Sequence record: OQ718158.1
Length of the DNA stretch: 64,000 nt
Reading direction: 5' to 3' (one strand)
Both the position numbers and the translations under genes were made by a program. Below, in pieces: positions 1 to 64,000 of this stretch; within the stretch, counting starts at the first letter, position 1, and the number at the start of each line of letters is the position of its first letter. Under the pieces are notes generated by a model that saw nothing but the letters and a program-made list of their open reading frames with translations, was not told where the DNA came from and searched no databases.

Positions 1-2
1 CT

Positions 3-110
3 AAGAAAGAACAGTACGATAAAGCGGTTGCTTATATTATTGAAGCTTTCAGTAAAGATGATATTTTGGCATTCATCGCTTCAGTAGAGGTTTCGAGCAA
101 CCCTAAATAA
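3..110 (+). CDS. 3' end of a hypothetical protein cut by the window edge
   Basis: Open frame from nt 3 (KKEQYDKAVAYIIEAFSKDD...SSNPK) to TAA 108-110; not in the ORF track. Confidence 0.55.
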   Translation, partial: KKEQYDKAVAYIIEAFSKDDILAFIASVEVSSNPK

Positions 111-155
111 TAATGAAGAACACAAGTTCTTCGTAACAATTTGGGAGATACTATT

Positions 156-398
156 ATGCTCAGTTTTCGTGAACAATTAGCAAAAGGCCAATTCGCTGCT
201 AAAGCTCAAACATCCATTCCTAAAAAGTCTGCTTTCTTAGGGACGATTACAGAAGATGGTTATTGTGATTATAATGCACCAGAAGATTCATGGTACATTA
301 CGAAAGACACAAAACGTGGTAATAGACTTCACAAAAGTACCATTGCTCGCAAACAACGAAAAGAATTGAAAAAAATTCGATTCGGTGAAGAAGAATAA
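156..398 (+). CDS. small basic hypothetical protein
   Basis: ORF track 141..398; ATG at 156 follows GGAG; terminator downstream. Confidence 0.65.
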   Translation: MLSFREQLAKGQFAAKAQTSIPKKSAFLGTITEDGYCDYNAPEDSWYITKDTKRGNRLHKSTIARKQRKELKKIRFGEEE

Positions 399-408
399 AA
401 TATAAATT

Positions 409-438
409 AAGGACTCTGATTACAGAGTCCTTTCTTTT
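409..438 (+). terminator. rho-independent terminator
   Basis: AAGGACTCTG-ATTA-CAGAGTCCTT then TCTTTT. Confidence 0.8.
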
Positions 439-449
439 CGGAGAATATA

Positions 450-926
450 ATGATACATGAACACCTAGGTAATTTGTTTGAATTGTTCAACACTGTTACT
501 GATGATCAAACCGCGTTGCATATAATCGCTCATGGTTGTAATGCACAGGGTAAGATGGGTTCGGGTTTTGCAAAAGAACTAAGAAATCGTTACCCGATGG
601 CATATGATGATTATAAAGCATATGAAAAGGAAATGGGATTTCTAAGAACTGGACAAATTTCATATTCTTCTATAAGTGATGATTTGCTTATCGCAAACTG
701 CATTACCCAACAGTACTATGGTAATGACGGTTCTAAGTATGTAAGTTATGATGCAATCGATGATGTTTTCAAACAACTCAAATACTTATGTAACGTTGAA
801 CGCACTGTTCATGTACACTTCCCGAAAATTGGAGCCGATTTAGGCGGTGGTAACTGGAACGTTATCAAAGAAATCATTGACCACAGACTGGTTAATGCAG
901 AAAAACACTTATACATTCTAAAATAA
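450..926 (+). CDS. macrodomain ADP-ribose hydrolase (Poa1p/SCO6735/T4 Tk.4-like)
   Basis: Motifs IIAHGCNAQGKMGSGFA, IANCITQ, VSYDAI, HFPKIGADLGGGNW; GGAG SD. Confidence 0.9.
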   Translation: MIHEHLGNLFELFNTVTDDQTALHIIAHGCNAQGKMGSGFAKELRNRYPMAYDDYKAYEKEMGFLRTGQISYSSISDDLLIANCITQQYYGNDGSKYVSYDAIDDVFKQLKYLCNVERTVHVHFPKIGADLGGGNWNVIKEIIDHRLVNAEKHLYILK

Positions 927-945
927 ACAAAAGGACTTGACAAAA

Positions 946-1254
946 ATGACTATGACCGTTAAACTACTAAACATCAACAGCGTTGGCCCAGTACTAGCAA
1001 TTCTACAAAATGATGCACCAGAAGCAGTAGTAGTTAACTACCCAGCACAGCTAGGTACTGACGAACAAGGTGAAATCATTCTACGTGATTACCTAGAATT
1101 CATTAGTTCTGAAAAAGGCGTTATTTTTTATAAATCCAACATCATTAGCATCAGCGATGCAAACCCTGCACTAGTTGAAGCTTATGTTGAAGCAATCAAG
1201 GCTATCGAAGAAAAACCAGCACTGATTGTTCCTGATAACAAAATCATTCTATAA
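946..1254 (+). CDS. hypothetical protein, possibly the small Sm-like family of T4-superfamily phages
   Basis: beta-rich 100 aa ending LIVPDNKIIL, like the IIVPxxxLII tail of that family (recalled); ATG 946 after AAGGA. Confidence 0.5.
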   Translation: MTMTVKLLNINSVGPVLAILQNDAPEAVVVNYPAQLGTDEQGEIILRDYLEFISSEKGVIFYKSNIISISDANPALVEAYVEAIKAIEEKPALIVPDNKIIL

Positions 1255-1266
1255 TAGAGGTATCTA

Positions 1267-1644
1267 ATGGCTGCTCAAAACGTTAAAGTTAAAACTATCC
1301 AAGCTATCGTAGTACTGAAAGATTCCACTCCATCACCAAAAGAACTGGTTATGGCTGGTATGACAATGCTACATCAGTACAATCCAGAATCACCTAACTA
1401 TGTACTGGAATACGAAGCGAAGCAGTTTAAAGAACATTGGCAGTCATGGATTAAAGATAATGAAATGGAACAGGTTGTTTATGCTGCTGATGACATTTTC
1501 GAATTAGAACAAATCGAATATCTAGCAGGACAACAATCTGTACCATTGAGTATCTTCGGTAATGGAGAAGAAGTTTTAGTACTGGGACCATTTACCGCTG
1601 ATGCCATCATGCATTTACTAAGTAATTGTAAAAAAGTTGGCTAA
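1267..1644 (+). CDS. Pth2 (peptidyl-tRNA hydrolase 2)-fold protein with degenerate active site
   Basis: QAIVVLKD...WQSWIK..EQVVY..ELEQI...VPLSIF...VLVLGP..DAIMHLLSNCKKV follows the Pth2 pattern; DAGxT loop absent. Confidence 0.6.
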   Translation: MAAQNVKVKTIQAIVVLKDSTPSPKELVMAGMTMLHQYNPESPNYVLEYEAKQFKEHWQSWIKDNEMEQVVYAADDIFELEQIEYLAGQQSVPLSIFGNGEEVLVLGPFTADAIMHLLSNCKKVG

Positions 1645-1855
1645 AAAACAAATATTATCAGGTTACCGTAATAACACGTTGCACTACAATGACTTAAAGT
1701 ACTGGGTTGACCCACACAACAATAAGTCATTGTTGCTGTACAGAGATAAATTTCGAGATTTGTACGGTATATATGACACCCAGTTAATATACTTAGTTGA
1801 TACCGAACATTTTGCTCCTATGGTATACTTGTATTGCTTGTATAATTCCAAATAA
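1637..1855 (+). CDS. hypothetical protein
   Basis: 72 aa ORF overlapping the previous stop, TTG start. Confidence 0.5.
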   Translation: MAKKQILSGYRNNTLHYNDLKYWVDPHNNKSLLLYRDKFRDLYGIYDTQLIYLVDTEHFAPMVYLYCLYNSK

Positions 1856-1868
1856 CTATTAGCACCTC

Positions 1869-1874
1869 TAAATA
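1869..1874 (+). promoter_or_regulatory. late promoter-like TAAATA
   Basis: TAAATA 32 nt before the gp13 ATG; motif recurs before most structural genes. Confidence 0.6.
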
Positions 1875-1905
1875 ATGTATATAAACATTAATGAGGTGCT
1901 TTTTT

Positions 1906-2697
1906 ATGTCTTACGATTATATGGGTGGAAACCCAGATGCTCCAAACTTTGATCATCGTGAAAAACTGAAAGATGTTATCACTCAAATGTTAGGTGCTGG
2001 TGCAGTTGAAGTTGAAATTACTGATGGTCAATTGGAAATTGCAATTGATAATGCGGTATCAAACTACCGAGCATGGAGTTCTGCTTCAAAAGAAGAAGCA
2101 TTCTTGAACATGAAATTCTATGATTCACAATCTGTATACATGCTTCCTACTGAAGTTGAAATTGTCAAACAGATTTATCGTTATGGTAACGGTTATCTAA
2201 GTTCTGGTAGTGGTAACTCAGTAGACCCTTTTTCACTCGCATTTACCAACACTTACCTTTTAACGTCTGCACGTAACGCTGGTGGTTATGACTTAACTAC
2301 TTATGATTTTAGTTTTCAGTTCCAAGAATTAGTTGGGCGTATGTTTGGTAGAGAAATCATCTTCCAGTTCAACCCAATGACCAAAAAACTAATAATTGAC
2401 CGTGATATTCGTGGTACTGAAGAAGTGCTATTACATGTATATCATAATATACCTGAACCATTGCTATTCCAACGTCAACAAAGCTATCCTTGGCTACGTG
2501 ACTGGGCATTGTCTGAAGCTATGATTATGTTGGGTCGCAACCGTGCTAAATTTGCTACATTGCCTGGACCACAGGGTACATTCTCTATGGATGGTGATAC
2601 ATTACGTAATGAAGGTGCACAACTTCAAGAACAGCTTAAAGAACAGTTGAAGAGATACAAAGATGGTGGTGATCCACTTGGAATGATTATCGGATAA
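1906..2697 (+). CDS. gp13: neck protein / head-tail adaptor, T4 gp13-like
   Basis: LGAGAVEVEITDGQLEIAIDNAV and WLRDWALSEAMIMLGRNRAKF..LPGPQG...DG match the gp13 N- and C-terminal patterns; ATG 1906 after GAGG. Confidence 0.85.
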   Translation: MSYDYMGGNPDAPNFDHREKLKDVITQMLGAGAVEVEITDGQLEIAIDNAVSNYRAWSSASKEEAFLNMKFYDSQSVYMLPTEVEIVKQIYRYGNGYLSSGSGNSVDPFSLAFTNTYLLTSARNAGGYDLTTYDFSFQFQELVGRMFGREIIFQFNPMTKKLIIDRDIRGTEEVLLHVYHNIPEPLLFQRQQSYPWLRDWALSEAMIMLGRNRAKFATLPGPQGTFSMDGDTLRNEGAQLQEQLKEQLKRYKDGGDPLGMIIG

Positions 2698-2700
2698 AAC

Positions 2701-2733
2701 AAAAAAAAAGACTCCTATATGGGGTCTTTTTTT
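2701..2733 (+). terminator. rho-independent terminator
   Basis: AAAAAAAGACTCC-TATAT-GGGGTCTTTTTTT. Confidence 0.85.
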
Positions 2734-2740
2734 ATATGTT

Positions 2741-2750
2741 GTGATATAAT
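2741..2750 (+). promoter_or_regulatory. extended -10 sigma70-type promoter
   Basis: GTGATATAAT (TGn-TATAAT) upstream of the 2778 ORF; no clear -35. Confidence 0.5.
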
Positions 2751-2777
2751 GATAATATTAATCTAAAGGAACCTGAC

Positions 2778-3056
2778 ATGAATAACAACATAGATGCAGT
2801 GTATGCAATGTATAACAAATATACTTGTGGAGCACCTACATTGGATTATGAATCAACCGAAAAGAACTGGAAATTTATAAAAGAATCAATCGTAGATGTT
2901 TTCGGTAGAGATCGAATAAACGCGTGGGCGAGTATATGTCGTGATGATAATGGAGAAACATTCTACATCACTTATGTTACTATATATTATGGGAGTGAGT
3001 TTATAGTTGGATTACTTGAATGTTTAGTAGGAAAGGATTTAGTAGTACTTATATAA
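2778..3056 (+). CDS. hypothetical protein
   Basis: 92 aa ORF with AAGGA SD. Confidence 0.7.
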   Translation: MNNNIDAVYAMYNKYTCGAPTLDYESTEKNWKFIKESIVDVFGRDRINAWASICRDDNGETFYITYVTIYYGSEFIVGLLECLVGKDLVVLI

Positions 3057-3074
3057 TATACATGGAGAAGTATT

Positions 3075-3701
3075 ATGGAAAGACAAATAATTGCAATTAA
3101 CGGTACTATCGGTAGTGGCAAAGATACTTTTGGTGAAACTTTTATCAATAATGGTTACACAAGAATGTCATTTGCAACTAATCTTAAAGATTCAGTTGCT
3201 GCTATCTTTGGATGGGATCGTGAAATGCTTGAGGGTTCGACTAAGGAAAGTCGTAAACTCCGTGAAGAGCCAGACCAGTACTGGTGTGAGAAGTTGGGGC
3301 GTGATGATGTTTCCCCTCGATGGGTATTACAGAATTACGGTACTAATATTTTGCGTAAGTACTTTCATAATGATATTTGGGTCCATAGTTTAGAGAAGTC
3401 AATGCAATCTGTTGAAGGGAATATTATCATTACTGACTGTCGATTCCCAAATGAACTAAAAATGATTCGTTCATTAAATGGTATTGTGATTGAAGTTCAG
3501 CGTACCCTCCCACACTGGTATGGTTTAGCAGCATCTTTTAATAAAGGTGATATTAGCATGAAACCAATTGAGTTAGAATCAGTTCATGAATCTGAATGGG
3601 CGTGGATTGGTATCAATAATCCTGATATCATTGTACAAAATAATAGCACAATTGAAGCGTTGCACCAACAAGCATTGAGCGTTATTTATGCCAATAAGTG
3701 A
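3075..3701 (+). CDS. gp1: deoxynucleoside monophosphate kinase (T4 gp1-like)
   Basis: P-loop GTIGSGKDT; SFATNLKD, RWVLQNYGT, ITDCRFPNE motifs. Confidence 0.92.
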   Translation: MERQIIAINGTIGSGKDTFGETFINNGYTRMSFATNLKDSVAAIFGWDREMLEGSTKESRKLREEPDQYWCEKLGRDDVSPRWVLQNYGTNILRKYFHNDIWVHSLEKSMQSVEGNIIITDCRFPNELKMIRSLNGIVIEVQRTLPHWYGLAASFNKGDISMKPIELESVHESEWAWIGINNPDIIVQNNSTIEALHQQALSVIYANK

Positions 3702-3739
3702 AATTAAAACAATTAGGACTTGACATTCAAATCCTTCAA

Positions 3740-3745
3740 TAAATA
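3740..3745 (+). promoter_or_regulatory. late promoter-like TAAATA
   Basis: AATAAATA upstream of the tail sheath gene. Confidence 0.65.
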
Positions 3746-3795
3746 AGACTATACGAATATAATTCGAATAACCAATTATTTTTGGAGGATTTAAT

Positions 3796-6459
3796 ATGGC
3801 AGGAGATCTACTCTCACCTGGCGTTTCCATTTCAGTAACTGATGAAAGTATGAGTACTGCTGCTGCTCCTGGCACAGTACCACTATTTGTAATCGCTACT
3901 GCTGAAGACAAACTTGTTCCTGGTAGCAGTGCAATCGCTGCGGGAACCACTAAAGCAAACGCTGGTAAACTACAGCTACTAACATCACAGAAAAGCTCAC
4001 TAGATACATTTGGCTCACCAATTTTCCAAATGAACAATGGTTCAGTTGTTCAAGGTGACGAACTAAACGAATATGGTCTACATGCTGTATATTCTTATCT
4101 AGGTATCACCAACCGTGCATATGTTATTCGTGCTGATATCGATTTGGCTCAACTATCACCAAGTGCAACTGCACCAACTGGCCCAGTACCAAATGGTACT
4201 CTATGGTTTGATGCTGCTCAATCACAAATTGAAGCTTATGTTGCTAAGAAAGACAGCCCAAGCAGCTTCTATGACTGGCAATTGAAGCCTGTTACCATCG
4301 TAAGTTCTGAAGAAGTTGACGATGTTAGCCTAGTTGGTCTAAACGTTGATGATCTAGTTCTACGTTATAAGCCAAGTAATGGTCAAATGCTTATGTACAA
4401 ACGTGCAGCATCTGGTCTAGTACAGGTTGAAACTTATCTATCACCAATCAACAAAGTTCCAGTTGGTTCAACTGTTGAACAAGGTAACGTATGGATTCGT
4501 GATGGTTATACTCAAAATGGTTCAAACTATTTTGGCACTCGCTTTGTTCTAAAACGTTATGCATCTCTAACTCAAGTTTGGAATATCGTTCCAGCATATA
4601 CTGGTAATTCTTTCCAAGAAGTTGAAGCTAAGAGTGGTGTACTAAACAACAGTTATATTGCTTGCCGTTTTGATGACGATAGTAAGAGTTTCTCTTTCTA
4701 TATTCAAAGTGCAAAACTATCAGCAATTAGTGCTCCAGCAGTACCACTAGGTGAAACTGTTATTGAGCAAGCTGGTGAAGATAGTTATTTGACTTTCGCT
4801 TACCTAAACAAATCTGTTAAAGTACTTGCAGTACCACAAGGTGGCGTAATTAATACTCAAACTATCATCGATAATCTAAATGTTAGTGCTGATCTTATCA
4901 ATGATGGATTCAAATTCAAACGTGAATCTAATGGCGGTTTGGTAGTTACAAACACCAAAGGTTATAGCTTTAAAGTTACCCAAAGCGGTGATGATATTTT
5001 TGCAGCGAATGAACTAGCTAAACTAACTGTAGATAGTAACAACTATTCTCTAGTTAACGTTAATAACTTACGTGTTAGCTCTTCTGTTCCACGTAGTATT
5101 GCTAAAGACGGTACTATTTGGTATGATTTCGGTAATTCCGATAACCTAACTGTTACCATGTACATTGCAGATGTTGCAAATGACGAATGGGATCTAGTAC
5201 AAGAAGATAACAAATATGTTCAAGTTGATGAACCTGCGGCAGACCGTCTAATTTGGGTACGCCCTCTATCTCAAGGCATTGATGGTTATGATTTCTATCG
5301 TAACGTTGATGGTGAGTGGGTTAAACTAGACAATACTGACCAAAGTACTCTAAACGGTATGATTTTCGCTGACTTTAACTTCCCTGAACAAGTTGCTTCT
5401 GCTGCTCTTTATCAGAATGGTATGCTTGCAATTGACCTCGGTAATACCGAAGGTGTTGTTAAGAAAATGGTTAATGGTCAATGGCAAGTTGTTAGTGGTG
5501 TTAGTCTTGATGGTGCAGGTCTATTCGGTCGTGCAGCACAACGCAAACTAATCGTTGAAGCACTAGCTGCTGTAATCATCGGTAATGATGATATCCGTTC
5601 TGAATTCATCAACTTTAACCTAATCTGTGTTCCTGGTTATGTAGAAACTCTAGATGAATGTATTACCCTAAACACTGATCGTAAAGAAACAGCGTTTATC
5701 GTAACTGATGTACCTGCTCGTTTGAACCCAACCGGAAACGGTAGTGCAGTTCAAGAATGGGCTACCAACGCAAACAACGCACCAAGTAATGGTTCAGTAG
5801 GCCGTACTTCTGCATATGATTATGCTGCTCAGTACATGGGCTGGTGTTTAAGTACTAACGTTGATGGTGAAGAAGTTGCAGTTCCAGGCAGTACTGTTGC
5901 AATGCGTACCTATGCGTACAGTGATAGTGTTAGTTATGTGTGGTATCCACCTGCTGGTACTACTCGTGGTGTTGTAACCAACGCTGCAAGTACTGGTTTC
6001 ATTAATAGTGAAGGTGAATATCAACCAGTAGTATACAACCAAGGTCAACGTGACGTGATGTATACCAACAACATTAACCCAATTGCAATGCGTCCTAACC
6101 GTGGCTTGCTAGTATATGGTGATAAAACACTATCTGCTAACCAAACCTCTGCACTAAGCCGTGTTAACGTTGCTCGTTTGGTTGTTTACATTCGTCGTCA
6201 ACTAGAAATCATCTCTGAACCATTCCTATTCCGTTTGAATACTCCAAGTACTCGTCAGGAATTCAGTGGTGTAGTGAATAGCTTCCTAGCTGAAATCGTT
6301 CAACAACAAGGTCTATATAACTTCGCAGTAGTTTGTGACGAAAGTAACAACACTTCTGAACGTATTGACCGTAACGAACTTTGGATGGATATTGCAATCC
6401 AACCTACCAAGTCTATCAACTTCATTTACGTACCTATTCGTATTGAAAAGACTCAATAA
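3796..6459 (+). CDS. gp18: tail sheath protein (gp18-like, 887 aa with large central insertion)
   Basis: N-term LLSPGVSISVTDES; C-term RVNVARLVVYI...FAVVCDESNNTSERIDRNELWMDIAIQPTKSINFI; GGAGG SD. Confidence 0.95.
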   Translation: MAGDLLSPGVSISVTDESMSTAAAPGTVPLFVIATAEDKLVPGSSAIAAGTTKANAGKLQLLTSQKSSLDTFGSPIFQMNNGSVVQGDELNEYGLHAVYSYLGITNRAYVIRADIDLAQLSPSATAPTGPVPNGTLWFDAAQSQIEAYVAKKDSPSSFYDWQLKPVTIVSSEEVDDVSLVGLNVDDLVLRYKPSNGQMLMYKRAASGLVQVETYLSPINKVPVGSTVEQGNVWIRDGYTQNGSNYFGTRFVLKRYASLTQVWNIVPAYTGNSFQEVEAKSGVLNNSYIACRFDDDSKSFSFYIQSAKLSAISAPAVPLGETVIEQAGEDSYLTFAYLNKSVKVLAVPQGGVINTQTIIDNLNVSADLINDGFKFKRESNGGLVVTNTKGYSFKVTQSGDDIFAANELAKLTVDSNNYSLVNVNNLRVSSSVPRSIAKDGTIWYDFGNSDNLTVTMYIADVANDEWDLVQEDNKYVQVDEPAADRLIWVRPLSQGIDGYDFYRNVDGEWVKLDNTDQSTLNGMIFADFNFPEQVASAALYQNGMLAIDLGNTEGVVKKMVNGQWQVVSGVSLDGAGLFGRAAQRKLIVEALAAVIIGNDDIRSEFINFNLICVPGYVETLDECITLNTDRKETAFIVTDVPARLNPTGNGSAVQEWATNANNAPSNGSVGRTSAYDYAAQYMGWCLSTNVDGEEVAVPGSTVAMRTYAYSDSVSYVWYPPAGTTRGVVTNAASTGFINSEGEYQPVVYNQGQRDVMYTNNINPIAMRPNRGLLVYGDKTLSANQTSALSRVNVARLVVYIRRQLEIISEPFLFRLNTPSTRQEFSGVVNSFLAEIVQQQGLYNFAVVCDESNNTSERIDRNELWMDIAIQPTKSINFIYVPIRIEKTQ

Positions 6460-6465
6460 AACACT

Positions 6466-6490
6466 AAGGGAACCTTTTGGTTCCCTTTTT
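6466..6490 (+). terminator. rho-independent terminator
   Basis: AAGGGAACC-TTTT-GGTTCCCTTTTT after the sheath stop. Confidence 0.85.
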
Positions 6491-6503
6491 TATTGTTTAA
6501 AAT

Positions 6504-6509
6504 TAAATA
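6504..6509 (+). promoter_or_regulatory. late promoter-like TAAATA
   Basis: TAAATA upstream of the ATG at 6543. Confidence 0.5.
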
Positions 6510-6542
6510 CGTTATGTTATTAATTCAACGATCAGGAATAAT

Positions 6543-6789
6543 ATGGAAGAAATACTTAAAAAAACATTACAAGATGTAAGTAAAACTGTAGCAACACAGG
6601 ACGATGCCGTAAAAATCCTTAAAGCTTTTATACAAAATTTGGAACATTGTCGGTATAATTCGAGAATACAATGTTTACACAAATGGTAAATGGTCGGTTG
6701 GTGTAAACTATACAGATCATAAACAAGAAAAAAAGTACTTGTATTGTGTGAATATAGATTGGTTTCCTGTTGATGAGATACTTCAATAA
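6543..6789 (+). pseudogene. small gene apparently split by a +1 frameshift (about 81 aa if joined)
   Basis: AGGA SD + ATG 6543 gives MEEILKK...DAVK and stops at 6687; the +1 frame is open 6613-6789 with no start codon near its 5' end and reads like protein (LYKIWNIVGIIREYNVYTNGKWSVGV...FPVDEILQ). Confidence 0.45.
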
Positions 6790-6805
6790 AAGTGTAAGTA
6801 ATAGA

Positions 6806-6811
6806 TAAATA
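6806..6811 (+). promoter_or_regulatory. late promoter-like TAAATA
   Basis: GATAAATA upstream of tail tube 1. Confidence 0.6.
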
Positions 6812-6846
6812 ATATAAAGATGTCATTCCATAACAGGAGAATATAA

Positions 6847-7533
6847 ATGGCTACAATGCTTGATCGATATGGCGTTCCGCTCGCTGGCGGTGGTCGTATC
6901 TCTATGAAACAACCTAAAGCAAAATATAAATTCCGTGTTGTTTTCTTTGGCTTCGGTGCTAACGACGATGGCAATATGATTACTCTAGATACCAACACCG
7001 TTGGTGCTGTATCTGTATCACATGAAAACGTCACTGTGCATAGTTATAACAGTTCTGCTCACTATAAAGGTAAGTATACTTGGGATACTATTGATGTGGC
7101 TTTCCGTGATTCAGTTGGTAATGCTTCTGCTAAAGCTCTTTATAACCAAATGCGTAAAGAATTTAACTATTACAGTCAAGAATCTCGTATGACTGATTCC
7201 CAGTTCAAATTTGAAATGTGGATTCAAGAACTAGATGGTTCTAATAGTGAAAACACTTCTAACCTTTTTGAAGGTACTTTGAGTACTTGGGTATGTCAAG
7301 GCTGCTTTATTGAATCTAGTAACTTTGGTGACTGGGATTATTCCTCAAGTGAAGCACAAGTTATTTCTATGACAATTCAACCAGACGGCTGTGCAAAACT
7401 CGGTCCTAATGGTGAAGCGTTCGGTGATGAAATTACTGGTTTCGGTAACCCATCCACTGCTACCTCTATTAGTGGTGCACAAACCAACATTAGTAGTACT
7501 ACTCTACCAGATAGTAACTTCTACGAAAATTAA
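6847..7533 (+). CDS. gp19: tail tube protein (gp19-like), paralog 1
   Basis: Directly after the sheath region; QPKAKYKFRV, YKGKYTWDTIDVAFRD, DWDYSSSEAQVISMTIQPD tube-fold motifs; AGGAG SD. Confidence 0.8.
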   Translation: MATMLDRYGVPLAGGGRISMKQPKAKYKFRVVFFGFGANDDGNMITLDTNTVGAVSVSHENVTVHSYNSSAHYKGKYTWDTIDVAFRDSVGNASAKALYNQMRKEFNYYSQESRMTDSQFKFEMWIQELDGSNSENTSNLFEGTLSTWVCQGCFIESSNFGDWDYSSSEAQVISMTIQPDGCAKLGPNGEAFGDEITGFGNPSTATSISGAQTNISSTTLPDSNFYEN

Positions 7534-7549
7534 TTTTTCTTTTAAACGT

Positions 7550-7578
7550 AAGCCTCGAACTAGTTCGGGGCTTTTTTT
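7550..7578 (+). terminator. rho-independent terminator
   Basis: AAGCCTCGAAC-TA-GTTCGGGGCTTTTTTT. Confidence 0.85.
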
Positions 7579-7582
7579 ATGC

Positions 7583-7588
7583 TAAATA
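7583..7588 (+). promoter_or_regulatory. late promoter-like TAAATA
   Basis: CTAAATAA directly after the terminator, upstream of tube 2. Confidence 0.6.
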
Positions 7589-7622
7589 AAGTATAATACC
7601 TTATAAAATAAAAGAGGTTGCT

Positions 7623-8399
7623 ATGGCAAATAACATGATTAATAAATATGGCGTTCCTCTACCATCAGGACGTAACCGTTCAATGTTACAACCGAAAGCA
7701 AAATACAAATTTCGTGTTATTGTATATAATTTCGGTACTGATATAGATGAGCGTGATCACATTGCATTAGATGTTGATAAAGTTGATAGACCTACTGTTA
7801 CTTTCAGTACTCATAAACTATATCAATTTACAACAAATACATCTTACATTGGTAGTCACGATTGGGACCCAATTACTTTAACTATCCGTGATTCAGTTGG
7901 TAATGCATCAGCAAAAGCCTTGTCACGACAATTACAGAAACAATTAGATTTTCAACGAAGAATTACTTCCAGAACTGACCATGATTATGGTTCATATAAG
8001 TTCGGAGTTGTCATTCAGATGTTGAATGGTCGCAACTCTGATGATACACTAGAAGACTTGGGAAGAAACACATTAGTTAATGCAACAACTGCCGCTACCA
8101 ACAATACTGGATTAGTCAACGCTGTTGATCAGTTCATTGGTGGTTCATCATACAATAGTGCTGGCGTTATGGAGTACTTTGTACTAACAGGATGTGTTAT
8201 ACAAAATATATCATATGATTCACTTGACTATAGTTCAAGTTCTCCTGTTGAAATGGTTATTACAATAAAACCTGATAATTGTATCCAATTCGATAATATC
8301 GAAGAAATGTACAGTACTAGAATAAATTCACTTTTACCTGAAAACGTAAACCAAGGATTAGATATCATTGACCGTGTTTTCGGTAGCATTGGATTATAA
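7623..8399 (+). CDS. tail tube-like protein, paralog 2
   Basis: Shares YGVPL..G...QPKAKYKFRV, RDSVGNASAKAL and DYSSS..V....I.PD with 6847..7533. Confidence 0.8.
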   Translation: MANNMINKYGVPLPSGRNRSMLQPKAKYKFRVIVYNFGTDIDERDHIALDVDKVDRPTVTFSTHKLYQFTTNTSYIGSHDWDPITLTIRDSVGNASAKALSRQLQKQLDFQRRITSRTDHDYGSYKFGVVIQMLNGRNSDDTLEDLGRNTLVNATTAATNNTGLVNAVDQFIGGSSYNSAGVMEYFVLTGCVIQNISYDSLDYSSSSPVEMVITIKPDNCIQFDNIEEMYSTRINSLLPENVNQGLDIIDRVFGSIGL

Positions 8400-8410
8400 G
8401 GAGATAACCC

Positions 8411-9505
8411 ATGAGTGATTTTTTTGATTCATTTGTCAGTACTGGGACTAGTATAGTTAATGGTGTTATTGATAATATCAACATCATTAGAGAACCAGCT
8501 TTTGAGAATTATAACGCTGCACAACGTGTGTTTGGTACAGCAGGTGAAATGGGTTTTTCATTCTATAATTTACCAAAATTTAAGAACAGTTTTATTATCG
8601 AATTCGTACTAACCCCGTTCGCAAAGAATTTTATTAAAACTCAACTCCCAGATACACATACTGATTTTGATGTTAATAATGTATCGTGCTTTGTAAAAGA
8701 TGTAACACTTCCTAGTTTTTCTTTTAGTGTTGAAACCGTAAACCAATACAACAAAAAACGTTTAGTTACTGGTGATATTGTTTATAAACCCAGTAATGTT
8801 GTTTTCTATGATACTGTTGATGGTGCTGGATATCTCCTAATGGATGCATATCGTAAGTTCTACTATGGTGACTTCTTTGACAAGAACCCACAATCTTACC
8901 GAAATGACGTACTCAGTACACCAGAAAATTTCAATGGTTTAGGTGGAAACTGGGGTCGTTCTGTAATGAACAATGGTAACTACGACAACCAGTACTTTTT
9001 CAAATCAATTAATATCTATGAAATTGATAATGAAACCTATACAGTTCATAACATGATAAATGTATTCATCGAAGATATACAATTAGAAACTAAATCTATG
9101 GAAAGTGAAGGTGACCCAGCACTATTATCTTTGACTATGCGTTATGAAGCGTGTAACAACTTTGGTCCTGAAGGGTACTTGAGTATTGGTGTCCCTACAA
9201 TGGAAATTGCACAACTCATCACCGATACTGAAGGTCTTGGTGTGAGTGGATTCTTTAAGTACTTTGGTGAACTTGATGACAAAACTAAAGGAATTTCGAC
9301 AGTTGGTAAAATTATCCGAGCAGGAACATCAGTTAGTGATATAATCAGTAGTGCTGGTGATATCCTTCGTGGTGACATTACTCCTGATACCATCCGAAAC
9401 ATAGGTTCCGCAGTGACAAGAGGTGCAAATGCTATTGGTTTAGGAAGCATCGTTTCTTCTGCAAGCTCAAAATTCGGATTAGGTAATATATTAGGAGATT
9501 TTTAA
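8411..9505 (+). CDS. tube-fold baseplate/tube initiator protein (gp48/gp54-like)
   Basis: VKDVTLPSFSFSVETVNQYNKKRLVTGDIVYKPSNVVFYD is the tube/initiator pattern; position after the tube genes. Confidence 0.6.
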   Translation: MSDFFDSFVSTGTSIVNGVIDNINIIREPAFENYNAAQRVFGTAGEMGFSFYNLPKFKNSFIIEFVLTPFAKNFIKTQLPDTHTDFDVNNVSCFVKDVTLPSFSFSVETVNQYNKKRLVTGDIVYKPSNVVFYDTVDGAGYLLMDAYRKFYYGDFFDKNPQSYRNDVLSTPENFNGLGGNWGRSVMNNGNYDNQYFFKSINIYEIDNETYTVHNMINVFIEDIQLETKSMESEGDPALLSLTMRYEACNNFGPEGYLSIGVPTMEIAQLITDTEGLGVSGFFKYFGELDDKTKGISTVGKIIRAGTSVSDIISSAGDILRGDITPDTIRNIGSAVTRGANAIGLGSIVSSASSKFGLGNILGDF

Positions 9506-10522
<1,017 letters not shown>

Positions 10523-10549
10523 CTTAAACGACCTTATGGAGTTATTAAA

Positions 10550-11083
10550 ATGAATAGATTACAACAAATCCTAACGGATAAAAAACCAGTTTTTGAATAC
10601 CGAGTCAAGTTTGCAGTTGAACCTACCAATGAGCAACTAAGTAAAGTATCACAACGCCTAATGGATCGTTATGATGCATTTGATATTGGTGCACTAAAGA
10701 AAACTATTTTCATGGAAAGACCACTAGATTTTTATGAATTAGATTGTGGTGAAATTTGGATGTTTGATTTCAAATGCCACCGTGGTGTTCAATCAAACGT
10801 ACTAATGTATGAAATTGGCAACCTACTAAGTATGACTGAAGCTCTAATCCGTGTACGTAGTAAAGATGAACCACGTCAACAAGAAATGACCGAACTCGAA
10901 GATGATATTGACTTTGACGATTACGAACCAGTAATTGGTGTTGATTTTGGTAAACCAGAAGACAGCCACGATTTAGCTGGTGAAGAACGTGCTGTAACCG
11001 CAGTTAAAGATGCGATTGAAGCAGTAAAAAGTGACAATAAATACTCTCAATATATGAGTGCTGGTTTTGGTAAAAAGGATTGA
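10550..11083 (+). CDS. conserved jumbo-phage hypothetical protein, probably virion
   Basis: 177 aa ORF with GGAG SD and acidic C-terminal half, in a late cluster. Confidence 0.7.
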   Translation: MNRLQQILTDKKPVFEYRVKFAVEPTNEQLSKVSQRLMDRYDAFDIGALKKTIFMERPLDFYELDCGEIWMFDFKCHRGVQSNVLMYEIGNLLSMTEALIRVRSKDEPRQQEMTELEDDIDFDDYEPVIGVDFGKPEDSHDLAGEERAVTAVKDAIEAVKSDNKYSQYMSAGFGKKD

Positions 11084-11086
11084 GAC

Positions 11087-11632
11087 ATGAGTATACTTAA
11101 TGAAATGTTAGATTATAATGATGAAGAGCTAAATGAAGCTCGTCCATATAGTCGTTCACAAAGTGCAGTAGATAGTGCAAAAGGAAAAGTAAAAGGCTTT
11201 TTCGGTAGTGGTCAAGTAGAACAAGGTGCACAAGAAGTTGGTGCAGAAGCAAACCGTCTTTGGGCTGAATTTAAACGCTATGTTGGACGCAAATACGGTA
11301 AAGCACAGCCATCAGTACCATATGCTGATGTTGCACAATTCTTCAAAGGAAATAACCTTGATATAAAACATTTGGGCAATAACAGTCGTCGTACTTTTAC
11401 TCCTAAAGATGTTGGTTCTGCTCTATTGGCAGCAGCACGTGACTTGATGAATGATTATCGTGATGATGATAAAGGTGAAGAACAACAACGTCCTGCACCA
11501 CAAGCTCAACCTGACAATGCTCCACAATCAGCACCACAGGAACAGCCAAAAGCACAAGGTTCTAGTATCCCTGATGCTCTACAAAAATTAAGTCCAGAGC
11601 AGCGTGAACAACTTTTGCGTATGCTTTCTTAA
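11087..11632 (+). CDS. putative head-internal protein
   Basis: N-terminal ILNE...ELNE motifs; Pro/Gln-rich linker. Confidence 0.55.
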   Translation: MSILNEMLDYNDEELNEARPYSRSQSAVDSAKGKVKGFFGSGQVEQGAQEVGAEANRLWAEFKRYVGRKYGKAQPSVPYADVAQFFKGNNLDIKHLGNNSRRTFTPKDVGSALLAAARDLMNDYRDDDKGEEQQRPAPQAQPDNAPQSAPQEQPKAQGSSIPDALQKLSPEQREQLLRMLS

Positions 11633-11645
11633 GGAGAATCAACAC

Positions 11646-13157
11646 ATGGATAATTTTTTCAGTACTGAAACTACCACAGTACCTAATGGATATGTATATA
11701 CTTCTCACACTGGTGGCAAATATGTATTTCTAGAAGGTTTCTGGTTTAACGACAATAATATGTTAATGGTAGACCCTAAAAAATACCCATCCATGTACGC
11801 AAGTGCTCGACAACAGATTGTTGAGCACAATCTATCTTCTAGTGAATATAAAATTGGTAACAAATATATTCTTGAAGGTAAAGAGTGTACATTTCTTGGT
11901 GAAAATCGTTTCAATTCTAAAGATGGAATTCTACTAACTGAAAGTGAAATTATCACTGAACTAATGGCAGATGACCACCGTGTATATAATGTTTCAAAAG
12001 AAACTCTACAAAAAGAATGGAACTCCCTAAAATTCTATATCCTTCCACCATATGCTGATGATATTTCTATTCCAGCAGGTATGGAAGTTAGTGGATTTAA
12101 ATTCATCCCTAAAAATCACCGTTTTGTTGATGCAAAATCTGGACGTCCAGTTGACCCAGCAATGACACGTAAACTTTCCGATGAAGGTATGCGTATTGCT
12201 CGCCAATTAGCACCAAAAAACAAACTAATTCCAATTAAATCTACTTTAGTACAAGGTAATACTCGTTCCGAATGGAATGGTAAAGAATTTTGTGATAATG
12301 ATGGTAATGTTGTAATTCCAGAACAAAATGCACATGTAATCTTTAATGCATATCAGCAATTTGTTAAGGCTAACCCTGGTGATTTTCCTTCACTAACTGG
12401 TGATCATGAATCAGGTGAACAACGTTTTGGTTCAGGTGAAAAGCCAGAACAACCCAAACAACCAGTAAAACAGCCAGTATTCGCAACAAAAGAATCCATT
12501 AATGAAGCAGATGAAGAGATTGAAGAAACTGAATCTGTTGTGGTTCCACATGGTTACCGCATTACTTCAAATAAAGGTAAAACATACATTAAACAAAAAA
12601 ATGCATGGTTTGATGTAGAAACTAAAAAACAACTAAATTCTAGTGCTGCAAAAAGTGTTGAACGTGCTGCTCAACGTGATATAATTCGCCATAATAGTTC
12701 TGGTGCAATGAAAATCGGAACTAAAGTAAAATCTAAGAAAGGCACAGAGTATTCTTATATCGGTGGTAACCGCTTTATTAGTGCTGATGGTAAATTGATT
12801 CCAAAATCAACTGCTGATGACATTCTTGCTCGTTATGATGCAGAACGTGCTGATAAGAAAGAAGAAGAACCTGAAGATAAAGTAGATGCTGAAGTATCAA
12901 GTACTGATGTAGTTGAACCAAAAGCTGAACCTACTAAAGAACCAGAACCTGTATCAGAGCCAGAACCTGAAGTTCCTGCTCCTGGTGATGAAGTTCAATC
13001 ATTGGCTTCACGAATTAAAGAATCACCTTACGCTAAGAAAATTACAGTACTCTTAACGCGTGGTGATGAGGTTTCTCTAATTGCTGCTGACATTTTACTA
13101 TCTGGTAAAAAGGATGAAACAGTGCAAATTTTAAAATCATTAAATAAGAATGATTGA
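11646..13157 (+). CDS. putative head-internal protein with internal repeats
   Basis: ATG 11646 after AAGGAG; repeated (V/I)PxG module; LTE/ITE/INE/IEE motifs. Confidence 0.6.
   Translation: MDNFFSTETTTVPNGYVYTSHTGGKYVFLEGFWFNDNNMLMVDPKKYPSMYASARQQIVEHNLSSSEYKIGNKYILEGKECTFLGENRFNSKDGILLTESEIITELMADDHRVYNVSKETLQKEWNSLKFYILPPYADDISIPAGMEVSGFKFIPKNHRFVDAKSGRPVDPAMTRKLSDEGMRIARQLAPKNKLIPIKSTLVQGNTRSEWNGKEFCDNDGNVVIPEQNAHVIFNAYQQFVKANPGDFPSLTGDHESGEQRFGSGEKPEQPKQPVKQPVFATKESINEADEEIEETESVVVPHGYRITSNKGKTYIKQKNAWFDVETKKQLNSSAAKSVERAAQRDIIRHNSSGAMKIGTKVKSKKGTEYSYIGGNRFISADGKLIPKSTADDILARYDAERADKKEEEPEDKVDAEVSSTDVVEPKAEPTKEPEPVSEPEPEVPAPGDEVQSLASRIKESPYAKKITVLLTRGDEVSLIAADILLSGKKDETVQILKSLNKND
13141..13146 (+). 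promoter_or_regulatory. late promoter-like TAAATA
   Basis: TAAATA 34 nt before the ATG at 13180. Confidence 0.55.
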
Positions 13158-13179
13158 TAACTAAAAGGATTTATTTAAA

Positions 13180-14169
13180 ATGGCTAAAAAAATTAATGAA
13201 GCACAAGTTAAAATCGATATCGCAGGACTAGAATCTGAAGATCTAGAAACACTATCTCGTATGCTTGCACTAGCTGGTCAAGCCGAGCGTCAAGCTTCTC
13301 CTGTTGCTGCTCCAGTTCCTTCTATGGGGTCAATGACCCCTTCTCTACCACCAATCGCTCCACTCGATATGGATTCAATTGGTGCTGGTGCAGAAGAAGA
13401 AGTTGGTGGTTCAATGGATGGTGCAATTGATGCACCTGTTGAAGACCCATTAGAAGTTGCTGCTGACTCACTATCTGCTGAAGCTGGTGATTTTGGTGGT
13501 GATTCTGAAGAAGTAAGTATGGATGCAGAGTTCGAAGAGCCTGGTGTTGCAGATGAAGAAGAGTTTTCTTTAGATCTTTCCGGTCAACCTCAACTAGAAT
13601 CAGTTGAAGAAGAGGAAGAAGAAGAAATCATCGAAGAAGAATTCGATTTCAGTCGTATGCTATCTCTAGCTGGTCTTCAAGACGAACCAGAAGATGAATA
13701 TTCAGTAGAAGGTAACCCAGATACTGAAGTTAAAGTTGAAGAAAACACTTTCCTACCAGACCTAACCATCTCTGAAGATGAAGAACAAGGTGACAGTACT
13801 GATTTTGGACCTTACAACACTGAAGCTGATGCCGTTCGTGACGGTCAAGCTAAAACTAATGGTGTAGAAGGTGACCACTTTGTTGTTATTACCAAGGGTA
13901 ACAAGTTTTACTGGAGACGTGTCGTTGATGAAGATGTTGACAACCGTCCTGAACCAGAGTACTATGACAATGACGGTAACGAGAACCGTGTTCACAAATT
14001 TGAACCTAAGTTCCCAGGTACTGCTCTAGGTGACAACCCACTCAATGTTAATGAGAGTGATGAGTCCGTGGAAGGTAACGAAGAACTAGAAGATGAAAGC
14101 GATGAAGAAGTCGAAGACATTTTCGAAAGTCTCCAGAAGAAATATCAACAATTTCTAGGGGACAAATAA
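13180..14169 (+). CDS. very acidic prohead core/scaffold-like protein
   Basis: Asp/Glu-rich, poly-E tract, SRML(A/S)LAG twice, KINE near the N-terminus. Confidence 0.55.
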   Translation: MAKKINEAQVKIDIAGLESEDLETLSRMLALAGQAERQASPVAAPVPSMGSMTPSLPPIAPLDMDSIGAGAEEEVGGSMDGAIDAPVEDPLEVAADSLSAEAGDFGGDSEEVSMDAEFEEPGVADEEEFSLDLSGQPQLESVEEEEEEEIIEEEFDFSRMLSLAGLQDEPEDEYSVEGNPDTEVKVEENTFLPDLTISEDEEQGDSTDFGPYNTEADAVRDGQAKTNGVEGDHFVVITKGNKFYWRRVVDEDVDNRPEPEYYDNDGNENRVHKFEPKFPGTALGDNPLNVNESDESVEGNEELEDESDEEVEDIFESLQKKYQQFLGDK

Positions 14170-14170
14170 G

Positions 14171-14563
14171 ATGGGATATAATTATCGTGAATTGGTTGAA
14201 GCATTAGATGAAATCACTTCTAGTGAAGAATCTACTGAAGAAGAAAGTTTTGCAGTTGAGACTCCTTCTGATGCTGTTGCCACCGATTTACTTAAAGATA
14301 TCACCGAATGCCTTATCCACATTGTGGATAAGGTTAAATCAGGTGAAGATCAAAAAGAAATCGTAGAAAAGCTTCAAAAAGCGTGTGACATTTTATCGGA
14401 TGTTCGATATAATGATGAAAGTACTGAAGAAGTTGATGAATCCACTGATTGCTGCTTCGGAACCAAAGATATGGGTCCGAAAATTGGTAAAGATGGTGTC
14501 CAAGACTATAAAGTTAAAGATGCTCCTTCATATGCAGCAAGACAGGGTTTCGTGGGGATGTAA
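14171..14563 (+). CDS. acidic hypothetical protein
   Basis: 130 aa ORF 1 nt after the previous stop. Confidence 0.7.
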   Translation: MGYNYRELVEALDEITSSEESTEEESFAVETPSDAVATDLLKDITECLIHIVDKVKSGEDQKEIVEKLQKACDILSDVRYNDESTEEVDESTDCCFGTKDMGPKIGKDGVQDYKVKDAPSYAARQGFVGM

Positions 14564-14566
14564 TTT

Positions 14567-14944
14567 ATGATTCCTGAACCACACAACAGTACTGAATTTC
14601 AAAACGATGTACTTTTAAAAGTTAGAGAAGTACATGGATCAGACGCTGAATTAACAGACCGTATGCTTCTGATGTCAATTTTTGAAAATTTCAGAACTGG
14701 CGGTGGTTTAAGACTTAGCAAGTTTGGATATACAATTTGTAAAGAAAACATTCTTTATGAATTTACAAAAATCCCCTTGCAAAGAGAGTTCAAAAGTTCT
14801 ATAATCTTTACATCGCTTGATAGGATATGTACTTCACCCTACTATGTAGAAGGGCAGTACATATACCTCTCGGACGCAATGATAGTTACAGAGTTAACAT
14901 TGTGTGGTGATGATTTTAGAATGTTATTTTCGATGCACATGTAG
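14567..14944 (+). CDS. hypothetical protein
   Basis: 125 aa ORF directly downstream. Confidence 0.7.
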   Translation: MIPEPHNSTEFQNDVLLKVREVHGSDAELTDRMLLMSIFENFRTGGGLRLSKFGYTICKENILYEFTKIPLQREFKSSIIFTSLDRICTSPYYVEGQYIYLSDAMIVTELTLCGDDFRMLFSMHM

Positions 14945-14969
14945 CTTCGAAAATAAAGAAAAAAAGATG

Positions 14970-14997
14970 TTGACAACGCCGAATGATGTGTTATAAT
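14970..14997 (+). promoter_or_regulatory. sigma70-type early promoter P1
   Basis: TTGACA-16 nt-TATAAT with extended TG and an A-tract upstream. Confidence 0.85.
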
Positions 14998-15061
14998 GAC
15001 CATCACGAAGCAAGTTTTCAAAATCACAAGATGTGAGATTGAAAAAGAAATAAAAAAGTTG

Positions 15062-15089
15062 TTGACAAGCCTGAACGATGTGATATAAT
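15062..15089 (+). promoter_or_regulatory. sigma70-type early promoter P2 (tandem copy)
   Basis: TTGACA-16 nt-TATAAT with extended TG, 92 bp after P1. Confidence 0.85.
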
Positions 15090-15151
15090 GACCACATCAA
15101 GACGGCAAAGAGAAATGCCTTTTTAAATACACGGATGATTCATGAAGTAAC

Positions 15152-15200
15152 AAAGGAACTGATAAGTTAAAAATTCTTTTAACACAGTTCCTTTACTTTT
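15152..15200 (+). terminator. long stem-loop, terminator-like
   Basis: AAAGGAACTG-ataa-GTTAAAA-attc-TTTTAAC-a-CAGTTCCTTT then ACTTTT. Confidence 0.55.
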
Positions 15201-15220
15201 GCCCACGGATTGGCTATAAT
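15192..15220 (+). promoter_or_regulatory. sigma70-type promoter P3 for the MoxR gene
   Basis: TTTACT-17 nt-TATAAT, 40 nt before the ATG at 15261. Confidence 0.65.
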
Positions 15221-15260
15221 AGAAACCTAAACGATTTTATCCAACAAAAGGAAAATATAC

Positions 15261-16589
15261 ATGTCTACTCAAAACAACGATATCCTGAACGTAAAACTGA
15301 CTCCTAAGAAAGCTAAAGAAGCAATGGCACTGGCTGACATGATTCAAGATAGCCTGATGATTTGGGGTAGCCCTGGTATCGGTAAATCTGCTATCGCACG
15401 TCAATACGCTGATGAGAACTACCCACTGCGTAAAGATAACGTGGCAAAAATTGAGTTCATGAAACAACAAATCGAAGCTGATACTGAAAATGCTGATCAA
15501 CTTCGCCGTGAACTGGCAGCGTTTGAAGCCAAACTAATCGACCAAGACACTAACTTTATCGATTTCCGTTTGTCTCAGATTGAACCAAGTGACCTTCGCG
15601 GTATCCCAGTTCCAGAGAAAGTGTTCCTTGATATGGATGGTAAGCAACTGATTGAATCTGAACTGGCTAGTGCACAAGATTACATCGCTGAAACAGCAGT
15701 TGTGTGGGCAGCACCTAAAGTACTGAAGCTGTCTCCAGATTGGAAAGGTGTTATTCTGTTTGACGAAATCAACTCTGCAATGCCGATTGTACAGGCAGCG
15801 TCTTATCAGCTAATCCTCGACCGTTGTGTTGGTGAGATGAAGCTACCTAAGACTGCACTGATTCTCGCAGCAGGTAACCGTGAAACTGATGGCGGTGTAA
15901 CGTTCTCTCTAGCTACACCACTGCGTGACCGTATGACCCACATCGAAATGATTCCTTATCATCAAGATTGGATTAACGATTATGCGATTGGTAAGCGTTT
16001 GAACCCAGCAACTGTAGCGTTCATCAACAACACTGGTGCTAAACACTTCAACACCCTTAGCCCACAAGATCCTTCTCACTGTGGTGGTACTTCTCCACGT
16101 TCATGGGAAGCAGTAGCACGCTACGAAGATCTGAAGAAAGTTAAGAACATTGATAAAGAAGTGTTCCGTGCGATGATTGCAGGTCGTGTTGGTGAAGGCG
16201 TAGCAACTGAATACATCGAGTATGTTGATAACGTAGCTAAACTACCAGATACCATGTCCATCCTACAGGGTGAGATTAAAGAGATTGATGCTTCGCTTGA
16301 TATTTCCGCGAACTACTTCATCACTCTGAATCTGGTTTACAAAATTATCGACCTCTACAATGAGAAGCAAGAACAACGTCTACCAGTGGAAGATTGGGGT
16401 AAGCTGTGCAACAACTTCATCACCTTCCTAGACCATAACTTCTCTGCAACTCAAGCAGAACTGGCAGTACTGGCGATTCGTACCATCACGCTTCATAAAG
16501 TAGCGATTACGATTAAAGATGTACCAGCGTTTAAAGACTTCGTTATGAAGTACTCTGACCTAGTACGTAAAGCACGCTCTCTTGGTTAA
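15261..16589 (+). CDS. MoxR-family AAA+ ATPase
   Basis: Walker A GSPGIGKS, Walker B ILFDEIN, sensor AGNR, LRDR finger, SPRSW. Confidence 0.9.
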   Translation: MSTQNNDILNVKLTPKKAKEAMALADMIQDSLMIWGSPGIGKSAIARQYADENYPLRKDNVAKIEFMKQQIEADTENADQLRRELAAFEAKLIDQDTNFIDFRLSQIEPSDLRGIPVPEKVFLDMDGKQLIESELASAQDYIAETAVVWAAPKVLKLSPDWKGVILFDEINSAMPIVQAASYQLILDRCVGEMKLPKTALILAAGNRETDGGVTFSLATPLRDRMTHIEMIPYHQDWINDYAIGKRLNPATVAFINNTGAKHFNTLSPQDPSHCGGTSPRSWEAVARYEDLKKVKNIDKEVFRAMIAGRVGEGVATEYIEYVDNVAKLPDTMSILQGEIKEIDASLDISANYFITLNLVYKIIDLYNEKQEQRLPVEDWGKLCNNFITFLDHNFSATQAELAVLAIRTITLHKVAITIKDVPAFKDFVMKYSDLVRKARSLG

Positions 16590-16604
16590 TAATTAAAAAG
16601 AGTG

Positions 16605-16633
16605 TTGACAAGGAGGATACCACATGGTATCCT
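16605..16633 (+). promoter_or_regulatory. sigma70-type promoter overlapping a hairpin
   Basis: TTGACA-17 nt-TATCCT with extended TG; spacer and -10 form the stem. Confidence 0.45.
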
Positions 16634-16639
16634 TCTTTT
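16611..16639 (+). terminator. terminator-like hairpin between MoxR and vWA genes
   Basis: AGGAGGATACC-ACAT-GGTATCCTTCT then TTT. Confidence 0.6.
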
Positions 16640-16664
16640 ATCTTAACTAAACGAGGAAATACAA

Positions 16665-18074
16665 ATGTCAGATAAACGTTTCAGTGATGTTACTCCGGCT
16701 CTCCAGAAAGAATGTCAAGATCGTCTGATCTTAGCTCGCACATCTTTAATGCTAACATTCCCATTCTTTGGTGTACTGGCTTCTCGTCTGCGTCCAGTTG
16801 CAAACAACACATGGTGTCGTACTTTGGCTGTAGATGGTAAGCATTTATTCTACAACGTAGAATTCATCATGGGTATTCAGGACCAATCCAAAAAGTCAGC
16901 ATACGAAGAAGCAATTCGTGAGAAACATCCTGAAGTAACTGAAGAACAACTTAAAGAAATGACAGAAGGTTTGACCGATGAAAACCTGATTGCAGTTATC
17001 TGTCATGAGATTCTTCACTGTGCATATGACCACTTCTTGCGTCGTGGTATGCGTGACCCGCAGCGTTATAACCGTGCTGCTGACTATGCAATTAACCAGA
17101 TTCTTGTTCGTGATAAAATTGGTAAAATCCAAAGCCAATGGCTGTACGATAAAAAGTACGATGGTATGACTGCTGAAGAGATTTATAACATTCTCGAAGA
17201 AGAAGATAAGCAGGATCAAGACGGAGAAGGTGAAGGAAATCCACAGGCTGGTAGTGGTGAGGGTGAAGGTAAATCACGCGGTACTTTTGGTGATATCAAA
17301 GATGGTAAAGGCAAAGGTACAACAATTGACCAGCATGACGTTCCACAAGAAGGTCAAGAGGGTGGTTCAAGTGAGAAACAAAAACGTGATTATATGGATG
17401 ATTTCAAAACAGCAATGATGAATGCTGCTCGTGCAGGTGGTACTCCTGCTGAAATCGCACGTATGATTAACAACTTCAAAGAACCTAAGATTGACTGGCG
17501 TTCCAAACTTCACCGCACACTGCGTAGCTGGTTGAAGTCTGATGCAACTTATCAAAATCCTAATCGTCGTTCATGGGGTGCTGGTTTTGGTAGTTCTGGT
17601 TCATTCTACGGGAATCCAATCTTCCCTGGTATGAAACCAGATGATGATATTGATATTGCAATTGCACTAGATGCATCCGGTTCTATCTCTGAAGATATGC
17701 TCCGTGATTTCATCAGTGAAGTACTGGGTATCACTAAGCAGTTTAAACAATTTAAAATCCGTATCATGACGTTCGATACTGAAGTTTATACTGTTAAAGA
17801 TTACAAAACTGGTGAAGAGAGTAAGATTCTCGAATATCCAGTGAAAGGTGGTGGTGGTACTGACTTTGAAGCAGTATGGGTTCATATGAAGCATGACAAC
17901 TATAAGCCTAAACAGCTTATTATGTTTACCGATGGTGAGCCGTGGCAGTCATGGGGTGATCCTGATTACTGTAAGACACTGTTTGTTATCCACAGTAATC
18001 CTAACAAACAAGCACCATTTGGCGAAACTGTACACTACGAATATGAAGCTGACAAAAAGCGTCAACGTAGCTAA
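16665..18074 (+). CDS. HExxH metallopeptidase + vWA domain protein (DUF2201-type MoxR partner)
   Basis: CHEILHCAYDH zinc motif; NRAADYAIN; MIDAS DASGS...GGGTDF...MFTDG; G/E-rich linker. Confidence 0.88.
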   Translation: MSDKRFSDVTPALQKECQDRLILARTSLMLTFPFFGVLASRLRPVANNTWCRTLAVDGKHLFYNVEFIMGIQDQSKKSAYEEAIREKHPEVTEEQLKEMTEGLTDENLIAVICHEILHCAYDHFLRRGMRDPQRYNRAADYAINQILVRDKIGKIQSQWLYDKKYDGMTAEEIYNILEEEDKQDQDGEGEGNPQAGSGEGEGKSRGTFGDIKDGKGKGTTIDQHDVPQEGQEGGSSEKQKRDYMDDFKTAMMNAARAGGTPAEIARMINNFKEPKIDWRSKLHRTLRSWLKSDATYQNPNRRSWGAGFGSSGSFYGNPIFPGMKPDDDIDIAIALDASGSISEDMLRDFISEVLGITKQFKQFKIRIMTFDTEVYTVKDYKTGEESKILEYPVKGGGGTDFEAVWVHMKHDNYKPKQLIMFTDGEPWQSWGDPDYCKTLFVIHSNPNKQAPFGETVHYEYEADKKRQRS

Positions 18075-18078
18075 GTAC

Positions 18079-18084
18079 TAAATA
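18079..18084 (+). promoter_or_regulatory. late promoter-like TAAATA
   Basis: CTAAATAA just after the vWA stop; followed by a hairpin, so function is uncertain. Confidence 0.35.
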
Positions 18085-18086
18085 AT

Positions 18087-18117
18087 GAGAACGGAAAATT
18101 CCGTTCTCTACTTTTTT
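18087..18117 (+). terminator. rho-independent terminator
   Basis: GAGAACGGA-AAAT-TCCGTTCTC then TACTTTTTT. Confidence 0.7.
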
Positions 18118-18140
18118 CAGCGGGACAGCTTGGAAAAAGG

Positions 18141-18149
18141 TGATATAAT
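18141..18149 (+). promoter_or_regulatory. extended -10 promoter
   Basis: TGATATAAT upstream of the ATG at 18184. Confidence 0.45.
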
Positions 18150-18183
18150 TATATTTGTAACAACATACATGGAGAGTATTAAA

Positions 18184-18414
18184 ATGGAACAAGAACCAGA
18201 AAAAATTCAACTAACACTAATCGACCTAATCAACGCTGCTAAAATCATGGAAGCTGCTGTGGCTCGTAATTCATTTAAAGTCGAAGAACTTGTTGATGTT
18301 GCTCCAGTCGTATCTAAGTTTGTTGAGTTTGCTAACTCTGCACTCGAAGATATCAAAGCACAAGAAGAAGCTGATGCTGCACAAGCTGCTGCTGAACAAA
18401 ATAAAGGAGAATAA
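18184..18414 (+). CDS. small helical hypothetical protein
   Basis: ATG 18184 after GGAG; 76 aa; ORF track 18085..18414. Confidence 0.75.
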   Translation: MEQEPEKIQLTLIDLINAAKIMEAAVARNSFKVEELVDVAPVVSKFVEFANSALEDIKAQEEADAAQAAAEQNKGE

Positions 18415-18416
18415 TA

Positions 18417-19070
18417 ATGGCTATTCGTCACGTTGGTGTAGTACGTAATACGGGTTCACGAGTATTTGTGGTATGGCGTTCACTCCCTGATGATCCAGAA
18501 CATTGTCTCATTGTTTATCGCGACTCACTTCCTGAAGCATATGCTCAATCTGTTGCAGATTTAGTAATGAATCAAGGTCAATCGAATGTGGATTTGTGGG
18601 AAGTTATGCATAAGATTGGTCATCTAGACGGTCGCAAAATGCTAGATGTTCTTCATAATCTACAACATTTGCGTCGTGCACGTACTTGTGATATTGATAT
18701 GCATGTTGGTGGAAACAGTAAGATTTCTCTTGATGTTCTAAACAACGCAATCAATGATAATGATGCTAAAAAACATGAAGATGGTAAAGTTAAAGAATAC
18801 AACCCATTCAAGCCACAAGAAGTTGATACTTCTGTTGAAGAAGCTACCATTGTTGAGCAACTACTTAAAGATGCACAACGTTATGAGCAGTTGGCTAAAG
18901 AGCACTTTGAACGTGCTTACAACTTAGAACCATCTCTACGTCCACAAGTTCAAGCAACACCTGGAGCACCTGATAGCAAAACTTTCTATATTGAAATCCC
19001 AGAAGGAATTTCACAAACCAAAGCAATTGAGAAAGTTAAACAGGCATTTGCAGAACGTAAAGCAAAATAA
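18417..19070 (+). CDS. conserved large-myophage hypothetical protein
   Basis: 217 aa; RHVG...VVWRSLPDDPEHCLIV pattern recalled from giant myophage hypotheticals; GGAG SD. Confidence 0.7.
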   Translation: MAIRHVGVVRNTGSRVFVVWRSLPDDPEHCLIVYRDSLPEAYAQSVADLVMNQGQSNVDLWEVMHKIGHLDGRKMLDVLHNLQHLRRARTCDIDMHVGGNSKISLDVLNNAINDNDAKKHEDGKVKEYNPFKPQEVDTSVEEATIVEQLLKDAQRYEQLAKEHFERAYNLEPSLRPQVQATPGAPDSKTFYIEIPEGISQTKAIEKVKQAFAERKAK

Positions 19071-19075
19071 TATAA

Positions 19076-19672
19076 ATGAATAAAATAGAATTAGATGAAG
19101 CAATCAATGGTTTATCTAATGTATGTTTCAGTGGCGGGGCAGCAGGTGCTGACCGCCTTTTTTCTATCTATGCAAAAGACAATGGATTTGAAGTAATAAA
19201 TTTTTCATTCAAGGGTCACCAAAGCAGCGTAGATGAAAATACTATATTAGAAATTCCACCCAATATCCTTTGTGATAGTTCAATATTAAAACAATTAAAC
19301 ATTGCATGTTACTCTTTACGCCGTAAAGTTCCTAAGCCTGGTTCGTATGTATATAACTTACTTGCAAGGAATAGTTACCAGATACTTAATACAAAAAGAG
19401 TATATTGTATTGCAAATATTACATCACCTACGCAAGTTTCAGGTGGAACTGCATGGGCCGTACAGATGTATATGGATTCAGTTGACAATCCAGAAATATA
19501 TTGTTATGATATGAACACTCGCTCTGTATTTTATTATGATACAGTACTGAAAGAGTTTACTGAAACATTCTCAATACCAGCACCACACGGTAACTGGACT
19601 GGGATTGGTTCACGTAATGCTACACAAAAACACATGGAACACTTTATTACATTTTTCAAGGACGTAAAATGA
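19076..19672 (+). CDS. SLOG-superfamily (DprA/YspA-like) nucleotide-binding protein
   Basis: FSGGAAGAD signature near the N-terminus; SGGTAWAV and TGIGSR motifs. Confidence 0.65.
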   Translation: MNKIELDEAINGLSNVCFSGGAAGADRLFSIYAKDNGFEVINFSFKGHQSSVDENTILEIPPNILCDSSILKQLNIACYSLRRKVPKPGSYVYNLLARNSYQILNTKRVYCIANITSPTQVSGGTAWAVQMYMDSVDNPEIYCYDMNTRSVFYYDTVLKEFTETFSIPAPHGNWTGIGSRNATQKHMEHFITFFKDVK

Positions 19673-20598
19673 AACAACTACAAGAACTATATCAAAGAAT
19701 TCTGGATCAAGGTGTCGAAAGCGTTGATCGTACTGGTGTTGGCACTATCAAGCTAATCGGACAACAAATGCGTTTTGACCTAAAAGAAGGTTTCCCAGCA
19801 GTAACTACTAAACGTTTGGCTTGGAAAGCAATGACTTCAGAATTGTTATGGTTTATTGAAGGTTCTCACGATGAGCGTCGTCTGTGTGAAATTTTACACG
19901 GGACACGTGATGTAGAAAAGAAAACAATTTGGACAGACAACTACCTTAATCAAGGTGTAAGCCTTGGTTATTCTGATGGTGAGCTTGGCCCAGTTTATGG
20001 TAAACAATGGCGTGAATGGGAAGATTATAAATTCAGTTCCAGTACTGAAGAAATTCAAGAACTAAAAGATAAAGGGTATAAAGTTATTGATTATACTGGT
20101 TCACATGGTGTTATTATGCGTCGTGTAACTGACCAGCTAAAACAAGTTATTGAAGGTATCAATACTGATCCATACGGTCGTCGTCACATTCTAAGTGCAT
20201 GGAACGTTGGTGAGCTTGATGCTATGACTTTGCCACCCTGTCATAGCTTTGTGCAGTTTTGTGTTGTACAGGGTAAACTAAGTTGTATTCTTCATCAACG
20301 TAGTGCTGATCTATTCCTTGGTGTGCCATTTAATATTAGTAGTTACTCACTACTAACTCATATGATTGCACAAATTACAGGGTTAGATGTTGGTGAATTT
20401 ATTTGGAATGGTGGCGACTGCCATATCTACCAAAACCATATTGAACAAGTAAAAGAGCAACTCCAACGTGAACCACGTACATTACCAGAATTATGGCTAG
20501 ATCCTACTATTACTGATATTGAAGATTTCACTATGGATTCTTTCAAATTAGTTAATTACGATCCAATGCCAACAATCAAAGCACCAATGGCTGTATAA
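19669..20598 (+). CDS. thyA: thymidylate synthase
   Basis: TTKRLAWK, LGPVYGKQWR, LPPCH (catalytic Cys), QRSADLFLGVPFN, GDCHIYQNH; uninterrupted. Confidence 0.98.
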   Translation: MKQLQELYQRILDQGVESVDRTGVGTIKLIGQQMRFDLKEGFPAVTTKRLAWKAMTSELLWFIEGSHDERRLCEILHGTRDVEKKTIWTDNYLNQGVSLGYSDGELGPVYGKQWREWEDYKFSSSTEEIQELKDKGYKVIDYTGSHGVIMRRVTDQLKQVIEGINTDPYGRRHILSAWNVGELDAMTLPPCHSFVQFCVVQGKLSCILHQRSADLFLGVPFNISSYSLLTHMIAQITGLDVGEFIWNGGDCHIYQNHIEQVKEQLQREPRTLPELWLDPTITDIEDFTMDSFKLVNYDPMPTIKAPMAV

Positions 20599-20601
20599 AA
20601 G

Positions 20602-20629
20602 AAAAGGGAGACTTATGTCTCCCTTTTTT
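20602..20629. terminator. bidirectional terminator
   Basis: AAAAGGGAGAC-TTAT-GTCTCCCTTTTTT between convergent genes. Confidence 0.85.
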
Positions 20630-20630
20630 A

Positions 20631-22595
20631 TTATCTTAATGTAACCAGTGTACGTCCGGCAAATCTCACATCAGGAGTTGCAGGAATACTGAACACTACG
20701 CTTGTTCCATTGAATGTGACACTATCAACTTCAACACGAGTGTAAACACCAGTACTTACGAGTTCTTGAATTTCAGCAGTTACTATGTTACTAGCAGTTA
20801 CTGTTAATGTGTAATATGAGCCGTTTAAAACCCACGCTGACGCAGTAAACGGGTCAGTACGTACAGAACCAGAACCAATTGGAACCCATTGTCCTTGGAC
20901 CTTCTGCATCGATGTACGTTCGGTATTTGAGTATGCAATCATACCATCAACACCAACTGAGTTATCAATTGTAGCCAGTACTGGTAATTGAATACCATAT
21001 CGGTTGAAACGAGTACGAATAACACCGTTATCATATATACTTACATCAGCATAACTTCCCATAGTGAAACGTAAGTCTGCACCAAGTAGTTTTATATCAC
21101 TTTGGTTTGTAGTACTTTCTAATGTGAATACACCATTCTCTAGTAAGTTTATGTTTTTGAATTTGTTATTAGTTCCATTGAAATTAGTATTTGCATTATA
21201 AGTACTAACACCATTAACTGTAATAGTGTCACCAGTAGTGTCACCTAGTGTTGTATTACCTTTAACAACTAAATTCCCGCTGGCATTGATGTTACCTGCG
21301 TTTAAATCACCAGTTAGTGATGTTGAACCATCTACAATAATATTTCCATGAAAATGTGATTCACCATTTTTAAATTCAACTTGAACTTTATTCATTGAAC
21401 TTAAAGAAATAATATTACTACTTGCACTTATCCCTACGTTTGTGTTTGATGCATTATCAAAACGTATTACTGGCGTAGCTGCTGGTGTAGCGGTAGTTTG
21501 GAATAATGTTAATGTTCCATTATTAATTCTAACACGCTCAGTTCCGGCTGTTGTAAAACCAATTGCATCATCTGCTGGATGGAATATACCAGTATTAGCA
21601 TCGGACCACTTAGTTGGGTCATTACCTGGGTTGTTCGTTGGGTCAAACGGATTATTATTAAATGTCAATGCTGGTGCTGCTGCACTGCCATACACCACCC
21701 CAAAACGCCCAGAGCCGTCTGTTCCATCATTATACATGGAATCGCCAGTTCTACGTAAACACTCAATCACAACGTTATCTATGGATGTTTGAACGGTCCC
21801 TGCGTTTGTTCTAAATTGGCGATGATTTGCAATCATTACAGTATTGTCATATAATACTGAAGCAGCGGAAATGCTTGTTCTTGACTGACGAAGACGTATA
21901 TTCTTATCTTCAGTTATAATAATCCAATCACCATCTGAAAGTGCAGTTTGGTTCATTGGAACACCAGATGCAAATGGTTTGGTCAAGTCAGTATCTGTTG
22001 CTAAATTTTCAAGGCCATCATGTCCAGTACTGGGAATAGATGCAGTAATAATTCTAGCAAAAGCGTATGTTACTAGTTTAGCACCAGATATATTTGGATT
22101 AGAGTCAACATAATATAAAATTTCAATCCAATTACCTTGTCCAGTTGGATTTGTAGGTGTAAATGTAACAGGACTTGTTTGTGGATTATTTGCTTCATAA
22201 TGTGCTTGTGCTGCATCCATTATACCACGAACGACATAATAATCACCATTAAGCGATGGTGATGGTGCTGGTAGTGGAGTTTGTGCTAAAGGTGGATCGA
22301 TATCATCTGGGATGGGATTATATGTACCAACAAATTGTAAACCACTAGTTACTGAATCTGGTAATTGGGAAGTAAGAAGTTTACCGTTTGCATCTAGGTT
22401 TGCAAAACGTCGATATGCCATTGAACCATCTTCAAAGTCTAGTACACCTTCAAATGCTTTCCATCCTTTATTGTATCTAATCATCCCTGATCTAACCACA
22501 TCAGCGGTTTCTTTAGTCGGTGCTTTAGGTAATTCTAGAAATGCCTGACTATCTATAATTACACCACCATCACCTCTAATTCGATTTATACTCAT
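20631..22595 (-). CDS. virion structural / tail fibre-like protein
   Basis: 654 aa; LDANGKLLTSQLP and GIFHPADDAIGFTTAGTER fibre-type motifs; G/T/N-rich beta repeats; late promoter upstream. Confidence 0.6.
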   Translation of the reverse strand: MSINRIRGDGGVIIDSQAFLELPKAPTKETADVVRSGMIRYNKGWKAFEGVLDFEDGSMAYRRFANLDANGKLLTSQLPDSVTSGLQFVGTYNPIPDDIDPPLAQTPLPAPSPSLNGDYYVVRGIMDAAQAHYEANNPQTSPVTFTPTNPTGQGNWIEILYYVDSNPNISGAKLVTYAFARIITASIPSTGHDGLENLATDTDLTKPFASGVPMNQTALSDGDWIIITEDKNIRLRQSRTSISAASVLYDNTVMIANHRQFRTNAGTVQTSIDNVVIECLRRTGDSMYNDGTDGSGRFGVVYGSAAAPALTFNNNPFDPTNNPGNDPTKWSDANTGIFHPADDAIGFTTAGTERVRINNGTLTLFQTTATPAATPVIRFDNASNTNVGISASSNIISLSSMNKVQVEFKNGESHFHGNIIVDGSTSLTGDLNAGNINASGNLVVKGNTTLGDTTGDTITVNGVSTYNANTNFNGTNNKFKNINLLENGVFTLESTTNQSDIKLLGADLRFTMGSYADVSIYDNGVIRTRFNRYGIQLPVLATIDNSVGVDGMIAYSNTERTSMQKVQGQWVPIGSGSVRTDPFTASAWVLNGSYYTLTVTASNIVTAEIQELVSTGVYTRVEVDSVTFNGTSVVFSIPATPDVRFAGRTLVTLR

Positions 22596-22629
22596 TTAAA
22601 TATTTCCTCAGAATAGATTATATATTAAG

Positions 22630-22635
22630 TATTTA
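22630..22635 (-). promoter_or_regulatory. late promoter-like TAAATA
   Basis: TATTTA on +, upstream of the start at 22595. Confidence 0.6.
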
Positions 22636-22643
22636 TTTTAGAT

Positions 22644-22673
22644 AAAAGAAAAGGCCAACCATAGTTGACCTTT
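22644..22673 (-). terminator. rho-independent terminator
   Basis: minus strand AAAGGTCAAC-TATG-GTTGGCCTTTTCTTTT. Confidence 0.75.
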
Positions 22674-22685
22674 AAAAAATATAAA

Positions 22686-23465
22686 TTAACGAGTACGCTC
22701 AGGAATATCAATACCTTCATATACCCAAATTGCAGCTTGTTGTGCTTTATAAATTGCATCAGGATCTAAATCATCAACTGCATCAATGTCAGCACATTGC
22801 TTATTACACTCTGCAAATAGAGATTCAACCATAGCAAATGCTTCAGTGTATAGTTGAGTCATTTCAGCAGCAGATAGTTTTACAATTGCGTCATCAAGGA
22901 AAATCGAAACGCTATCAGAACCGGAAGTTACTTGTGTATAATAATTAAGAAGCATTTGACGACCAGCTAGATCAGTACTATAACGATGACCGTTAAACAT
23001 ATAACCAGCATTAATACGATCACTACGAGATGATACTGTGCGTGCTTTCAGATCAGATTTAACTGCTGCAATGTCCATATCAACATAATTATAAGTTTTC
23101 AGTACTGTTAACTCTTTATATTCACCTTCTGCTTCTTCTAAGAATGTGATGACTGGTTGATTACTATCTTGTAGTTTAATATATTCCAAATTCTCATTAA
23201 TTGCGTTCACATTACCAACATTCTTATATTCCAACCACCAGAAACCCTCTTCTTTACGAACAGCGTTATTAGGTTCAATTTCAGAACCATCTTTACTTGA
23301 AATACCATAAAGTGCACGAATATCGCTGTACAAATAACGATATGTTTGTTCATCATCAGGAGTTGCCCCAGGGCGTTCTTTTAAACCCTTAACACCAACT
23401 GGGTTGGAGATGATGTTACCCAATTCATAATTTTCTTTAGAACTACCTTTTACATATGTAAACAT
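22686..23465 (-). CDS. tail fibre assembly/chaperone-like protein (DUF4376-like C-terminus)
   Basis: RINAGYMFNGHRYSTD..GRQML...VKLSAAEM..L; directly downstream of the giant fibre gene. Confidence 0.6.
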   Translation of the reverse strand: MFTYVKGSSKENYELGNIISNPVGVKGLKERPGATPDDEQTYRYLYSDIRALYGISSKDGSEIEPNNAVRKEEGFWWLEYKNVGNVNAINENLEYIKLQDSNQPVITFLEEAEGEYKELTVLKTYNYVDMDIAAVKSDLKARTVSSRSDRINAGYMFNGHRYSTDLAGRQMLLNYYTQVTSGSDSVSIFLDDAIVKLSAAEMTQLYTEAFAMVESLFAECNKQCADIDAVDDLDPDAIYKAQQAAIWVYEGIDIPERTR

Positions 23466-23488
23466 ATAACTACCTCACTTGTTAAGAT

Positions 23489-23520
23489 GGTGTCACCATA
23501 ATTGATGACACCGTTTTTTT
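23489..23520 (+). terminator. hairpin with T-run on the antisense (+) strand
   Basis: GGTGTCACCA-TAAT-TGATGACACC-GTTTTTTT. Confidence 0.45.
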
Positions 23521-23530
23521 ATTATAATTA

Positions 23531-26500
23531 TTAAGCAGTACGTTGTGCAATGAACAAATCAGTAACTGGACTTACACCATCATAAATTACTTGGTAAATG
23601 GTCACGCTACCAGCAGTTTTGTTTAGTTCACCATCAACAACAGCATAAGTACCATCAGTTGTAAAGTTTCTGTTACCAGTTGCATCTTGTTTAACATAGA
23701 TGTATACTGATGCAGCTTTACCGCCACCAATTAGGCCAGTAATTGGAGCCAACGTGGTATCTTGGTCTAGAGTGATGAAGTATACGTTACTTGTACCATC
23801 TGGAGTCCATGTTCCGGTTGGAGCAATTACTGATGATGTAACTTGAGTTGGGATTACATCATACTTTTTGGTAGTTACTGTTGTAGTAGTTAAGTTAGCA
23901 TTAGTAGTGGTTAGTTCACCAGTCACTGTTACTGCCTTATCAAACACAGCATTTTCTTTAAATGATGAAGTTGCATTAACGGTTAGAACGTCAGCCGCTG
24001 CGTCACCTAATGTTACGTTACCATTCACAGTTAGTGCTCCACCTACTGTTGCGTTACCAGTAATGGATGCACTTGCAAGTGTAGCCAAACCTGATGTTGT
24101 AATTGTAGAAACGGTTGTTGCAGCGAATCCAGCAGTACCAGTTGCAGTGATATTGCCACCCACTGTTATGTTACCCGCAGTGGTCACTGCACCAGTGATA
24201 TTTGCACCACTTGACATAGTTACTAAACCACCAAATGAACCAGTAGTAGTAACTTCTAAAGTATTACCTTTAAGTAATCCAGTTGCAGTGATGGAAGTAC
24301 CAGCAGTAATTGCAGTACCTGCACTTAATGTGGTTCCAGCAGCTACGTTGTTAGCTGCAGTCAAAGACTTAACAGCTACATCGGAATCTGCTTGGTTCAA
24401 TTGTGCATTTAGTACGCCAGTAACAGTGAAGTTACCGTTGTTTACAACGTTACCATTAACGATTAGGTTGTTGTTTTGTGAACCGACTTCACCAATGGTT
24501 GCAGCCTTGGATATAAGTGATGCACCAGATGTAATATCACTTGCTGCCTGTATTGTTTGTTCGGCAACAATTGCATATGGTTCAATTGTTTGACCACTAA
24601 CATCAATATCAGCATTTATACCACCGTCAACACGCAAGGAACCTGCGATGAACGTATTTGGAAAAATCTGTACTGTTTCTGGGTTTTCACCAGTTTGTGT
24701 ACCAATTACAACATTTGCTCCAGTTTTCACTGCACCAGCAGTTGTGATAGAACCGAGTGTAGTAGCACCAGTTACTGATAGTGTTCCACCTATGGTTGCA
24801 TTGTTTGTTACTATTAAGCCAGTACCTGTACCATTAAAGGTAGACGATGGTGCTGAAATTGCACCAGTAACACCAAGAGAACCACCAACAGTTGCATTAC
24901 CATCTGAATGAATGGTTGTTGCGACAGAAATACTATTTGCAACAACATCAGTACTGGAAAGATCCAAACTACCAGGAGTTAATGTACCAGCAACAGTTAC
25001 ATCATCACTGAATGTAGCTGCACCAGTTACACCTAGTGTAGTACTAAAGTTACCGGATGTTGATGTAATACCAGATGTTACAATAGATCCCGCAGTTGCA
25101 GTTCCAGTTACATCAAGTGTTCCACCTATGGTTGCATTATTAGTAACAGATAGAGCAGTTCCTGAACCATTTAGTGTTACAGATGGAGCAGATACTACAC
25201 CAGTTACACCCAAATCGCCACCAACAGTTGTGTTACCGTCGGAATGCATGGTTGTTGCTACAGAAATACTATTTGCAGTAATATCAGATGATGCTAAATT
25301 CAAACCACCAGCAGGTGTAAATGTACCATTTACGGTTACATCCCCAGTAAAGGTTGAATCTCCTGACACATCAACTGTTGTTGTCGAAACACCACCATTT
25401 AAGTTTGTTAAACCAGTGACACTTAGTGTTCCACCAACCGTTGCGTTGTTGTTAACAGTTAAGCCAACACCTGGTCCAGTTAAGGACGCAGAAGGACTTG
25501 TTATTGCCCCACCAAAAGATGCAGTTCCAACAGAACTTATAGTTGTGGAAGATGATAATGATTTAACTTCAACATCAGATGCTGATAAATCAACACCACC
25601 ACTTGCAGTAAGTAATCCATCAACTTGTAAGGTTCCACCAAGTGTTGCTGCACCAGTACTAGATAGTGTATTTGTACTTACTGATGTTGCAGACAAACTA
25701 CCAGTATTAACAGTACCTAGTGTTGTTATGCCAGTTACGTTTAATGTACCATTTAAAACAGACGCCTTTGTAACAGACAAACTATCAATTGTAGCTGGAC
25801 CAGAAACATCGATAGTTTCTGCATCTAAACTACTTAATGTTGATGCACCAATTACATTAAGTGTTGTTGCAGCTTCTACACTGTTTACCACAAGATCAGC
25901 ACCAGCAAGATTCAAACCACCTTCTGGTATAAATTCACCTTTAACAGTTAATTTCTGAACAGTACTGTCACCTGAAATATCCAACGCAGATGCTGCTACG
26001 CCACCATTAAATGTACTTTGACCAGTAACTGCTAAAGTTGTTCCAACTGTTGCACTGTTTAGTGCTGCATTACCACTTATTGATGCGGCAGGTGCGGTTA
26101 TTGTACCTTCATCCAACTGCAACCCACCAGAAACAACTTGAACACCACCAGTTGCTACTGTAACTTTACCAGCGGTATTAACAGTACCAGATGTGGATAC
26201 TGCACCGACAAGAGTTGAAGTACCATTAACTGTCAAATTACCAGAAATTTCAGGACTACCAGTAACAATACCAGTTGTTAGAACCAAATCTCCACCAACA
26301 GTTGTTGAACCAGTACTTGCTAGTGTTGAAGCTGTGATATCAGCGGAACTTAGATCAATAGATCCATCAACACTAATATCCCCACCAACATGCACGTTTC
26401 CTAATGAATCTAACGATTTAACGGTCACATCAGTTGTGCTTAAGTCAATTATACCAGCAGTTAGTGTGCCAGATACAGCCAAATCACCAGTGATTGCAGT

Positions 26501-29497
26501 GCTTTTTGCAATTTCGATAGTATCATCAGCAGTTGTAATACTACCCACAGTTAGTGTACCGTTTATCGTTGCATTATTATCAACAACCAAACCTTCACCA
26601 ATAGCATTTAACGCAATACTAGTAGCAGTTACTTGAGTAGCTGATACACTCTGTAGTGTGCTATTTCCAGTTGCTTCAATGGTTGCTGCTCTAACCGAAC
26701 CAATTGTTGCATCTGTACTAATTAGTTTTGGTAAAGTACTTGAATTTACTGAATCACTTACTGTGATTACACCAGTACTATTAATGGTTTCAGCACTTGT
26801 TAGTGATTTAACAGTTACGTCAGCAGAACTAAGGTCAACTGTTCCTGATACAACTAAATCACCACCAATATTTGCACCTTCAGTTGTGGTAATTGATTTA
26901 GCATTAATATCAGTTGTTGCTAAGTCAATTGAACCAGGAGTTAAAACACCACTAACAGTTAGGTTACCTGTAATTGTTGTATCATTACTAATTTCAACAC
27001 CACCAGCATTAAAAATAACTGGCGTTTCAACAGAAATAGATTTCACATTACCACTTGCGACGACAGATGCTAATGAAGATGCTCCTGTAATATTTAAAGC
27101 AACACTGTTTGTTGTTGTAGCAGTTATAGTTCCAATACTTGCTTCAGTACTTGATAATTTAGGTAGAACACTAGTACCATTTAGATCATTACTAACGACT
27201 GGACCAGTACTTGTTAGTGATTTAACAGTTACATCTGCCGCACTAAGGTCAACTGTTCCTGATACAACTAAATCACCACCAATATTTGCACCCTCGGATG
27301 TGGCAATTGATTTAGCAGAAACGTCAGTTGTGCTTAGGTCAATTGAACCAGGAGTTACCGAACCACTTACTGTCAAGTTTCCATCAATTAAAGTATTATT
27401 TGTAATAGATACACCTGCTGGGTTAGAAATACTATCAGCTTGAACTACAACAGCAGTAACTTTACCAGAAGAATTTAAGTTAACAACACTAGAATTACCA
27501 CTAACTGTCAAATCTGTAATGGTTGCATCACTAACAGTTGCGTTTGTTGCAGTTAAATCAGTACTTGATAATTTAGGTAGAACACTAGTACCAGTTAGAT
27601 CATTACTAACGACTGGACCAGTACTGGTTAATGATTTAACAGTTACGTCTGCTGCACTCAAATCAACCACACCATCAACAGTTAAGTTACCATTAACAGT
27701 TACACCCTCTGTTACAGTTACAGACTTAGCAGCAACGTCAGTTGTGCTTAGGTCAATTGAACTAGGAGTTAGCGTTCCTTGAATAACAACATCATTTTCA
27801 AATGTGGTATTACCGGAAATTGTTGGCGAAGTTAATGTAGTTGTTGAAATTGAATCTGCACTTACGGAATCTGCACTTATTTCACCCGTTGATGTGATTT
27901 TTGGTGAAGTAATTTCAGTTGATGCTGAAATTGTTGGTGCTGAAACTAAAGTTGTTGCAGATACTGAATTTGAGTTAATAGTATTGGTATTTAGTACATT
28001 ACTAAGAACCATCGAACTACCATTAATTTCACCAGTTACACCAAGAGTTCCACCGATTGACGCATTACCAGTGCTTTCTAAGGTCACTGCTTTCACCAAT
28101 GTTGATGCATTAATCGAATTAGGAGTTAGGTCTTGACCACTTACATCAACAGTTAGGCCAGTTACTACACCAGTAAAGTCAACATCGTTTAAAATAGTCT
28201 TACCACCAACTCTTAGTTGTGGTGTGTTTGGGTCTTGTACCGCATTACCAGTAATTGTTAGGTAATCTAGTTTGTTTAGACCATTACCTGTGATACCGTA
28301 AGTAGCCAAAGATGCGTTACCAAAAGTTGCTGTTTTTAGAACATTTAATGTCGCTGGAGAAACAACTTCAGATTGTATTTCGTTTTGTAGTATTACTGTT
28401 GGACGTAAACCAGTACCAGTATATGCAAACGAAATTCTAGCAGCCGGATCTGCTACGTTTTGTCCTAAACTTACTGCTTTAAGTGTCGCAGTACTATTAA
28501 AACCAGTAATGTTACCACCTAAAGATACAGCACCACCTAATGAAGATGTACCAGAAACATTTAATGTTAGTGCGTTCAAATCATCCAATTGGAATGTACC
28601 ACCTAATGTTCCAGCGATATTAATATCATTAAAGTTTGCAGTACCTGAACTTTCGATATTAGGAATGGTTGCAGTTCCAGTTACTTCAAAATCATGAACT
28701 TTAGTTTTTCCAGATTTTACCTCCAACAATGGTGTTGTTGGGTCTTGAACAGCATTACCTGAAACTGTCAAGTAATCTAGTTTGTTTAGACCATTACCAG
28801 TGATACCATATGTTGAAAGTGATGCGTTACCAAATGATGCAGTAGAAAGAACTGTCAATTTTGCTGGTGACATCAACTCTGATTGAATTTCGTTTTGTAA
28901 TAGTACAGTTGGTCTTTGACCAGGAACAGTATAGCCAAAGTTAAGTCTATACGCTTGACCTGCCGCATCCGGTCCAATACGAACATCACGGAAGTTTGCA
29001 GTACTGTTTATACCAGTAATGTTTGCACCCAACGTAACTGCACCTTGTAGACCAGTAGTCCCAGACACATTAAGTGTTGTAGCATTAATATCAGAAAGAT
29101 TAAAAGTACCACCAAGTGTACCAGAAATGTTTACATCTTTAAAAGTTGCTGTGCCAGTTGAAGTAATATCAGTTGATTCAACAGAATCAAATGATCCTGA
29201 ATTAGCTTCTAAGTTATCAAATTTTGCAGTTGTTCCGACAGCAGCAGTAATGTTTCCTGCAAATGTCGCAGCACCTGAAACATCAGCACCAGCGGATAAG
29301 GTTGCCTTACCAGCAACATCCAATGTACCTGTGACATTCACAGTACCAGCGGTAATTGCAGTGAATACTGCGTTAGCAAAAGACACTTCCCCATTAACCG
29401 TTAGGTCATTACTGAATACTGCATTACCTTTGACCAAAAGATCCTTACCTACCGTGGAATTACCAGATACGTCAAGATCCGTTTTAATCGAGTACAT
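23531..29497 (-). CDS. giant beta-repeat fibre protein A (1988 aa)
   Basis: T/V/G/S/A-rich repeats (TVGGxLxVTG, IDLSxxDVxxKS); GGAGG SD; paralog of 29647..34567. Confidence 0.8.
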   Translation of the reverse strand: MYSIKTDLDVSGNSTVGKDLLVKGNAVFSNDLTVNGEVSFANAVFTAITAGTVNVTGTLDVAGKATLSAGADVSGAATFAGNITAAVGTTAKFDNLEANSGSFDSVESTDITSTGTATFKDVNISGTLGGTFNLSDINATTLNVSGTTGLQGAVTLGANITGINSTANFRDVRIGPDAAGQAYRLNFGYTVPGQRPTVLLQNEIQSELMSPAKLTVLSTASFGNASLSTYGITGNGLNKLDYLTVSGNAVQDPTTPLLEVKSGKTKVHDFEVTGTATIPNIESSGTANFNDINIAGTLGGTFQLDDLNALTLNVSGTSSLGGAVSLGGNITGFNSTATLKAVSLGQNVADPAARISFAYTGTGLRPTVILQNEIQSEVVSPATLNVLKTATFGNASLATYGITGNGLNKLDYLTITGNAVQDPNTPQLRVGGKTILNDVDFTGVVTGLTVDVSGQDLTPNSINASTLVKAVTLESTGNASIGGTLGVTGEINGSSMVLSNVLNTNTINSNSVSATTLVSAPTISASTEITSPKITSTGEISADSVSADSISTTTLTSPTISGNTTFENDVVIQGTLTPSSIDLSTTDVAAKSVTVTEGVTVNGNLTVDGVVDLSAADVTVKSLTSTGPVVSNDLTGTSVLPKLSSTDLTATNATVSDATITDLTVSGNSSVVNLNSSGKVTAVVVQADSISNPAGVSITNNTLIDGNLTVSGSVTPGSIDLSTTDVSAKSIATSEGANIGGDLVVSGTVDLSAADVTVKSLTSTGPVVSNDLNGTSVLPKLSSTEASIGTITATTTNSVALNITGASSLASVVASGNVKSISVETPVIFNAGGVEISNDTTITGNLTVSGVLTPGSIDLATTDINAKSITTTEGANIGGDLVVSGTVDLSSADVTVKSLTSAETINSTGVITVSDSVNSSTLPKLISTDATIGSVRAATIEATGNSTLQSVSATQVTATSIALNAIGEGLVVDNNATINGTLTVGSITTADDTIEIAKSTAITGDLAVSGTLTAGIIDLSTTDVTVKSLDSLGNVHVGGDISVDGSIDLSSADITASTLASTGSTTVGGDLVLTTGIVTGSPEISGNLTVNGTSTLVGAVSTSGTVNTAGKVTVATGGVQVVSGGLQLDEGTITAPAASISGNAALNSATVGTTLAVTGQSTFNGGVAASALDISGDSTVQKLTVKGEFIPEGGLNLAGADLVVNSVEAATTLNVIGASTLSSLDAETIDVSGPATIDSLSVTKASVLNGTLNVTGITTLGTVNTGSLSATSVSTNTLSSTGAATLGGTLQVDGLLTASGGVDLSASDVEVKSLSSSTTISSVGTASFGGAITSPSASLTGPGVGLTVNNNATVGGTLSVTGLTNLNGGVSTTTVDVSGDSTFTGDVTVNGTFTPAGGLNLASSDITANSISVATTMHSDGNTTVGGDLGVTGVVSAPSVTLNGSGTALSVTNNATIGGTLDVTGTATAGSIVTSGITSTSGNFSTTLGVTGAATFSDDVTVAGTLTPGSLDLSSTDVVANSISVATTIHSDGNATVGGSLGVTGAISAPSSTFNGTGTGLIVTNNATIGGTLSVTGATTLGSITTAGAVKTGANVVIGTQTGENPETVQIFPNTFIAGSLRVDGGINADIDVSGQTIEPYAIVAEQTIQAASDITSGASLISKAATIGEVGSQNNNLIVNGNVVNNGNFTVTGVLNAQLNQADSDVAVKSLTAANNVAAGTTLSAGTAITAGTSITATGLLKGNTLEVTTTGSFGGLVTMSSGANITGAVTTAGNITVGGNITATGTAGFAATTVSTITTSGLATLASASITGNATVGGALTVNGNVTLGDAAADVLTVNATSSFKENAVFDKAVTVTGELTTTNANLTTTTVTTKKYDVIPTQVTSSVIAPTGTWTPDGTSNVYFITLDQDTTLAPITGLIGGGKAASVYIYVKQDATGNRNFTTDGTYAVVDGELNKTAGSVTIYQVIYDGVSPVTDLFIAQRTA
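26795..27292. repeat. about 84-bp near-identical direct repeat inside fibre A (26795-26878 and 27209-27292)
   Basis: ACTTGTTAGTGATTTAACAGTTAC...AAGGTCAACTGTTCCTGATACAACTAAATCACCACCAATATTTGCACC in both copies. Confidence 0.85.
27144..27652. repeat. about 95-bp near-identical direct repeat inside fibre A (27144-27238 and 27558-27652)
   Basis: TCAGTACTTGATAATTTAGGTAGAACACTAGTACCA.TTAGATCATTACTAACGACTGGACCAGTACT...; 4 mismatches by eye. Confidence 0.85.
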
Positions 29498-29558
29498 AGA
29501 GTCCCCTCCTATAACGATGAACTATATATTCATAACCCATCTTTTGTTAATATACTTA

Positions 29559-29564
29559 TATTTA
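29559..29564 (-). promoter_or_regulatory. late promoter-like TAAATA
   Basis: ACTAAATATA..TATATTAACAA context shared with the one at 34627. Confidence 0.6.
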
Positions 29565-29596
29565 GTTTAATTCACAAAAACACTATTATCTAATAC

Positions 29597-29628
29597 AAAA
29601 GAAAAAGCCAACTAAAAAAGTTGGCTTT
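29597..29628 (-). terminator. rho-independent terminator
   Basis: minus strand AAAGCCAACT-TTTTT-AGTTGGCTTTTTCTTTT. Confidence 0.8.
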
Positions 29629-29646
29629 AATTATTAATTTAAAATG

Positions 29647-32600
29647 TTATACACGTTGTGCAACGAAGGTATCAAACACAGTACTGAAACCATCATAGAT
29701 TACTTGGATAATACTTGTTTGACCAACTACAGCACTTACTGTACCAGAAACTACAGAGTATGCACCACCGAAGGTGAAAGTAGTATCAGCAACAGTTGGA
29801 GTTACATAGATATACACTGAACATGCTTGACCACTACCAATTAGACCCGCGATGGAATCCATTGTAACACTTTGGTCAAGAGTTAAGCGATATACGTTAG
29901 TAGTACCATCTGGTGTCCAAGTACCACCTACAGCAGCAGTAGAAGCAGTAACACTAGCAGGGATAACAGAATATTTCTTAGTTACCATGTTGTTTGTAGT
30001 GAAGTTTGCAGTGGTGGTGTTAATAGAACCAGTCACTGTTAGGTTCTTATCAAATGTTGCGTTCTCTTTAAATGTAGATGTTGCATTTACAGTTAAAGTA
30101 TCAGCAGCAGCATCACCAATCACAGTGTTACCATTTGCAGTTAATGTACCACCTACAGTTAGAGCACCAGTTACAGATGCACTTGCAAGGGTAGCTAAAC
30201 CTGATGTTGTAATGGTAGAAACGGTTGTTGCACCGAATCCAGCAGTACCAGTTGCAGAGATATTACCACCTACTGTTAGGTCACCAGCAGTGATACCAAC
30301 AGTACCAGTGATGTTTGCACCACTTGACATAGTTACTGCACCACCAAATGAACCAGTAGTGGTGACTTCTAACGAATTACCTTTTAGTAAGCCTGATGCA
30401 GTGATGGATGTTCCAGCAGTGATTGAAGTACCAGCCGCAACGTTATTAGTTGCAGTTAAAGATTTAACAGCTACATCGGAATCTGCTTGGTTCAATTGTG
30501 CATTTAGTACACCAGTAACGGTGAAGTCACCATTAGTTACTACGTTACCATTAACAGTTAGGTTGTTGTTTTGTGAACCAACATCACCAATTGTTGCAGC
30601 TTTAGAAACGATGGTTGCACCAGAAGTAATGTTACCAACAGCAGATAGTGTTGCAGCAGCTTCAATTGCATATGGTTCTAGTGTTTGACCACTTACGTCG
30701 ATTTCAGCGTTAATACCACCGATTACACGCAATTTACCAGCAATATAAGTATCTGGAATGATCTGTACAGTTTCAGGTTGTTCACCAACTGGAGTACCAA
30801 CAGTTAGGGTTGTACCAGTTTTCACTGCACCAGTAGCTGTTAGTGAAGATACAGTAGTTGCACCAGTAACACCTAGAGTTCCAGTTACACCCAAATTACC
30901 ACCAACTGATGCGTTTGCAGTAGAAGTTAAACTTCCAACAGTTGCTAGACCAGATGCAGTCACAGTAGAAGTACTAACACCACCACTTAGAGTACTTAGG
31001 CCAGTTGCATTGATAGTTGTCGCAGTAGTTAGACTATTAGCAGTAATGTCTGCACCGCTTAGGTCAAGACCACCTTGTGGGATCAATTCACCTTGGACAG
31101 TTAGTTTCTGAACAGTACTGTCACCAGAAACTGTTAGTGATGTCGCAGATACACCTGCTAGAGTAGAAGCACCAGTTACACCTAAAGTTCCAGTAATGGA
31201 AGTTCCTGCTAGAGTAGAAGCACCAGAAACGTTAATTGTGTTAGTATTGATACCACCATCAACTACCTGAATACCACCAGTACTCACTGTTACTTTCTTA
31301 CCGATATTAACAATATCAGTTAGGTTAACAGCACCAGTTACACCAAGAGTTCCACCGATTGTTGTATTACCAGAGATAGCTGGGCTACCAGTCACAACAC
31401 CAGTTGTTAGTACTAGATCAGTACCAACAACTTGCTAGACTTGCAGCTACAAGGTTAGTTGCACTTAAGTCGAATGCACCATCTACAGTTAGGTTACCAG
31501 CAATGTGTGCGTTACCTAGTGAATCAAGAGATTTAACGGTTACATCAGTATTGCTTAGGTCGATTGAACCAGCAGTTAGTGTGCCAGATACAGCTAAATC
31601 ACCAGTGATTGCAGTATTTTTTGCAATATTAAGAGAAGCAGCAGTTGTTGTTAAAGAACCAACAGTTGCAATGCCACCAACAGATAATGCACCACCAACG
31701 TTTGCATCATTATCAACTTGAAGACCAAGGCCACCACCAGAAAATTCAGCACTATTAGCAGTTACTTGAGTAGCTGATACACTTTGTAGTACACTGTTGC
31801 CAGTTGCATTAATAGTACCTGCATTTACTGTAAAGAGTGTTGCATCAGTTGAAGTAATTTTAGGTAACGAACTAGTATTGGTTGAATCGGTAACGGTAAT
31901 AACACCAGCACTTGTAATTGTCTCTGCACTTGCAAGAGATTTCACAGACACATCAGCAGCACTTAGGTCAAAAGTACCATCAACTACTAAGTTTCCACCA
32001 ACATTAACATCAGCAGTAGTAGTTAGTGAGTTTGCAGTAATATCAACAGTTGTTAGATCAAGACCACCTTCAGGTTTGAATACACCAGTGACAGTTAGAT
32101 CTTTTGCCGCGACAACATTACTTGCTAGATTTAGTGTACCAGCACCAGCAGCTTCAGCTTGTAAAGTTGGAACTGTTACAGAAGTTGTGATTGTTGCAGT
32201 ACCAGAAGACAAACGCGAACCAGATACTACACCAGTACTAGTTAGTGTTCCTACTTTCGCTGCACCAGTAGTAGTTAGTGTGCCACCTGAAACGTCACCA
32301 GTTGCGGCAACAGAAGATGCATTAATTACACCAAATGTACTTGGGTTAGTTGCACTAACTGATTTTGTTACTACATCAGCAGCAGACAAATCAATAGCAC
32401 CAGTTACTGCAAGAGAACCACCAACAGTTACGTTACCAGTAGTTGTTAAAGAAGCAGCACTTACATCAGTAGTGCTTAAATCTATACTACTCGGAGTTAG
32501 TGTTCCAGTAATAGTTACGTTATTAGCAAAAGTAGTGTCACCAGTAATACTTGGAACAGTTAGTGAAGCCATAGAGCCAGCACCAGTTACTGCAAGAGAA

Positions 32601-34567
32601 CCACCAGATAGTGCACCAGCCGCAGTTACTGTATTACCAGATACAGACGCACCAGTAACATCACCAGTACTGGTTACTGAACTAGCAGTTAGGCCAGCTA
32701 AAGTAGTGTCCCCAGCAACAGATAGTGTTGTTGTAACATCAACTTTATTTGGGGCGATATCAAGACCATCAACATCAGCTTGGGCAGTTACACCAGTAGT
32801 TGTACCAGTTACTACTAAATCACGTACAGTTACAGTTTGACCAGTAACGCTAACATCACCACTGAAAGTACCTTTAGCAGCACTTACATCACCAGTGAAG
32901 GTAGCAGCAGTACCAGTTAGTGCACCAACAACATTAGCAGTTCCACCAACTTGTAGGTTAGTTCCTACTGTGGTTTGACCAACTGATTCAAGGGTTTGAC
33001 CTTTGATTGCTTCAGCAGCATCTACTGATTTAGGAGTTAGATCTTGTCCACTCACATCAACAGTTAGACCAGTTACAGTACCAGTGAATTCAACATCATT
33101 TAGTACTGATTTACCAGCAACTTGTAGTTGTGGGGTAGCTGGACTTTGTGTACCATTACCAGTAATAGATAGATAATCTAGTTTGTTTAGACCGTTACCT
33201 GTGATACCATAGGTTGCAAGAGATGCATCACCAAAGGTTGCAGTTTTTTGTACATTAAGTACTGCTGGAGATACTAGCTCAGACTGAATTTCATTTTGTA
33301 GAATTACAGTTGGACGTGCACCAGGGGCAGAATAAGCAAAACCATACTTAACGTTAGCATCGGCGGCGTTTTGTCCTAAACTTACTGCTTTAAAATTAGC
33401 AGTACTATTAGCACCGGAAATATCAGCACCTAAAGTTACACCACCAACAAGGCTAGTTAAACCGGATACAGTTAGTGTGTTTGCTTCAATATCATCAAGA
33501 CTGAAAGTACCACCGAGTGTACCAGATACGTTGATGTTATTAAAATTAGCAGTACCAGTACTTTCAATGTTAGGAATAGTTGCAGTTCCTGTTACTTCGA
33601 AATCATGAACTTTAGTTTTACCTGAAGTTACTTGTAATAGTGGAGTTGTTGGATCTTGAACAGAGTTACCAGATACTGTTAGGTAATCTAGTTTGTTTAG
33701 ACCATTACCAGTAATACCAAAAGTGGATAGTGACGAATCACCAAAAGATGCAGTTTTCAATACACTTAGGGTAGCTGGAGACATCAATTCTGATTGGATT
33801 TCGTTCTGTAGAATTACAGTTGGACGAAGACTTGGAGCAGAATAGTTAAAGCTCAAACGGTAGTTAGTGTTTGCAGCATTGGAACCAATTTTAATATCAC
33901 GGAAGTTTGCACTACTATTCACACCAGTAATGTTGGAACCTAATGTAACACCACCTTGTAGACTGGTTAAACCAGAAACAGTTAGAGTTGTTGCATTAAC
34001 ATCAGATAGACTAAATGTTCCACCTAGTGTACCGGAAATATTCACATCTTTAAAGTTTGCAGTTCCAGTTGATGTGATATCAGTAGTTGCAGTGTTTGTG
34101 AATGTTGCATCAGTTGCAGTTATTTTGTCAAATGCTGCGGTAGTGCCAGTTTCAGCAGTAATATTACCTTTAAATGAAGAAGTTCCAAGAACATCCATTG
34201 ATGCCACTTGGGTATCTTTTAGTACAGCAGTGCCAGCGGTTTGTGTTAGGTTACCTGCCATTGATACTGGGCTTTGGAATTGTGCATTAGAATTAATCGT
34301 TGCAGTATCAGAACCAACAGGCAAATTACCAATTACGGAATTACCATGAACTTCAATTCCACCATTCAATGATGCTTTACCAGCAACATCTAGTGTAGAT
34401 GAAATGTCTACAGTTTCTGCTTCAATTGCAGTGAATACAGCGTCAGCAAAAGTTACAGTTCCATTAACTGTTAGATTTTTATTGAATACTGCATCACCTT
34501 TCACAAGAAGATCTTTAGCAACCGTTGCACCACCAGTTATATCGAGATCTGTTTTAATCGAGTACAT
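29647..34567 (-). pseudogene. giant beta-repeat fibre protein B, split by a 14-bp deletion at 31429/31430 (about 1644 aa if restored)
   Basis: Track ORFs 31418..34567 and 29647..31395 are collinear with fibre A; ...LAS(TGSTT)VGxDLVLTTG lacks 14 nt relative to the paralog at 26301-26314. Confidence 0.8.
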
Positions 34568-34626
34568 TTAGTTCCCTCCAAATAGGCAAAAAGCATAAAA
34601 TACATTTGACCTTGTTAATATACATA

Positions 34627-34632
34627 TATTTA
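34627..34632 (-). promoter_or_regulatory. late promoter-like TAAATA
   Basis: TATTTA on +, upstream of fibre B. Confidence 0.6.
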
Positions 34633-34643
34633 GTTATTGATAT

Positions 34644-34676
34644 AAAAAATCCAGACTAGATGAATCATAGTCTGGA
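34644..34676 (-). terminator. rho-independent terminator
   Basis: TCCAGACTA...TAGTCTGGA stem with a T-run on the minus strand. Confidence 0.7.
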
Positions 34677-34685
34677 CTATTTTTT

Positions 34686-35585
34686 TTATTTACCGGAAAT
34701 TACTATTTTACCACTAAACGCTTCGTCAGAAGTGAATGTAACATTACCACTTGCATCAATTTGAGTTTCGGTTATTACCAGTTCAAATGGTGATGCTGCT
34801 GTACTGCCTGGTGTTTTATTTGAATATATAGAAATATACAAATTGTCAGGTGTTTGGTTATGTTCTGACGCTGGAACAGTAATGGTGTAATCATCACCAG
34901 ATGCTACCCAATCTGCTATATTAATTAATTTACTATAAGGTACTGTCATTGTTGTTGCTCCTATGATGTTGACTTTGACACTTGTGTATTCAGTGATTTG
35001 ACCAATAACATCAATCGTAATGTCACCAATACCACTCACAGTGACGTTAGTTTGGAATACAGTGTCAAGTGGGATGTTACCAGGATCACCCTGTAGCTGA
35101 ACCATAATATCTGGACCACGACCATGTACTGATTCAGGTAAAGAATAAGTATATTGATCTGTTGTTCCAGGAACTAATGTAAATGCCGATACAGGAACGA
35201 TTTCAGTAGTAACGTAAGAACTATCAGTACCTGGAGTTGTGCTTTGGAGAGGCTTCCAAACACCAAGGTCTTTAATATAGATCTGAATAATATTAGTACT
35301 GTCAACTAAGAAGTAAGCGTCACCATCTACACCGATTGATTCAGATGGTGCAATAGTTCCACGTAAAATACCGGAACCACCACCACCACCGCTATGTGTA
35401 TTCAAATAACCCAATGTAACCAAGTGTGTATTTGCGATTGGGTCACCTGCTGAAACAGGAAGAAGTTGTGTACCCGTGTAGTTCTGGATTTGAACAACAT
35501 TACCATTAGTGGCAATTTGTGCACCATTTTTACCAAGTATGAAGGTCTTCTTCATGGTTCCTTCTAAATTAGAAAAAACTGCCAT
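34686..35585 (-). CDS. tail fibre/spike-associated structural protein with shared anchor domain
   Basis: N-terminal about 105 aa (MAVFSNLEGTM...) homologous to the N-terminus of the depolymerase spike; two copies of a C-terminal beta module. Confidence 0.65.
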   Translation of the reverse strand: MAVFSNLEGTMKKTFILGKNGAQIATNGNVVQIQNYTGTQLLPVSAGDPIANTHLVTLGYLNTHSGGGGGSGILRGTIAPSESIGVDGDAYFLVDSTNIIQIYIKDLGVWKPLQSTTPGTDSSYVTTEIVPVSAFTLVPGTTDQYTYSLPESVHGRGPDIMVQLQGDPGNIPLDTVFQTNVTVSGIGDITIDVIGQITEYTSVKVNIIGATTMTVPYSKLINIADWVASGDDYTITVPASEHNQTPDNLYISIYSNKTPGSTAASPFELVITETQIDASGNVTFTSDEAFSGKIVISGK

Positions 35586-35599
35586 TTTTATAATCTCCT

Positions 35600-37742
35600 T
35601 TAAGATAGGGTGATATATGTTATTGGTTGAGCAGCTTTCAATAATGCCCCTGCTGCGGTAGCAGTAACAATCGGATCGGCAATATCGATACGATACGCAT
35701 TATTAACAACATAAACTGCTCTAGTGATATATGTTTTTAAATCTTCGCCATTTTCCCCTGCTCCTGTGATTAGGATTTCGGTTCCAGCAGCTTTAGCATA
35801 TTGATTATCACCCCATGATACACCCAATGCTTCGATATAAGTTTGTCCTGCAACTGTTTGTCTAATTGTGTCATATCGACCAAAGAAAGAACCACCTACT
35901 GTAACAATAAATTTTCCACCTGATTGTTTATGGATAATTGTTCCTGCTGGGAAATATCTCCCACCAGGAAAAACATCATAAGGCACGTAATACTGTTCAA
36001 CTACAGGTATTACTACAGGTCCACGATGACCCGTTCCATCAATTGCAGTGGTTACTTTAAAGTTATTAGATGATTGGTCAATACGGTCAACATACATTCT
36101 TGAGAAACTATATTTTGATATGTTACAATCATCTTGAACAACACAATTAGTCCAGTTGGTATATGTATATTTAGAGCGAGTATATAAGCCCCCTCCTTCA
36201 CCTTCAGTTGCAAGGTGTTGTCCAATAACATCAAGTTCTTTAGTACTGATATTATTAAACTTGGAAGATGACGGCAATCCACGCCATTGAATTCTACTAC
36301 ATGTAATATTAGAAAGTTCAGTAGTATTTAGCCAATTATCAGAGCCTGAAGTATACACAATAATAGACGACTCAGGAATGTGGAGATTACATAATTTAAA
36401 GTTTCGTGGAGGACCAGCAAATTTACCAGATGTTACGCCCCAGTTAATAGAAACCATACGGTTAGTTACTGATGGATCATTTAATAGATGCCCAGATAGG
36501 CCATCAATAATAAAATCAACAGAACCATAAGTAATTACACCAGCGGTTGTCAAACCAGTACCAATTGATACCAACGTTGATGGATAAACTTCATTATTGA
36601 GAATTTTAAAGTCTTTACCCAACTCAACGTGAATACATTGACGGACATTGTACAAGCGGTTATTTTTTATAACGAATTTTTTTTACATATTGTGAATCAT
36701 CAGCATTCACATCATAAGGACCAGAACCTGCAACACCGATACCAATACCCCAGTTTGAAAGAGGAATTGGTGCATTTGTACCATCTACGTTTTCAATCAA
36801 GTTACCTTCTATTACAAATCCGTCTGGGTAATGTGAGTTGACTACGTTCAATTCAATTGCATCACCATATATATCATGGATGTGGTTGTATGAATAACGC
36901 CCAACGGTCATTTTCTCACCAGTGCCTTGCTGAAGAACACCGTACTTACATTGTGTCATTTCATTAAAGCAGAAGTCGATAGTACCTGATTCAGTCATAC
37001 CTTGCATTAGAAATGCAGCAGTACTTGTAATATTAATAAATTTATTAAAATAAAATTTACCATTACCACCAAAGAATTTTAAATAACATCCTGTTAATGT
37101 TGCTTGTTGGATTGTACTATTCAGTACCGATACCATTGTGCCACCGTTACCAGTGATTGTACCACCAAACCATTGAATATCATTCAAATAAACAGCAGTT
37201 CTGATACGATAATTACCACCAGCTTGAATTTGGATTTTGTGTTCTTTAGCATAAACTGCACATGCGTTAACCGCCGCCGTGTCATCAGTGATGCCATCAC
37301 CTTTTGCACCAAACTCTTCTGGAGTTATGTAAAACTGTGCCTGTTGAAGTGTTCCTCCAGTAATAAGTCCGATATAATCAGCACCGTTAACACTGGAAAG
37401 GACATTTTTATTAATGTATAATGATTTTACCCAAACATCATTTGTTTTTGCAAAGATATCAACAATACCCTCAGAATCAACTTGAAAATAAGTGTTGTTA
37501 TTTTTACCAATGTCATTTGTTGGTGGAAGTACGCCAAATAAAGCATTTGGGTTATCTTCAAGATACCTAACGTTTACTGCGGAATCATCGTCATTAGGAG
37601 TTCCCACCTTAACAGGTAGGAACGTTTCGCCTAAAAAGTCTTTGATTGCGACAGAATCGTTTACAAAATTAATAGAAGCACCACGTTTACCCAACTTGAA
37701 TGTTGGCATCATGGTCCCTTCTAAATTGGAAAAAACTGCCAT
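35600..37742 (-). pseudogene. WcaM-like colanic-acid depolymerase tail spike, frameshifted at an A8 tract (713 aa if one A is removed)
   Basis: TPEEFGAKGDGITDDTAA beta-helix cap; GDAIELNV...NWGIGIGVAG continues in the next frame as YVKKFVIKNN...RQCIHVELGKDF, matching the WcaM/phi92-colanidase pattern (recalled). Confidence 0.75.
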
Positions 37743-37756
37743 TTATCAACCCTCTT

Positions 37757-38884
37757 TTAAATGTTATCTTGAATAGGCTGAATAGGTGCTTGCCATGATA
37801 AAGTACAAACGATCTTCATTTCACCAAATGAACTGTTGTTTACGGAATCATTGAATACACAAGAAATGATTTCATCTTTACTTGATACTTCGTGGTTGGT
37901 TTCGTTAACAATGTAACGCATTTTGCGGTTGATATCGAAATAATCAACAGGTGCAATTACAGTACCACCAATATCTTCTTGTGCTTCACCACCGAAACGT
38001 ACAAACATTTCATTTACTGGTTCATCATATGCTTGGTTAATATCAACTTCGATATTAGTTACTAGGTATCCAGCAGGGCATGTACCAATAACTAACAATG
38101 CGTTAGTCCATGAATGATCAATAGTGTTGATGATAACAACTGTATCTTTACCTGGTTCACCCTGAATACCTTGTTCACCTTGCTTACCTTCTTCACCGTC
38201 TTTTCCACGGAATAAGATACCAGCACTCCACTCTTTAGTTGGGGTTGATGATGTAGTTACGATATCGACATAATACAAATTACCATCTGTCGTGTTATAG
38301 AAGCAATAATCTTGTGGTAGATTATCAATGCTTGGGAATTGACTACCAGTACTATCAATATGGAAACGACCACGTAGACCTTGTTCACCACGGAAAGGAA
38401 TACCATCACTCCATGTTGCAGTTACGCTTTGATAGAAATATAATTTACCATCTTCAGTATTATAGAATGTGTAATTATTGAAAAGACCAGTTGTTGGAAA
38501 CACCGTACCAGAACTGTCAATGTGGAATGGTTTACCAGTTTCACCAGTATCGCCTTTACCAAACTCTACACGGTTCCAAGTACTAATTGCTTCTTGTGCA
38601 TCGTTTGATTTAAAATATAAAGTACTAGTGCCATTTGCAAGACTAAGATAACACCACCCTAGTTCTTCACCAACACGGAAGAGTTCATTAGGAACTTCAA
38701 AACCTATCTCATTTGGATAAAAGTTTCTACCGTTAGCACCATTTTGTCCAACCACTAGACCTAGGTCTTGGATTGTATTGTCGGAATAGGTTACAATTAA
38801 ATGTCCAGCAGCGTTAATAACTAAACTTTTGATGCCAGAATTATTACATGAACCACCTGACCCATTGTTGAATGAAATTGTCAT
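37757..38884 (-). CDS. collagen-like fibre/structural protein
   Basis: GXY run GKDGEEGKQGEQGIQGEPGKD; duplicated FHIDSxGxxFP...FYNTxDGxLY unit; ATG 38884 after AAGGG. Confidence 0.7.
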   Translation of the reverse strand: MTISFNNGSGGSCNNSGIKSLVINAAGHLIVTYSDNTIQDLGLVVGQNGANGRNFYPNEIGFEVPNELFRVGEELGWCYLSLANGTSTLYFKSNDAQEAISTWNRVEFGKGDTGETGKPFHIDSSGTVFPTTGLFNNYTFYNTEDGKLYFYQSVTATWSDGIPFRGEQGLRGRFHIDSTGSQFPSIDNLPQDYCFYNTTDGNLYYVDIVTTSSTPTKEWSAGILFRGKDGEEGKQGEQGIQGEPGKDTVVIINTIDHSWTNALLVIGTCPAGYLVTNIEVDINQAYDEPVNEMFVRFGGEAQEDIGGTVIAPVDYFDINRKMRYIVNETNHEVSSKDEIISCVFNDSVNNSSFGEMKIVCTLSWQAPIQPIQDNI

Positions 38885-38920
38885 AATATTTCCCTTGTAT
38901 GAGTTAATGTCATATACCAA

Positions 38921-38926
38921 TATTTA
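38921..38926 (-). promoter_or_regulatory. late promoter-like TAAATA
   Basis: divergent partner of the + strand motif at 38957. Confidence 0.55.
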
Positions 38927-38956
38927 TCAGTACAAAATACATTTCGTTGCCATTAA

Positions 38957-38962
38957 TAAATA
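38957..38962 (+). promoter_or_regulatory. late promoter-like TAAATA
   Basis: AATAAATAAAT upstream of the ATG at 38994. Confidence 0.55.
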
Positions 38963-38993
38963 AATGAAAGTTCACTACTAAAAGGGCTTAACA

Positions 38994-39491
38994 ATGGCAT
39001 TAAGATCAAAAGACTTCCTCTTCAAAAGAAAAACTAAAGATGGTTCATGGCAAGAATTTCCTGAATCAGATAGCTGGTATCCTGCTAACTTAGATTATCA
39101 TTGGAACGAACAAACATTACCATTAGCTAGTGGCGGCTATTATGGTAGTACTACAGGATTACATACAATATCCTTTACCCTACGTAACTTCATTGGTAGA
39201 ATTTACGTACTCGCTACACTGGCAAGTAATCCATCTGACGATGATTGGTTCCCAATTAAATTTACCGAAAGCTGCAACTTCTATCTTGAATTTACTGATA
39301 ATGTCATTCTTAACCCAAATGGCGGCGACCTTATTAGAGAACAAGGTACAACTGGTACATTCGCTGAAACCTTAACCGGAAACTTTACCTATCTGAAAGT
39401 TGGTATTGACCGTGATTACATTAGCAAGTATCCATCTGATGTACAAAAAAGTTTAGCTGGTAAGTTAGAACAAATTTTAATTAACTACTAA
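38994..39491 (+). CDS. hypothetical virion protein
   Basis: 165 aa beta-rich ORF, first of a late operon. Confidence 0.65.
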   Translation: MALRSKDFLFKRKTKDGSWQEFPESDSWYPANLDYHWNEQTLPLASGGYYGSTTGLHTISFTLRNFIGRIYVLATLASNPSDDDWFPIKFTESCNFYLEFTDNVILNPNGGDLIREQGTTGTFAETLTGNFTYLKVGIDRDYISKYPSDVQKSLAGKLEQILINY

Positions 39492-39500
39492 GGATTAGAA

Positions 39501-40109
39501 ATGAAATTAGAAACAGAACAACCAAAACTATTTGTTAAGGGTCATGTACTAATTACTGACGTTACTGATCCATCTAACCAAAAAATCGTTTTGGATAAAT
39601 CAAACGCAATTCACCCTGAAAATATGAGTACTGCTATTGCTAATGCGTTGGCTTATAATCAAGATAGTACTGGTATTCCTATTGGATCTATTAGTGAGAT
39701 GCGTTTTGGTAATGGTGGAACAGTAGTTTTGAGTACTGGTCGTATCACATATAAGAAACCACGCGTGACTTCTTTCGGTGGGCTATACTCTCAGACTTAT
39801 CTGAAAAAAATCAACCCACGTATCTCTGCTGGCATTGATTCACAATATAACAACATTACAACTGTTCACATTCCAGGCCAAGCGTACACTGATATCGTCT
39901 GTATTTGTACATTAGGTTTAGGTGAGCCATCTGACCAAGGTGTTAGCTCTGGTACTAGCATGGATGGGACATATGTATTTGACGAATTGGGTTTATATAC
40001 AAATGGTGATAGCGGTATTCCACTTACCCATATTATTTTTCACCCAGTTGAGAAAAGTGCTAACCGTGTTTTGCAAATCAAATACACAGTTCGTGTCCAA
40101 CTACAATAA
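39501..40109 (+). CDS. structural protein, tail-collar/baseplate-like
   Basis: VKGHVLITD...KSNAIH and YVFDELGLY...HIIFHPVEKSANRVLQIKYTVR. Confidence 0.55.
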   Translation: MKLETEQPKLFVKGHVLITDVTDPSNQKIVLDKSNAIHPENMSTAIANALAYNQDSTGIPIGSISEMRFGNGGTVVLSTGRITYKKPRVTSFGGLYSQTYLKKINPRISAGIDSQYNNITTVHIPGQAYTDIVCICTLGLGEPSDQGVSSGTSMDGTYVFDELGLYTNGDSGIPLTHIIFHPVEKSANRVLQIKYTVRVQLQ

Positions 40110-40121
40110 TAAGGTGATGAT

Positions 40122-41222
40122 ATGAGTGTAAGTTATACAATTTATAGAAGTAATGGTAGCGTTTATGCTACCATTCCAAATAACGTAATATTAGGACCAA
40201 ACCAACCTGGTAGTAACCCAGTACCGTTAAACTTTGCAGGTCGAAATAAAGTTGGTTACGGTCAAGCATGGAACGAAAACTTCCTCCACTTGGTTGAGAA
40301 CTTCAGTGGAGCTACTGCACCTCGTGGTAACGTTAATGGTCAGATTTGGTACAGAAATACTGGCAACACTGGCGAACTACTTCTTGCATTAGTTGATAAT
40401 GCTCGTCAGCCAGTAGATACTACATCTGAAGCTGACTGGGCATCTATCCCAATGATTTCAATTTTCAACACAGTACCAGATGGTGAAAATAGTATTATGG
40501 GTCGTATGGTTCTTACCAGTAATGGTGATTCCCTTCGTGTCCTAATGAAAAATAAAGAATGGCGTGAAATTCAAACATCTCGTCCAGAAAATAAAGAGTA
40601 CTCCACACTACTTGATATCAACTATGATACAGGTAAGAAATATATTGAATTTACACAAAGTAACAGTACTAAGCCATTAGCGTACTTCAATATGGGTGGT
40701 ACTTCACAGGTTGATTCAAATAACTGGACAACATTCACAAATGGTACTGGTGTGTTTGAATTTGGTAGTAACTATTTTTATGAATTGAAAATTATGATTC
40801 GTGAAGTTAGTGATTCATCAGGTGAAATTGTTTCTCTTCCGTATAATTCAAAAACATTTTTCATTAAAGGTCAGTTCTATGTTGATAACCAAGGTACATT
40901 TGTTCCTGGTTCAATTGGTGCAAGTCAGATTCCAGACCCACGTCGCATTACACAACTAGAATCAATCAAGGATGTAATTACAAGTAGTCGCCCTAATTGG
41001 GATGTATCTATGGTAATTAATGGTGTTGACCCAACTCTCCCAAATCCGAATGGTATTACAAAAGCGGATTACGAAAACTGGGTGGTTAACTCTCTTAACT
41101 CTAATAAAAACTTAGGGTTCCGCGTCGATGGTATAGTAAACAACCTTTCGGCAGGTGAGTCAGTTAAGCTTCAAGCATCTGTTCTACTTAATATAACAGG
41201 TATCCCACTAATTGGGGTATAA
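40122..41222 (+). CDS. virion structural protein (baseplate/fibre attachment type)
   Basis: SYTIYRSNG...GRNKVGYGQAWNENFLHLVENFS..TAP...GQIWY motif typical of jumbo-phage structural proteins. Confidence 0.6.
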   Translation: MSVSYTIYRSNGSVYATIPNNVILGPNQPGSNPVPLNFAGRNKVGYGQAWNENFLHLVENFSGATAPRGNVNGQIWYRNTGNTGELLLALVDNARQPVDTTSEADWASIPMISIFNTVPDGENSIMGRMVLTSNGDSLRVLMKNKEWREIQTSRPENKEYSTLLDINYDTGKKYIEFTQSNSTKPLAYFNMGGTSQVDSNNWTTFTNGTGVFEFGSNYFYELKIMIREVSDSSGEIVSLPYNSKTFFIKGQFYVDNQGTFVPGSIGASQIPDPRRITQLESIKDVITSSRPNWDVSMVINGVDPTLPNPNGITKADYENWVVNSLNSNKNLGFRVDGIVNNLSAGESVKLQASVLLNITGIPLIGV

Positions 41223-41226
41223 AAAG

Positions 41227-41253
41227 AAAAAAGGAGCCATTGGCTCCTTTTTT
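41227..41253. terminator. bidirectional terminator
   Basis: AAAAAAGGAGCC-ATT-GGCTCCTTTTTT between convergent genes. Confidence 0.88.
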
Positions 41254-41254
41254 A

Positions 41255-41719
41255 TTAATATCGATATGGTAAGCTGTTGACAAACTGTGTACCTTGTCGT
41301 ATACTTTCCCACAATGAATAGAAATCCTTCATTAAATTTGTGTTGAGTAATGTGTTTTTTGCACCAGGATGTAATGGTTTGGGCCATGAGCCAATCTTAA
41401 CCCATGCATAACCAGAACTCTCATGATTTAAAGTAGGTACGAATTCATTTTCAACTACAATGACAAATGAATAATATTTAAATTTACCATTCTTCGTACA
41501 AAATACATCAAATGGTATAATATCTATTATCGTTGGAATAGAATCACCTAGCTCTTCTTTAATCTCACGCATAAGACCCTGTAACGGAGTTTCATTATAC
41601 TCAAGCTTCCCACCAACAAATGCCCAGTTGTTAGAATACGTACTTCTTTCTGATCTCAAGTTTAACATCATGTGTCCAGTACTTTTAGATAAAAATATAG
41701 CACCTACTGCTTCATTCAT
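41255..41719 (-). CDS. Nudix hydrolase
   Basis: Canonical Nudix box G-KLEYN-E-TPLQGLM-REIKEELG. Confidence 0.92.
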   Translation of the reverse strand: MNEAVGAIFLSKSTGHMMLNLRSERSTYSNNWAFVGGKLEYNETPLQGLMREIKEELGDSIPTIIDIIPFDVFCTKNGKFKYYSFVIVVENEFVPTLNHESSGYAWVKIGSWPKPLHPGAKNTLLNTNLMKDFYSLWESIRQGTQFVNSLPYRY

Positions 41720-41731
41720 AACAACACCTCC

Positions 41732-43075
41732 TTATTTGTCAGTGAAAGTTATTTTCCAATATCCCTGACGATATACTGACATAATACTCTTATGCCATTT
41801 GAATTTGTCATTATATCTATAATATCCACTATCTTCCATATTATAAACATAGTTGTGTACTCGCGATGGCTCAATAAGTTCTGCTCCATCATTGGTAATT
41901 TTAAACAAATAGTTCGCTGGGATTTCAGTCTCTTTGTAAATGATGTTATGTATGCTATTATTTACATAATATTGTTCAGGTAGTGCGTTATATAACAAAG
42001 AGTCTTTACTAATGAATCCATGTATTGTATAATCAACAGTATAATTACTATTATCAAGCTGAACTACAATCTTGTTAGAATCAGCCCCTTCCCCAAATGA
42101 AGAGATATGTCCTTTTAGTGGGTTATCCTCTTCTATAGCTTGTTGGAATTTAATACCTACAGTCTTGTCTTCATATTCTGGGTCCAAGTACTTAAGGTAT
42201 TTTTCCCATGAATAAATCCCACCATTTGGTGATGTTTCCGATAGTGATTGACTAACAAGAGTGAGTTGGTAAGTATCTGGAATATTAAGTTCAGAGTTTG
42301 TTATTTCATCAACTTTAATACATAAGTTCTTTGGTGTGAATACATCAGTAATGATATCCGAGTAATTACCAATTTCAAAATCAAGTTCATCACGAGCACC
42401 TTTAATATTGGTGGTGATTTGTTGGATAAGTTTTGGTTTCTCAACAATAGCTGGCAAAGAGAACCAAATTGTGGTTTCAAATGTCAATACCATTATATCC
42501 AAATCACTATCGGTTCCTTGTGGGAAACCACGAGTAGTAAATTGACAGTCAATCAACTCCACATCACTCAATGATGTCCAATCCAATGGGTTCTCGGAGA
42601 GTTGTAGTTGAATACTAGGAGCAAACAATGTTGAAATTTGCTCAAATAGTTCCATTTTAGTTTGTGTTTGTGTAACCCAAATATTAACATCAAACGTAAA
42701 TGTCCAAGGTACTGGGTTATGACGAGTTACTTTATACTGTTTATCTAAGTCTTTAGTATATTCGTTAATTCCAGGGGACTTGTTAGTCCCCATAACTAAT
42801 GTTTCATTTGCGTTTGAACGAACTGACTTGCGATCTAGTTTAAGTTGGTTTACACTAATGGTCATGATTGGTGCTGTTGGAAGCACGTTCTCACTGTTAC
42901 CATTAATAATTGCGGCTGCCATACGTGAAATATCTGCATAGCGGCAAGGAACTTTCTTATATTTTGGTTTTCCGTCAGCATCAACACCATTTTGTACTTG
43001 AAATTCACCAAACACTCTGATAAGATGTTTCAGTACTCGACGAAATTGACCATCATAATAATAATCTATTTTCAT
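41732..43075 (-). CDS. gp15: tail terminator / sheath stabiliser, T4 gp15-like
   Basis: YYYDGQFRRVLKHLIRVF...KKVPCRYA...VPWTFTFDVNIWV...ELFEQI..LF.P; ATGA overlap with gp14. Confidence 0.75.
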   Translation of the reverse strand: MKIDYYYDGQFRRVLKHLIRVFGEFQVQNGVDADGKPKYKKVPCRYADISRMAAAIINGNSENVLPTAPIMTISVNQLKLDRKSVRSNANETLVMGTNKSPGINEYTKDLDKQYKVTRHNPVPWTFTFDVNIWVTQTQTKMELFEQISTLFAPSIQLQLSENPLDWTSLSDVELIDCQFTTRGFPQGTDSDLDIMVLTFETTIWFSLPAIVEKPKLIQQITTNIKGARDELDFEIGNYSDIITDVFTPKNLCIKVDEITNSELNIPDTYQLTLVSQSLSETSPNGGIYSWEKYLKYLDPEYEDKTVGIKFQQAIEEDNPLKGHISSFGEGADSNKIVVQLDNSNYTVDYTIHGFISKDSLLYNALPEQYYVNNSIHNIIYKETEIPANYLFKITNDGAELIEPSRVHNYVYNMEDSGYYRYNDKFKWHKSIMSVYRQGYWKITFTDK

Positions 43076-44568
43076 TCTGAATCCTTATGTATACGATACG
43101 CTGTATTAGGTTTAACTGCATCATGTAATGGTACACGGTTCGGGCTATTAACAAATTCTGTTAGAGCAAGATCTGCACCTTCCCACGGTTTTCTACCACC
43201 GTAATCGAAAATCACCCAAGAATTCTTGGACGCACTGTATTCCCATAGGGTTACTGGTGTATAATCGGTACGATAGTAGTAATCACCATCAACTGCATCA
43301 CTTGGGAACATATTACCTTCAGGAACTGTACCTCGTGCTGGAGGAATCTTAGGACGATAATCTTGTTGTGAATCGATATTTCCATAAACACTATTAGAAG
43401 TGAATGGGTCATTAACGTAAGTTACTTCTGGTTCTCCCCATTTACCATTTAAGTACTGATAAATGTGTGGTTCTTTGTATTCAATATAAAAATCATCAAC
43501 CCCTTGTGGTGGTGTGCTTTCTGTAGTATACTCAACATCACAATTTAGCCACTTTTTGGCAGATTTATCGTATTGATACAATGAGAAGCCAGTGACATCA
43601 GCCTCGTTTTCTTTAAAGAAGAAGTCACCATCCATCGGTTTGCGAGGAAAGATTGTTCCACGCTTGACTTCTACAGAAATCCATGTATCATTAGATAGTT
43701 CTTTCAGTACTGGGTAAGTTTTCTTGAGGAAATACATTTTATTTGCTGGTTCCTCTGGTAATTCGTATCCATTTAGCATATACTTAGACAAATCAACAGT
43801 ATCTGGTCTGTCATCGAACAAGTGTTCGTTAGTAAAATGAATGTATGGTACTTCATCATCAGCTTGCATAATGATACGGTTCATAATATCCATTTCATTA
43901 CCATAGCTGCTGTTCTCTGAAGAGCCATCATCAGTATTACCATTGCCGTTGTTTGGATCATCTGGGTCATCAGGGTAGTTATTGTTACCTAGAAGGTCAG
44001 AGTACTCTGGTGAATCAGTAAGAGGTTTAACACGGAGTTTGTAAATGTGATGTTGCCATGTAACTGAGTAACCTTCTGACGTTCTAAACCCATCTTGTAC
44101 TACATAGAAGCGGTTTAAACCAGAATCTTTACCAAGTACATCAAAATCACGTAAGTTAGGAAGTTCGATTACGTCACCTGGCATAATTTTTCTTCCCAAA
44201 CGCTGAATCATTGTGTTATAATGAATTGTGATGTCCATAGTGTTAAAGTTGAAGAACAATCCTGGGATTTTCAAGTCAGGAGTTGCTTCTTGGACTTGGT
44301 AGACGCAACTTAAGGTGATAGCTTCGAGATTATAGTTACGACTTGGAGTGTCACCAAAAATTAAATCACCAATGCTTGACACAACGGTACTATCTGATCC
44401 ATAATAATCACCGCCGTATGATAAATCAGTGTTATCAGCGACTTGTTTTGGTCCGACATAGGCATAAAGCCACATGTCAACACCACCGATGTTGTATTGT
44501 TCTGCTATGGCAGAGTCAATGAACTTGTAATCATTGGTTCTACCTTTTTTCCACATTCTATATGCCAT
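43072..44568 (-). CDS. gp14: neck/head-closure protein, T4 gp14-like, with C-terminal extension
   Basis: EQYNIGGVDMWL...GLFF....I..HYNTMIQRLGRKIMPGDVIELP...WQHHIYKLRVKP; ATG 44568 after GGAG. Confidence 0.75.
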   Translation of the reverse strand: MAYRMWKKGRTNDYKFIDSAIAEQYNIGGVDMWLYAYVGPKQVADNTDLSYGGDYYGSDSTVVSSIGDLIFGDTPSRNYNLEAITLSCVYQVQEATPDLKIPGLFFNFNTMDITIHYNTMIQRLGRKIMPGDVIELPNLRDFDVLGKDSGLNRFYVVQDGFRTSEGYSVTWQHHIYKLRVKPLTDSPEYSDLLGNNNYPDDPDDPNNGNGNTDDGSSENSSYGNEMDIMNRIIMQADDEVPYIHFTNEHLFDDRPDTVDLSKYMLNGYELPEEPANKMYFLKKTYPVLKELSNDTWISVEVKRGTIFPRKPMDGDFFFKENEADVTGFSLYQYDKSAKKWLNCDVEYTTESTPPQGVDDFYIEYKEPHIYQYLNGKWGEPEVTYVNDPFTSNSVYGNIDSQQDYRPKIPPARGTVPEGNMFPSDAVDGDYYYRTDYTPVTLWEYSASKNSWVIFDYGGRKPWEGADLALTEFVNSPNRVPLHDAVKPNTAYRIHKDSE

Positions 44569-44599
44569 GTTTGTCTCCAAAATAAATCGGGTATATCTT

Positions 44600-44605
44600 T
44601 ATTTA
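44600..44605 (-). promoter_or_regulatory. late promoter-like TAAATA
   Basis: TATTTA on +, 32 nt upstream of gp14. Confidence 0.55.
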
Positions 44606-44610
44606 CCTTG

Positions 44611-44638
44611 TTGACAAACGCAAAGAATGTGATATAAT
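44611..44638 (+). promoter_or_regulatory. sigma70-type early promoter for clpA
   Basis: TTGACA-16 nt-TATAAT with ATGTGA, same architecture as P1/P2. Confidence 0.85.
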
Positions 44639-44676
44639 GTTTATTAATTAGAGTGACTACTCATTTAGGAGAATAC

Positions 44677-46965
44677 ATGAATCTTACCCAATTATTCAAA
44701 AAAAGCGACGAACTGGCAACTTCTCTGGGTCATACCTTCTTGACTATTGACCATCTAAGTGCTACAGTACTGACAATCGATAGCATCAAAGCAGTATTTG
44801 AAGATATGAACATCGATGCAGACAACCTACACGGTCGTTTGATTGCATATCTGAAGAATACAACATTCCCACATGCACCTAAAAGTGCTGATGGTGATGA
44901 AGCGAACCGCACATCACTTCTCGTGAACCGTGTAGTTCAGGAACTTTCTAAGAAATCAGTAATTGAGCAACTTAAACGTGATGATTTCTCAATTGATGCT
45001 TATTTTGTACTGTTTGAGTGTTTGTCCTTCCCAAATACTGCACTAGAAGCAGCATTGCGTGAAGAGGGTATCACTTGTACTGAAGCAGCACGAACTCTAC
45101 AGAAGCACGTAGAAGCAATCGACAACGGAATCAACCTTCAAAGCATTAGTGATGAGCCAACTGGGGAGAAAAAAGTGGCACAACAGCAACCATCGTCCAA
45201 ACAAAAAGGTTTAGAAGATTACACCACTAACCTAACCGCACTTGCAAAAGAAGGTAAACTTGACCCAATGATTGGTCGCCAGAAAGAGCTTTCTGCACTG
45301 ATTGAAACTCTGGCCCGTAAGACTAAGAAGAATGCCATCCTGACTGGTGAAGCTGGTGTTGGTAAAACTCAAATCATTGATGGTCTAGCACAGGCAATCG
45401 CTGATGGTGAAGTACCAGAGCATCTTAAAGATGTTGAAATTCTGTCTCTGAACGTAGGTGCACTGACGGCTGGTACTAAGTACCGTGGTGAGTTCGAAGA
45501 ACGTATCGATAACCTACTAAAAGAACTGAAGAAACGTGAAAACACTATTGTGTTCATCGATGAAATCCATATTATGGTTGGTGCTGGTTCAGCAAGCAAC
45601 GGTTCTATGGATATGAGCAACATGCTCAAACCTGCACTATCTCGTGGTGAGATTCGTGTAATCGGTGCAACAACTTACGATGAATATCGTAAAAACATCG
45701 AAAAAGATAGTGCACTAACTCGCCGTTTCATGAAAATTGATGTAGTTGAGCCAACAATTGATGAAACCCGTGCGATTGTGAATGGTTTGAAATCTACTTA
45801 TGAAACTTTCCATAACGTAGAGTTCAGTACTGAAGCAATGGATGCAGTTATTACACTAAGTGATAAGTTCCTGAAGAACAAACACTTCCCTGACAAAGCA
45901 ATCGACCTAATGGATGCGGCAGCAGCGAAAGTACGTTCTCGTGAAACTGATGATAACATCATCACTGTTGCACTGATTCAAGAAGTTGTTGCAGGTATCG
46001 CAAACCTAGATATTAACGTGGTTGCTTGCACTGAAAGTGAACGTATGCGTAATCTACCAGATGCACTGCGTTCTCGTGTATACGGTCAAGAAGAAGCAGT
46101 ACAGAAACTGGTTGATAACGTGATGGTAGCTCGTGCTGGTCTGCGTGATAAATCAAGTGTTCAAGGTGCATTCATGTTTGTTGGTCCATCTGGTACTGGT
46201 AAAACTGAAATTACCAAAGCACTGGCTGATGCAACTGGTTCTGAACTGATTCGTTTCGATATGTCCGAGTTTTCACAGGAACATACTGTTGCTAAACTGA
46301 TTGGTTCACCTCCAGGCTATGTTGGTCACGATTCTGGTAACGGTCTGCTACTCGACAAGATTGAGCAGTTCCCGAATGCAGTACTGTTGCTTGATGAAAT
46401 CGAAAAAGCTGATCGTAAAGTACTACTAACCTTCCTACAGGTTCTGGACGAAGGACGTTTGACTGGTTCACAAGGTAAAACTGTTTACTTCAATAACGTA
46501 ACTGTTATTATGACGACTAACCTTGGTGCAGCAGATTCAACCAAGCGTAGTATTGGGATGAGCGGTAGTGATACAGCACAAGATAAAGCTATTAAAGCAT
46601 TCTTGCCACCTGAATTCATCAACCGTATCGATAGTATTGTGACATTCAAAGACCTAAGCAGCGAAGCGATTGACAGCATCATTGATAAGTTCATGGGTAG
46701 TCTGAATGAACAAATCAAAGACCGCAAAGTTAAAGTTTCCCTGACTAAAGCGGCACGTGAGTGGTTGGCAACAAATGGTGTTAAAGTTGGGATGGGTGCA
46801 CGTCCAATGAAACGCACTATTGAGCAAAACATCCGTGTTCCACTAGCTAAAGAGATGTTGTGTGGTTCTCTAGTTAATGGTGGTAACGTGACGTTTGATG
46901 TGATTGATGGTAAATTGGCTATCAAACCTAAACGCACTAAAGCAGTAGAAAAAGTTATTGCGTAA
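44677..46965 (+). CDS. clpA: ClpA-type ATP-dependent Clp protease ATP-binding subunit
   Basis: Clp N-domain; GEAGVGKT, GTKYRGEFEER, FIDEIH; GPSGTGKT, LIGSPPGYVG, LLDEIEKA; no ClpB/C middle domain; KRSIGM loop. Confidence 0.93.
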   Translation: MNLTQLFKKSDELATSLGHTFLTIDHLSATVLTIDSIKAVFEDMNIDADNLHGRLIAYLKNTTFPHAPKSADGDEANRTSLLVNRVVQELSKKSVIEQLKRDDFSIDAYFVLFECLSFPNTALEAALREEGITCTEAARTLQKHVEAIDNGINLQSISDEPTGEKKVAQQQPSSKQKGLEDYTTNLTALAKEGKLDPMIGRQKELSALIETLARKTKKNAILTGEAGVGKTQIIDGLAQAIADGEVPEHLKDVEILSLNVGALTAGTKYRGEFEERIDNLLKELKKRENTIVFIDEIHIMVGAGSASNGSMDMSNMLKPALSRGEIRVIGATTYDEYRKNIEKDSALTRRFMKIDVVEPTIDETRAIVNGLKSTYETFHNVEFSTEAMDAVITLSDKFLKNKHFPDKAIDLMDAAAAKVRSRETDDNIITVALIQEVVAGIANLDINVVACTESERMRNLPDALRSRVYGQEEAVQKLVDNVMVARAGLRDKSSVQGAFMFVGPSGTGKTEITKALADATGSELIRFDMSEFSQEHTVAKLIGSPPGYVGHDSGNGLLLDKIEQFPNAVLLLDEIEKADRKVLLTFLQVLDEGRLTGSQGKTVYFNNVTVIMTTNLGAADSTKRSIGMSGSDTAQDKAIKAFLPPEFINRIDSIVTFKDLSSEAIDSIIDKFMGSLNEQIKDRKVKVSLTKAAREWLATNGVKVGMGARPMKRTIEQNIRVPLAKEMLCGSLVNGGNVTFDVIDGKLAIKPKRTKAVEKVIA

Positions 46966-46970
46966 AAAAG

Positions 46971-46997
46971 AAAAGGAGAGCATTTGCTCTCCTTTTT
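46971..46997. terminator. bidirectional terminator
   Basis: AAAAGGAGAGCA-TT-TGCTCTCCTTTTT. Confidence 0.88.
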
Positions 46998-46998
46998 G

Positions 46999-49900
46999 TT
47001 ATTTAACTTCTAATAGATTTTTAATGTCAGTACCACTTATTTGCAAACTATCGGAGTAAACAGATAGTTCGATTGGATAACTGTTAACACTATAACGTTT
47101 TAGTAAATTAACTTTACCTAAGTTCAAGCCATTAAATGAATATGTCACATTCTCTTTAAAGTCGTGTTCTGCACTATACATTACCCCACAGAGTAAGTTA
47201 TTTGCAAAACGTACTTCAACTTTTTCAAAACCAAGAGAAATAATATCATTCATACTTGCACCAGCACCAGATAGAACATTATTAGTAACACTATATGGAC
47301 TAACTGAATCTGGTTGTGAAACATAAGTAGTATTTTCTTCACTGATAGCAGTAATGTTAGTTACTGTTCCACCAACTACACCAATATATGTATCACTAAC
47401 TAGTGGATATGCATATTCCCATACCCCTTCAGCATTCAGTACTGGTTGAATAATACCAACATCATACTCGAACACGTTAATTTCCACACTATCAGTCATT
47501 TTGGTTCTCACTAACTCACTAAGAACACCTGCACCAGTAATTGGTAAGTTATATCCGTTATCAATGGTAACACCATCAACTTCAAATATCTCGTTAGACA
47601 CTACCCAAACATCAACGTCATCTGGTGTAATTCCATCATTATAAGAACCACCATATAGTGTTGTGTCGTAGAATACTTCATAGTTCATTGCGTCGATAGC
47701 ATAGTTTCTATTTGTTTCATACAACTTAACACCATCAACCAAGAATTCTGGATCAGAAAAGGTTCTAATACGAACGATGTTCAATGCTAGAGGTATTGCT
47801 GGTTCATTCTGTTGTTGTTTAGTGATGTTATCATAACGAAGTACAACTCCAGTACTATCTAGTAGTTCTACAGTTCCGTTCGCAGTGTTTCTTACTGTGT
47901 ACAAGGTTGGTGTGGTGTCAGTTTTGATTTTTGATACACTCAAGATGGTTTCCCATGCATTGTTTTGGTATCTCACGTAATCTTCACCATCAGTTGTGAA
48001 TATCATAACCTTATCACCATCAGATAGGGTATTGTCAATTACTTCAGCTTCTGTATCACTAACAATTGATTTTATTTTATAGAAGTATTTTTCATCATAC
48101 TTACTGTATGATTTACTAATATCATTTTCAATCTTAGCGTAAGAAGGAATACTAACAATTGCTTCTGTTGTTTTATAAGGGTTGATGATAACCATACCTT
48201 CAGTTTTATATCTACTATTGTCTCTCAATTGAACTAGTGAAACACTATTGAATCCATAACCATCAACTGTGAAGCGAATCTGACCAATCTTTCTTCCTGA
48301 TGGGTTAATATCAGAAATGTCGATTATGTACGGATCTACTTCGTCACCTTCAACTTCCCATTTTAACTCGGAAGTTTGTGATTCAAGTGCTAGGTTATCA
48401 AATGCATTCATATCATCGTAGTACTTAGCATCGGTGATGCTATCTAGGATGTGCTGATAATCACTGTACATTGGGTTATTTCTATCAAGAGGTAAGTCAT
48501 CAAGATTTATTTCTGCCAATTGAACTAGTTGACCGTCAGTTATGAATTTGTCTTCCATGAAATCATCAATGCTTTGGTCATCTGGGATACTCTCGTATAC
48601 ACCATTAACATTAACATAAACATATTTTCGTGGCATCATAGTAAATGCATGAATATCAATAGGCATTCTACTTAATATTTCTTCAGCCTTTTCATAATGG
48701 TCGGTAGCATCTTTGTCATACAAACCACGCATACCAGACAATACATGAATTGCGTCATTGTAGAATCGTTGATTTCCATCTTCATCTACATGGCGATATG
48801 AATAAACACCATATTCAACTTCAAGTATAATTCTAACTTCATCATCAGTTGCAGTAGTATTGTTTTCTTTAATTAAAGAAACATACTTTTTATACAACTC
48901 ACTACTAACTTCAAAGTAACCAAAGTTATAATCAGTACTGGATGCATAACCAAACGGTAGTCTGGTACTTGGATTATCATCATAGGTTAACCCACTAAAT
49001 CCACATCCAACCTCATCATGAATTACTTCATCATCTGCACCTGTGTACAATTTCAAACGGTTAGAGAGTGTGTTATACTGAACATAATGATTTACGTCAT
49101 TAAACATTTCATTTTGTGTTGATTCTTTATATACACGATTCAACGTTTCTGTGAATTCTGCGGTTGCTACCAAATCATCTGCATGGTCTGCATACCATTG
49201 GTTAACACCGTAAGCAATCCCTAGAGTTACGTTCAATTCTGGGTAATACAATTGCATCTGATAAGCAACCAATAGGTCGAAATCTTCATCACTGTATTCT
49301 GGGAATGTATATTTGTAACGTTGTAATTCAAAATTACTAACAACATCTTGTGCATTAGATTGATATTTCTTATTCACTTCTTCCAATACATCAACACTTG
49401 CCAAATTATCATTTGGTTTACATTGAGTGTTGTCGTAGTGCATGATAACATCAATTTCTTGGAAACGGCGATTAGGTGTTACGAAATCACTTGGCAATTC
49501 ACCAACTTGCTCCCAACGTTGAGTTACCTCATTGAATTGAGCATATTCATAATCCCAAATGTCTTTTTCCGTTTTAACCCAAGTCCCATCTGCAAATATA
49601 TAGCCATTAGGATCTAAATCATTACACAAACCTTTAATTAAATCATCATCTGAAGTTTTCTGTTCAATCTGGGAACGAATCTTAGTTCTATATGGTTTAA
49701 CTTCTTCAAAGTACTCAACGATTTGATTAATCAAGTTGTCGTTGGAATAGTTCTGTACTAATGATTGTTCTAAACCTACAATATAAATGTAAGATGTTTT
49801 GAATACCCAATCAACAACGCTTTGTTCTACGTGAACATACTTAACCATATCAAACACAATTTCACTCTGATGTAAGTCGAATGAGTTCTTCAATAAAGCT

Positions 49901-52900
49901 AGTGCTTTACGAACGTTAATCTCACGATTACTCAACGAACCATTAGCATCACGAACTGTATAGTCAGCGTATAACATATCATTCAATTCAACTGTACTAT
50001 TTTCACGACCAATTGCTTTCCAGTAAACTGAATCACGTGATTGTGCTTTAATGTACAATGTCCAGATGCCATCAACATCTGTAATTCTGATAATGTCACC
50101 AACTTGATAGTTCTTAGTGTTTGCATCTTCTAGGCTGGATTCTTGTGTATATGCAGTATTTTTATCGTAGCCAATATCATACCAATCTGCTAGTGACCAG
50201 TACTGGGTCATGTCCAATGAAGTTCCTAGTGCTTCAACATAGTCTGATTGTTTAATCATTTTCTGTTGACCTTCACCACGGTTTTCCAATGTAATGGTAA
50301 CCACACTACCAGCACTTGATGGACTATTCATTAGATGAATATAACCATTAGCATCAATATGCACAAAATATACAGAGCTAGTTGATAGTGGGTTAGGTAA
50401 TACACCACTAGTACTTACTAGTACTGCGTCGTTTTCTTTGAACTTGTCACTTTCAGGTGCAATGACTAATTCACTATTGTAAGTTAGTACACGATATGAT
50501 ACTTCATTCGGGTTAACTTCAGTAGTTTTAACATTAAACACTTCGTCCATTAGAACAGTGTTAGTTGTTATATTCTGTGAGCGATAATAGTTATTTGCAC
50601 TTTCTACAAAGTTTCTACGAGCTTCAATTACATCTTGGAACCAAGTCTTATTAGAACCTAAACCGTTTGGTACTAAAGGATATAGTAAATCAATAACAGT
50701 TCCTGATTCAGTAGTTTCTTGACCAATCATAGAATTCCACATAGAAGTCCAGATTGATGGATTGAAGTTATAGCTATCACCTTCTTTACATAATTGATAC
50801 TGGTCATGTTTAATAACTTCAGTATTATCCATGTAATAAGAAACAGTTAAAATACTTGTGTCATCGTTGACTTCAAATTGCATATTACTTAGAATGAACG
50901 AGCTTTCATTGATTGGTGCAAACCAAGGAATGTTAAGCTGTGCTGGTTCTTTAATAATACGAGCAATATCAGTACAAGATTTAGTTCTGGAATGCAATGG
51001 TGGTACATAGATTGTATCACGAACCCAGAAATAGTATTTTGTAACATAAGTATCAGTTGTGCTATCATATTCTAAGAACGTACTATAATTATCTTCCAAT
51101 GCGGTTCCGCTTGGTAGGTACATAGTGTTGTTTTTATTTTTGTTAGCAACGTCTTTGCAGTATTTGTCCCAGTTATATGGTTCAACTGGTGAACATACCC
51201 ATTCAAGAACATCAACAGTACTGTGCGGTAGCAATCTGCCCCAGTTATAACGTTTATATTCATTTGTTGCATCAACATCCACATTACCATCAGCATCATA
51301 GATTGCACGAGTGTAATCTAAGTAGAAAGCAGTGCTGGTGTTCCACCAAACCTGACCAACTTTATCAGCACCCCATGCTTGAATCAATTCACCATTGCTG
51401 TTGTATTGTGCTGGGTCAACTGGAGATGTGTAGGTAACGTTCTGCATCGCTGCACCAGGAATAACACCGTTGATTGGGTCAAACACGTTTAGGTACAACG
51501 CAGTAATGTTAGTACGCTCATCATATGTGGTTGGGCGGTCAAACAAAGTACTTTGTGGAGCTTTAAAACTATATTTTCTGTCAATGTATTCCTGACGCAT
51601 CTCTTCAGTACTGAATCGTGAAACATAACGATACAAGCGTGGGCGAGTATCAGGATCAGTGAAGTCAATAGTGATTGAAGTGTCAAACGGAACTACCATA
51701 ACTCTAGGGTCATTACCCGCAGTATAATATTGACTTTCTATAGTCAATGTATCTGGCATAAAGTTAGTTTCATCAACAAAGTAATAATAATCACCATCAT
51801 TTAGTGGGATATCATCACTTAGAGTTACTTTACAGAATTGTTCTGCATATACATCGGTATTTTCAATTGGAACGATAGAGAGCATCTCAACTTCAGTGTC
51901 TACTAGTTCGAAAATATTCCACAAATCATTACCATCTTTAAACATCCATACAGAATCTGGGATTTCACCACTGTTATTCATATAATTGATACGATCATTA
52001 TATGCAGTACTGAAATCTTTAGTAACGTATGAAATTTCATCTAGTGTTACAGGACCAATGTCTGGAAGTTGGATATTCTCACTTCTTCCACTACGCATTG
52101 GGAATGAAAACTTACCATTTGGACGAGTAATCCAGCGTGAGTCAACCCCTTGTTCACCGTAATAAACAATACCATTACCAGTACCATTTGATGTAGCATT
52201 AACATCAAACGAAACCATCTGTGGTTGTTGTTTAAATTGGTCATTGATTAGTTTAAATTGTAGATTTTTCTTACCATTGATATTACCATAAGTACCAATC
52301 TTAAATGCCCATTCCTGAAGTGCTTTATATTCATCAGTGTCGTAAGATTTAGAAACGCGTAGTACTTTTTCCATTACTTGGTTAGTACCTTTGTCATGAA
52401 TGAATCCTTTATAGAAATCAACACGACTAACATCACTACTAATCATACGTTGTAGATAATCACGAGTTTGATAGCCAATCAAGTGATTTGATAACTCTTG
52501 AAGCTGAACATCACTCACAGGAGTTTCACTATTATAATATAATTCAAAATCAGTTACTAATTTTTCAAATGATGGTAAAGTTCCTGCTTCTAGGATAATG
52601 AAACCAGGTGCTTGTAGGCGACCAGTCCATGACCCAGTAATGTAACCATACATTTTAATCAATTCTTGAATAGCACCATAAGTTGGTTGGTAAATGTAAT
52701 CACCAAAGATAGTTTTATCATCAAAAACAACTGCGTGTTCATATGAACTTAGGCTCAAACGAATCAACGCCATACGTTTTTGTGATTCAGTTGTAGTTCT
52801 CACTGTGAATACGTTACCGATACGCGAAGTTTCGATTTCATATTGACGGATACCTTGGTTTTCATCATCGAGTAGTGACCAAACACCACCACTATTCTGT

Positions 52901-55900
52901 GTAACAGATTGAACTGAACCAAAATCCGCACCAAATTTAGCATTAGCTGCACTTGGAGTACAGGAGATGAACTCACCAGTACTTAAATTATTCTGACTCC
53001 AAATAACAAAGTCTTTAGCAATAGTTGTCCAGTCTTGTTGAGTACCACTATCATTTACATCTTCAAAAATCCAGCCATGTTCTTTTAGATATTCACCATA
53101 TCCACAAATGAAAGTATAAACTTCTTGGTATGTATTGAATATTTTACCATATTCTAATGTACCTTCAGATTTCCATTCATTGTAATGAACAACAGTTCTG
53201 TCTTCCAATTTAAGAGTTACTTTTCTTCCATTTTTAACTGGAATTTTATATTTAAATTTAGCACCAACTAAATCATAACCATCAATTTGATATGCACTAC
53301 CATTCCAAGTAATTTTTACTGCACTCATTTGCTCATCGCGAATGTTATTAGAACGAACTAGACCGATAGTTTGGTTTTCTTGTGAAATCAAACCGAAAGA
53401 TTTAGCAGTGAATGTCAATTGGTCTGCTTTAGTAAAGCCACCAATTTTGTGAGCGACATTGACATAAGAAGAACGAACAACGTCACCGTATTTGGTGGTA
53501 ATGTTCTTATTCTGATACATCAAATAGTCACTAACAAACATTTGATAACCGATAGTACGGGTGTTTTTCTCACCATGTACTAATGTAGTACTGTCAAAGT
53601 TTAGACGCTTACGGGTTTCACCATAAAGGAACTGTGAACCATCAGTATAAACTGGTTTAAGGTTATCATTACGGGTATCCCAGTAATAGTTTGCAAACTG
53701 TGCTGGTTTTGCTTTGTATAGAAGAAGCATTTGGTCATAAGCAAACATCGCAGTGTTCATGTAAGTGAATTCCATGTCACCCATGTCACCATAAGACCAC
53801 GGTTCTGCACGATGATCTAAATTACCACTAACAAGACCTAAAACTTCAGGTGCAATATACTCAACTTCACAAATATCAATACCAGTACTGGTTTTCTCGC
53901 CAGTCTTAGTGATTTTAAATGGCTGTACACCGAAACGCTTGTATTTGTCATATTGACCACGGCGTTCACCTGACAAAATAGTACCAGTACTGCTATCACC
54001 GATAGTACCATCAATATCCCACAATCCACTTGGGACCAAATCACCATTTTCATTCATTACTAGTGCTTCATACACATAAACAACATCACCCTCACGTTCA
54101 CCAACTTGAACTGCGGTTGGTTCGTATTCTTGGTTCCACCAAGTAGGACGTTGAGAGAAGCCCATCATTTCCCACGGATGGGTTGCTGGACGATATGTGC
54201 CATATTGGTCAGTATAGATTGCACGCCATGAACCACGAGCAGGAATTTCAGTACGTTGACCATCAACAACATAATAACTACCAGTATAGTTCCAAGTTCT
54301 CCAGTTATTTGCATCATAATCATGAGTACTGTTACTAATGCCATTGGTTGCTGTGAAGTTAATGTAACCACGTAGTAATAGAGTTTTCTTTTCTTCTGCA
54401 CTATAATCAGTACCAGTGAAATATGGAGTTGGGAATAGGTCTTCACTGTTTAGTACTGGTTTATAATCAATATCCTTGAAAGTAAGATCAATACTATTAA
54501 AGATACGATTTTCCAATTCAAAAACTACGTCATCCATTTTATCAACACCATTGATAACACGGTATGCTTTTGAAATAATACCAGTATGACTGATATTATA
54601 ACAGCTAGATTTACTACCAGCAGTTAAGAATGTTGCTTTTTGTGGTGTATAAGCTTGCAAAATACCCAAGAACTGTGGAGTTGGTGGGACAAATGCACGA
54701 ATAAACCCAGCAGTGCTTGCAACGTTGTCATAGTAGAATGGGAATGTACTATCACGTCCCATATTAATAGCTGTTAGAATCGCATCTACGATGTTTGATG
54801 CACTATTACCAAGAAAAGCACTTGGGTCTTCTTCATACAAACGAAGCATTTGAGTGTTGAACTTGTTAATGAAGCGGAAGTATTCTGCTTGCATAAACAT
54901 GATTGATTCAAACAAATCAATATCTTCATTAGCGGTATGTGCCATTAGTGGTAACATGGACGCTTCGTTTTGAATAATTTTAGTGCCTACACCATTATTA
55001 ACCAAACCAGCAGCCAAACGTTCTTCGTAATTGTTAAAGTCATCAGCAGAACCAGATGTAATATTCTTTTGAATAATATCTTGGAAGTGCAGGGTGTAAT
55101 CACCTTGGTTGATGTATTCAATGTTTGAATTATATGGGTTATTTTGTAGATTAATTGGAACTTCATATGCACCCAACTCTTTATTAGGAGTGATAGTGCT
55201 ACTATAAGTTCTGATTTGTACAACAGAATCTTCATCCAAATCAACAGAGCTATCAATTGTAATACTTTGTACTTGATTATTAACTACAGTTTTTGTGTAT
55301 TCTTTTATTTCCACACCATCAACAACTAGTTCGATAATATCATCAGAATTATCTAGTACTTTTTGTGCCAATTCAAATGTATGATTGTACTTAACGCTTT
55401 GTACCCCATCACCAACGATAACATGCCAATCAAGATATGTTTCACGTTCTGCTTTGTAATATTGATAAGTTCTGTCAACTTCAATTACATAAGCATACAT
55501 TCCTTCAACTGGGTCTTTGAAACTTTCCATGTCATAAACAGTACTGAACACGCGGAACATTACTGTACGTTCAACCTGTGGAGTTTGTTTAACATATTGT
55601 TTGGAGTATTCAGTACTACGAACCCAATCAGTTTCTAGGTTCATTGTATTACCTTCACCAATTACGTTATAGTAATATAGTCCATCAATTTCAACTTCCA
55701 CACCCAAATGCTCGTAAGTATAACGAGTTGATTGTAGGAAATTCTCATATGTGTAATAATTGTAATCACCTAGTTCAATGTTATAACCATAAACGCTATC
55801 AGTTGCATAATTATAGTTAATTTTAAAACCAAATAGTGAAGAACCAGTAAAAGTACTTGATGGATAGGTAGTAGTGTTGTTTAGTTTAACACCATTACGG

Positions 55901-56970
55901 TCATACAATTGGAATTGTGGAAATACGTTCACAGAAGTTTTAGACTGTGCTTGAATCCAATGAGAACCGTCCCAATACATGGAACTGTTACCAAATTCAT
56001 TACCTTTGATAATAAGAACTACGTCACCATCTTGTGGTTCACCACTCGGACGGCTTTCAGATTCTTCGTCTGGGTCTAATGCTAGACCATACACACGTGT
56101 TCCATCTTGCATACGTTTAACATATACTTTATAAATTCGGTTGTTTTCACCATTGTTACCAATACTGGTGAAAAGAATACGCATACCATCTTGTGGAATA
56201 ATACCATCAATACGTATACCGCTGTTAATATCTTTTTGTACGATATCTTCAGGTTTAATAATATCAGAGAACAAATCAACTGTCCCACGGAATTTAGTAC
56301 CGTAGTTCATTAGTTCGATATTTTTATTGTATTCGATAATTGGTGCACGAGCACGAACAAAACGGGAATCTTGCATTAGTTCTTCAGTTAGGATAGTACC
56401 ATCTTCTAAAGTTTCACCTAATGTGTACCAGAAGTTTTGTAGTGACCAAGTGTTACCATTTTCTGCACCACGTTCCATTACAATATAATCTGGAGTTGTG
56501 ATATTATAGCTATTCTTGGAATCCCATAGGTATGAACTGTAGTTGTTCATTTTATTTGGGTTAATTGGTGGGGTCCATGAATAGAACTTACCATTAAACA
56601 AACGGCTTTCATTTTCGGTTAGTGCACCGTAATGATTCATATAGCCAACTAGATCATCATAAAATTGAATTGAACGAATGCTGGAGTTATCATTTCTTGA
56701 GACATACGCAGTGGACAACTGATATAGTTGACGTGCGACTGTTGACTCGTGTAAGAAGATGTTCCCTGCTGCTGCCGGAGAACCCATGTCACCAATGTAG
56801 CCGTCAACTAATTCGTTTTCAGCCGGATTAAACCATTGTTGGATAACATCATCACTGACTTTCTGAATATCTTCTAAGCCTTGCATCCACTCAGGCAATC
56901 TTTTTATGAAAAGCTTCTTCTGTACTGCTTCAGCCATCTGTGTAGGTTGAAACTTAAAATTATTAGTCAT
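46999..56970 (-). CDS. giant (about 3323 aa) virion/baseplate protein, gp7-like position
   Basis: Single uninterrupted ORF following gp6; ATG 56970 after GGAG; late promoter upstream. Confidence 0.75.
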   Translation of the reverse strand: MTNNFKFQPTQMAEAVQKKLFIKRLPEWMQGLEDIQKVSDDVIQQWFNPAENELVDGYIGDMGSPAAAGNIFLHESTVARQLYQLSTAYVSRNDNSSIRSIQFYDDLVGYMNHYGALTENESRLFNGKFYSWTPPINPNKMNNYSSYLWDSKNSYNITTPDYIVMERGAENGNTWSLQNFWYTLGETLEDGTILTEELMQDSRFVRARAPIIEYNKNIELMNYGTKFRGTVDLFSDIIKPEDIVQKDINSGIRIDGIIPQDGMRILFTSIGNNGENNRIYKVYVKRMQDGTRVYGLALDPDEESESRPSGEPQDGDVVLIIKGNEFGNSSMYWDGSHWIQAQSKTSVNVFPQFQLYDRNGVKLNNTTTYPSSTFTGSSLFGFKINYNYATDSVYGYNIELGDYNYYTYENFLQSTRYTYEHLGVEVEIDGLYYYNVIGEGNTMNLETDWVRSTEYSKQYVKQTPQVERTVMFRVFSTVYDMESFKDPVEGMYAYVIEVDRTYQYYKAERETYLDWHVIVGDGVQSVKYNHTFELAQKVLDNSDDIIELVVDGVEIKEYTKTVVNNQVQSITIDSSVDLDEDSVVQIRTYSSTITPNKELGAYEVPINLQNNPYNSNIEYINQGDYTLHFQDIIQKNITSGSADDFNNYEERLAAGLVNNGVGTKIIQNEASMLPLMAHTANEDIDLFESIMFMQAEYFRFINKFNTQMLRLYEEDPSAFLGNSASNIVDAILTAINMGRDSTFPFYYDNVASTAGFIRAFVPPTPQFLGILQAYTPQKATFLTAGSKSSCYNISHTGIISKAYRVINGVDKMDDVVFELENRIFNSIDLTFKDIDYKPVLNSEDLFPTPYFTGTDYSAEEKKTLLLRGYINFTATNGISNSTHDYDANNWRTWNYTGSYYVVDGQRTEIPARGSWRAIYTDQYGTYRPATHPWEMMGFSQRPTWWNQEYEPTAVQVGEREGDVVYVYEALVMNENGDLVPSGLWDIDGTIGDSSTGTILSGERRGQYDKYKRFGVQPFKITKTGEKTSTGIDICEVEYIAPEVLGLVSGNLDHRAEPWSYGDMGDMEFTYMNTAMFAYDQMLLLYKAKPAQFANYYWDTRNDNLKPVYTDGSQFLYGETRKRLNFDSTTLVHGEKNTRTIGYQMFVSDYLMYQNKNITTKYGDVVRSSYVNVAHKIGGFTKADQLTFTAKSFGLISQENQTIGLVRSNNIRDEQMSAVKITWNGSAYQIDGYDLVGAKFKYKIPVKNGRKVTLKLEDRTVVHYNEWKSEGTLEYGKIFNTYQEVYTFICGYGEYLKEHGWIFEDVNDSGTQQDWTTIAKDFVIWSQNNLSTGEFISCTPSAANAKFGADFGSVQSVTQNSGGVWSLLDDENQGIRQYEIETSRIGNVFTVRTTTESQKRMALIRLSLSSYEHAVVFDDKTIFGDYIYQPTYGAIQELIKMYGYITGSWTGRLQAPGFIILEAGTLPSFEKLVTDFELYYNSETPVSDVQLQELSNHLIGYQTRDYLQRMISSDVSRVDFYKGFIHDKGTNQVMEKVLRVSKSYDTDEYKALQEWAFKIGTYGNINGKKNLQFKLINDQFKQQPQMVSFDVNATSNGTGNGIVYYGEQGVDSRWITRPNGKFSFPMRSGRSENIQLPDIGPVTLDEISYVTKDFSTAYNDRINYMNNSGEIPDSVWMFKDGNDLWNIFELVDTEVEMLSIVPIENTDVYAEQFCKVTLSDDIPLNDGDYYYFVDETNFMPDTLTIESQYYTAGNDPRVMVVPFDTSITIDFTDPDTRPRLYRYVSRFSTEEMRQEYIDRKYSFKAPQSTLFDRPTTYDERTNITALYLNVFDPINGVIPGAAMQNVTYTSPVDPAQYNSNGELIQAWGADKVGQVWWNTSTAFYLDYTRAIYDADGNVDVDATNEYKRYNWGRLLPHSTVDVLEWVCSPVEPYNWDKYCKDVANKNKNNTMYLPSGTALEDNYSTFLEYDSTTDTYVTKYYFWVRDTIYVPPLHSRTKSCTDIARIIKEPAQLNIPWFAPINESSFILSNMQFEVNDDTSILTVSYYMDNTEVIKHDQYQLCKEGDSYNFNPSIWTSMWNSMIGQETTESGTVIDLLYPLVPNGLGSNKTWFQDVIEARRNFVESANNYYRSQNITTNTVLMDEVFNVKTTEVNPNEVSYRVLTYNSELVIAPESDKFKENDAVLVSTSGVLPNPLSTSSVYFVHIDANGYIHLMNSPSSAGSVVTITLENRGEGQQKMIKQSDYVEALGTSLDMTQYWSLADWYDIGYDKNTAYTQESSLEDANTKNYQVGDIIRITDVDGIWTLYIKAQSRDSVYWKAIGRENSTVELNDMLYADYTVRDANGSLSNREINVRKALALLKNSFDLHQSEIVFDMVKYVHVEQSVVDWVFKTSYIYIVGLEQSLVQNYSNDNLINQIVEYFEEVKPYRTKIRSQIEQKTSDDDLIKGLCNDLDPNGYIFADGTWVKTEKDIWDYEYAQFNEVTQRWEQVGELPSDFVTPNRRFQEIDVIMHYDNTQCKPNDNLASVDVLEEVNKKYQSNAQDVVSNFELQRYKYTFPEYSDEDFDLLVAYQMQLYYPELNVTLGIAYGVNQWYADHADDLVATAEFTETLNRVYKESTQNEMFNDVNHYVQYNTLSNRLKLYTGADDEVIHDEVGCGFSGLTYDDNPSTRLPFGYASSTDYNFGYFEVSSELYKKYVSLIKENNTTATDDEVRIILEVEYGVYSYRHVDEDGNQRFYNDAIHVLSGMRGLYDKDATDHYEKAEEILSRMPIDIHAFTMMPRKYVYVNVNGVYESIPDDQSIDDFMEDKFITDGQLVQLAEINLDDLPLDRNNPMYSDYQHILDSITDAKYYDDMNAFDNLALESQTSELKWEVEGDEVDPYIIDISDINPSGRKIGQIRFTVDGYGFNSVSLVQLRDNSRYKTEGMVIINPYKTTEAIVSIPSYAKIENDISKSYSKYDEKYFYKIKSIVSDTEAEVIDNTLSDGDKVMIFTTDGEDYVRYQNNAWETILSVSKIKTDTTPTLYTVRNTANGTVELLDSTGVVLRYDNITKQQQNEPAIPLALNIVRIRTFSDPEFLVDGVKLYETNRNYAIDAMNYEVFYDTTLYGGSYNDGITPDDVDVWVVSNEIFEVDGVTIDNGYNLPITGAGVLSELVRTKMTDSVEINVFEYDVGIIQPVLNAEGVWEYAYPLVSDTYIGVVGGTVTNITAISEENTTYVSQPDSVSPYSVTNNVLSGAGASMNDIISLGFEKVEVRFANNLLCGVMYSAEHDFKENVTYSFNGLNLGKVNLLKRYSVNSYPIELSVYSDSLQISGTDIKNLLEVK

Positions 56971-57006
56971 TTTTGGACTCCATATAATTCGTTCATTCAT
57001 TTGATT

Positions 57007-57012
57007 TATTTA
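57007..57012 (-). promoter_or_regulatory. late promoter-like TAAATA
   Basis: AATAAATA-like motif (TATTTA on +) upstream of the giant gene. Confidence 0.55.
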
Positions 57013-57018
57013 TGATAT

Positions 57019-57044
57019 AAAAAAGACGTTCCGAAGAACGCCTT
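57019..57044 (-). terminator. rho-independent terminator with cUUCGg loop
   Basis: minus strand AAGGCGTTC-TTCG-GAACGTCTTTTTT. Confidence 0.88.
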
Positions 57045-57050
57045 AATGTG

Positions 57051-60000
57051 TTATGAACCAATGTTAATGTTACTCTTAGCCAAGGAATTGACTATCTGTA
57101 CGTTATCAACTGATGCAGTACTTAAGAAAATCTGGTCAGAACGTGAAGGGATTTCAAATAGTGAGCCAAATTTAGAGTTAGGGTTTTGAGCTACGATAAC
57201 AATAGTACTAATATGTCGTCCTAATTGGGAGTGAATGTATGTACACAAGTCTGTGTAATAGAAACTTTCACCAAAATCCCAGTTGTCAACATTAAAATAC
57301 TCGTTAGTTAGTGCTACGACATTTTGACGAATTTCATCATCACTCATTGTACTGTTAGGCAATTTGACGACTTTAAAATCTGCTTTATAATCTTCAGCAG
57401 CACTCGCACCAAATAATGGTAGATATTCTGCACTATGCCAAATAATACTGTCACTGATGACTATTTTTTGTTCAACTTCTTTAAAAATGTCTTTCAATTC
57501 AACAGATGTTGGCGGTTTAGGCATATTACCTTGTGTTCCATTCTTCAACCATACATCAACTTCAGTTTTGTATGAATTGGTTAATACATACATGTCAATC
57601 AAGTTTGTTCTACTTGGGTCAATGCGATTATCATCTGGTGCATAATGTTTCCAGTGGAAATCAATACCAGTTCTTGCATTCGTTTTTACGGTATATTGTG
57701 AAGTTACATCTTTATAACCATAATAATCTAACTTTTGGTTAACATCAGCATTAGTACCGATATTAACAATAGCACGATAAAACGCAAGTTCAGGAGTTGC
57801 AGCAGTTGTATCATCAGAATAGGTCAAGTTCTCAATTAATTGGTTTAAACGGTCATTATTATTACCAACAGTTTGTTCAATGAAGTAATATTTACCATCA
57901 TAGTTAAAGCCAACTATAAAGCCTGAACCTTTACTATAGATACCACTCAATGTTGTTGAGCGAATAGCATTGTTGCGAACAAATTCACTTCTCTTATACG
58001 CATTAGTTTCTGCAAGTGCCTGATCCATTGTATAAGCCCATGAAGAATCAAGAATAGTGAAAGTATCATTCGGTAATGACAGTACTGATATAGTGAAATC
58101 ATCGTTTTCTTGGAAAACCAATATACCACCATATTTAACTGAATCTTCACCAGTCCAATTTGGTACAATTTCTCTGAATTGATTAGGTTCTAGTGGGATT
58201 CCATTACTATCAACGTTTTCAGAGGTGATAACCACACGAGAACCATCAAGATACCCGTTTTCTTGTTGAATTGTGTCATAAATTTGGAAATCTATGTTAC
58301 TTGTCAACCCAGCATTACTATTGCTTGTGGTATTTGATGATAAAATTTCAATTTTGTCACTTTGAACACTACCAGTACTAATATCAGTTATCTTTTTAGA
58401 AGAAACGAAGTAAAAACGAACTTTATCACCACCAACGAACACATATTCAACGCCATTCGCATCAAATTCCCAGGTTTCAGCAGTATATTTGATGTTAATC
58501 ATAACAAGAACTTCATTTCCATTATAAGAAATAGTATCTTCATCAGTACTGATTTCTAATGGAATCCAAGAAGTTGTTTCTTTATCATGAATAATAACAA
58601 AATCTGTCTTTTTATCAAGCATTGCAGCGATTGCTTGCACTTCGACACTATTAAAACGTGTTCTGTATTGTAAAATGTACTCTTGTGCTTGCATATTTGA
58701 TGAAACTGAAGTACTTAGAACGTAATATCCATTATCAAGAACACTAACAATACTAGCCCACACAGTAGTTCCGGCATTTGAAAACTTAATCAACGTACCA
58801 ACTTGATAATTTCCGAATACGTTACCTGTTGCCCCCATAATACGACCATACGTATTAGTTGCGTAATTAGAATTGTATTCAGGTGTCCATTTTTGTTGAA
58901 TTTCAATACCAATTGTATTCGGTGGATATGCTTGATAACGTTGGATTACAGCATTCTCACCAATCAATGGCTGAATATTATCAATTACAATACTAGCATT
59001 TGTTTTGGTAGTTGGTAATTGTAAAGATTTATTAAATTGTGTGTTTTCTTGATACATTGAACCATCATCACTAAACACATCAGTGTTTTGATACTTACCA
59101 GTTGGATCATTAATATCAATGAATCGTGACTGTCCACTATATAAACGGTTAATTGCTTTAGATTTAAGAACTGTGTTACCCAAACTCAACGGAGCAATGT
59201 TATAGTCTTCACCGTTAACAAAACGGTTTTGAGTGTAATACATTTGTGGAGCACGAGCCTTAATTTGTTCAATTGTTTCTGCACTTTGTGCACGATCTGA
59301 TTCATATTGCAATGTGAAACGAATATCCAAAGTACTGGATTCATAGCTTGATTGTGTTTTGGTTCTATAGGTGTATTTTACACTTTTGTTCTGGATTTCA
59401 GACGTTTTAATGTTGTATGTTTCACCATTACTAACACGATACCATACACGATACGTCCCACGAGGAACAACACCACTACGAGAATCAGGATACTTAATAG
59501 TAATCTGGTCTTTATCACGAGTTGTGACAGCAAAGATTGTTTTTAGTTGACGGTTAACAGTATTGTATGCGATACTTTCCATAGATGGAACTTTGGTCCA
59601 TTTAGTACGTACAATACCATCTTCGTTGATTTCCTGAACCCAAACATCAGTTTCGTTGATATTATCTACGTTGATGTCTTGGATACGGTTTTCTTCACGA
59701 ATATTATATTGGTAATCTTGGTATGTCAATGTCCCTTGAACAAAATAAACGAAGAAACCAGTATTTGGTGAACTAAATCCGTTACCATCATTCTGATAAA
59801 CGATATATTTTTGCTCTTGTGGTTCAGGGTGACGCTCTTCAACACCAACTGCTGTAATATCAGGGTTGACAACTTCAAATGTCATCGATTCACCATTAAC
59901 TGTAGCTGTGAATGGAAGACTTGGTGCTGACATTGGAATTGTATTCATACGATATAGCTGACGAGAAACACCATTGATATCGATACGTTTAACCGGATTA

Positions 60001-60512
60001 CCAAACTGGTTAGTACTGACAAATGAACTGTTCATAACTAGAATGAAGTTCTCATACCAGTTTGTGTCCATTGGGTCATTCCAACGAATGATTTTATCCT
60101 TAAGTGATTCGTTAAAACTATTACGAACGTCTTGGTTGGTTTTTATTTCTGTTAATTTAGCAACTGCACGACCTGGATATGAACGGCGTGGAGAGTAAGA
60201 AATCATTTTTGCGAGTTTCAGTACTGATGCACGACGAGTAGCAGTATCTAGGAAGTTCTCACGAGTGTTTAAATCCATACGGAATGCTAAGTTCTGTCCT
60301 AGCATAGAAATGGTATCTAGAATAAAGATGAACTGGTCGTTTTCGATCCAGTCGTTGAAAGAATCTGGGTACGTAGCACGTAGATAGTCAATCATACTTT
60401 GACGGATTGTATCAAAGTCATAAGCTGTTAGATTGATCTTATAAAAGCTTTCATATACTTGAGTCCAATCTTCACCAGCGTATAAATTTGATTGCCTTTT
60501 TTGTTGTGACAT
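57051..60512 (-). CDS. gp6: baseplate wedge protein gp6-like (1153 aa)
   Basis: DFDTIRQSMIDYL...ENFLDTATRRASVLKLAKMISYSP; IKARAPQMYYTQNRFVNGEDY. Confidence 0.9.
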   Translation of the reverse strand: MSQQKRQSNLYAGEDWTQVYESFYKINLTAYDFDTIRQSMIDYLRATYPDSFNDWIENDQFIFILDTISMLGQNLAFRMDLNTRENFLDTATRRASVLKLAKMISYSPRRSYPGRAVAKLTEIKTNQDVRNSFNESLKDKIIRWNDPMDTNWYENFILVMNSSFVSTNQFGNPVKRIDINGVSRQLYRMNTIPMSAPSLPFTATVNGESMTFEVVNPDITAVGVEERHPEPQEQKYIVYQNDGNGFSSPNTGFFVYFVQGTLTYQDYQYNIREENRIQDINVDNINETDVWVQEINEDGIVRTKWTKVPSMESIAYNTVNRQLKTIFAVTTRDKDQITIKYPDSRSGVVPRGTYRVWYRVSNGETYNIKTSEIQNKSVKYTYRTKTQSSYESSTLDIRFTLQYESDRAQSAETIEQIKARAPQMYYTQNRFVNGEDYNIAPLSLGNTVLKSKAINRLYSGQSRFIDINDPTGKYQNTDVFSDDGSMYQENTQFNKSLQLPTTKTNASIVIDNIQPLIGENAVIQRYQAYPPNTIGIEIQQKWTPEYNSNYATNTYGRIMGATGNVFGNYQVGTLIKFSNAGTTVWASIVSVLDNGYYVLSTSVSSNMQAQEYILQYRTRFNSVEVQAIAAMLDKKTDFVIIHDKETTSWIPLEISTDEDTISYNGNEVLVMINIKYTAETWEFDANGVEYVFVGGDKVRFYFVSSKKITDISTGSVQSDKIEILSSNTTSNSNAGLTSNIDFQIYDTIQQENGYLDGSRVVITSENVDSNGIPLEPNQFREIVPNWTGEDSVKYGGILVFQENDDFTISVLSLPNDTFTILDSSWAYTMDQALAETNAYKRSEFVRNNAIRSTTLSGIYSKGSGFIVGFNYDGKYYFIEQTVGNNNDRLNQLIENLTYSDDTTAATPELAFYRAIVNIGTNADVNQKLDYYGYKDVTSQYTVKTNARTGIDFHWKHYAPDDNRIDPSRTNLIDMYVLTNSYKTEVDVWLKNGTQGNMPKPPTSVELKDIFKEVEQKIVISDSIIWHSAEYLPLFGASAAEDYKADFKVVKLPNSTMSDDEIRQNVVALTNEYFNVDNWDFGESFYYTDLCTYIHSQLGRHISTIVIVAQNPNSKFGSLFEIPSRSDQIFLSTASVDNVQIVNSLAKSNINIGS

Positions 60513-60570
60513 AATTTATTCCTTTAAATCAGTAAAGTACTAGTTCAGTACTGGGAATTATATATAGAAA

Positions 60571-60576
60571 TATTTA
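60571..60576 (-). promoter_or_regulatory. late promoter-like TAAATA
   Basis: GATAAATATTTC on minus, upstream of gp6. Confidence 0.6.
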
Positions 60577-60580
60577 TCCA

Positions 60581-60609
60581 AAAAGAAAAGCACCCCGAAG
60601 AGTGCTTTT
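60581..60609 (-). terminator. rho-independent terminator with cUUCGg loop
   Basis: minus strand AAAAGCACTC-TTCG-GGGTGCTTTTCTTTT. Confidence 0.85.
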
Positions 60610-60614
60610 ATAAT

Positions 60615-61010
60615 TTACAAAGATGATACAGAATAGGTAGCCATTCTGTTGTTACTTCTTGCATCAAAAACTATAGTTAATTCTTCAAGAGTATTGAGAA
60701 CAACATATTCAAGTACTATATCCATCTGATAACCGTACTCAATTCTTGATATTTGAAGTTTCTTTAAGCTTAAACGTGGGTCCAAGCTAATAATTCTACG
60801 GGCATCTGCTTCCAAAAGGTTGATTGTATTATAACCATCCAATTCAAATAGCAAATCCCACGCAATGAACCCATAATCAGCATCAAATGCACGTTCACCT
60901 TTTTTTGTATTGAAATGATTCATTAAATCCTGACGAACCAATTCACTGTCATACAATGTTTCAGTTCTTCCAACTACTGGAGTTGAAAAACCTTTAAAAA
61001 CAATTGCCAT
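60615..61010 (-). CDS. gp25: baseplate wedge / sheath initiator gp25-like
   Basis: LVRQDLMNHFNTKKGERAFDADYG...DLLFE...RIISLDPRL. Confidence 0.9.
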   Translation of the reverse strand: MAIVFKGFSTPVVGRTETLYDSELVRQDLMNHFNTKKGERAFDADYGFIAWDLLFELDGYNTINLLEADARRIISLDPRLSLKKLQISRIEYGYQMDIVLEYVVLNTLEELTIVFDARSNNRMATYSVSSL

Positions 61011-61025
61011 TATGTATTTCCTTTA

Positions 61026-61514
61026 TTATACGGATTCGACGATGCGAGCCATCTTCTCCGCTCTGGATGTGGTTTGTTTGTACCACGAACTATCACGCAT
61101 TTCTTTACCAGCAGTTTTATAATCACCACGACCGAGAGCAGCCATCGCTTTTTTGAAATTTAAAACTTTTGATTTACCCATTTGGAACACCATAAACCAC
61201 AATACACGCTGAACCTGTACTGGAGCAGTCATTCCAAATTGATCATAGATTGATTTTGCGTCATTGTAAGCGGTCTGAGCATCTTTTATAAGGAGAGCAT
61301 CAGCTTCTGCTTCAGTGAGTCCATTTTTGAAACTTTCACCCTTAAGTACAAGGTGACCGTAACCAATGGTATCAAGACCTAGACTGTCTTTATATACCCA
61401 AAACTTATCATTTTTAAAATAACCAAGTTTTTTCTGATACGCAATAGTACCTTCAAATTCTTTAATTTCTTTAAAAAATTGTTCGTCGGTATTTTTGATT
61501 TCCCATTTACTCAT
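61026..61514 (-). CDS. stand-alone T4-type (GH24) lysozyme, possible endolysin
   Basis: EFEG...YKDSLGLDTIGYGHL (E/D/T triad), FQMG, SSWYKQTTSRAEK. Confidence 0.88.
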   Translation of the reverse strand: MSKWEIKNTDEQFFKEIKEFEGTIAYQKKLGYFKNDKFWVYKDSLGLDTIGYGHLVLKGESFKNGLTEAEADALLIKDAQTAYNDAKSIYDQFGMTAPVQVQRVLWFMVFQMGKSKVLNFKKAMAALGRGDYKTAGKEMRDSSWYKQTTSRAEKMARIVESV

Positions 61515-61548
61515 AAAGATTTCCTCATTATTATTTATAGTACTGAAA

Positions 61549-61554
61549 TATTTA
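61549..61554 (-). promoter_or_regulatory. late promoter-like TAAATA
   Basis: CAATAAATATTTC at the gp5 stop; second copy at 61532-61537. Confidence 0.55.
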
Positions 61555-64000
61555 TTGACATGCCTCTAATCTACGTGCCATTAATTCAGCACGGCGTGTA
61601 GTTTGACGATACCAAGCTGAATTTCGAATTTGAGCAGCAGCTTGCTTGTAGTTACCTTTAGCCATTTCAGATAGCATTGACTTAAATTTCATTACACCAC
61701 CTTTACCCATCTGGAATACCATTTGACATAGAACTTGTTGTGCCATGTAAGGTGTTTTCATCTTATAAGAAGCGTAAATGGATTTTGCGTCATATATAGC
61801 CTTACTACTATCACGCACCAACATATCATTGGCTTCCTGTTCGGTAATCCCACCAGAGAAGTTTTCACCACCAACAATCAAGTGACCGTAACCAATAGTT
61901 GGGAATCCACGACTATCCAAATATCTCCAAAATTTGCCATTACGGTAATATCCTTTAGCTTGTTGATACGCCATTGTTCCTTCATATTCTTTCAATTCAG
62001 AAATAAATTGTGAATCACCCGGAACAACTTTCCAATCAATTGCAGTCTTATCAACATTACCCACATTGTATGATTCTTGTGCAGTAGGTACTGGAGTACC
62101 ACCTGAACGTTGTGTTCTTCTACGACGAGGGACATGACGAGAACCACGTTGAGAATACCCAGTACCGATAGTTTTAATTTTAGTTGTTACAACTAATTCA
62201 TCACTATCAACAGAAGGTTGAACAACAGCTTTCGGTGCTGCTTGGTTCGTTGCTTGTCCTGCAATTAATGTTTTATTTCCCGCTTCAGAACCTGTACCAG
62301 TCTGGGATGCATAGAATAATCCAGGGTCAACTGAACCACTAAATCCTAGTACGTTGGCAGAGGTAACTCTTATTTCAAATTGAATAACACCATTAGCTTT
62401 ACCGATAACTTGACCTTTTTGAACAACGTCTTTATTGAGCAAATCTGATTGAATATTATAAAATACAGATTTATATCCAGACTTATGTTGAACCAATAAA
62501 GCACCATTAGTGATAACAACTACACCGCCATCTGGAGCTACAACATCACCCTTGCACTGTATTTCCCAGCCACTTCTATCAGCTTTACCACCACCACTAG
62601 TCGGGACACCTTTCCCCCAATAACCGTATTGGCGAATGGTTCCACTACACGGCATGAACATATGAAGACCTTCATATGTAATGCTATAACCAGTCATACC
62701 AGGATCAGAAGTCATTAAATCTTGTGTTTGAACTTGTTCTGTTTCTGTTGTATAATTTACATATTGAATTGCTTCAGTGTCCTGTACTGGAGCTAAAGTT
62801 GGAGCTACATCATTAGCAGGTTCAGGTTGAACTGGGGATTCACTATTCCCACTACCACCACCTTGACGTGGAGGTTCAACAGTACTGCCGTGATTCTCAG
62901 CATCAACCCAAGCCGATATATCATGTATATGATCATTCAAGCCAGCAGATGGGGTGCGGAAGTTTGGTGCATTAAATTCAGCAGTACCACTATTACCACC
63001 ACTGTTAACAGTAAGAGTTTGACCACCACCACTAATAATAGCTGATGAAGAACCAATAAGATTAGCACTGGTAGCAGCAGAGATTGACGCATTAGAACCA
63101 GCAGTTATATCAGTACTGCTACCACTTTGCATACGTAATGAAGCTGCTGTTACTAAACGTAAATCTGCTCCAGCGTTAATAACAACCTGACCACCAACTT
63201 TAGCATCCAATGCACCAACCAAATCTAGTTTAGTGTTTGCACCAACACGAGCATTGAAGTCTGCTCCACTTTCAATATTATATGAGCGTCCAGCAACCAT
63301 GTTAATATCTTGACCTGCACGAATGTTAATATTCTTATCACAGTGCATTTCAATATCACCTTCACCAGTGAATTTAATACGTGCAGTACCATCACGGTTA
63401 ATTAAAAGAACATCACCAGAGGCTTCAGATAACAACAACTGTGCACCACTACGTGTTTTAATTACAACGCCTTCATTTTTACGAGAACCAACACGAGTAT
63501 CGTTCACTGGGTTATTGAATTGGGTATCCTGATAACCATCTGGATCTTGATCCCAAGTAGGTGCTGTTAATTCTTCTTCTGTGTAACCATCATCAATAAT
63601 AAAACTGTTACCACGAGGTGAGGAAAGACCATAAACAGTACTGGTGGTCTGGCGAGTACTACTACGGTTAGCAACACCCGCTTCCTCATCATAAAGTAAG
63701 TTTTGTTTTTTCAGACCTGCAATAATTGGAACGTTTGCATATTTGTCTTGAGTACTGGTAGAAATTGTATTACGGTCATAATCAGTTACGGGTAATGGCA
63801 TATCAGTACCTGCATAATTGCTTATTTCAGTAGCCATCCCAGGAACCATCGTATTCATACGTTGGTCATAAACACAACCAATCCAATACGCTTGGAATGT
63901 TCTTGCTTGTGCAAATATAACAACAACAGTACATCCGACATCAGGTGGAACCGCCCAAAAACCATATCCCTTTGGATATTGACCATAAGCATCAGCACTT
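61552..64000 (-). CDS. gp5: baseplate hub/central spike gp5-like with degenerate M23 domain and C-terminal lysozyme (5' end outside window)
   Basis: Frame stays open from 63858 to the window edge (YGFWAVPPDVG OB-fold motif); IKTRSGAQLLL; beta-helix repeats; EYEG...LDSRGFPTIGYGHL. Confidence 0.88.
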   Translation of the reverse strand, partial: SADAYGQYPKGYGFWAVPPDVGCTVVVIFAQARTFQAYWIGCVYDQRMNTMVPGMATEISNYAGTDMPLPVTDYDRNTISTSTQDKYANVPIIAGLKKQNLLYDEEAGVANRSSTRQTTSTVYGLSSPRGNSFIIDDGYTEEELTAPTWDQDPDGYQDTQFNNPVNDTRVGSRKNEGVVIKTRSGAQLLLSEASGDVLLINRDGTARIKFTGEGDIEMHCDKNINIRAGQDINMVAGRSYNIESGADFNARVGANTKLDLVGALDAKVGGQVVINAGADLRLVTAASLRMQSGSSTDITAGSNASISAATSANLIGSSSAIISGGGQTLTVNSGGNSGTAEFNAPNFRTPSAGLNDHIHDISAWVDAENHGSTVEPPRQGGGSGNSESPVQPEPANDVAPTLAPVQDTEAIQYVNYTTETEQVQTQDLMTSDPGMTGYSITYEGLHMFMPCSGTIRQYGYWGKGVPTSGGGKADRSGWEIQCKGDVVAPDGGVVVITNGALLVQHKSGYKSVFYNIQSDLLNKDVVQKGQVIGKANGVIQFEIRVTSANVLGFSGSVDPGLFYASQTGTGSEAGNKTLIAGQATNQAAPKAVVQPSVDSDELVVTTKIKTIGTGYSQRGSRHVPRRRRTQRSGGTPVPTAQESYNVGNVDKTAIDWKVVPGDSQFISELKEYEGTMAYQQAKGYYRNGKFWRYLDSRGFPTIGYGHLIVGGENFSGGITEQEANDMLVRDSSKAIYDAKSIYASYKMKTPYMAQQVLCQMVFQMGKGGVMKFKSMLSEMAKGNYKQAAAQIRNSAWYRQTTRRAELMARRLEACQ

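Follow-up and report, generated by a model that had tools for sequence, protein, structure and literature searches.

The window analyzed here is a single stretch of 64,000 nt (GC 37.5%) that has 100% identity with Escherichia phage vB_Ec-M-J, genus Asteriusvirus. Fifty greedily called open reading frames (ORFs) cover 95.6% of it. The hexamer AGTACT occurs 135 times, or once per 474 bp, against 21.4 expected from base composition (order 0). An earlier note on this DNA had estimated about 130 against about 22; its observation holds and was understated. Its figures for nt 1-10,000 (26 AGTACT, 3 ACTAGT and about 5 TGTACA) were recounted as 26, 3 and 6. The sites are spread evenly (5-12 per 4 kb) and, as the note had also claimed, occur in genes of both orientations, in all frames and in intergenic DNA (81, 16 and 30 by frame, plus 7 intergenic; Table 1). 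The three sites it had called intergenic (60536, 60547 and 61539) are so by the ORF calls, as are 1698, 31114, 31279 and 31409. Long genes can be evenly loaded with the word, for example the 3334-aa ORF. The codon-derived words ACCAGT and CACCAG are likewise frequent in the window.

Table 1. Positions of AGTACT, of its extended forms and of associated features in the window
Feature	Coordinates	Strand	Remark
AGTACT starts, 1-10 kb	712, 990, 1311, 1578, 1698, 3044, 3277, 3358, 3853, 4821, 5344, 5851, 5890, 5989, 6247, 6734, 7282, 7495, 7806, 8173, 8313, 8438, 8991, 9258, 9738, 9796		
AGTACT starts, 10-20 kb	11661, 12900, 13046, 13795, 13958, 14420, 14588, 15719, 16466, 16549, 17720, 18074, 19543		
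AGTACT starts, 20-30 kb	20041, 20751, 20977, 21111, 21201, 22026, 22974, 23101, 24950, 25040, 25655, 25961, 26312, 26735, 26774, 27146, 27206, 27560, 27620, 28490, 29000, 29680		
AGTACT starts, 30-40 kb	30970, 30991, 31114, 31279, 31409, 32234, 32666, 33102, 33258, 33401, 33557, 35295, 36242, 37020, 38348, 38579, 38621, 39147, 39627, 39666, 39732		
AGTACT starts, 40-50 kb	40597, 40665, 41678, 42187, 43032, 43452, 43706, 44001, 44766, 45826, 46380, 46419, 47438, 47851, 48420, 48934, 49710		
AGTACT starts, 50-64 kb	50199, 50410, 50420, 51217, 51547, 51607, 52006, 52361, 52978, 53587, 53884, 53986, 54325, 54452, 55355, 55540, 55612, 55852, 57117, 57204, 58081, 58374, 58545, 58710, 59331, 60012, 60220, 60536, 60547, 60712, 61539, 62881, 63112, 63637, 63655, 63751		
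CAGTACTG starts, first half	3276, 5889, 8437, 9737, 11660, 13794, 14587, 16465, 19542, 20040, 20976, 22025, 23100, 24949, 25960, 27619, 28999, 29679, 31113, 32665		40 copies in all, 3276..63643
CAGTACTG starts, second half	43705, 44765, 45825, 46379, 47437, 48933, 50198, 51216, 51606, 52005, 53883, 53985, 55539, 58080, 58544, 60219, 60546, 62880, 63111, 63636		
Full 12-bp palindrome TTCAGTACTGAA	11658..11669		
Full 12-bp palindrome TTCAGTACTGAA	45823..45834		
Full 12-bp palindrome TTCAGTACTGAA	51604..51615		within the 3334-aa ORF
Intergenic AGTACT	1698..1703		
Three AGTACT (31114, 31279, 31409)	31114..31414		306-bp stretch without a called ORF
3334-aa ORF, homologue of 121Q gp582	46999..57000	-	23 AGTACT, 2.3 per kb
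Intergenic AGTACT pair, 11 bp apart (AGTACTagttcAGTACT)	60536..60552		between ORFs 57051-60512 and 60615-61010
Intergenic AGTACT	61539..61544		between ORFs 61026-61514 and 61552-63999

Markov models of orders 1, 2 and 3 predict 22.7, 36.4 and 57.2 copies, and AGTACT ranks first among the 4096 hexamers at each of these orders. At order 4, the check proposed earlier, the expectation rises to 120.4 and the rank falls to 296, since the signal is already contained in the pentamers AGTAC and GTACT. Gene-aware null models were also applied. The word has 127 coding copies (81 AGT-ACT, 16 xAG-TAC-T and 30 xxA-GTA-CTx; the other 8 are intergenic or at boundaries). A synonymous shuffle that keeps each protein and the codon usage of each gene gave 37.8 +/- 5.5 (28.2, 2.5 and 7.1 by frame), and a codon-order shuffle 34.1. 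Against the synonymous null AGTACT has z=15.4, first among the 4096 hexamers; the runner-up among the 64 palindromes, GTGCAC, has z=2.1. A dicodon-preserving shuffle gave 109.5 +/- 3.6, but this null fixes the 81 in-frame copies by construction; the two other frames are still in excess (16 versus 6.9 and 30 versus 21.5). The enrichment thus persists under dicodon shuffling and AGTACT is an outlier among palindromic hexamers, the two points on which the earlier note had staked its claim. Intergenic DNA holds 7 copies in 2808 nt (0.94 expected, p=6e-5). The sequence context at +/-8 nt is unique for 135 of 135 sites, and the word is therefore not part of a dispersed repeat. The DNA duplex, and not the codons or peptides, carries the signal.

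The most favored variant, CAGTACTG, outnumbers every other octamer in the window, with 40 copies against 0.75 (order 0) or 6.2 (order 3). Its 38 coding copies compare with 3.3 in the synonymous shuffle and 10.6 +/- 2.8 in the dicodon shuffle. Around the AGTACT core the consensus extends to TTCAGTACTGAA, a 12-mer found 22 times in the whole genome of Ecwhy_1 (0.04 expected), where AGTACT itself occurs 986 times (120 expected). Enrichment grows with palindrome length, from 8x for the 6-mer to 59x, 138x and 545x for the 8-, 10- and 12-mer, and such a graded palindromic consensus is what a symmetric dimer typically recognizes. Left and right flanks are nearly independent. The preference for C(-1)/G(+1) is present in every frame when frame-matched backgrounds are used, and lineages differ in the flank they favor, Asteriusvirus and RaK2 having C/G and XaC1 having A/T. 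The central GTAC alone is enriched 2.3x. Spacing is Poisson-like (variance/mean 0.96-1.06 at 1-2 kb), and its analysis gave no periodicity or spacing rule hinting at an architectural role.

In the RaK2-like jumbo phages AGTACT is a highly iterated palindrome. The excess is present in each of the eight lineages sampled from this group (4.5-8.7x), and GCGC is absent from all of them. The lineages include Ecwhy_1, GAP32, RaK2, 7t3, XaC1, CBB (90 versus 13.8 expected) and fHe-Yen9-04, giant phages of enterobacteria and Xanthomonas with genomes of about 350 kb and hosts in seven genera (Escherichia, Salmonella, Klebsiella, Cronobacter, Pectobacterium, Yersinia and Xanthomonas). In PA5oct, the sister phage, the word has been purged (2 versus 30.8 expected), and the outgroups SCTP-2 and Atu_ph07 have 1.4x and 0.2x. 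The HIP1-like iteration proposed earlier is real and lies at the DNA level, against extreme palindrome avoidance: across the 354-kb genome, 26 of the 64 palindromic hexamers occur once or not at all and GCGC is missing, and the clade has purged CTGCAG, CAGCTG, GGTACC, ACCGGT, GCGC and about 20 others. We found no earlier account of AGTACT iteration in phages in the literature.

Individual sites are dispensable and turn over; their density alone is kept. Of 208 positions, 156 are confined to one lineage, and deep lineages share 91 sites where independence gives 90.0, as density selection and neutral conversion drive predict equally. Existing sites are protected at synonymous positions in two sub-lineages: inside AGTACT, ACT retains its third base in 84-91% of cases versus 59-62% elsewhere (p=7e-4 to 1e-7), and GTA is kept in 77-86% versus 46-48%. 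Ser-Thr dipeptides shared by deep lineages are written AGT-ACT in 75-100% of cases versus about 17% expected; for Ser-Thr dipeptides overall the log-odds shift is about 1.6, and for conserved ones about 3.3. The pressure works mainly via synonymous codon choice and is strong enough to raise the dipeptides themselves (Ser-Thr 1.48x versus Thr-Ser 0.95x; Val-Leu 1.30x versus Leu-Val 0.95x). PA5oct, checked for the Ser-Thr and Val-Leu excesses, has neither. The UE-S1 lineage is losing its sites, the pressure being relaxed. When changes are polarized by parsimony over near-saturated synonymous sites, with the tree (W,(Q,U)) assumed and with counts that recombination between sub-lineages could distort, UE-S1 has lost 29 sites, gained 7 and lacks synonymous protection; its sister 121Q has gained 25 and lost 4, and ph0011 is intermediate. 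A trait shared across hosts, reversed in PA5oct and relaxed in one sub-lineage must have a cause encoded by the phage lineage. A persistent pressure belonging to that lineage makes and keeps AGTACT, each added site being weakly favored.

The reading we prefer, with roughly even confidence, is that a phage-encoded, two-fold-symmetric DNA-recognizing activity gives each site a weak advantage. The agent would be a symmetric, sequence-specific phage protein, either a DNA-binding protein or a candidate orphan adenine methyltransferase, which might use the many sites genome-wide as a 'self' word, in the manner of HIP1, Chi and uptake sequences. The candidate is a Dam-family (PF05869) N6-adenine methyltransferase with 67 strong matches, all inside the AGTACT-rich clade. 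Characterized members of this family, however, act on GATC. The cause may be an adenine methylase, a binding or genome-organizing protein, or a repair bias. We note that the Poisson spacing, the lineage sharing at independence, promoter positions that are missing in CBB and a Dam-family methylase that is intact in decaying UE-S1, its NPPY motif kept, all speak against this reading or this agent. A cytosine methyltransferase as the agent is not supported. The phage's C5 enzyme can be aligned over its full length with the catalytic domain of the CpG methylases DNMT3A/3B, m5C at a CpG site has been reported in RaK2 DNA (PMC3622015), and the enzyme fails to track the trait, several AGTACT-rich phages having no close orthologue. 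Of the phage-encoded process suggested earlier, the lineage-encoded cause stands (seven host genera, reversal in PA5oct), and methylation-directed repair through this enzyme is not supported: the deamination neighbors AGTATT/AATACT are not depleted (78 observed, 78 expected), C>T changes account for just 1 of the 21 single-step losses, and no VSP-like repair signature was found.

A neutral molecular drive, in which biased mismatch correction or gene conversion by the phage turns near-matches into a word of no use, is possible but rather unlikely. Such a model was proposed for HIP1 by Elhai (PMC4390886), and its substrate would be the heteroduplex DNA that T4-like recombination-dependent replication produces in abundance. 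It fits the high turnover at steady density, the Poisson-like spacing, the near saturation of long-lived Ser-Thr dipeptides with AGT-ACT, the filling of permissive non-coding positions, the lack of conserved promoter positions in CBB and the simple decay in UE-S1, as though the drive had been switched off; one-mismatch neighbors also peak at the outer positions (GGTACT/AGTACC, 3.5x), as Elhai saw for HIP1. However, no neighbor class is depleted (the classes other than AATACT/AGTATT have O/E 0.75-1.56 at order 2), losses and gains spread over many positions and substitution types, the m5C signature is absent and the C5 methylase is CpG-type, no Vsr- or MutH-like gene is annotated in the phage, and no informative Pfam domain occurs in the genes beside either methylase gene. 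Similar conservation of HIP1 was read as selection by Xu et al. (PMC5861425).

It is improbable that AGTACT is the site of a phage regulator of strong early promoters, with the roughly 900 other copies as spill-over or a buffering sink. Among 122 TTGNNN-N16-18-TATAAT matches in Ecwhy_1 the word does have two sharp offsets, with its last T as the first T of the -35 hexamer in 19 cases (AGTACTTGCAA) and directly upstream of the -10 (AGTACTG-TATAAT) in 17; its density is tripled in the early region at 288-315 kb, and early regions hold 13 of the 22 full 12-mers. Yet CBB, rich in AGTACT, has 18 published sigma-70-type promoters of the form AAAAATAGC-TTGCAT without it, the Asteriusvirus promoters are obvious paralogues, so that fixed positions can come from duplication, and a regulator fails to explain the all-frame enrichment in late structural genes or the dipeptide shifts. 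Quite improbable, too, is a preferred site of a T4-type topoisomerase II, primase or nicking enzyme, dense sites aiding replication, unlinking or transcription of a 350-kb genome; the link from enzyme to word is conjectural. The palindrome suits a two-fold-symmetric enzyme, as does the enriched GTAC, cleavage at A/GTAC/T would leave the 4-base stagger usual for type IIA enzymes, and topoisomerase II subunits, a primase, endonuclease VII and SbcCD-like proteins are among the phage's gene products. But primases usually recognize 3-5 nt, with no need for a palindrome, and PA5oct, with T4-like core replication genes in common, purges the word. The chance of no DNA-level cause, that is, of an excess arising as a side effect of codon or dicodon usage, of tail-fiber proteins rich in Ser/Thr, of a dispersed repeat or of purging the other palindromes, is practically negligible. 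Although 64% of coding copies are in frame as AGT-ACT, order 4 predicts 120 of the 135, and ACCAGT, CACCAG and other codon-derived words are frequent too, we rejected it on the shuffles (38 and 34 copies), the excess in all three frames and intergenic DNA, the two frames left free by the dicodon shuffle, and the unique contexts. Moreover, the alternative Ser-Thr codon pairs hold none of the purged palindromes, and PA5oct, with similar proteins and codon usage, has 1 AGT-ACT versus 16.5 expected.

Several known systems resemble the phage word in part. The SlmA-binding site of E. coli nucleoid occlusion, GTGAGTACTCAC, has AGTACT as its central hexamer, but its flanks do not match (G is the rarest base at -1, 9%), and the site has 0 copies in the 354-kb phage genome. 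In E. coli, Dcm/Vsr very-short-patch repair shapes CCWGG and its neighbors. Such a methyltransferase-linked bias, the mechanism proposed earlier, can raise one word; for AGTACT, however, the deamination neighbor shows no depletion, the losses have no C>T bias and the C5 methylase does not target the word. USS/DUS, Chi and KOPS are words over-represented genome-wide and read by a cellular machine. Like AGTACT, they have scattered copies numbering in the hundreds to thousands, each weakly favored and embedded in genes via codon choice; they turn over between relatives and are upheld by selection or molecular drive. They differ in being non-palindromic and orientation-dependent with known readers (uptake receptor, RecBCD, FtsK), whereas AGTACT is a perfect palindrome. 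It is also a known type II restriction site (ScaI, AGT^ACT). Phages usually avoid such sites (Rusinov et al. 2018, PMC6286503), and the 15-fold avoidance in PA5oct is as expected for a restriction target; the AGTACT-rich clade shows the reverse for this single word and purges other palindromes.

A close likeness is to HIP1 (GCGATCGC), described by Elhai 2015 (PMC4390886) and Xu, Lawrence and Durand 2018 (PMC5861425). Both are short palindromes that are hyper-abundant genome-wide (15-300x for HIP1, 59x for the octamer here), lie in all coding frames and non-coding DNA, are clade traits (some lineages being exceptions or having variant words), are kept beyond neutral expectation and have one-mismatch variants concentrated at outer positions. 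HIP1 differs in its word, the AGTACT core being AT-rich, and in being found in cells and not in a virus with a 350-kb genome. Its cognate orphan methylases (CGATCG, GATC) are known, whereas the phage cytosine methylase is CpG-type and the adenine methylase a candidate only, and its 10-90 kb periodicity is not evident for AGTACT on informal inspection. With the rest of its genome under extreme palindrome avoidance, the phage keeps AGTACT, a counterpart of the cyanobacterial HIP1 repeat, while other palindromes are purged.

AGTACT occurs 135 times in the window, where 21.4 copies are expected from base composition (GC 37.5%), bearing out the estimate of about 130 against about 22 in the earlier note. 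Its counts for nt 1-10000 were also correct (26 AGTACT, 3 ACTAGT and 6 TGTACA). The first 20 kb of the window are 100% identical to Escherichia phage vB_Ec-M-J (OQ718158.1, from position 124001), a jumbo myovirus of 350-380 kb that belongs to Asteriusvirus (121Q/PBECO4 group) within the RaK2-like phages, and identity with Ecwhy_1 is 99.0-99.6%. It carries structural, tail-fibre and baseplate genes and a few genes of nucleotide metabolism, and our 50 ORF calls cover 95.6% of the sequence. Expected AGTACT counts were 22.7, 36.4, 57.2 and 120.4 under Markov models of order 1, 2, 3 and 4. The palindrome ranks first among the 4096 hexamers at orders 1-3 and only 296th at order 4, because the pentamers AGTAC (239) and GTACT (209) already hold the excess. 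Thus the fourth-order check proposed in the earlier note absorbs the signal, whereas orders 0-3 and the gene-aware null models do not. The octamer CAGTACTG is the commonest in the window (40 copies vs 0.75 expected). A dispersed repeat or mobile element with shared flanks was ruled out, as no two of the 135 sites have the same context at ±8 nt.

To account for the coding constraints, we used three gene-aware shuffles. The 127 coding copies lie in genes on both strands and read AGT-ACT (81), xAG-TAC-T (16) or xxA-GTA-CTx (30). A synonymous shuffle that fixes the protein and the codon usage of each gene yields 37.8 ± 5.5 copies (28.2, 2.5 and 7.1 by frame), and a codon-order shuffle yields 34.1. 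The dicodon-preserving shuffle, which by construction fixes the 81 in-frame AGT-ACT copies, is exceeded in the two other frames (16 vs 6.9 and 30 vs 21.5). Coding CAGTACTG was found 38 times, compared with 3.3 under the synonymous and 10.6 ± 2.8 under the dicodon shuffle. Intergenic DNA holds seven AGTACT in 2.8 kb (0.94 expected), so that the palindrome is in excess in all frames, in genes on both strands and between genes, as had been described. Under the synonymous null, AGTACT tops all 4096 hexamers (z=15.4). Next come CAGTAC and GTACTG, which overlap it, and the second-best palindrome reaches only z=2.1. The excess therefore neither vanishes under dicodon-preserving shuffling nor leaves AGTACT inconspicuous among palindromes, the two outcomes that the earlier note held to count against it, and the signal sits in the DNA. 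Codon usage, amino-acid order and dicodon usage are rejected as causes by the three shuffles, and it is extremely improbable that a compositional artefact produces the excess.

The whole genome of Ecwhy_1 (354,537 bp) contains 986 AGTACT (120 expected), and no other hexamer ranks as high under Markov models of order 0 to 3 (z=79 to 30). Again CAGTACTG is the commonest octamer (222 vs 3.8 expected), and each of the ten commonest octamers includes AGTAC. Together with the z of 15.4 under the protein-preserving shuffle, these counts uphold the view that this is an iterated palindrome resembling HIP1. Enrichment rises with every symmetric extension, from 8x (6-mer) through 59x (8-mer) and 138x (TCAGTACTGA) to 545x for the 12-bp consensus TTCAGTACTGAA (22 copies vs 0.04 expected). 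The left and right flanks show near independence. Relative to frame-matched backgrounds, all three frames are enriched for C at -1 and for G at +1, and sites tend to avoid G at -1. The SlmA-binding site GTGAGTACTCAC, which requires G at -1 preceded by GT at -3/-2, was rejected as a candidate, with 0 copies and with C in 46% and G in 9% of sites at -1. Regular spacing was likewise rejected. The even distribution in the window (5-12 copies per 4 kb) is not general, and genome-wide spacing looks Poisson: outside the early region it is near exponential, with a variance/mean ratio of 0.96-1.06 at 1-2 kb. The ratio climbs up to 2-2.8 at 10-20 kb because regional density differs, in a genome that holds only a few periods of 10-90 kb.

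We sampled relatives over ~41 kb each around the capsid gene. AGTACT is strongly enriched in Ecwhy_1 (102 vs 17 expected), GAP32 (82 vs 14), RaK2 (80 vs 14), Salmonella phage 7t3 (62 vs 14), Xanthomonas phage XaC1 (121 vs 14), Pectobacterium phage CBB (90 vs 14) and Yersinia phage fHe-Yen9-04 (82 vs 14). The flank preference depends on lineage: Asteriusvirus, RaK2 and GAP32 favour C/G, and XaC1 favours A/T. The more distant SCTP-2 (20 vs 14) and Atu_ph07 (3 vs 14) are without strong enrichment. The sister phage PA5oct purges the hexamer, with 0 copies vs 14.1 expected and 2 vs 16.7 in two fragments (L013 and L030; p=2e-11), a 15-fold avoidance overall (2 vs 30.8). Its Ser-Thr dipeptides are written AGT-ACT once (16.5 expected), GTAC and every one-mismatch neighbour of AGTACT occur at normal frequency, and in the first fragment AGTACT is the sole absent palindromic hexamer among those with an expectation >4. 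Given AGTACT-rich lineages on many hosts and this purge, the cause of the excess belongs to the phage lineage, and no single host accounts for it. The signal is real, lies at the level of duplex DNA and is specific to a phage clade.

In order to follow individual sites, we compared 25 five-way orthologues (9317 codons), in which fourfold-degenerate sites are ~50% identical and thus near saturation. For 156 of 208 AGTACT positions, the site is confined to a single lineage. Ser-Thr dipeptides shared between deep lineages use AGT-ACT in 75-100% of cases, and joint use (91) equals that under independence (90.0). Sites therefore turn over under persistent directional pressure; at deep divergence density is kept and positions are not. 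Within Asteriusvirus, an alignment of 47 genes (19,478 codons) compared the window with 121Q and UE-S1, and distances gave the tree (window,(121Q,UE-S1)). When the window lineage is compared with 121Q, ACT retains its third base in 84-91% of cases after AGT and in 59-62% otherwise (p=7e-4 and 1e-7), and GTA is retained inside A-GTA-CT in 77-86% vs 46-48%. Sites are thus kept between these related genomes above the neutral background. Toward UE-S1, synonymous protection inside AGTACT was not seen (71% vs 68%). Parsimony assigns 25 gains and 4 losses to 121Q and 7 gains and 29 losses to UE-S1, a polarisation that is indicative only, because it treats diverged sites on a fixed tree. AGTACT density is 2.11 per kb in the window, 1.77 in 121Q and 1.12 in UE-S1; it is 1.3 in ph0011, the nearest relative of UE-S1, and 1.9-2.2 in A4, JNE01 and Turkey5. 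As ranges, UE-S1 and ph0011 span 0.9-1.3, and 121Q, A4, JNE01 and Turkey5 span 1.6-2.2. The UE-S1 losses strike every position by many substitution types, and C>T/G>A accounts for only 1 of 21 single-step losses. At present, at least two sub-lineages maintain AGTACT, and in one the pressure is relaxed. Insertions of mobile-element type also separate the Asteriusvirus sub-lineages; they are listed in the table with a very long ORF of the window.

Coordinates of features in the window, in pieces of Ecwhy_1 (L001, L006, L007) and in loci of other phages (L015 to L022)
Feature	Genome	Coordinates	Remarks
tRNA genes (n=6)	Ecwhy_1	L001:13570-17333	Thr(UGU) x2, Ser(GCU), Ser(UGA), Asn, Met
C5 methylase Ecwhy1_69 (PF00145)	Ecwhy_1	L001:28153-29013	
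C5 methylase with intein	UE-S1	L018:250-2130	Hint + LAGLIDADG after ~residue 77; ORF 626 aa vs 286 aa
Early region	Ecwhy_1	288-315 kb (L006, L007)	Dense paralogous strong sigma-70-type early promoters before many very small ORFs
Tandem array	Ecwhy_1	L007:14881-28251	At least 9 paralogues annotated 'DNA condensation protein'
Scanned paralogue of the array	Ecwhy_1	L007:14881-16029	RCC1-repeat (beta-propeller) protein
Endonuclease-domain gene	UE-S1	L016:2786-4780	2 kb, after neck gene
Endonuclease-domain gene	ph0011	L022:2687-4681	2 kb, after neck gene
Thymidylate synthase ORF	UE-S1	L016:21831-23384	1554 nt vs 930 nt elsewhere
Gene annotated group I intron-associated	121Q	L015:22100-22864	Adjoins baseplate wedge gene
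Single 3334-aa ORF	Window	46999-57000 (-)	121Q gp582 homologue; conserved in 121Q and UE-S1

The pressure also reaches the proteins. Half of the 162 Ser-Thr dipeptides in the window (81 vs 27 expected) are written AGT-ACT, and GTA-CTG, in which the Leu codon is a rare one, is present 20 times (2.1 expected). In Ecwhy_1, Ser-Thr is found at 1.48x and Val-Leu at 1.30x expectation, and the reverse orders Thr-Ser and Leu-Val are both at 0.95x. The same asymmetry is present in XaC1 and RaK2 and absent from PA5oct. Protein composition is thus measurably shifted by AGTACT pressure. Of the six tRNA genes, four serve Ser or Thr, among them Ser(GCU), which reads AGT; this set agrees with the raised use of AGT and ACN codons. 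That a pressure at the nucleotide level can reshape a proteome (Ser-Thr +48%, Val-Leu +30%) bears on codon-usage models, gene finding and phage engineering.

Phage genomes are known to lose palindromes under restriction pressure, and AGTACT, enriched 6-8x, shows the opposite. Other palindromes are purged. GCGC is absent from the 64-kb window and from the 354 kb of Ecwhy_1 (~350 expected), and from 7 of 7 RaK2-like lineages sampled, and is normal in PA5oct, SCTP-2 and Atu_ph07. In Ecwhy_1, 26 of the 64 palindromic hexamers have 0-1 copies; in the window, the synonymous null exposes the loss of CTGCAG (1 vs 35), CAGCTG (0 vs 27), GGTACC (0 vs 19.5) and ACCGGT (0 vs 14.6). Because the GCGC purge is so total and is common to hosts of different genera, it suggests a phage-intrinsic cause, for instance a phage nuclease directed against host DNA, and not host restriction alone. 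AGTACT as a by-product of the purge, or as a 'graveyard' of deaminated GCGC/AGCGCT, is rejected on the genome counts: only ~350 GCGC and ~40 AGCGCT are expected, vs an excess of ~870 AGTACT and 1500 GTAC. The E. coli Chi sequence GCTGGTGG is ~11-fold over-represented in Ecwhy_1 (31 vs 2.8 expected), with a strand bias of 7 vs 24. Codon choice may explain this, because Chi spells GCT-GGT-GG, with preferred Ala and Gly codons.

Two methylases were considered as agents. The C5 methylase Ecwhy1_69 aligns over its full length with the catalytic domain of eukaryotic DNMT3A/3B (E=1e-23) and is closer to it than to M.HhaI or M.HaeIII. Such likeness fits the m5C reported at a CpG site of RaK2 DNA from bisulfite sequencing (PMC3622015), and there is no CpG in AGTACT. 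No close orthologue was seen in 7t3, XaC1, fHe-Yen9-04, Serratia phage BF or the Erwinia pEa phages, where a more divergent copy is possible. In UE-S1 what looked like a truncated gene is interrupted by an intein. The split match pattern recurs in TH47, JNE01, ph0011 and A4, and A4 and JNE01 share the split gene at normal AGTACT density. This enzyme, DNMT3-like, of CpG type and not tracking the trait, was thus rejected as the driver. The deamination neighbour AATACT/AGTATT is not depleted (78 vs 78 expected), nor are the other one-mismatch neighbours. The CpG-type methylase, its missing orthologues, the intein and the undepleted neighbours, along with losses that are not biased to C>T, therefore do not support the methylation-directed repair (Dcm/Vsr, VSP-like) that the earlier note offered as an example. 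The methyltransferase search it suggested does yield a candidate in the Dam-family N6-adenine methylase Ecwhy1_356 (PF05869), whose 67 strong matches in the phage database all fall in the AGTACT-rich clade and whose synteny beside a cytidylyltransferase gene is conserved. On its distribution it is a legitimate candidate agent, although many genes must share that distribution and the gene is intact in the decaying UE-S1. Its inactivation as the cause of that decay was rejected, as no inactivation was seen. The PDB holds no solved homologue, NCBIfam gives only a generic family name, and no Pfam domain was recognised in the genes next to either methylase gene.

AGTACT density triples in the early region of Ecwhy_1, whose promoters fall into two classes, AAAAGTACTTGCAA...N16...TATAATgtttta and agtaTTGACA...AGTACTG-TATAATagttta. 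The palindrome abuts the -35 hexamer in 19 cases (AGTACTTGCAA) and the -10 hexamer in 17 (AGTACTG-TATAAT). These two fixed positions would allow an operator or a methylation-sensitive switch, yet in CBB, which is just as rich in AGTACT, the published promoters have the form AAAAATAGC-TTGCAT and lack the word. The promoter arrangement is for this reason lineage-specific, and may have spread simply by duplication. A conserved operator role was rejected on the same evidence, and we consider it unlikely that AGTACT is a transcription operator whose sites spilled over into the rest of the genome. The name of the arrayed 'DNA condensation' paralogues was probably carried over by mistake from 'regulator of chromosome condensation', because the scanned paralogue is an RCC1-repeat protein.

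A graded 12-bp palindromic consensus with a flank preference that shifts from lineage to lineage is what would be expected from a sequence-specific protein of two-fold symmetry, and the strength per site (log-odds ~1.6-3.3) would correspond to weak selection or conversion bias. We favour, at roughly an even chance, a phage-encoded reader of AGTACT to which many sites would be useful, and which could be a binding protein or else an orphan adenine methylase. A neutral repair or conversion drive that generates AGTACT would be compatible with the same strength per site; it is a distinct possibility that we nevertheless doubt. That AGTACT is the site of a replisome enzyme seems to us quite improbable. 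In a speculative reading that we consider unlikely, RaK2-like phages might mark their own DNA by sequence and not by base modification. The ~1000 (C)AGTACT(G) sites, read by a clade-specific protein, would be the positive mark, and the total absence of GCGC and ~25 palindromic hexamers the negative one. Such marks would let phage enzymes (host-DNA nucleases, or recombination, protection or packaging functions) separate phage from host DNA. In this reading, the purge of exactly the same hexamer in PA5oct suggests that an AGTACT-recognising activity would be ancestral to the whole group and that its effect would have switched sign, from nuclease target to protected or useful site.

The literature searched reports no phage clade accumulating a palindrome and no over-represented phage palindromes, and AGTACT is unmentioned in the papers on RaK2, GAP32, CBB, 121Q/PBECO4, phAPEC6, fEgEco12 and PA5oct. 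ScaI and RsaI are not among the enzymes of the published fEgEco12 digests, and 'ScaI' in the RaK2 paper (PMC3622015) is a culture medium (SCAI). Both enzymes will yield very small fragments from these genomes, or will fail to cut them if AGTACT is modified. The density of AGTACT further offers an easy way to recognise the RaK2-like clade in metagenomes.

The closest known counterpart of AGTACT is cyanobacterial HIP1, which it matches in abundance, frame-independence, conservation and clade distribution (PMC5861425, PMC4390886). HIP1 sites are conserved between related genomes above neutral sites (Xu et al. 2018, PMC5861425), and a cognate orphan methyltransferase for the word or its core co-occurs with HIP1 (Elhai 2015, PMC4390886); for AGTACT the methylase link is a candidate only. 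HIP1 itself (GCGATCGC) was rejected, the word here being (C)AGTACT(G) in a phage, with 0 copies of CGATCG in Ecwhy_1. The 30-year-old HIP1 problem gains a small, fast and genetically tractable model, a phage of 350 kb that grows on E. coli K-12, with ~90 sequenced relatives, one lineage visibly losing AGTACT and a sister group purging it, in which phage crosses and recoding could separate selection from biased repair. The two systems differ in that the genome is that of a phage and not cyanobacterial, and they may differ in distribution: HIP1 is quasi-periodic along the chromosome at 10-90 kb (Xu et al. 2018, PMC5861425), and no periodicity was apparent for AGTACT, whose spacing is near exponential.
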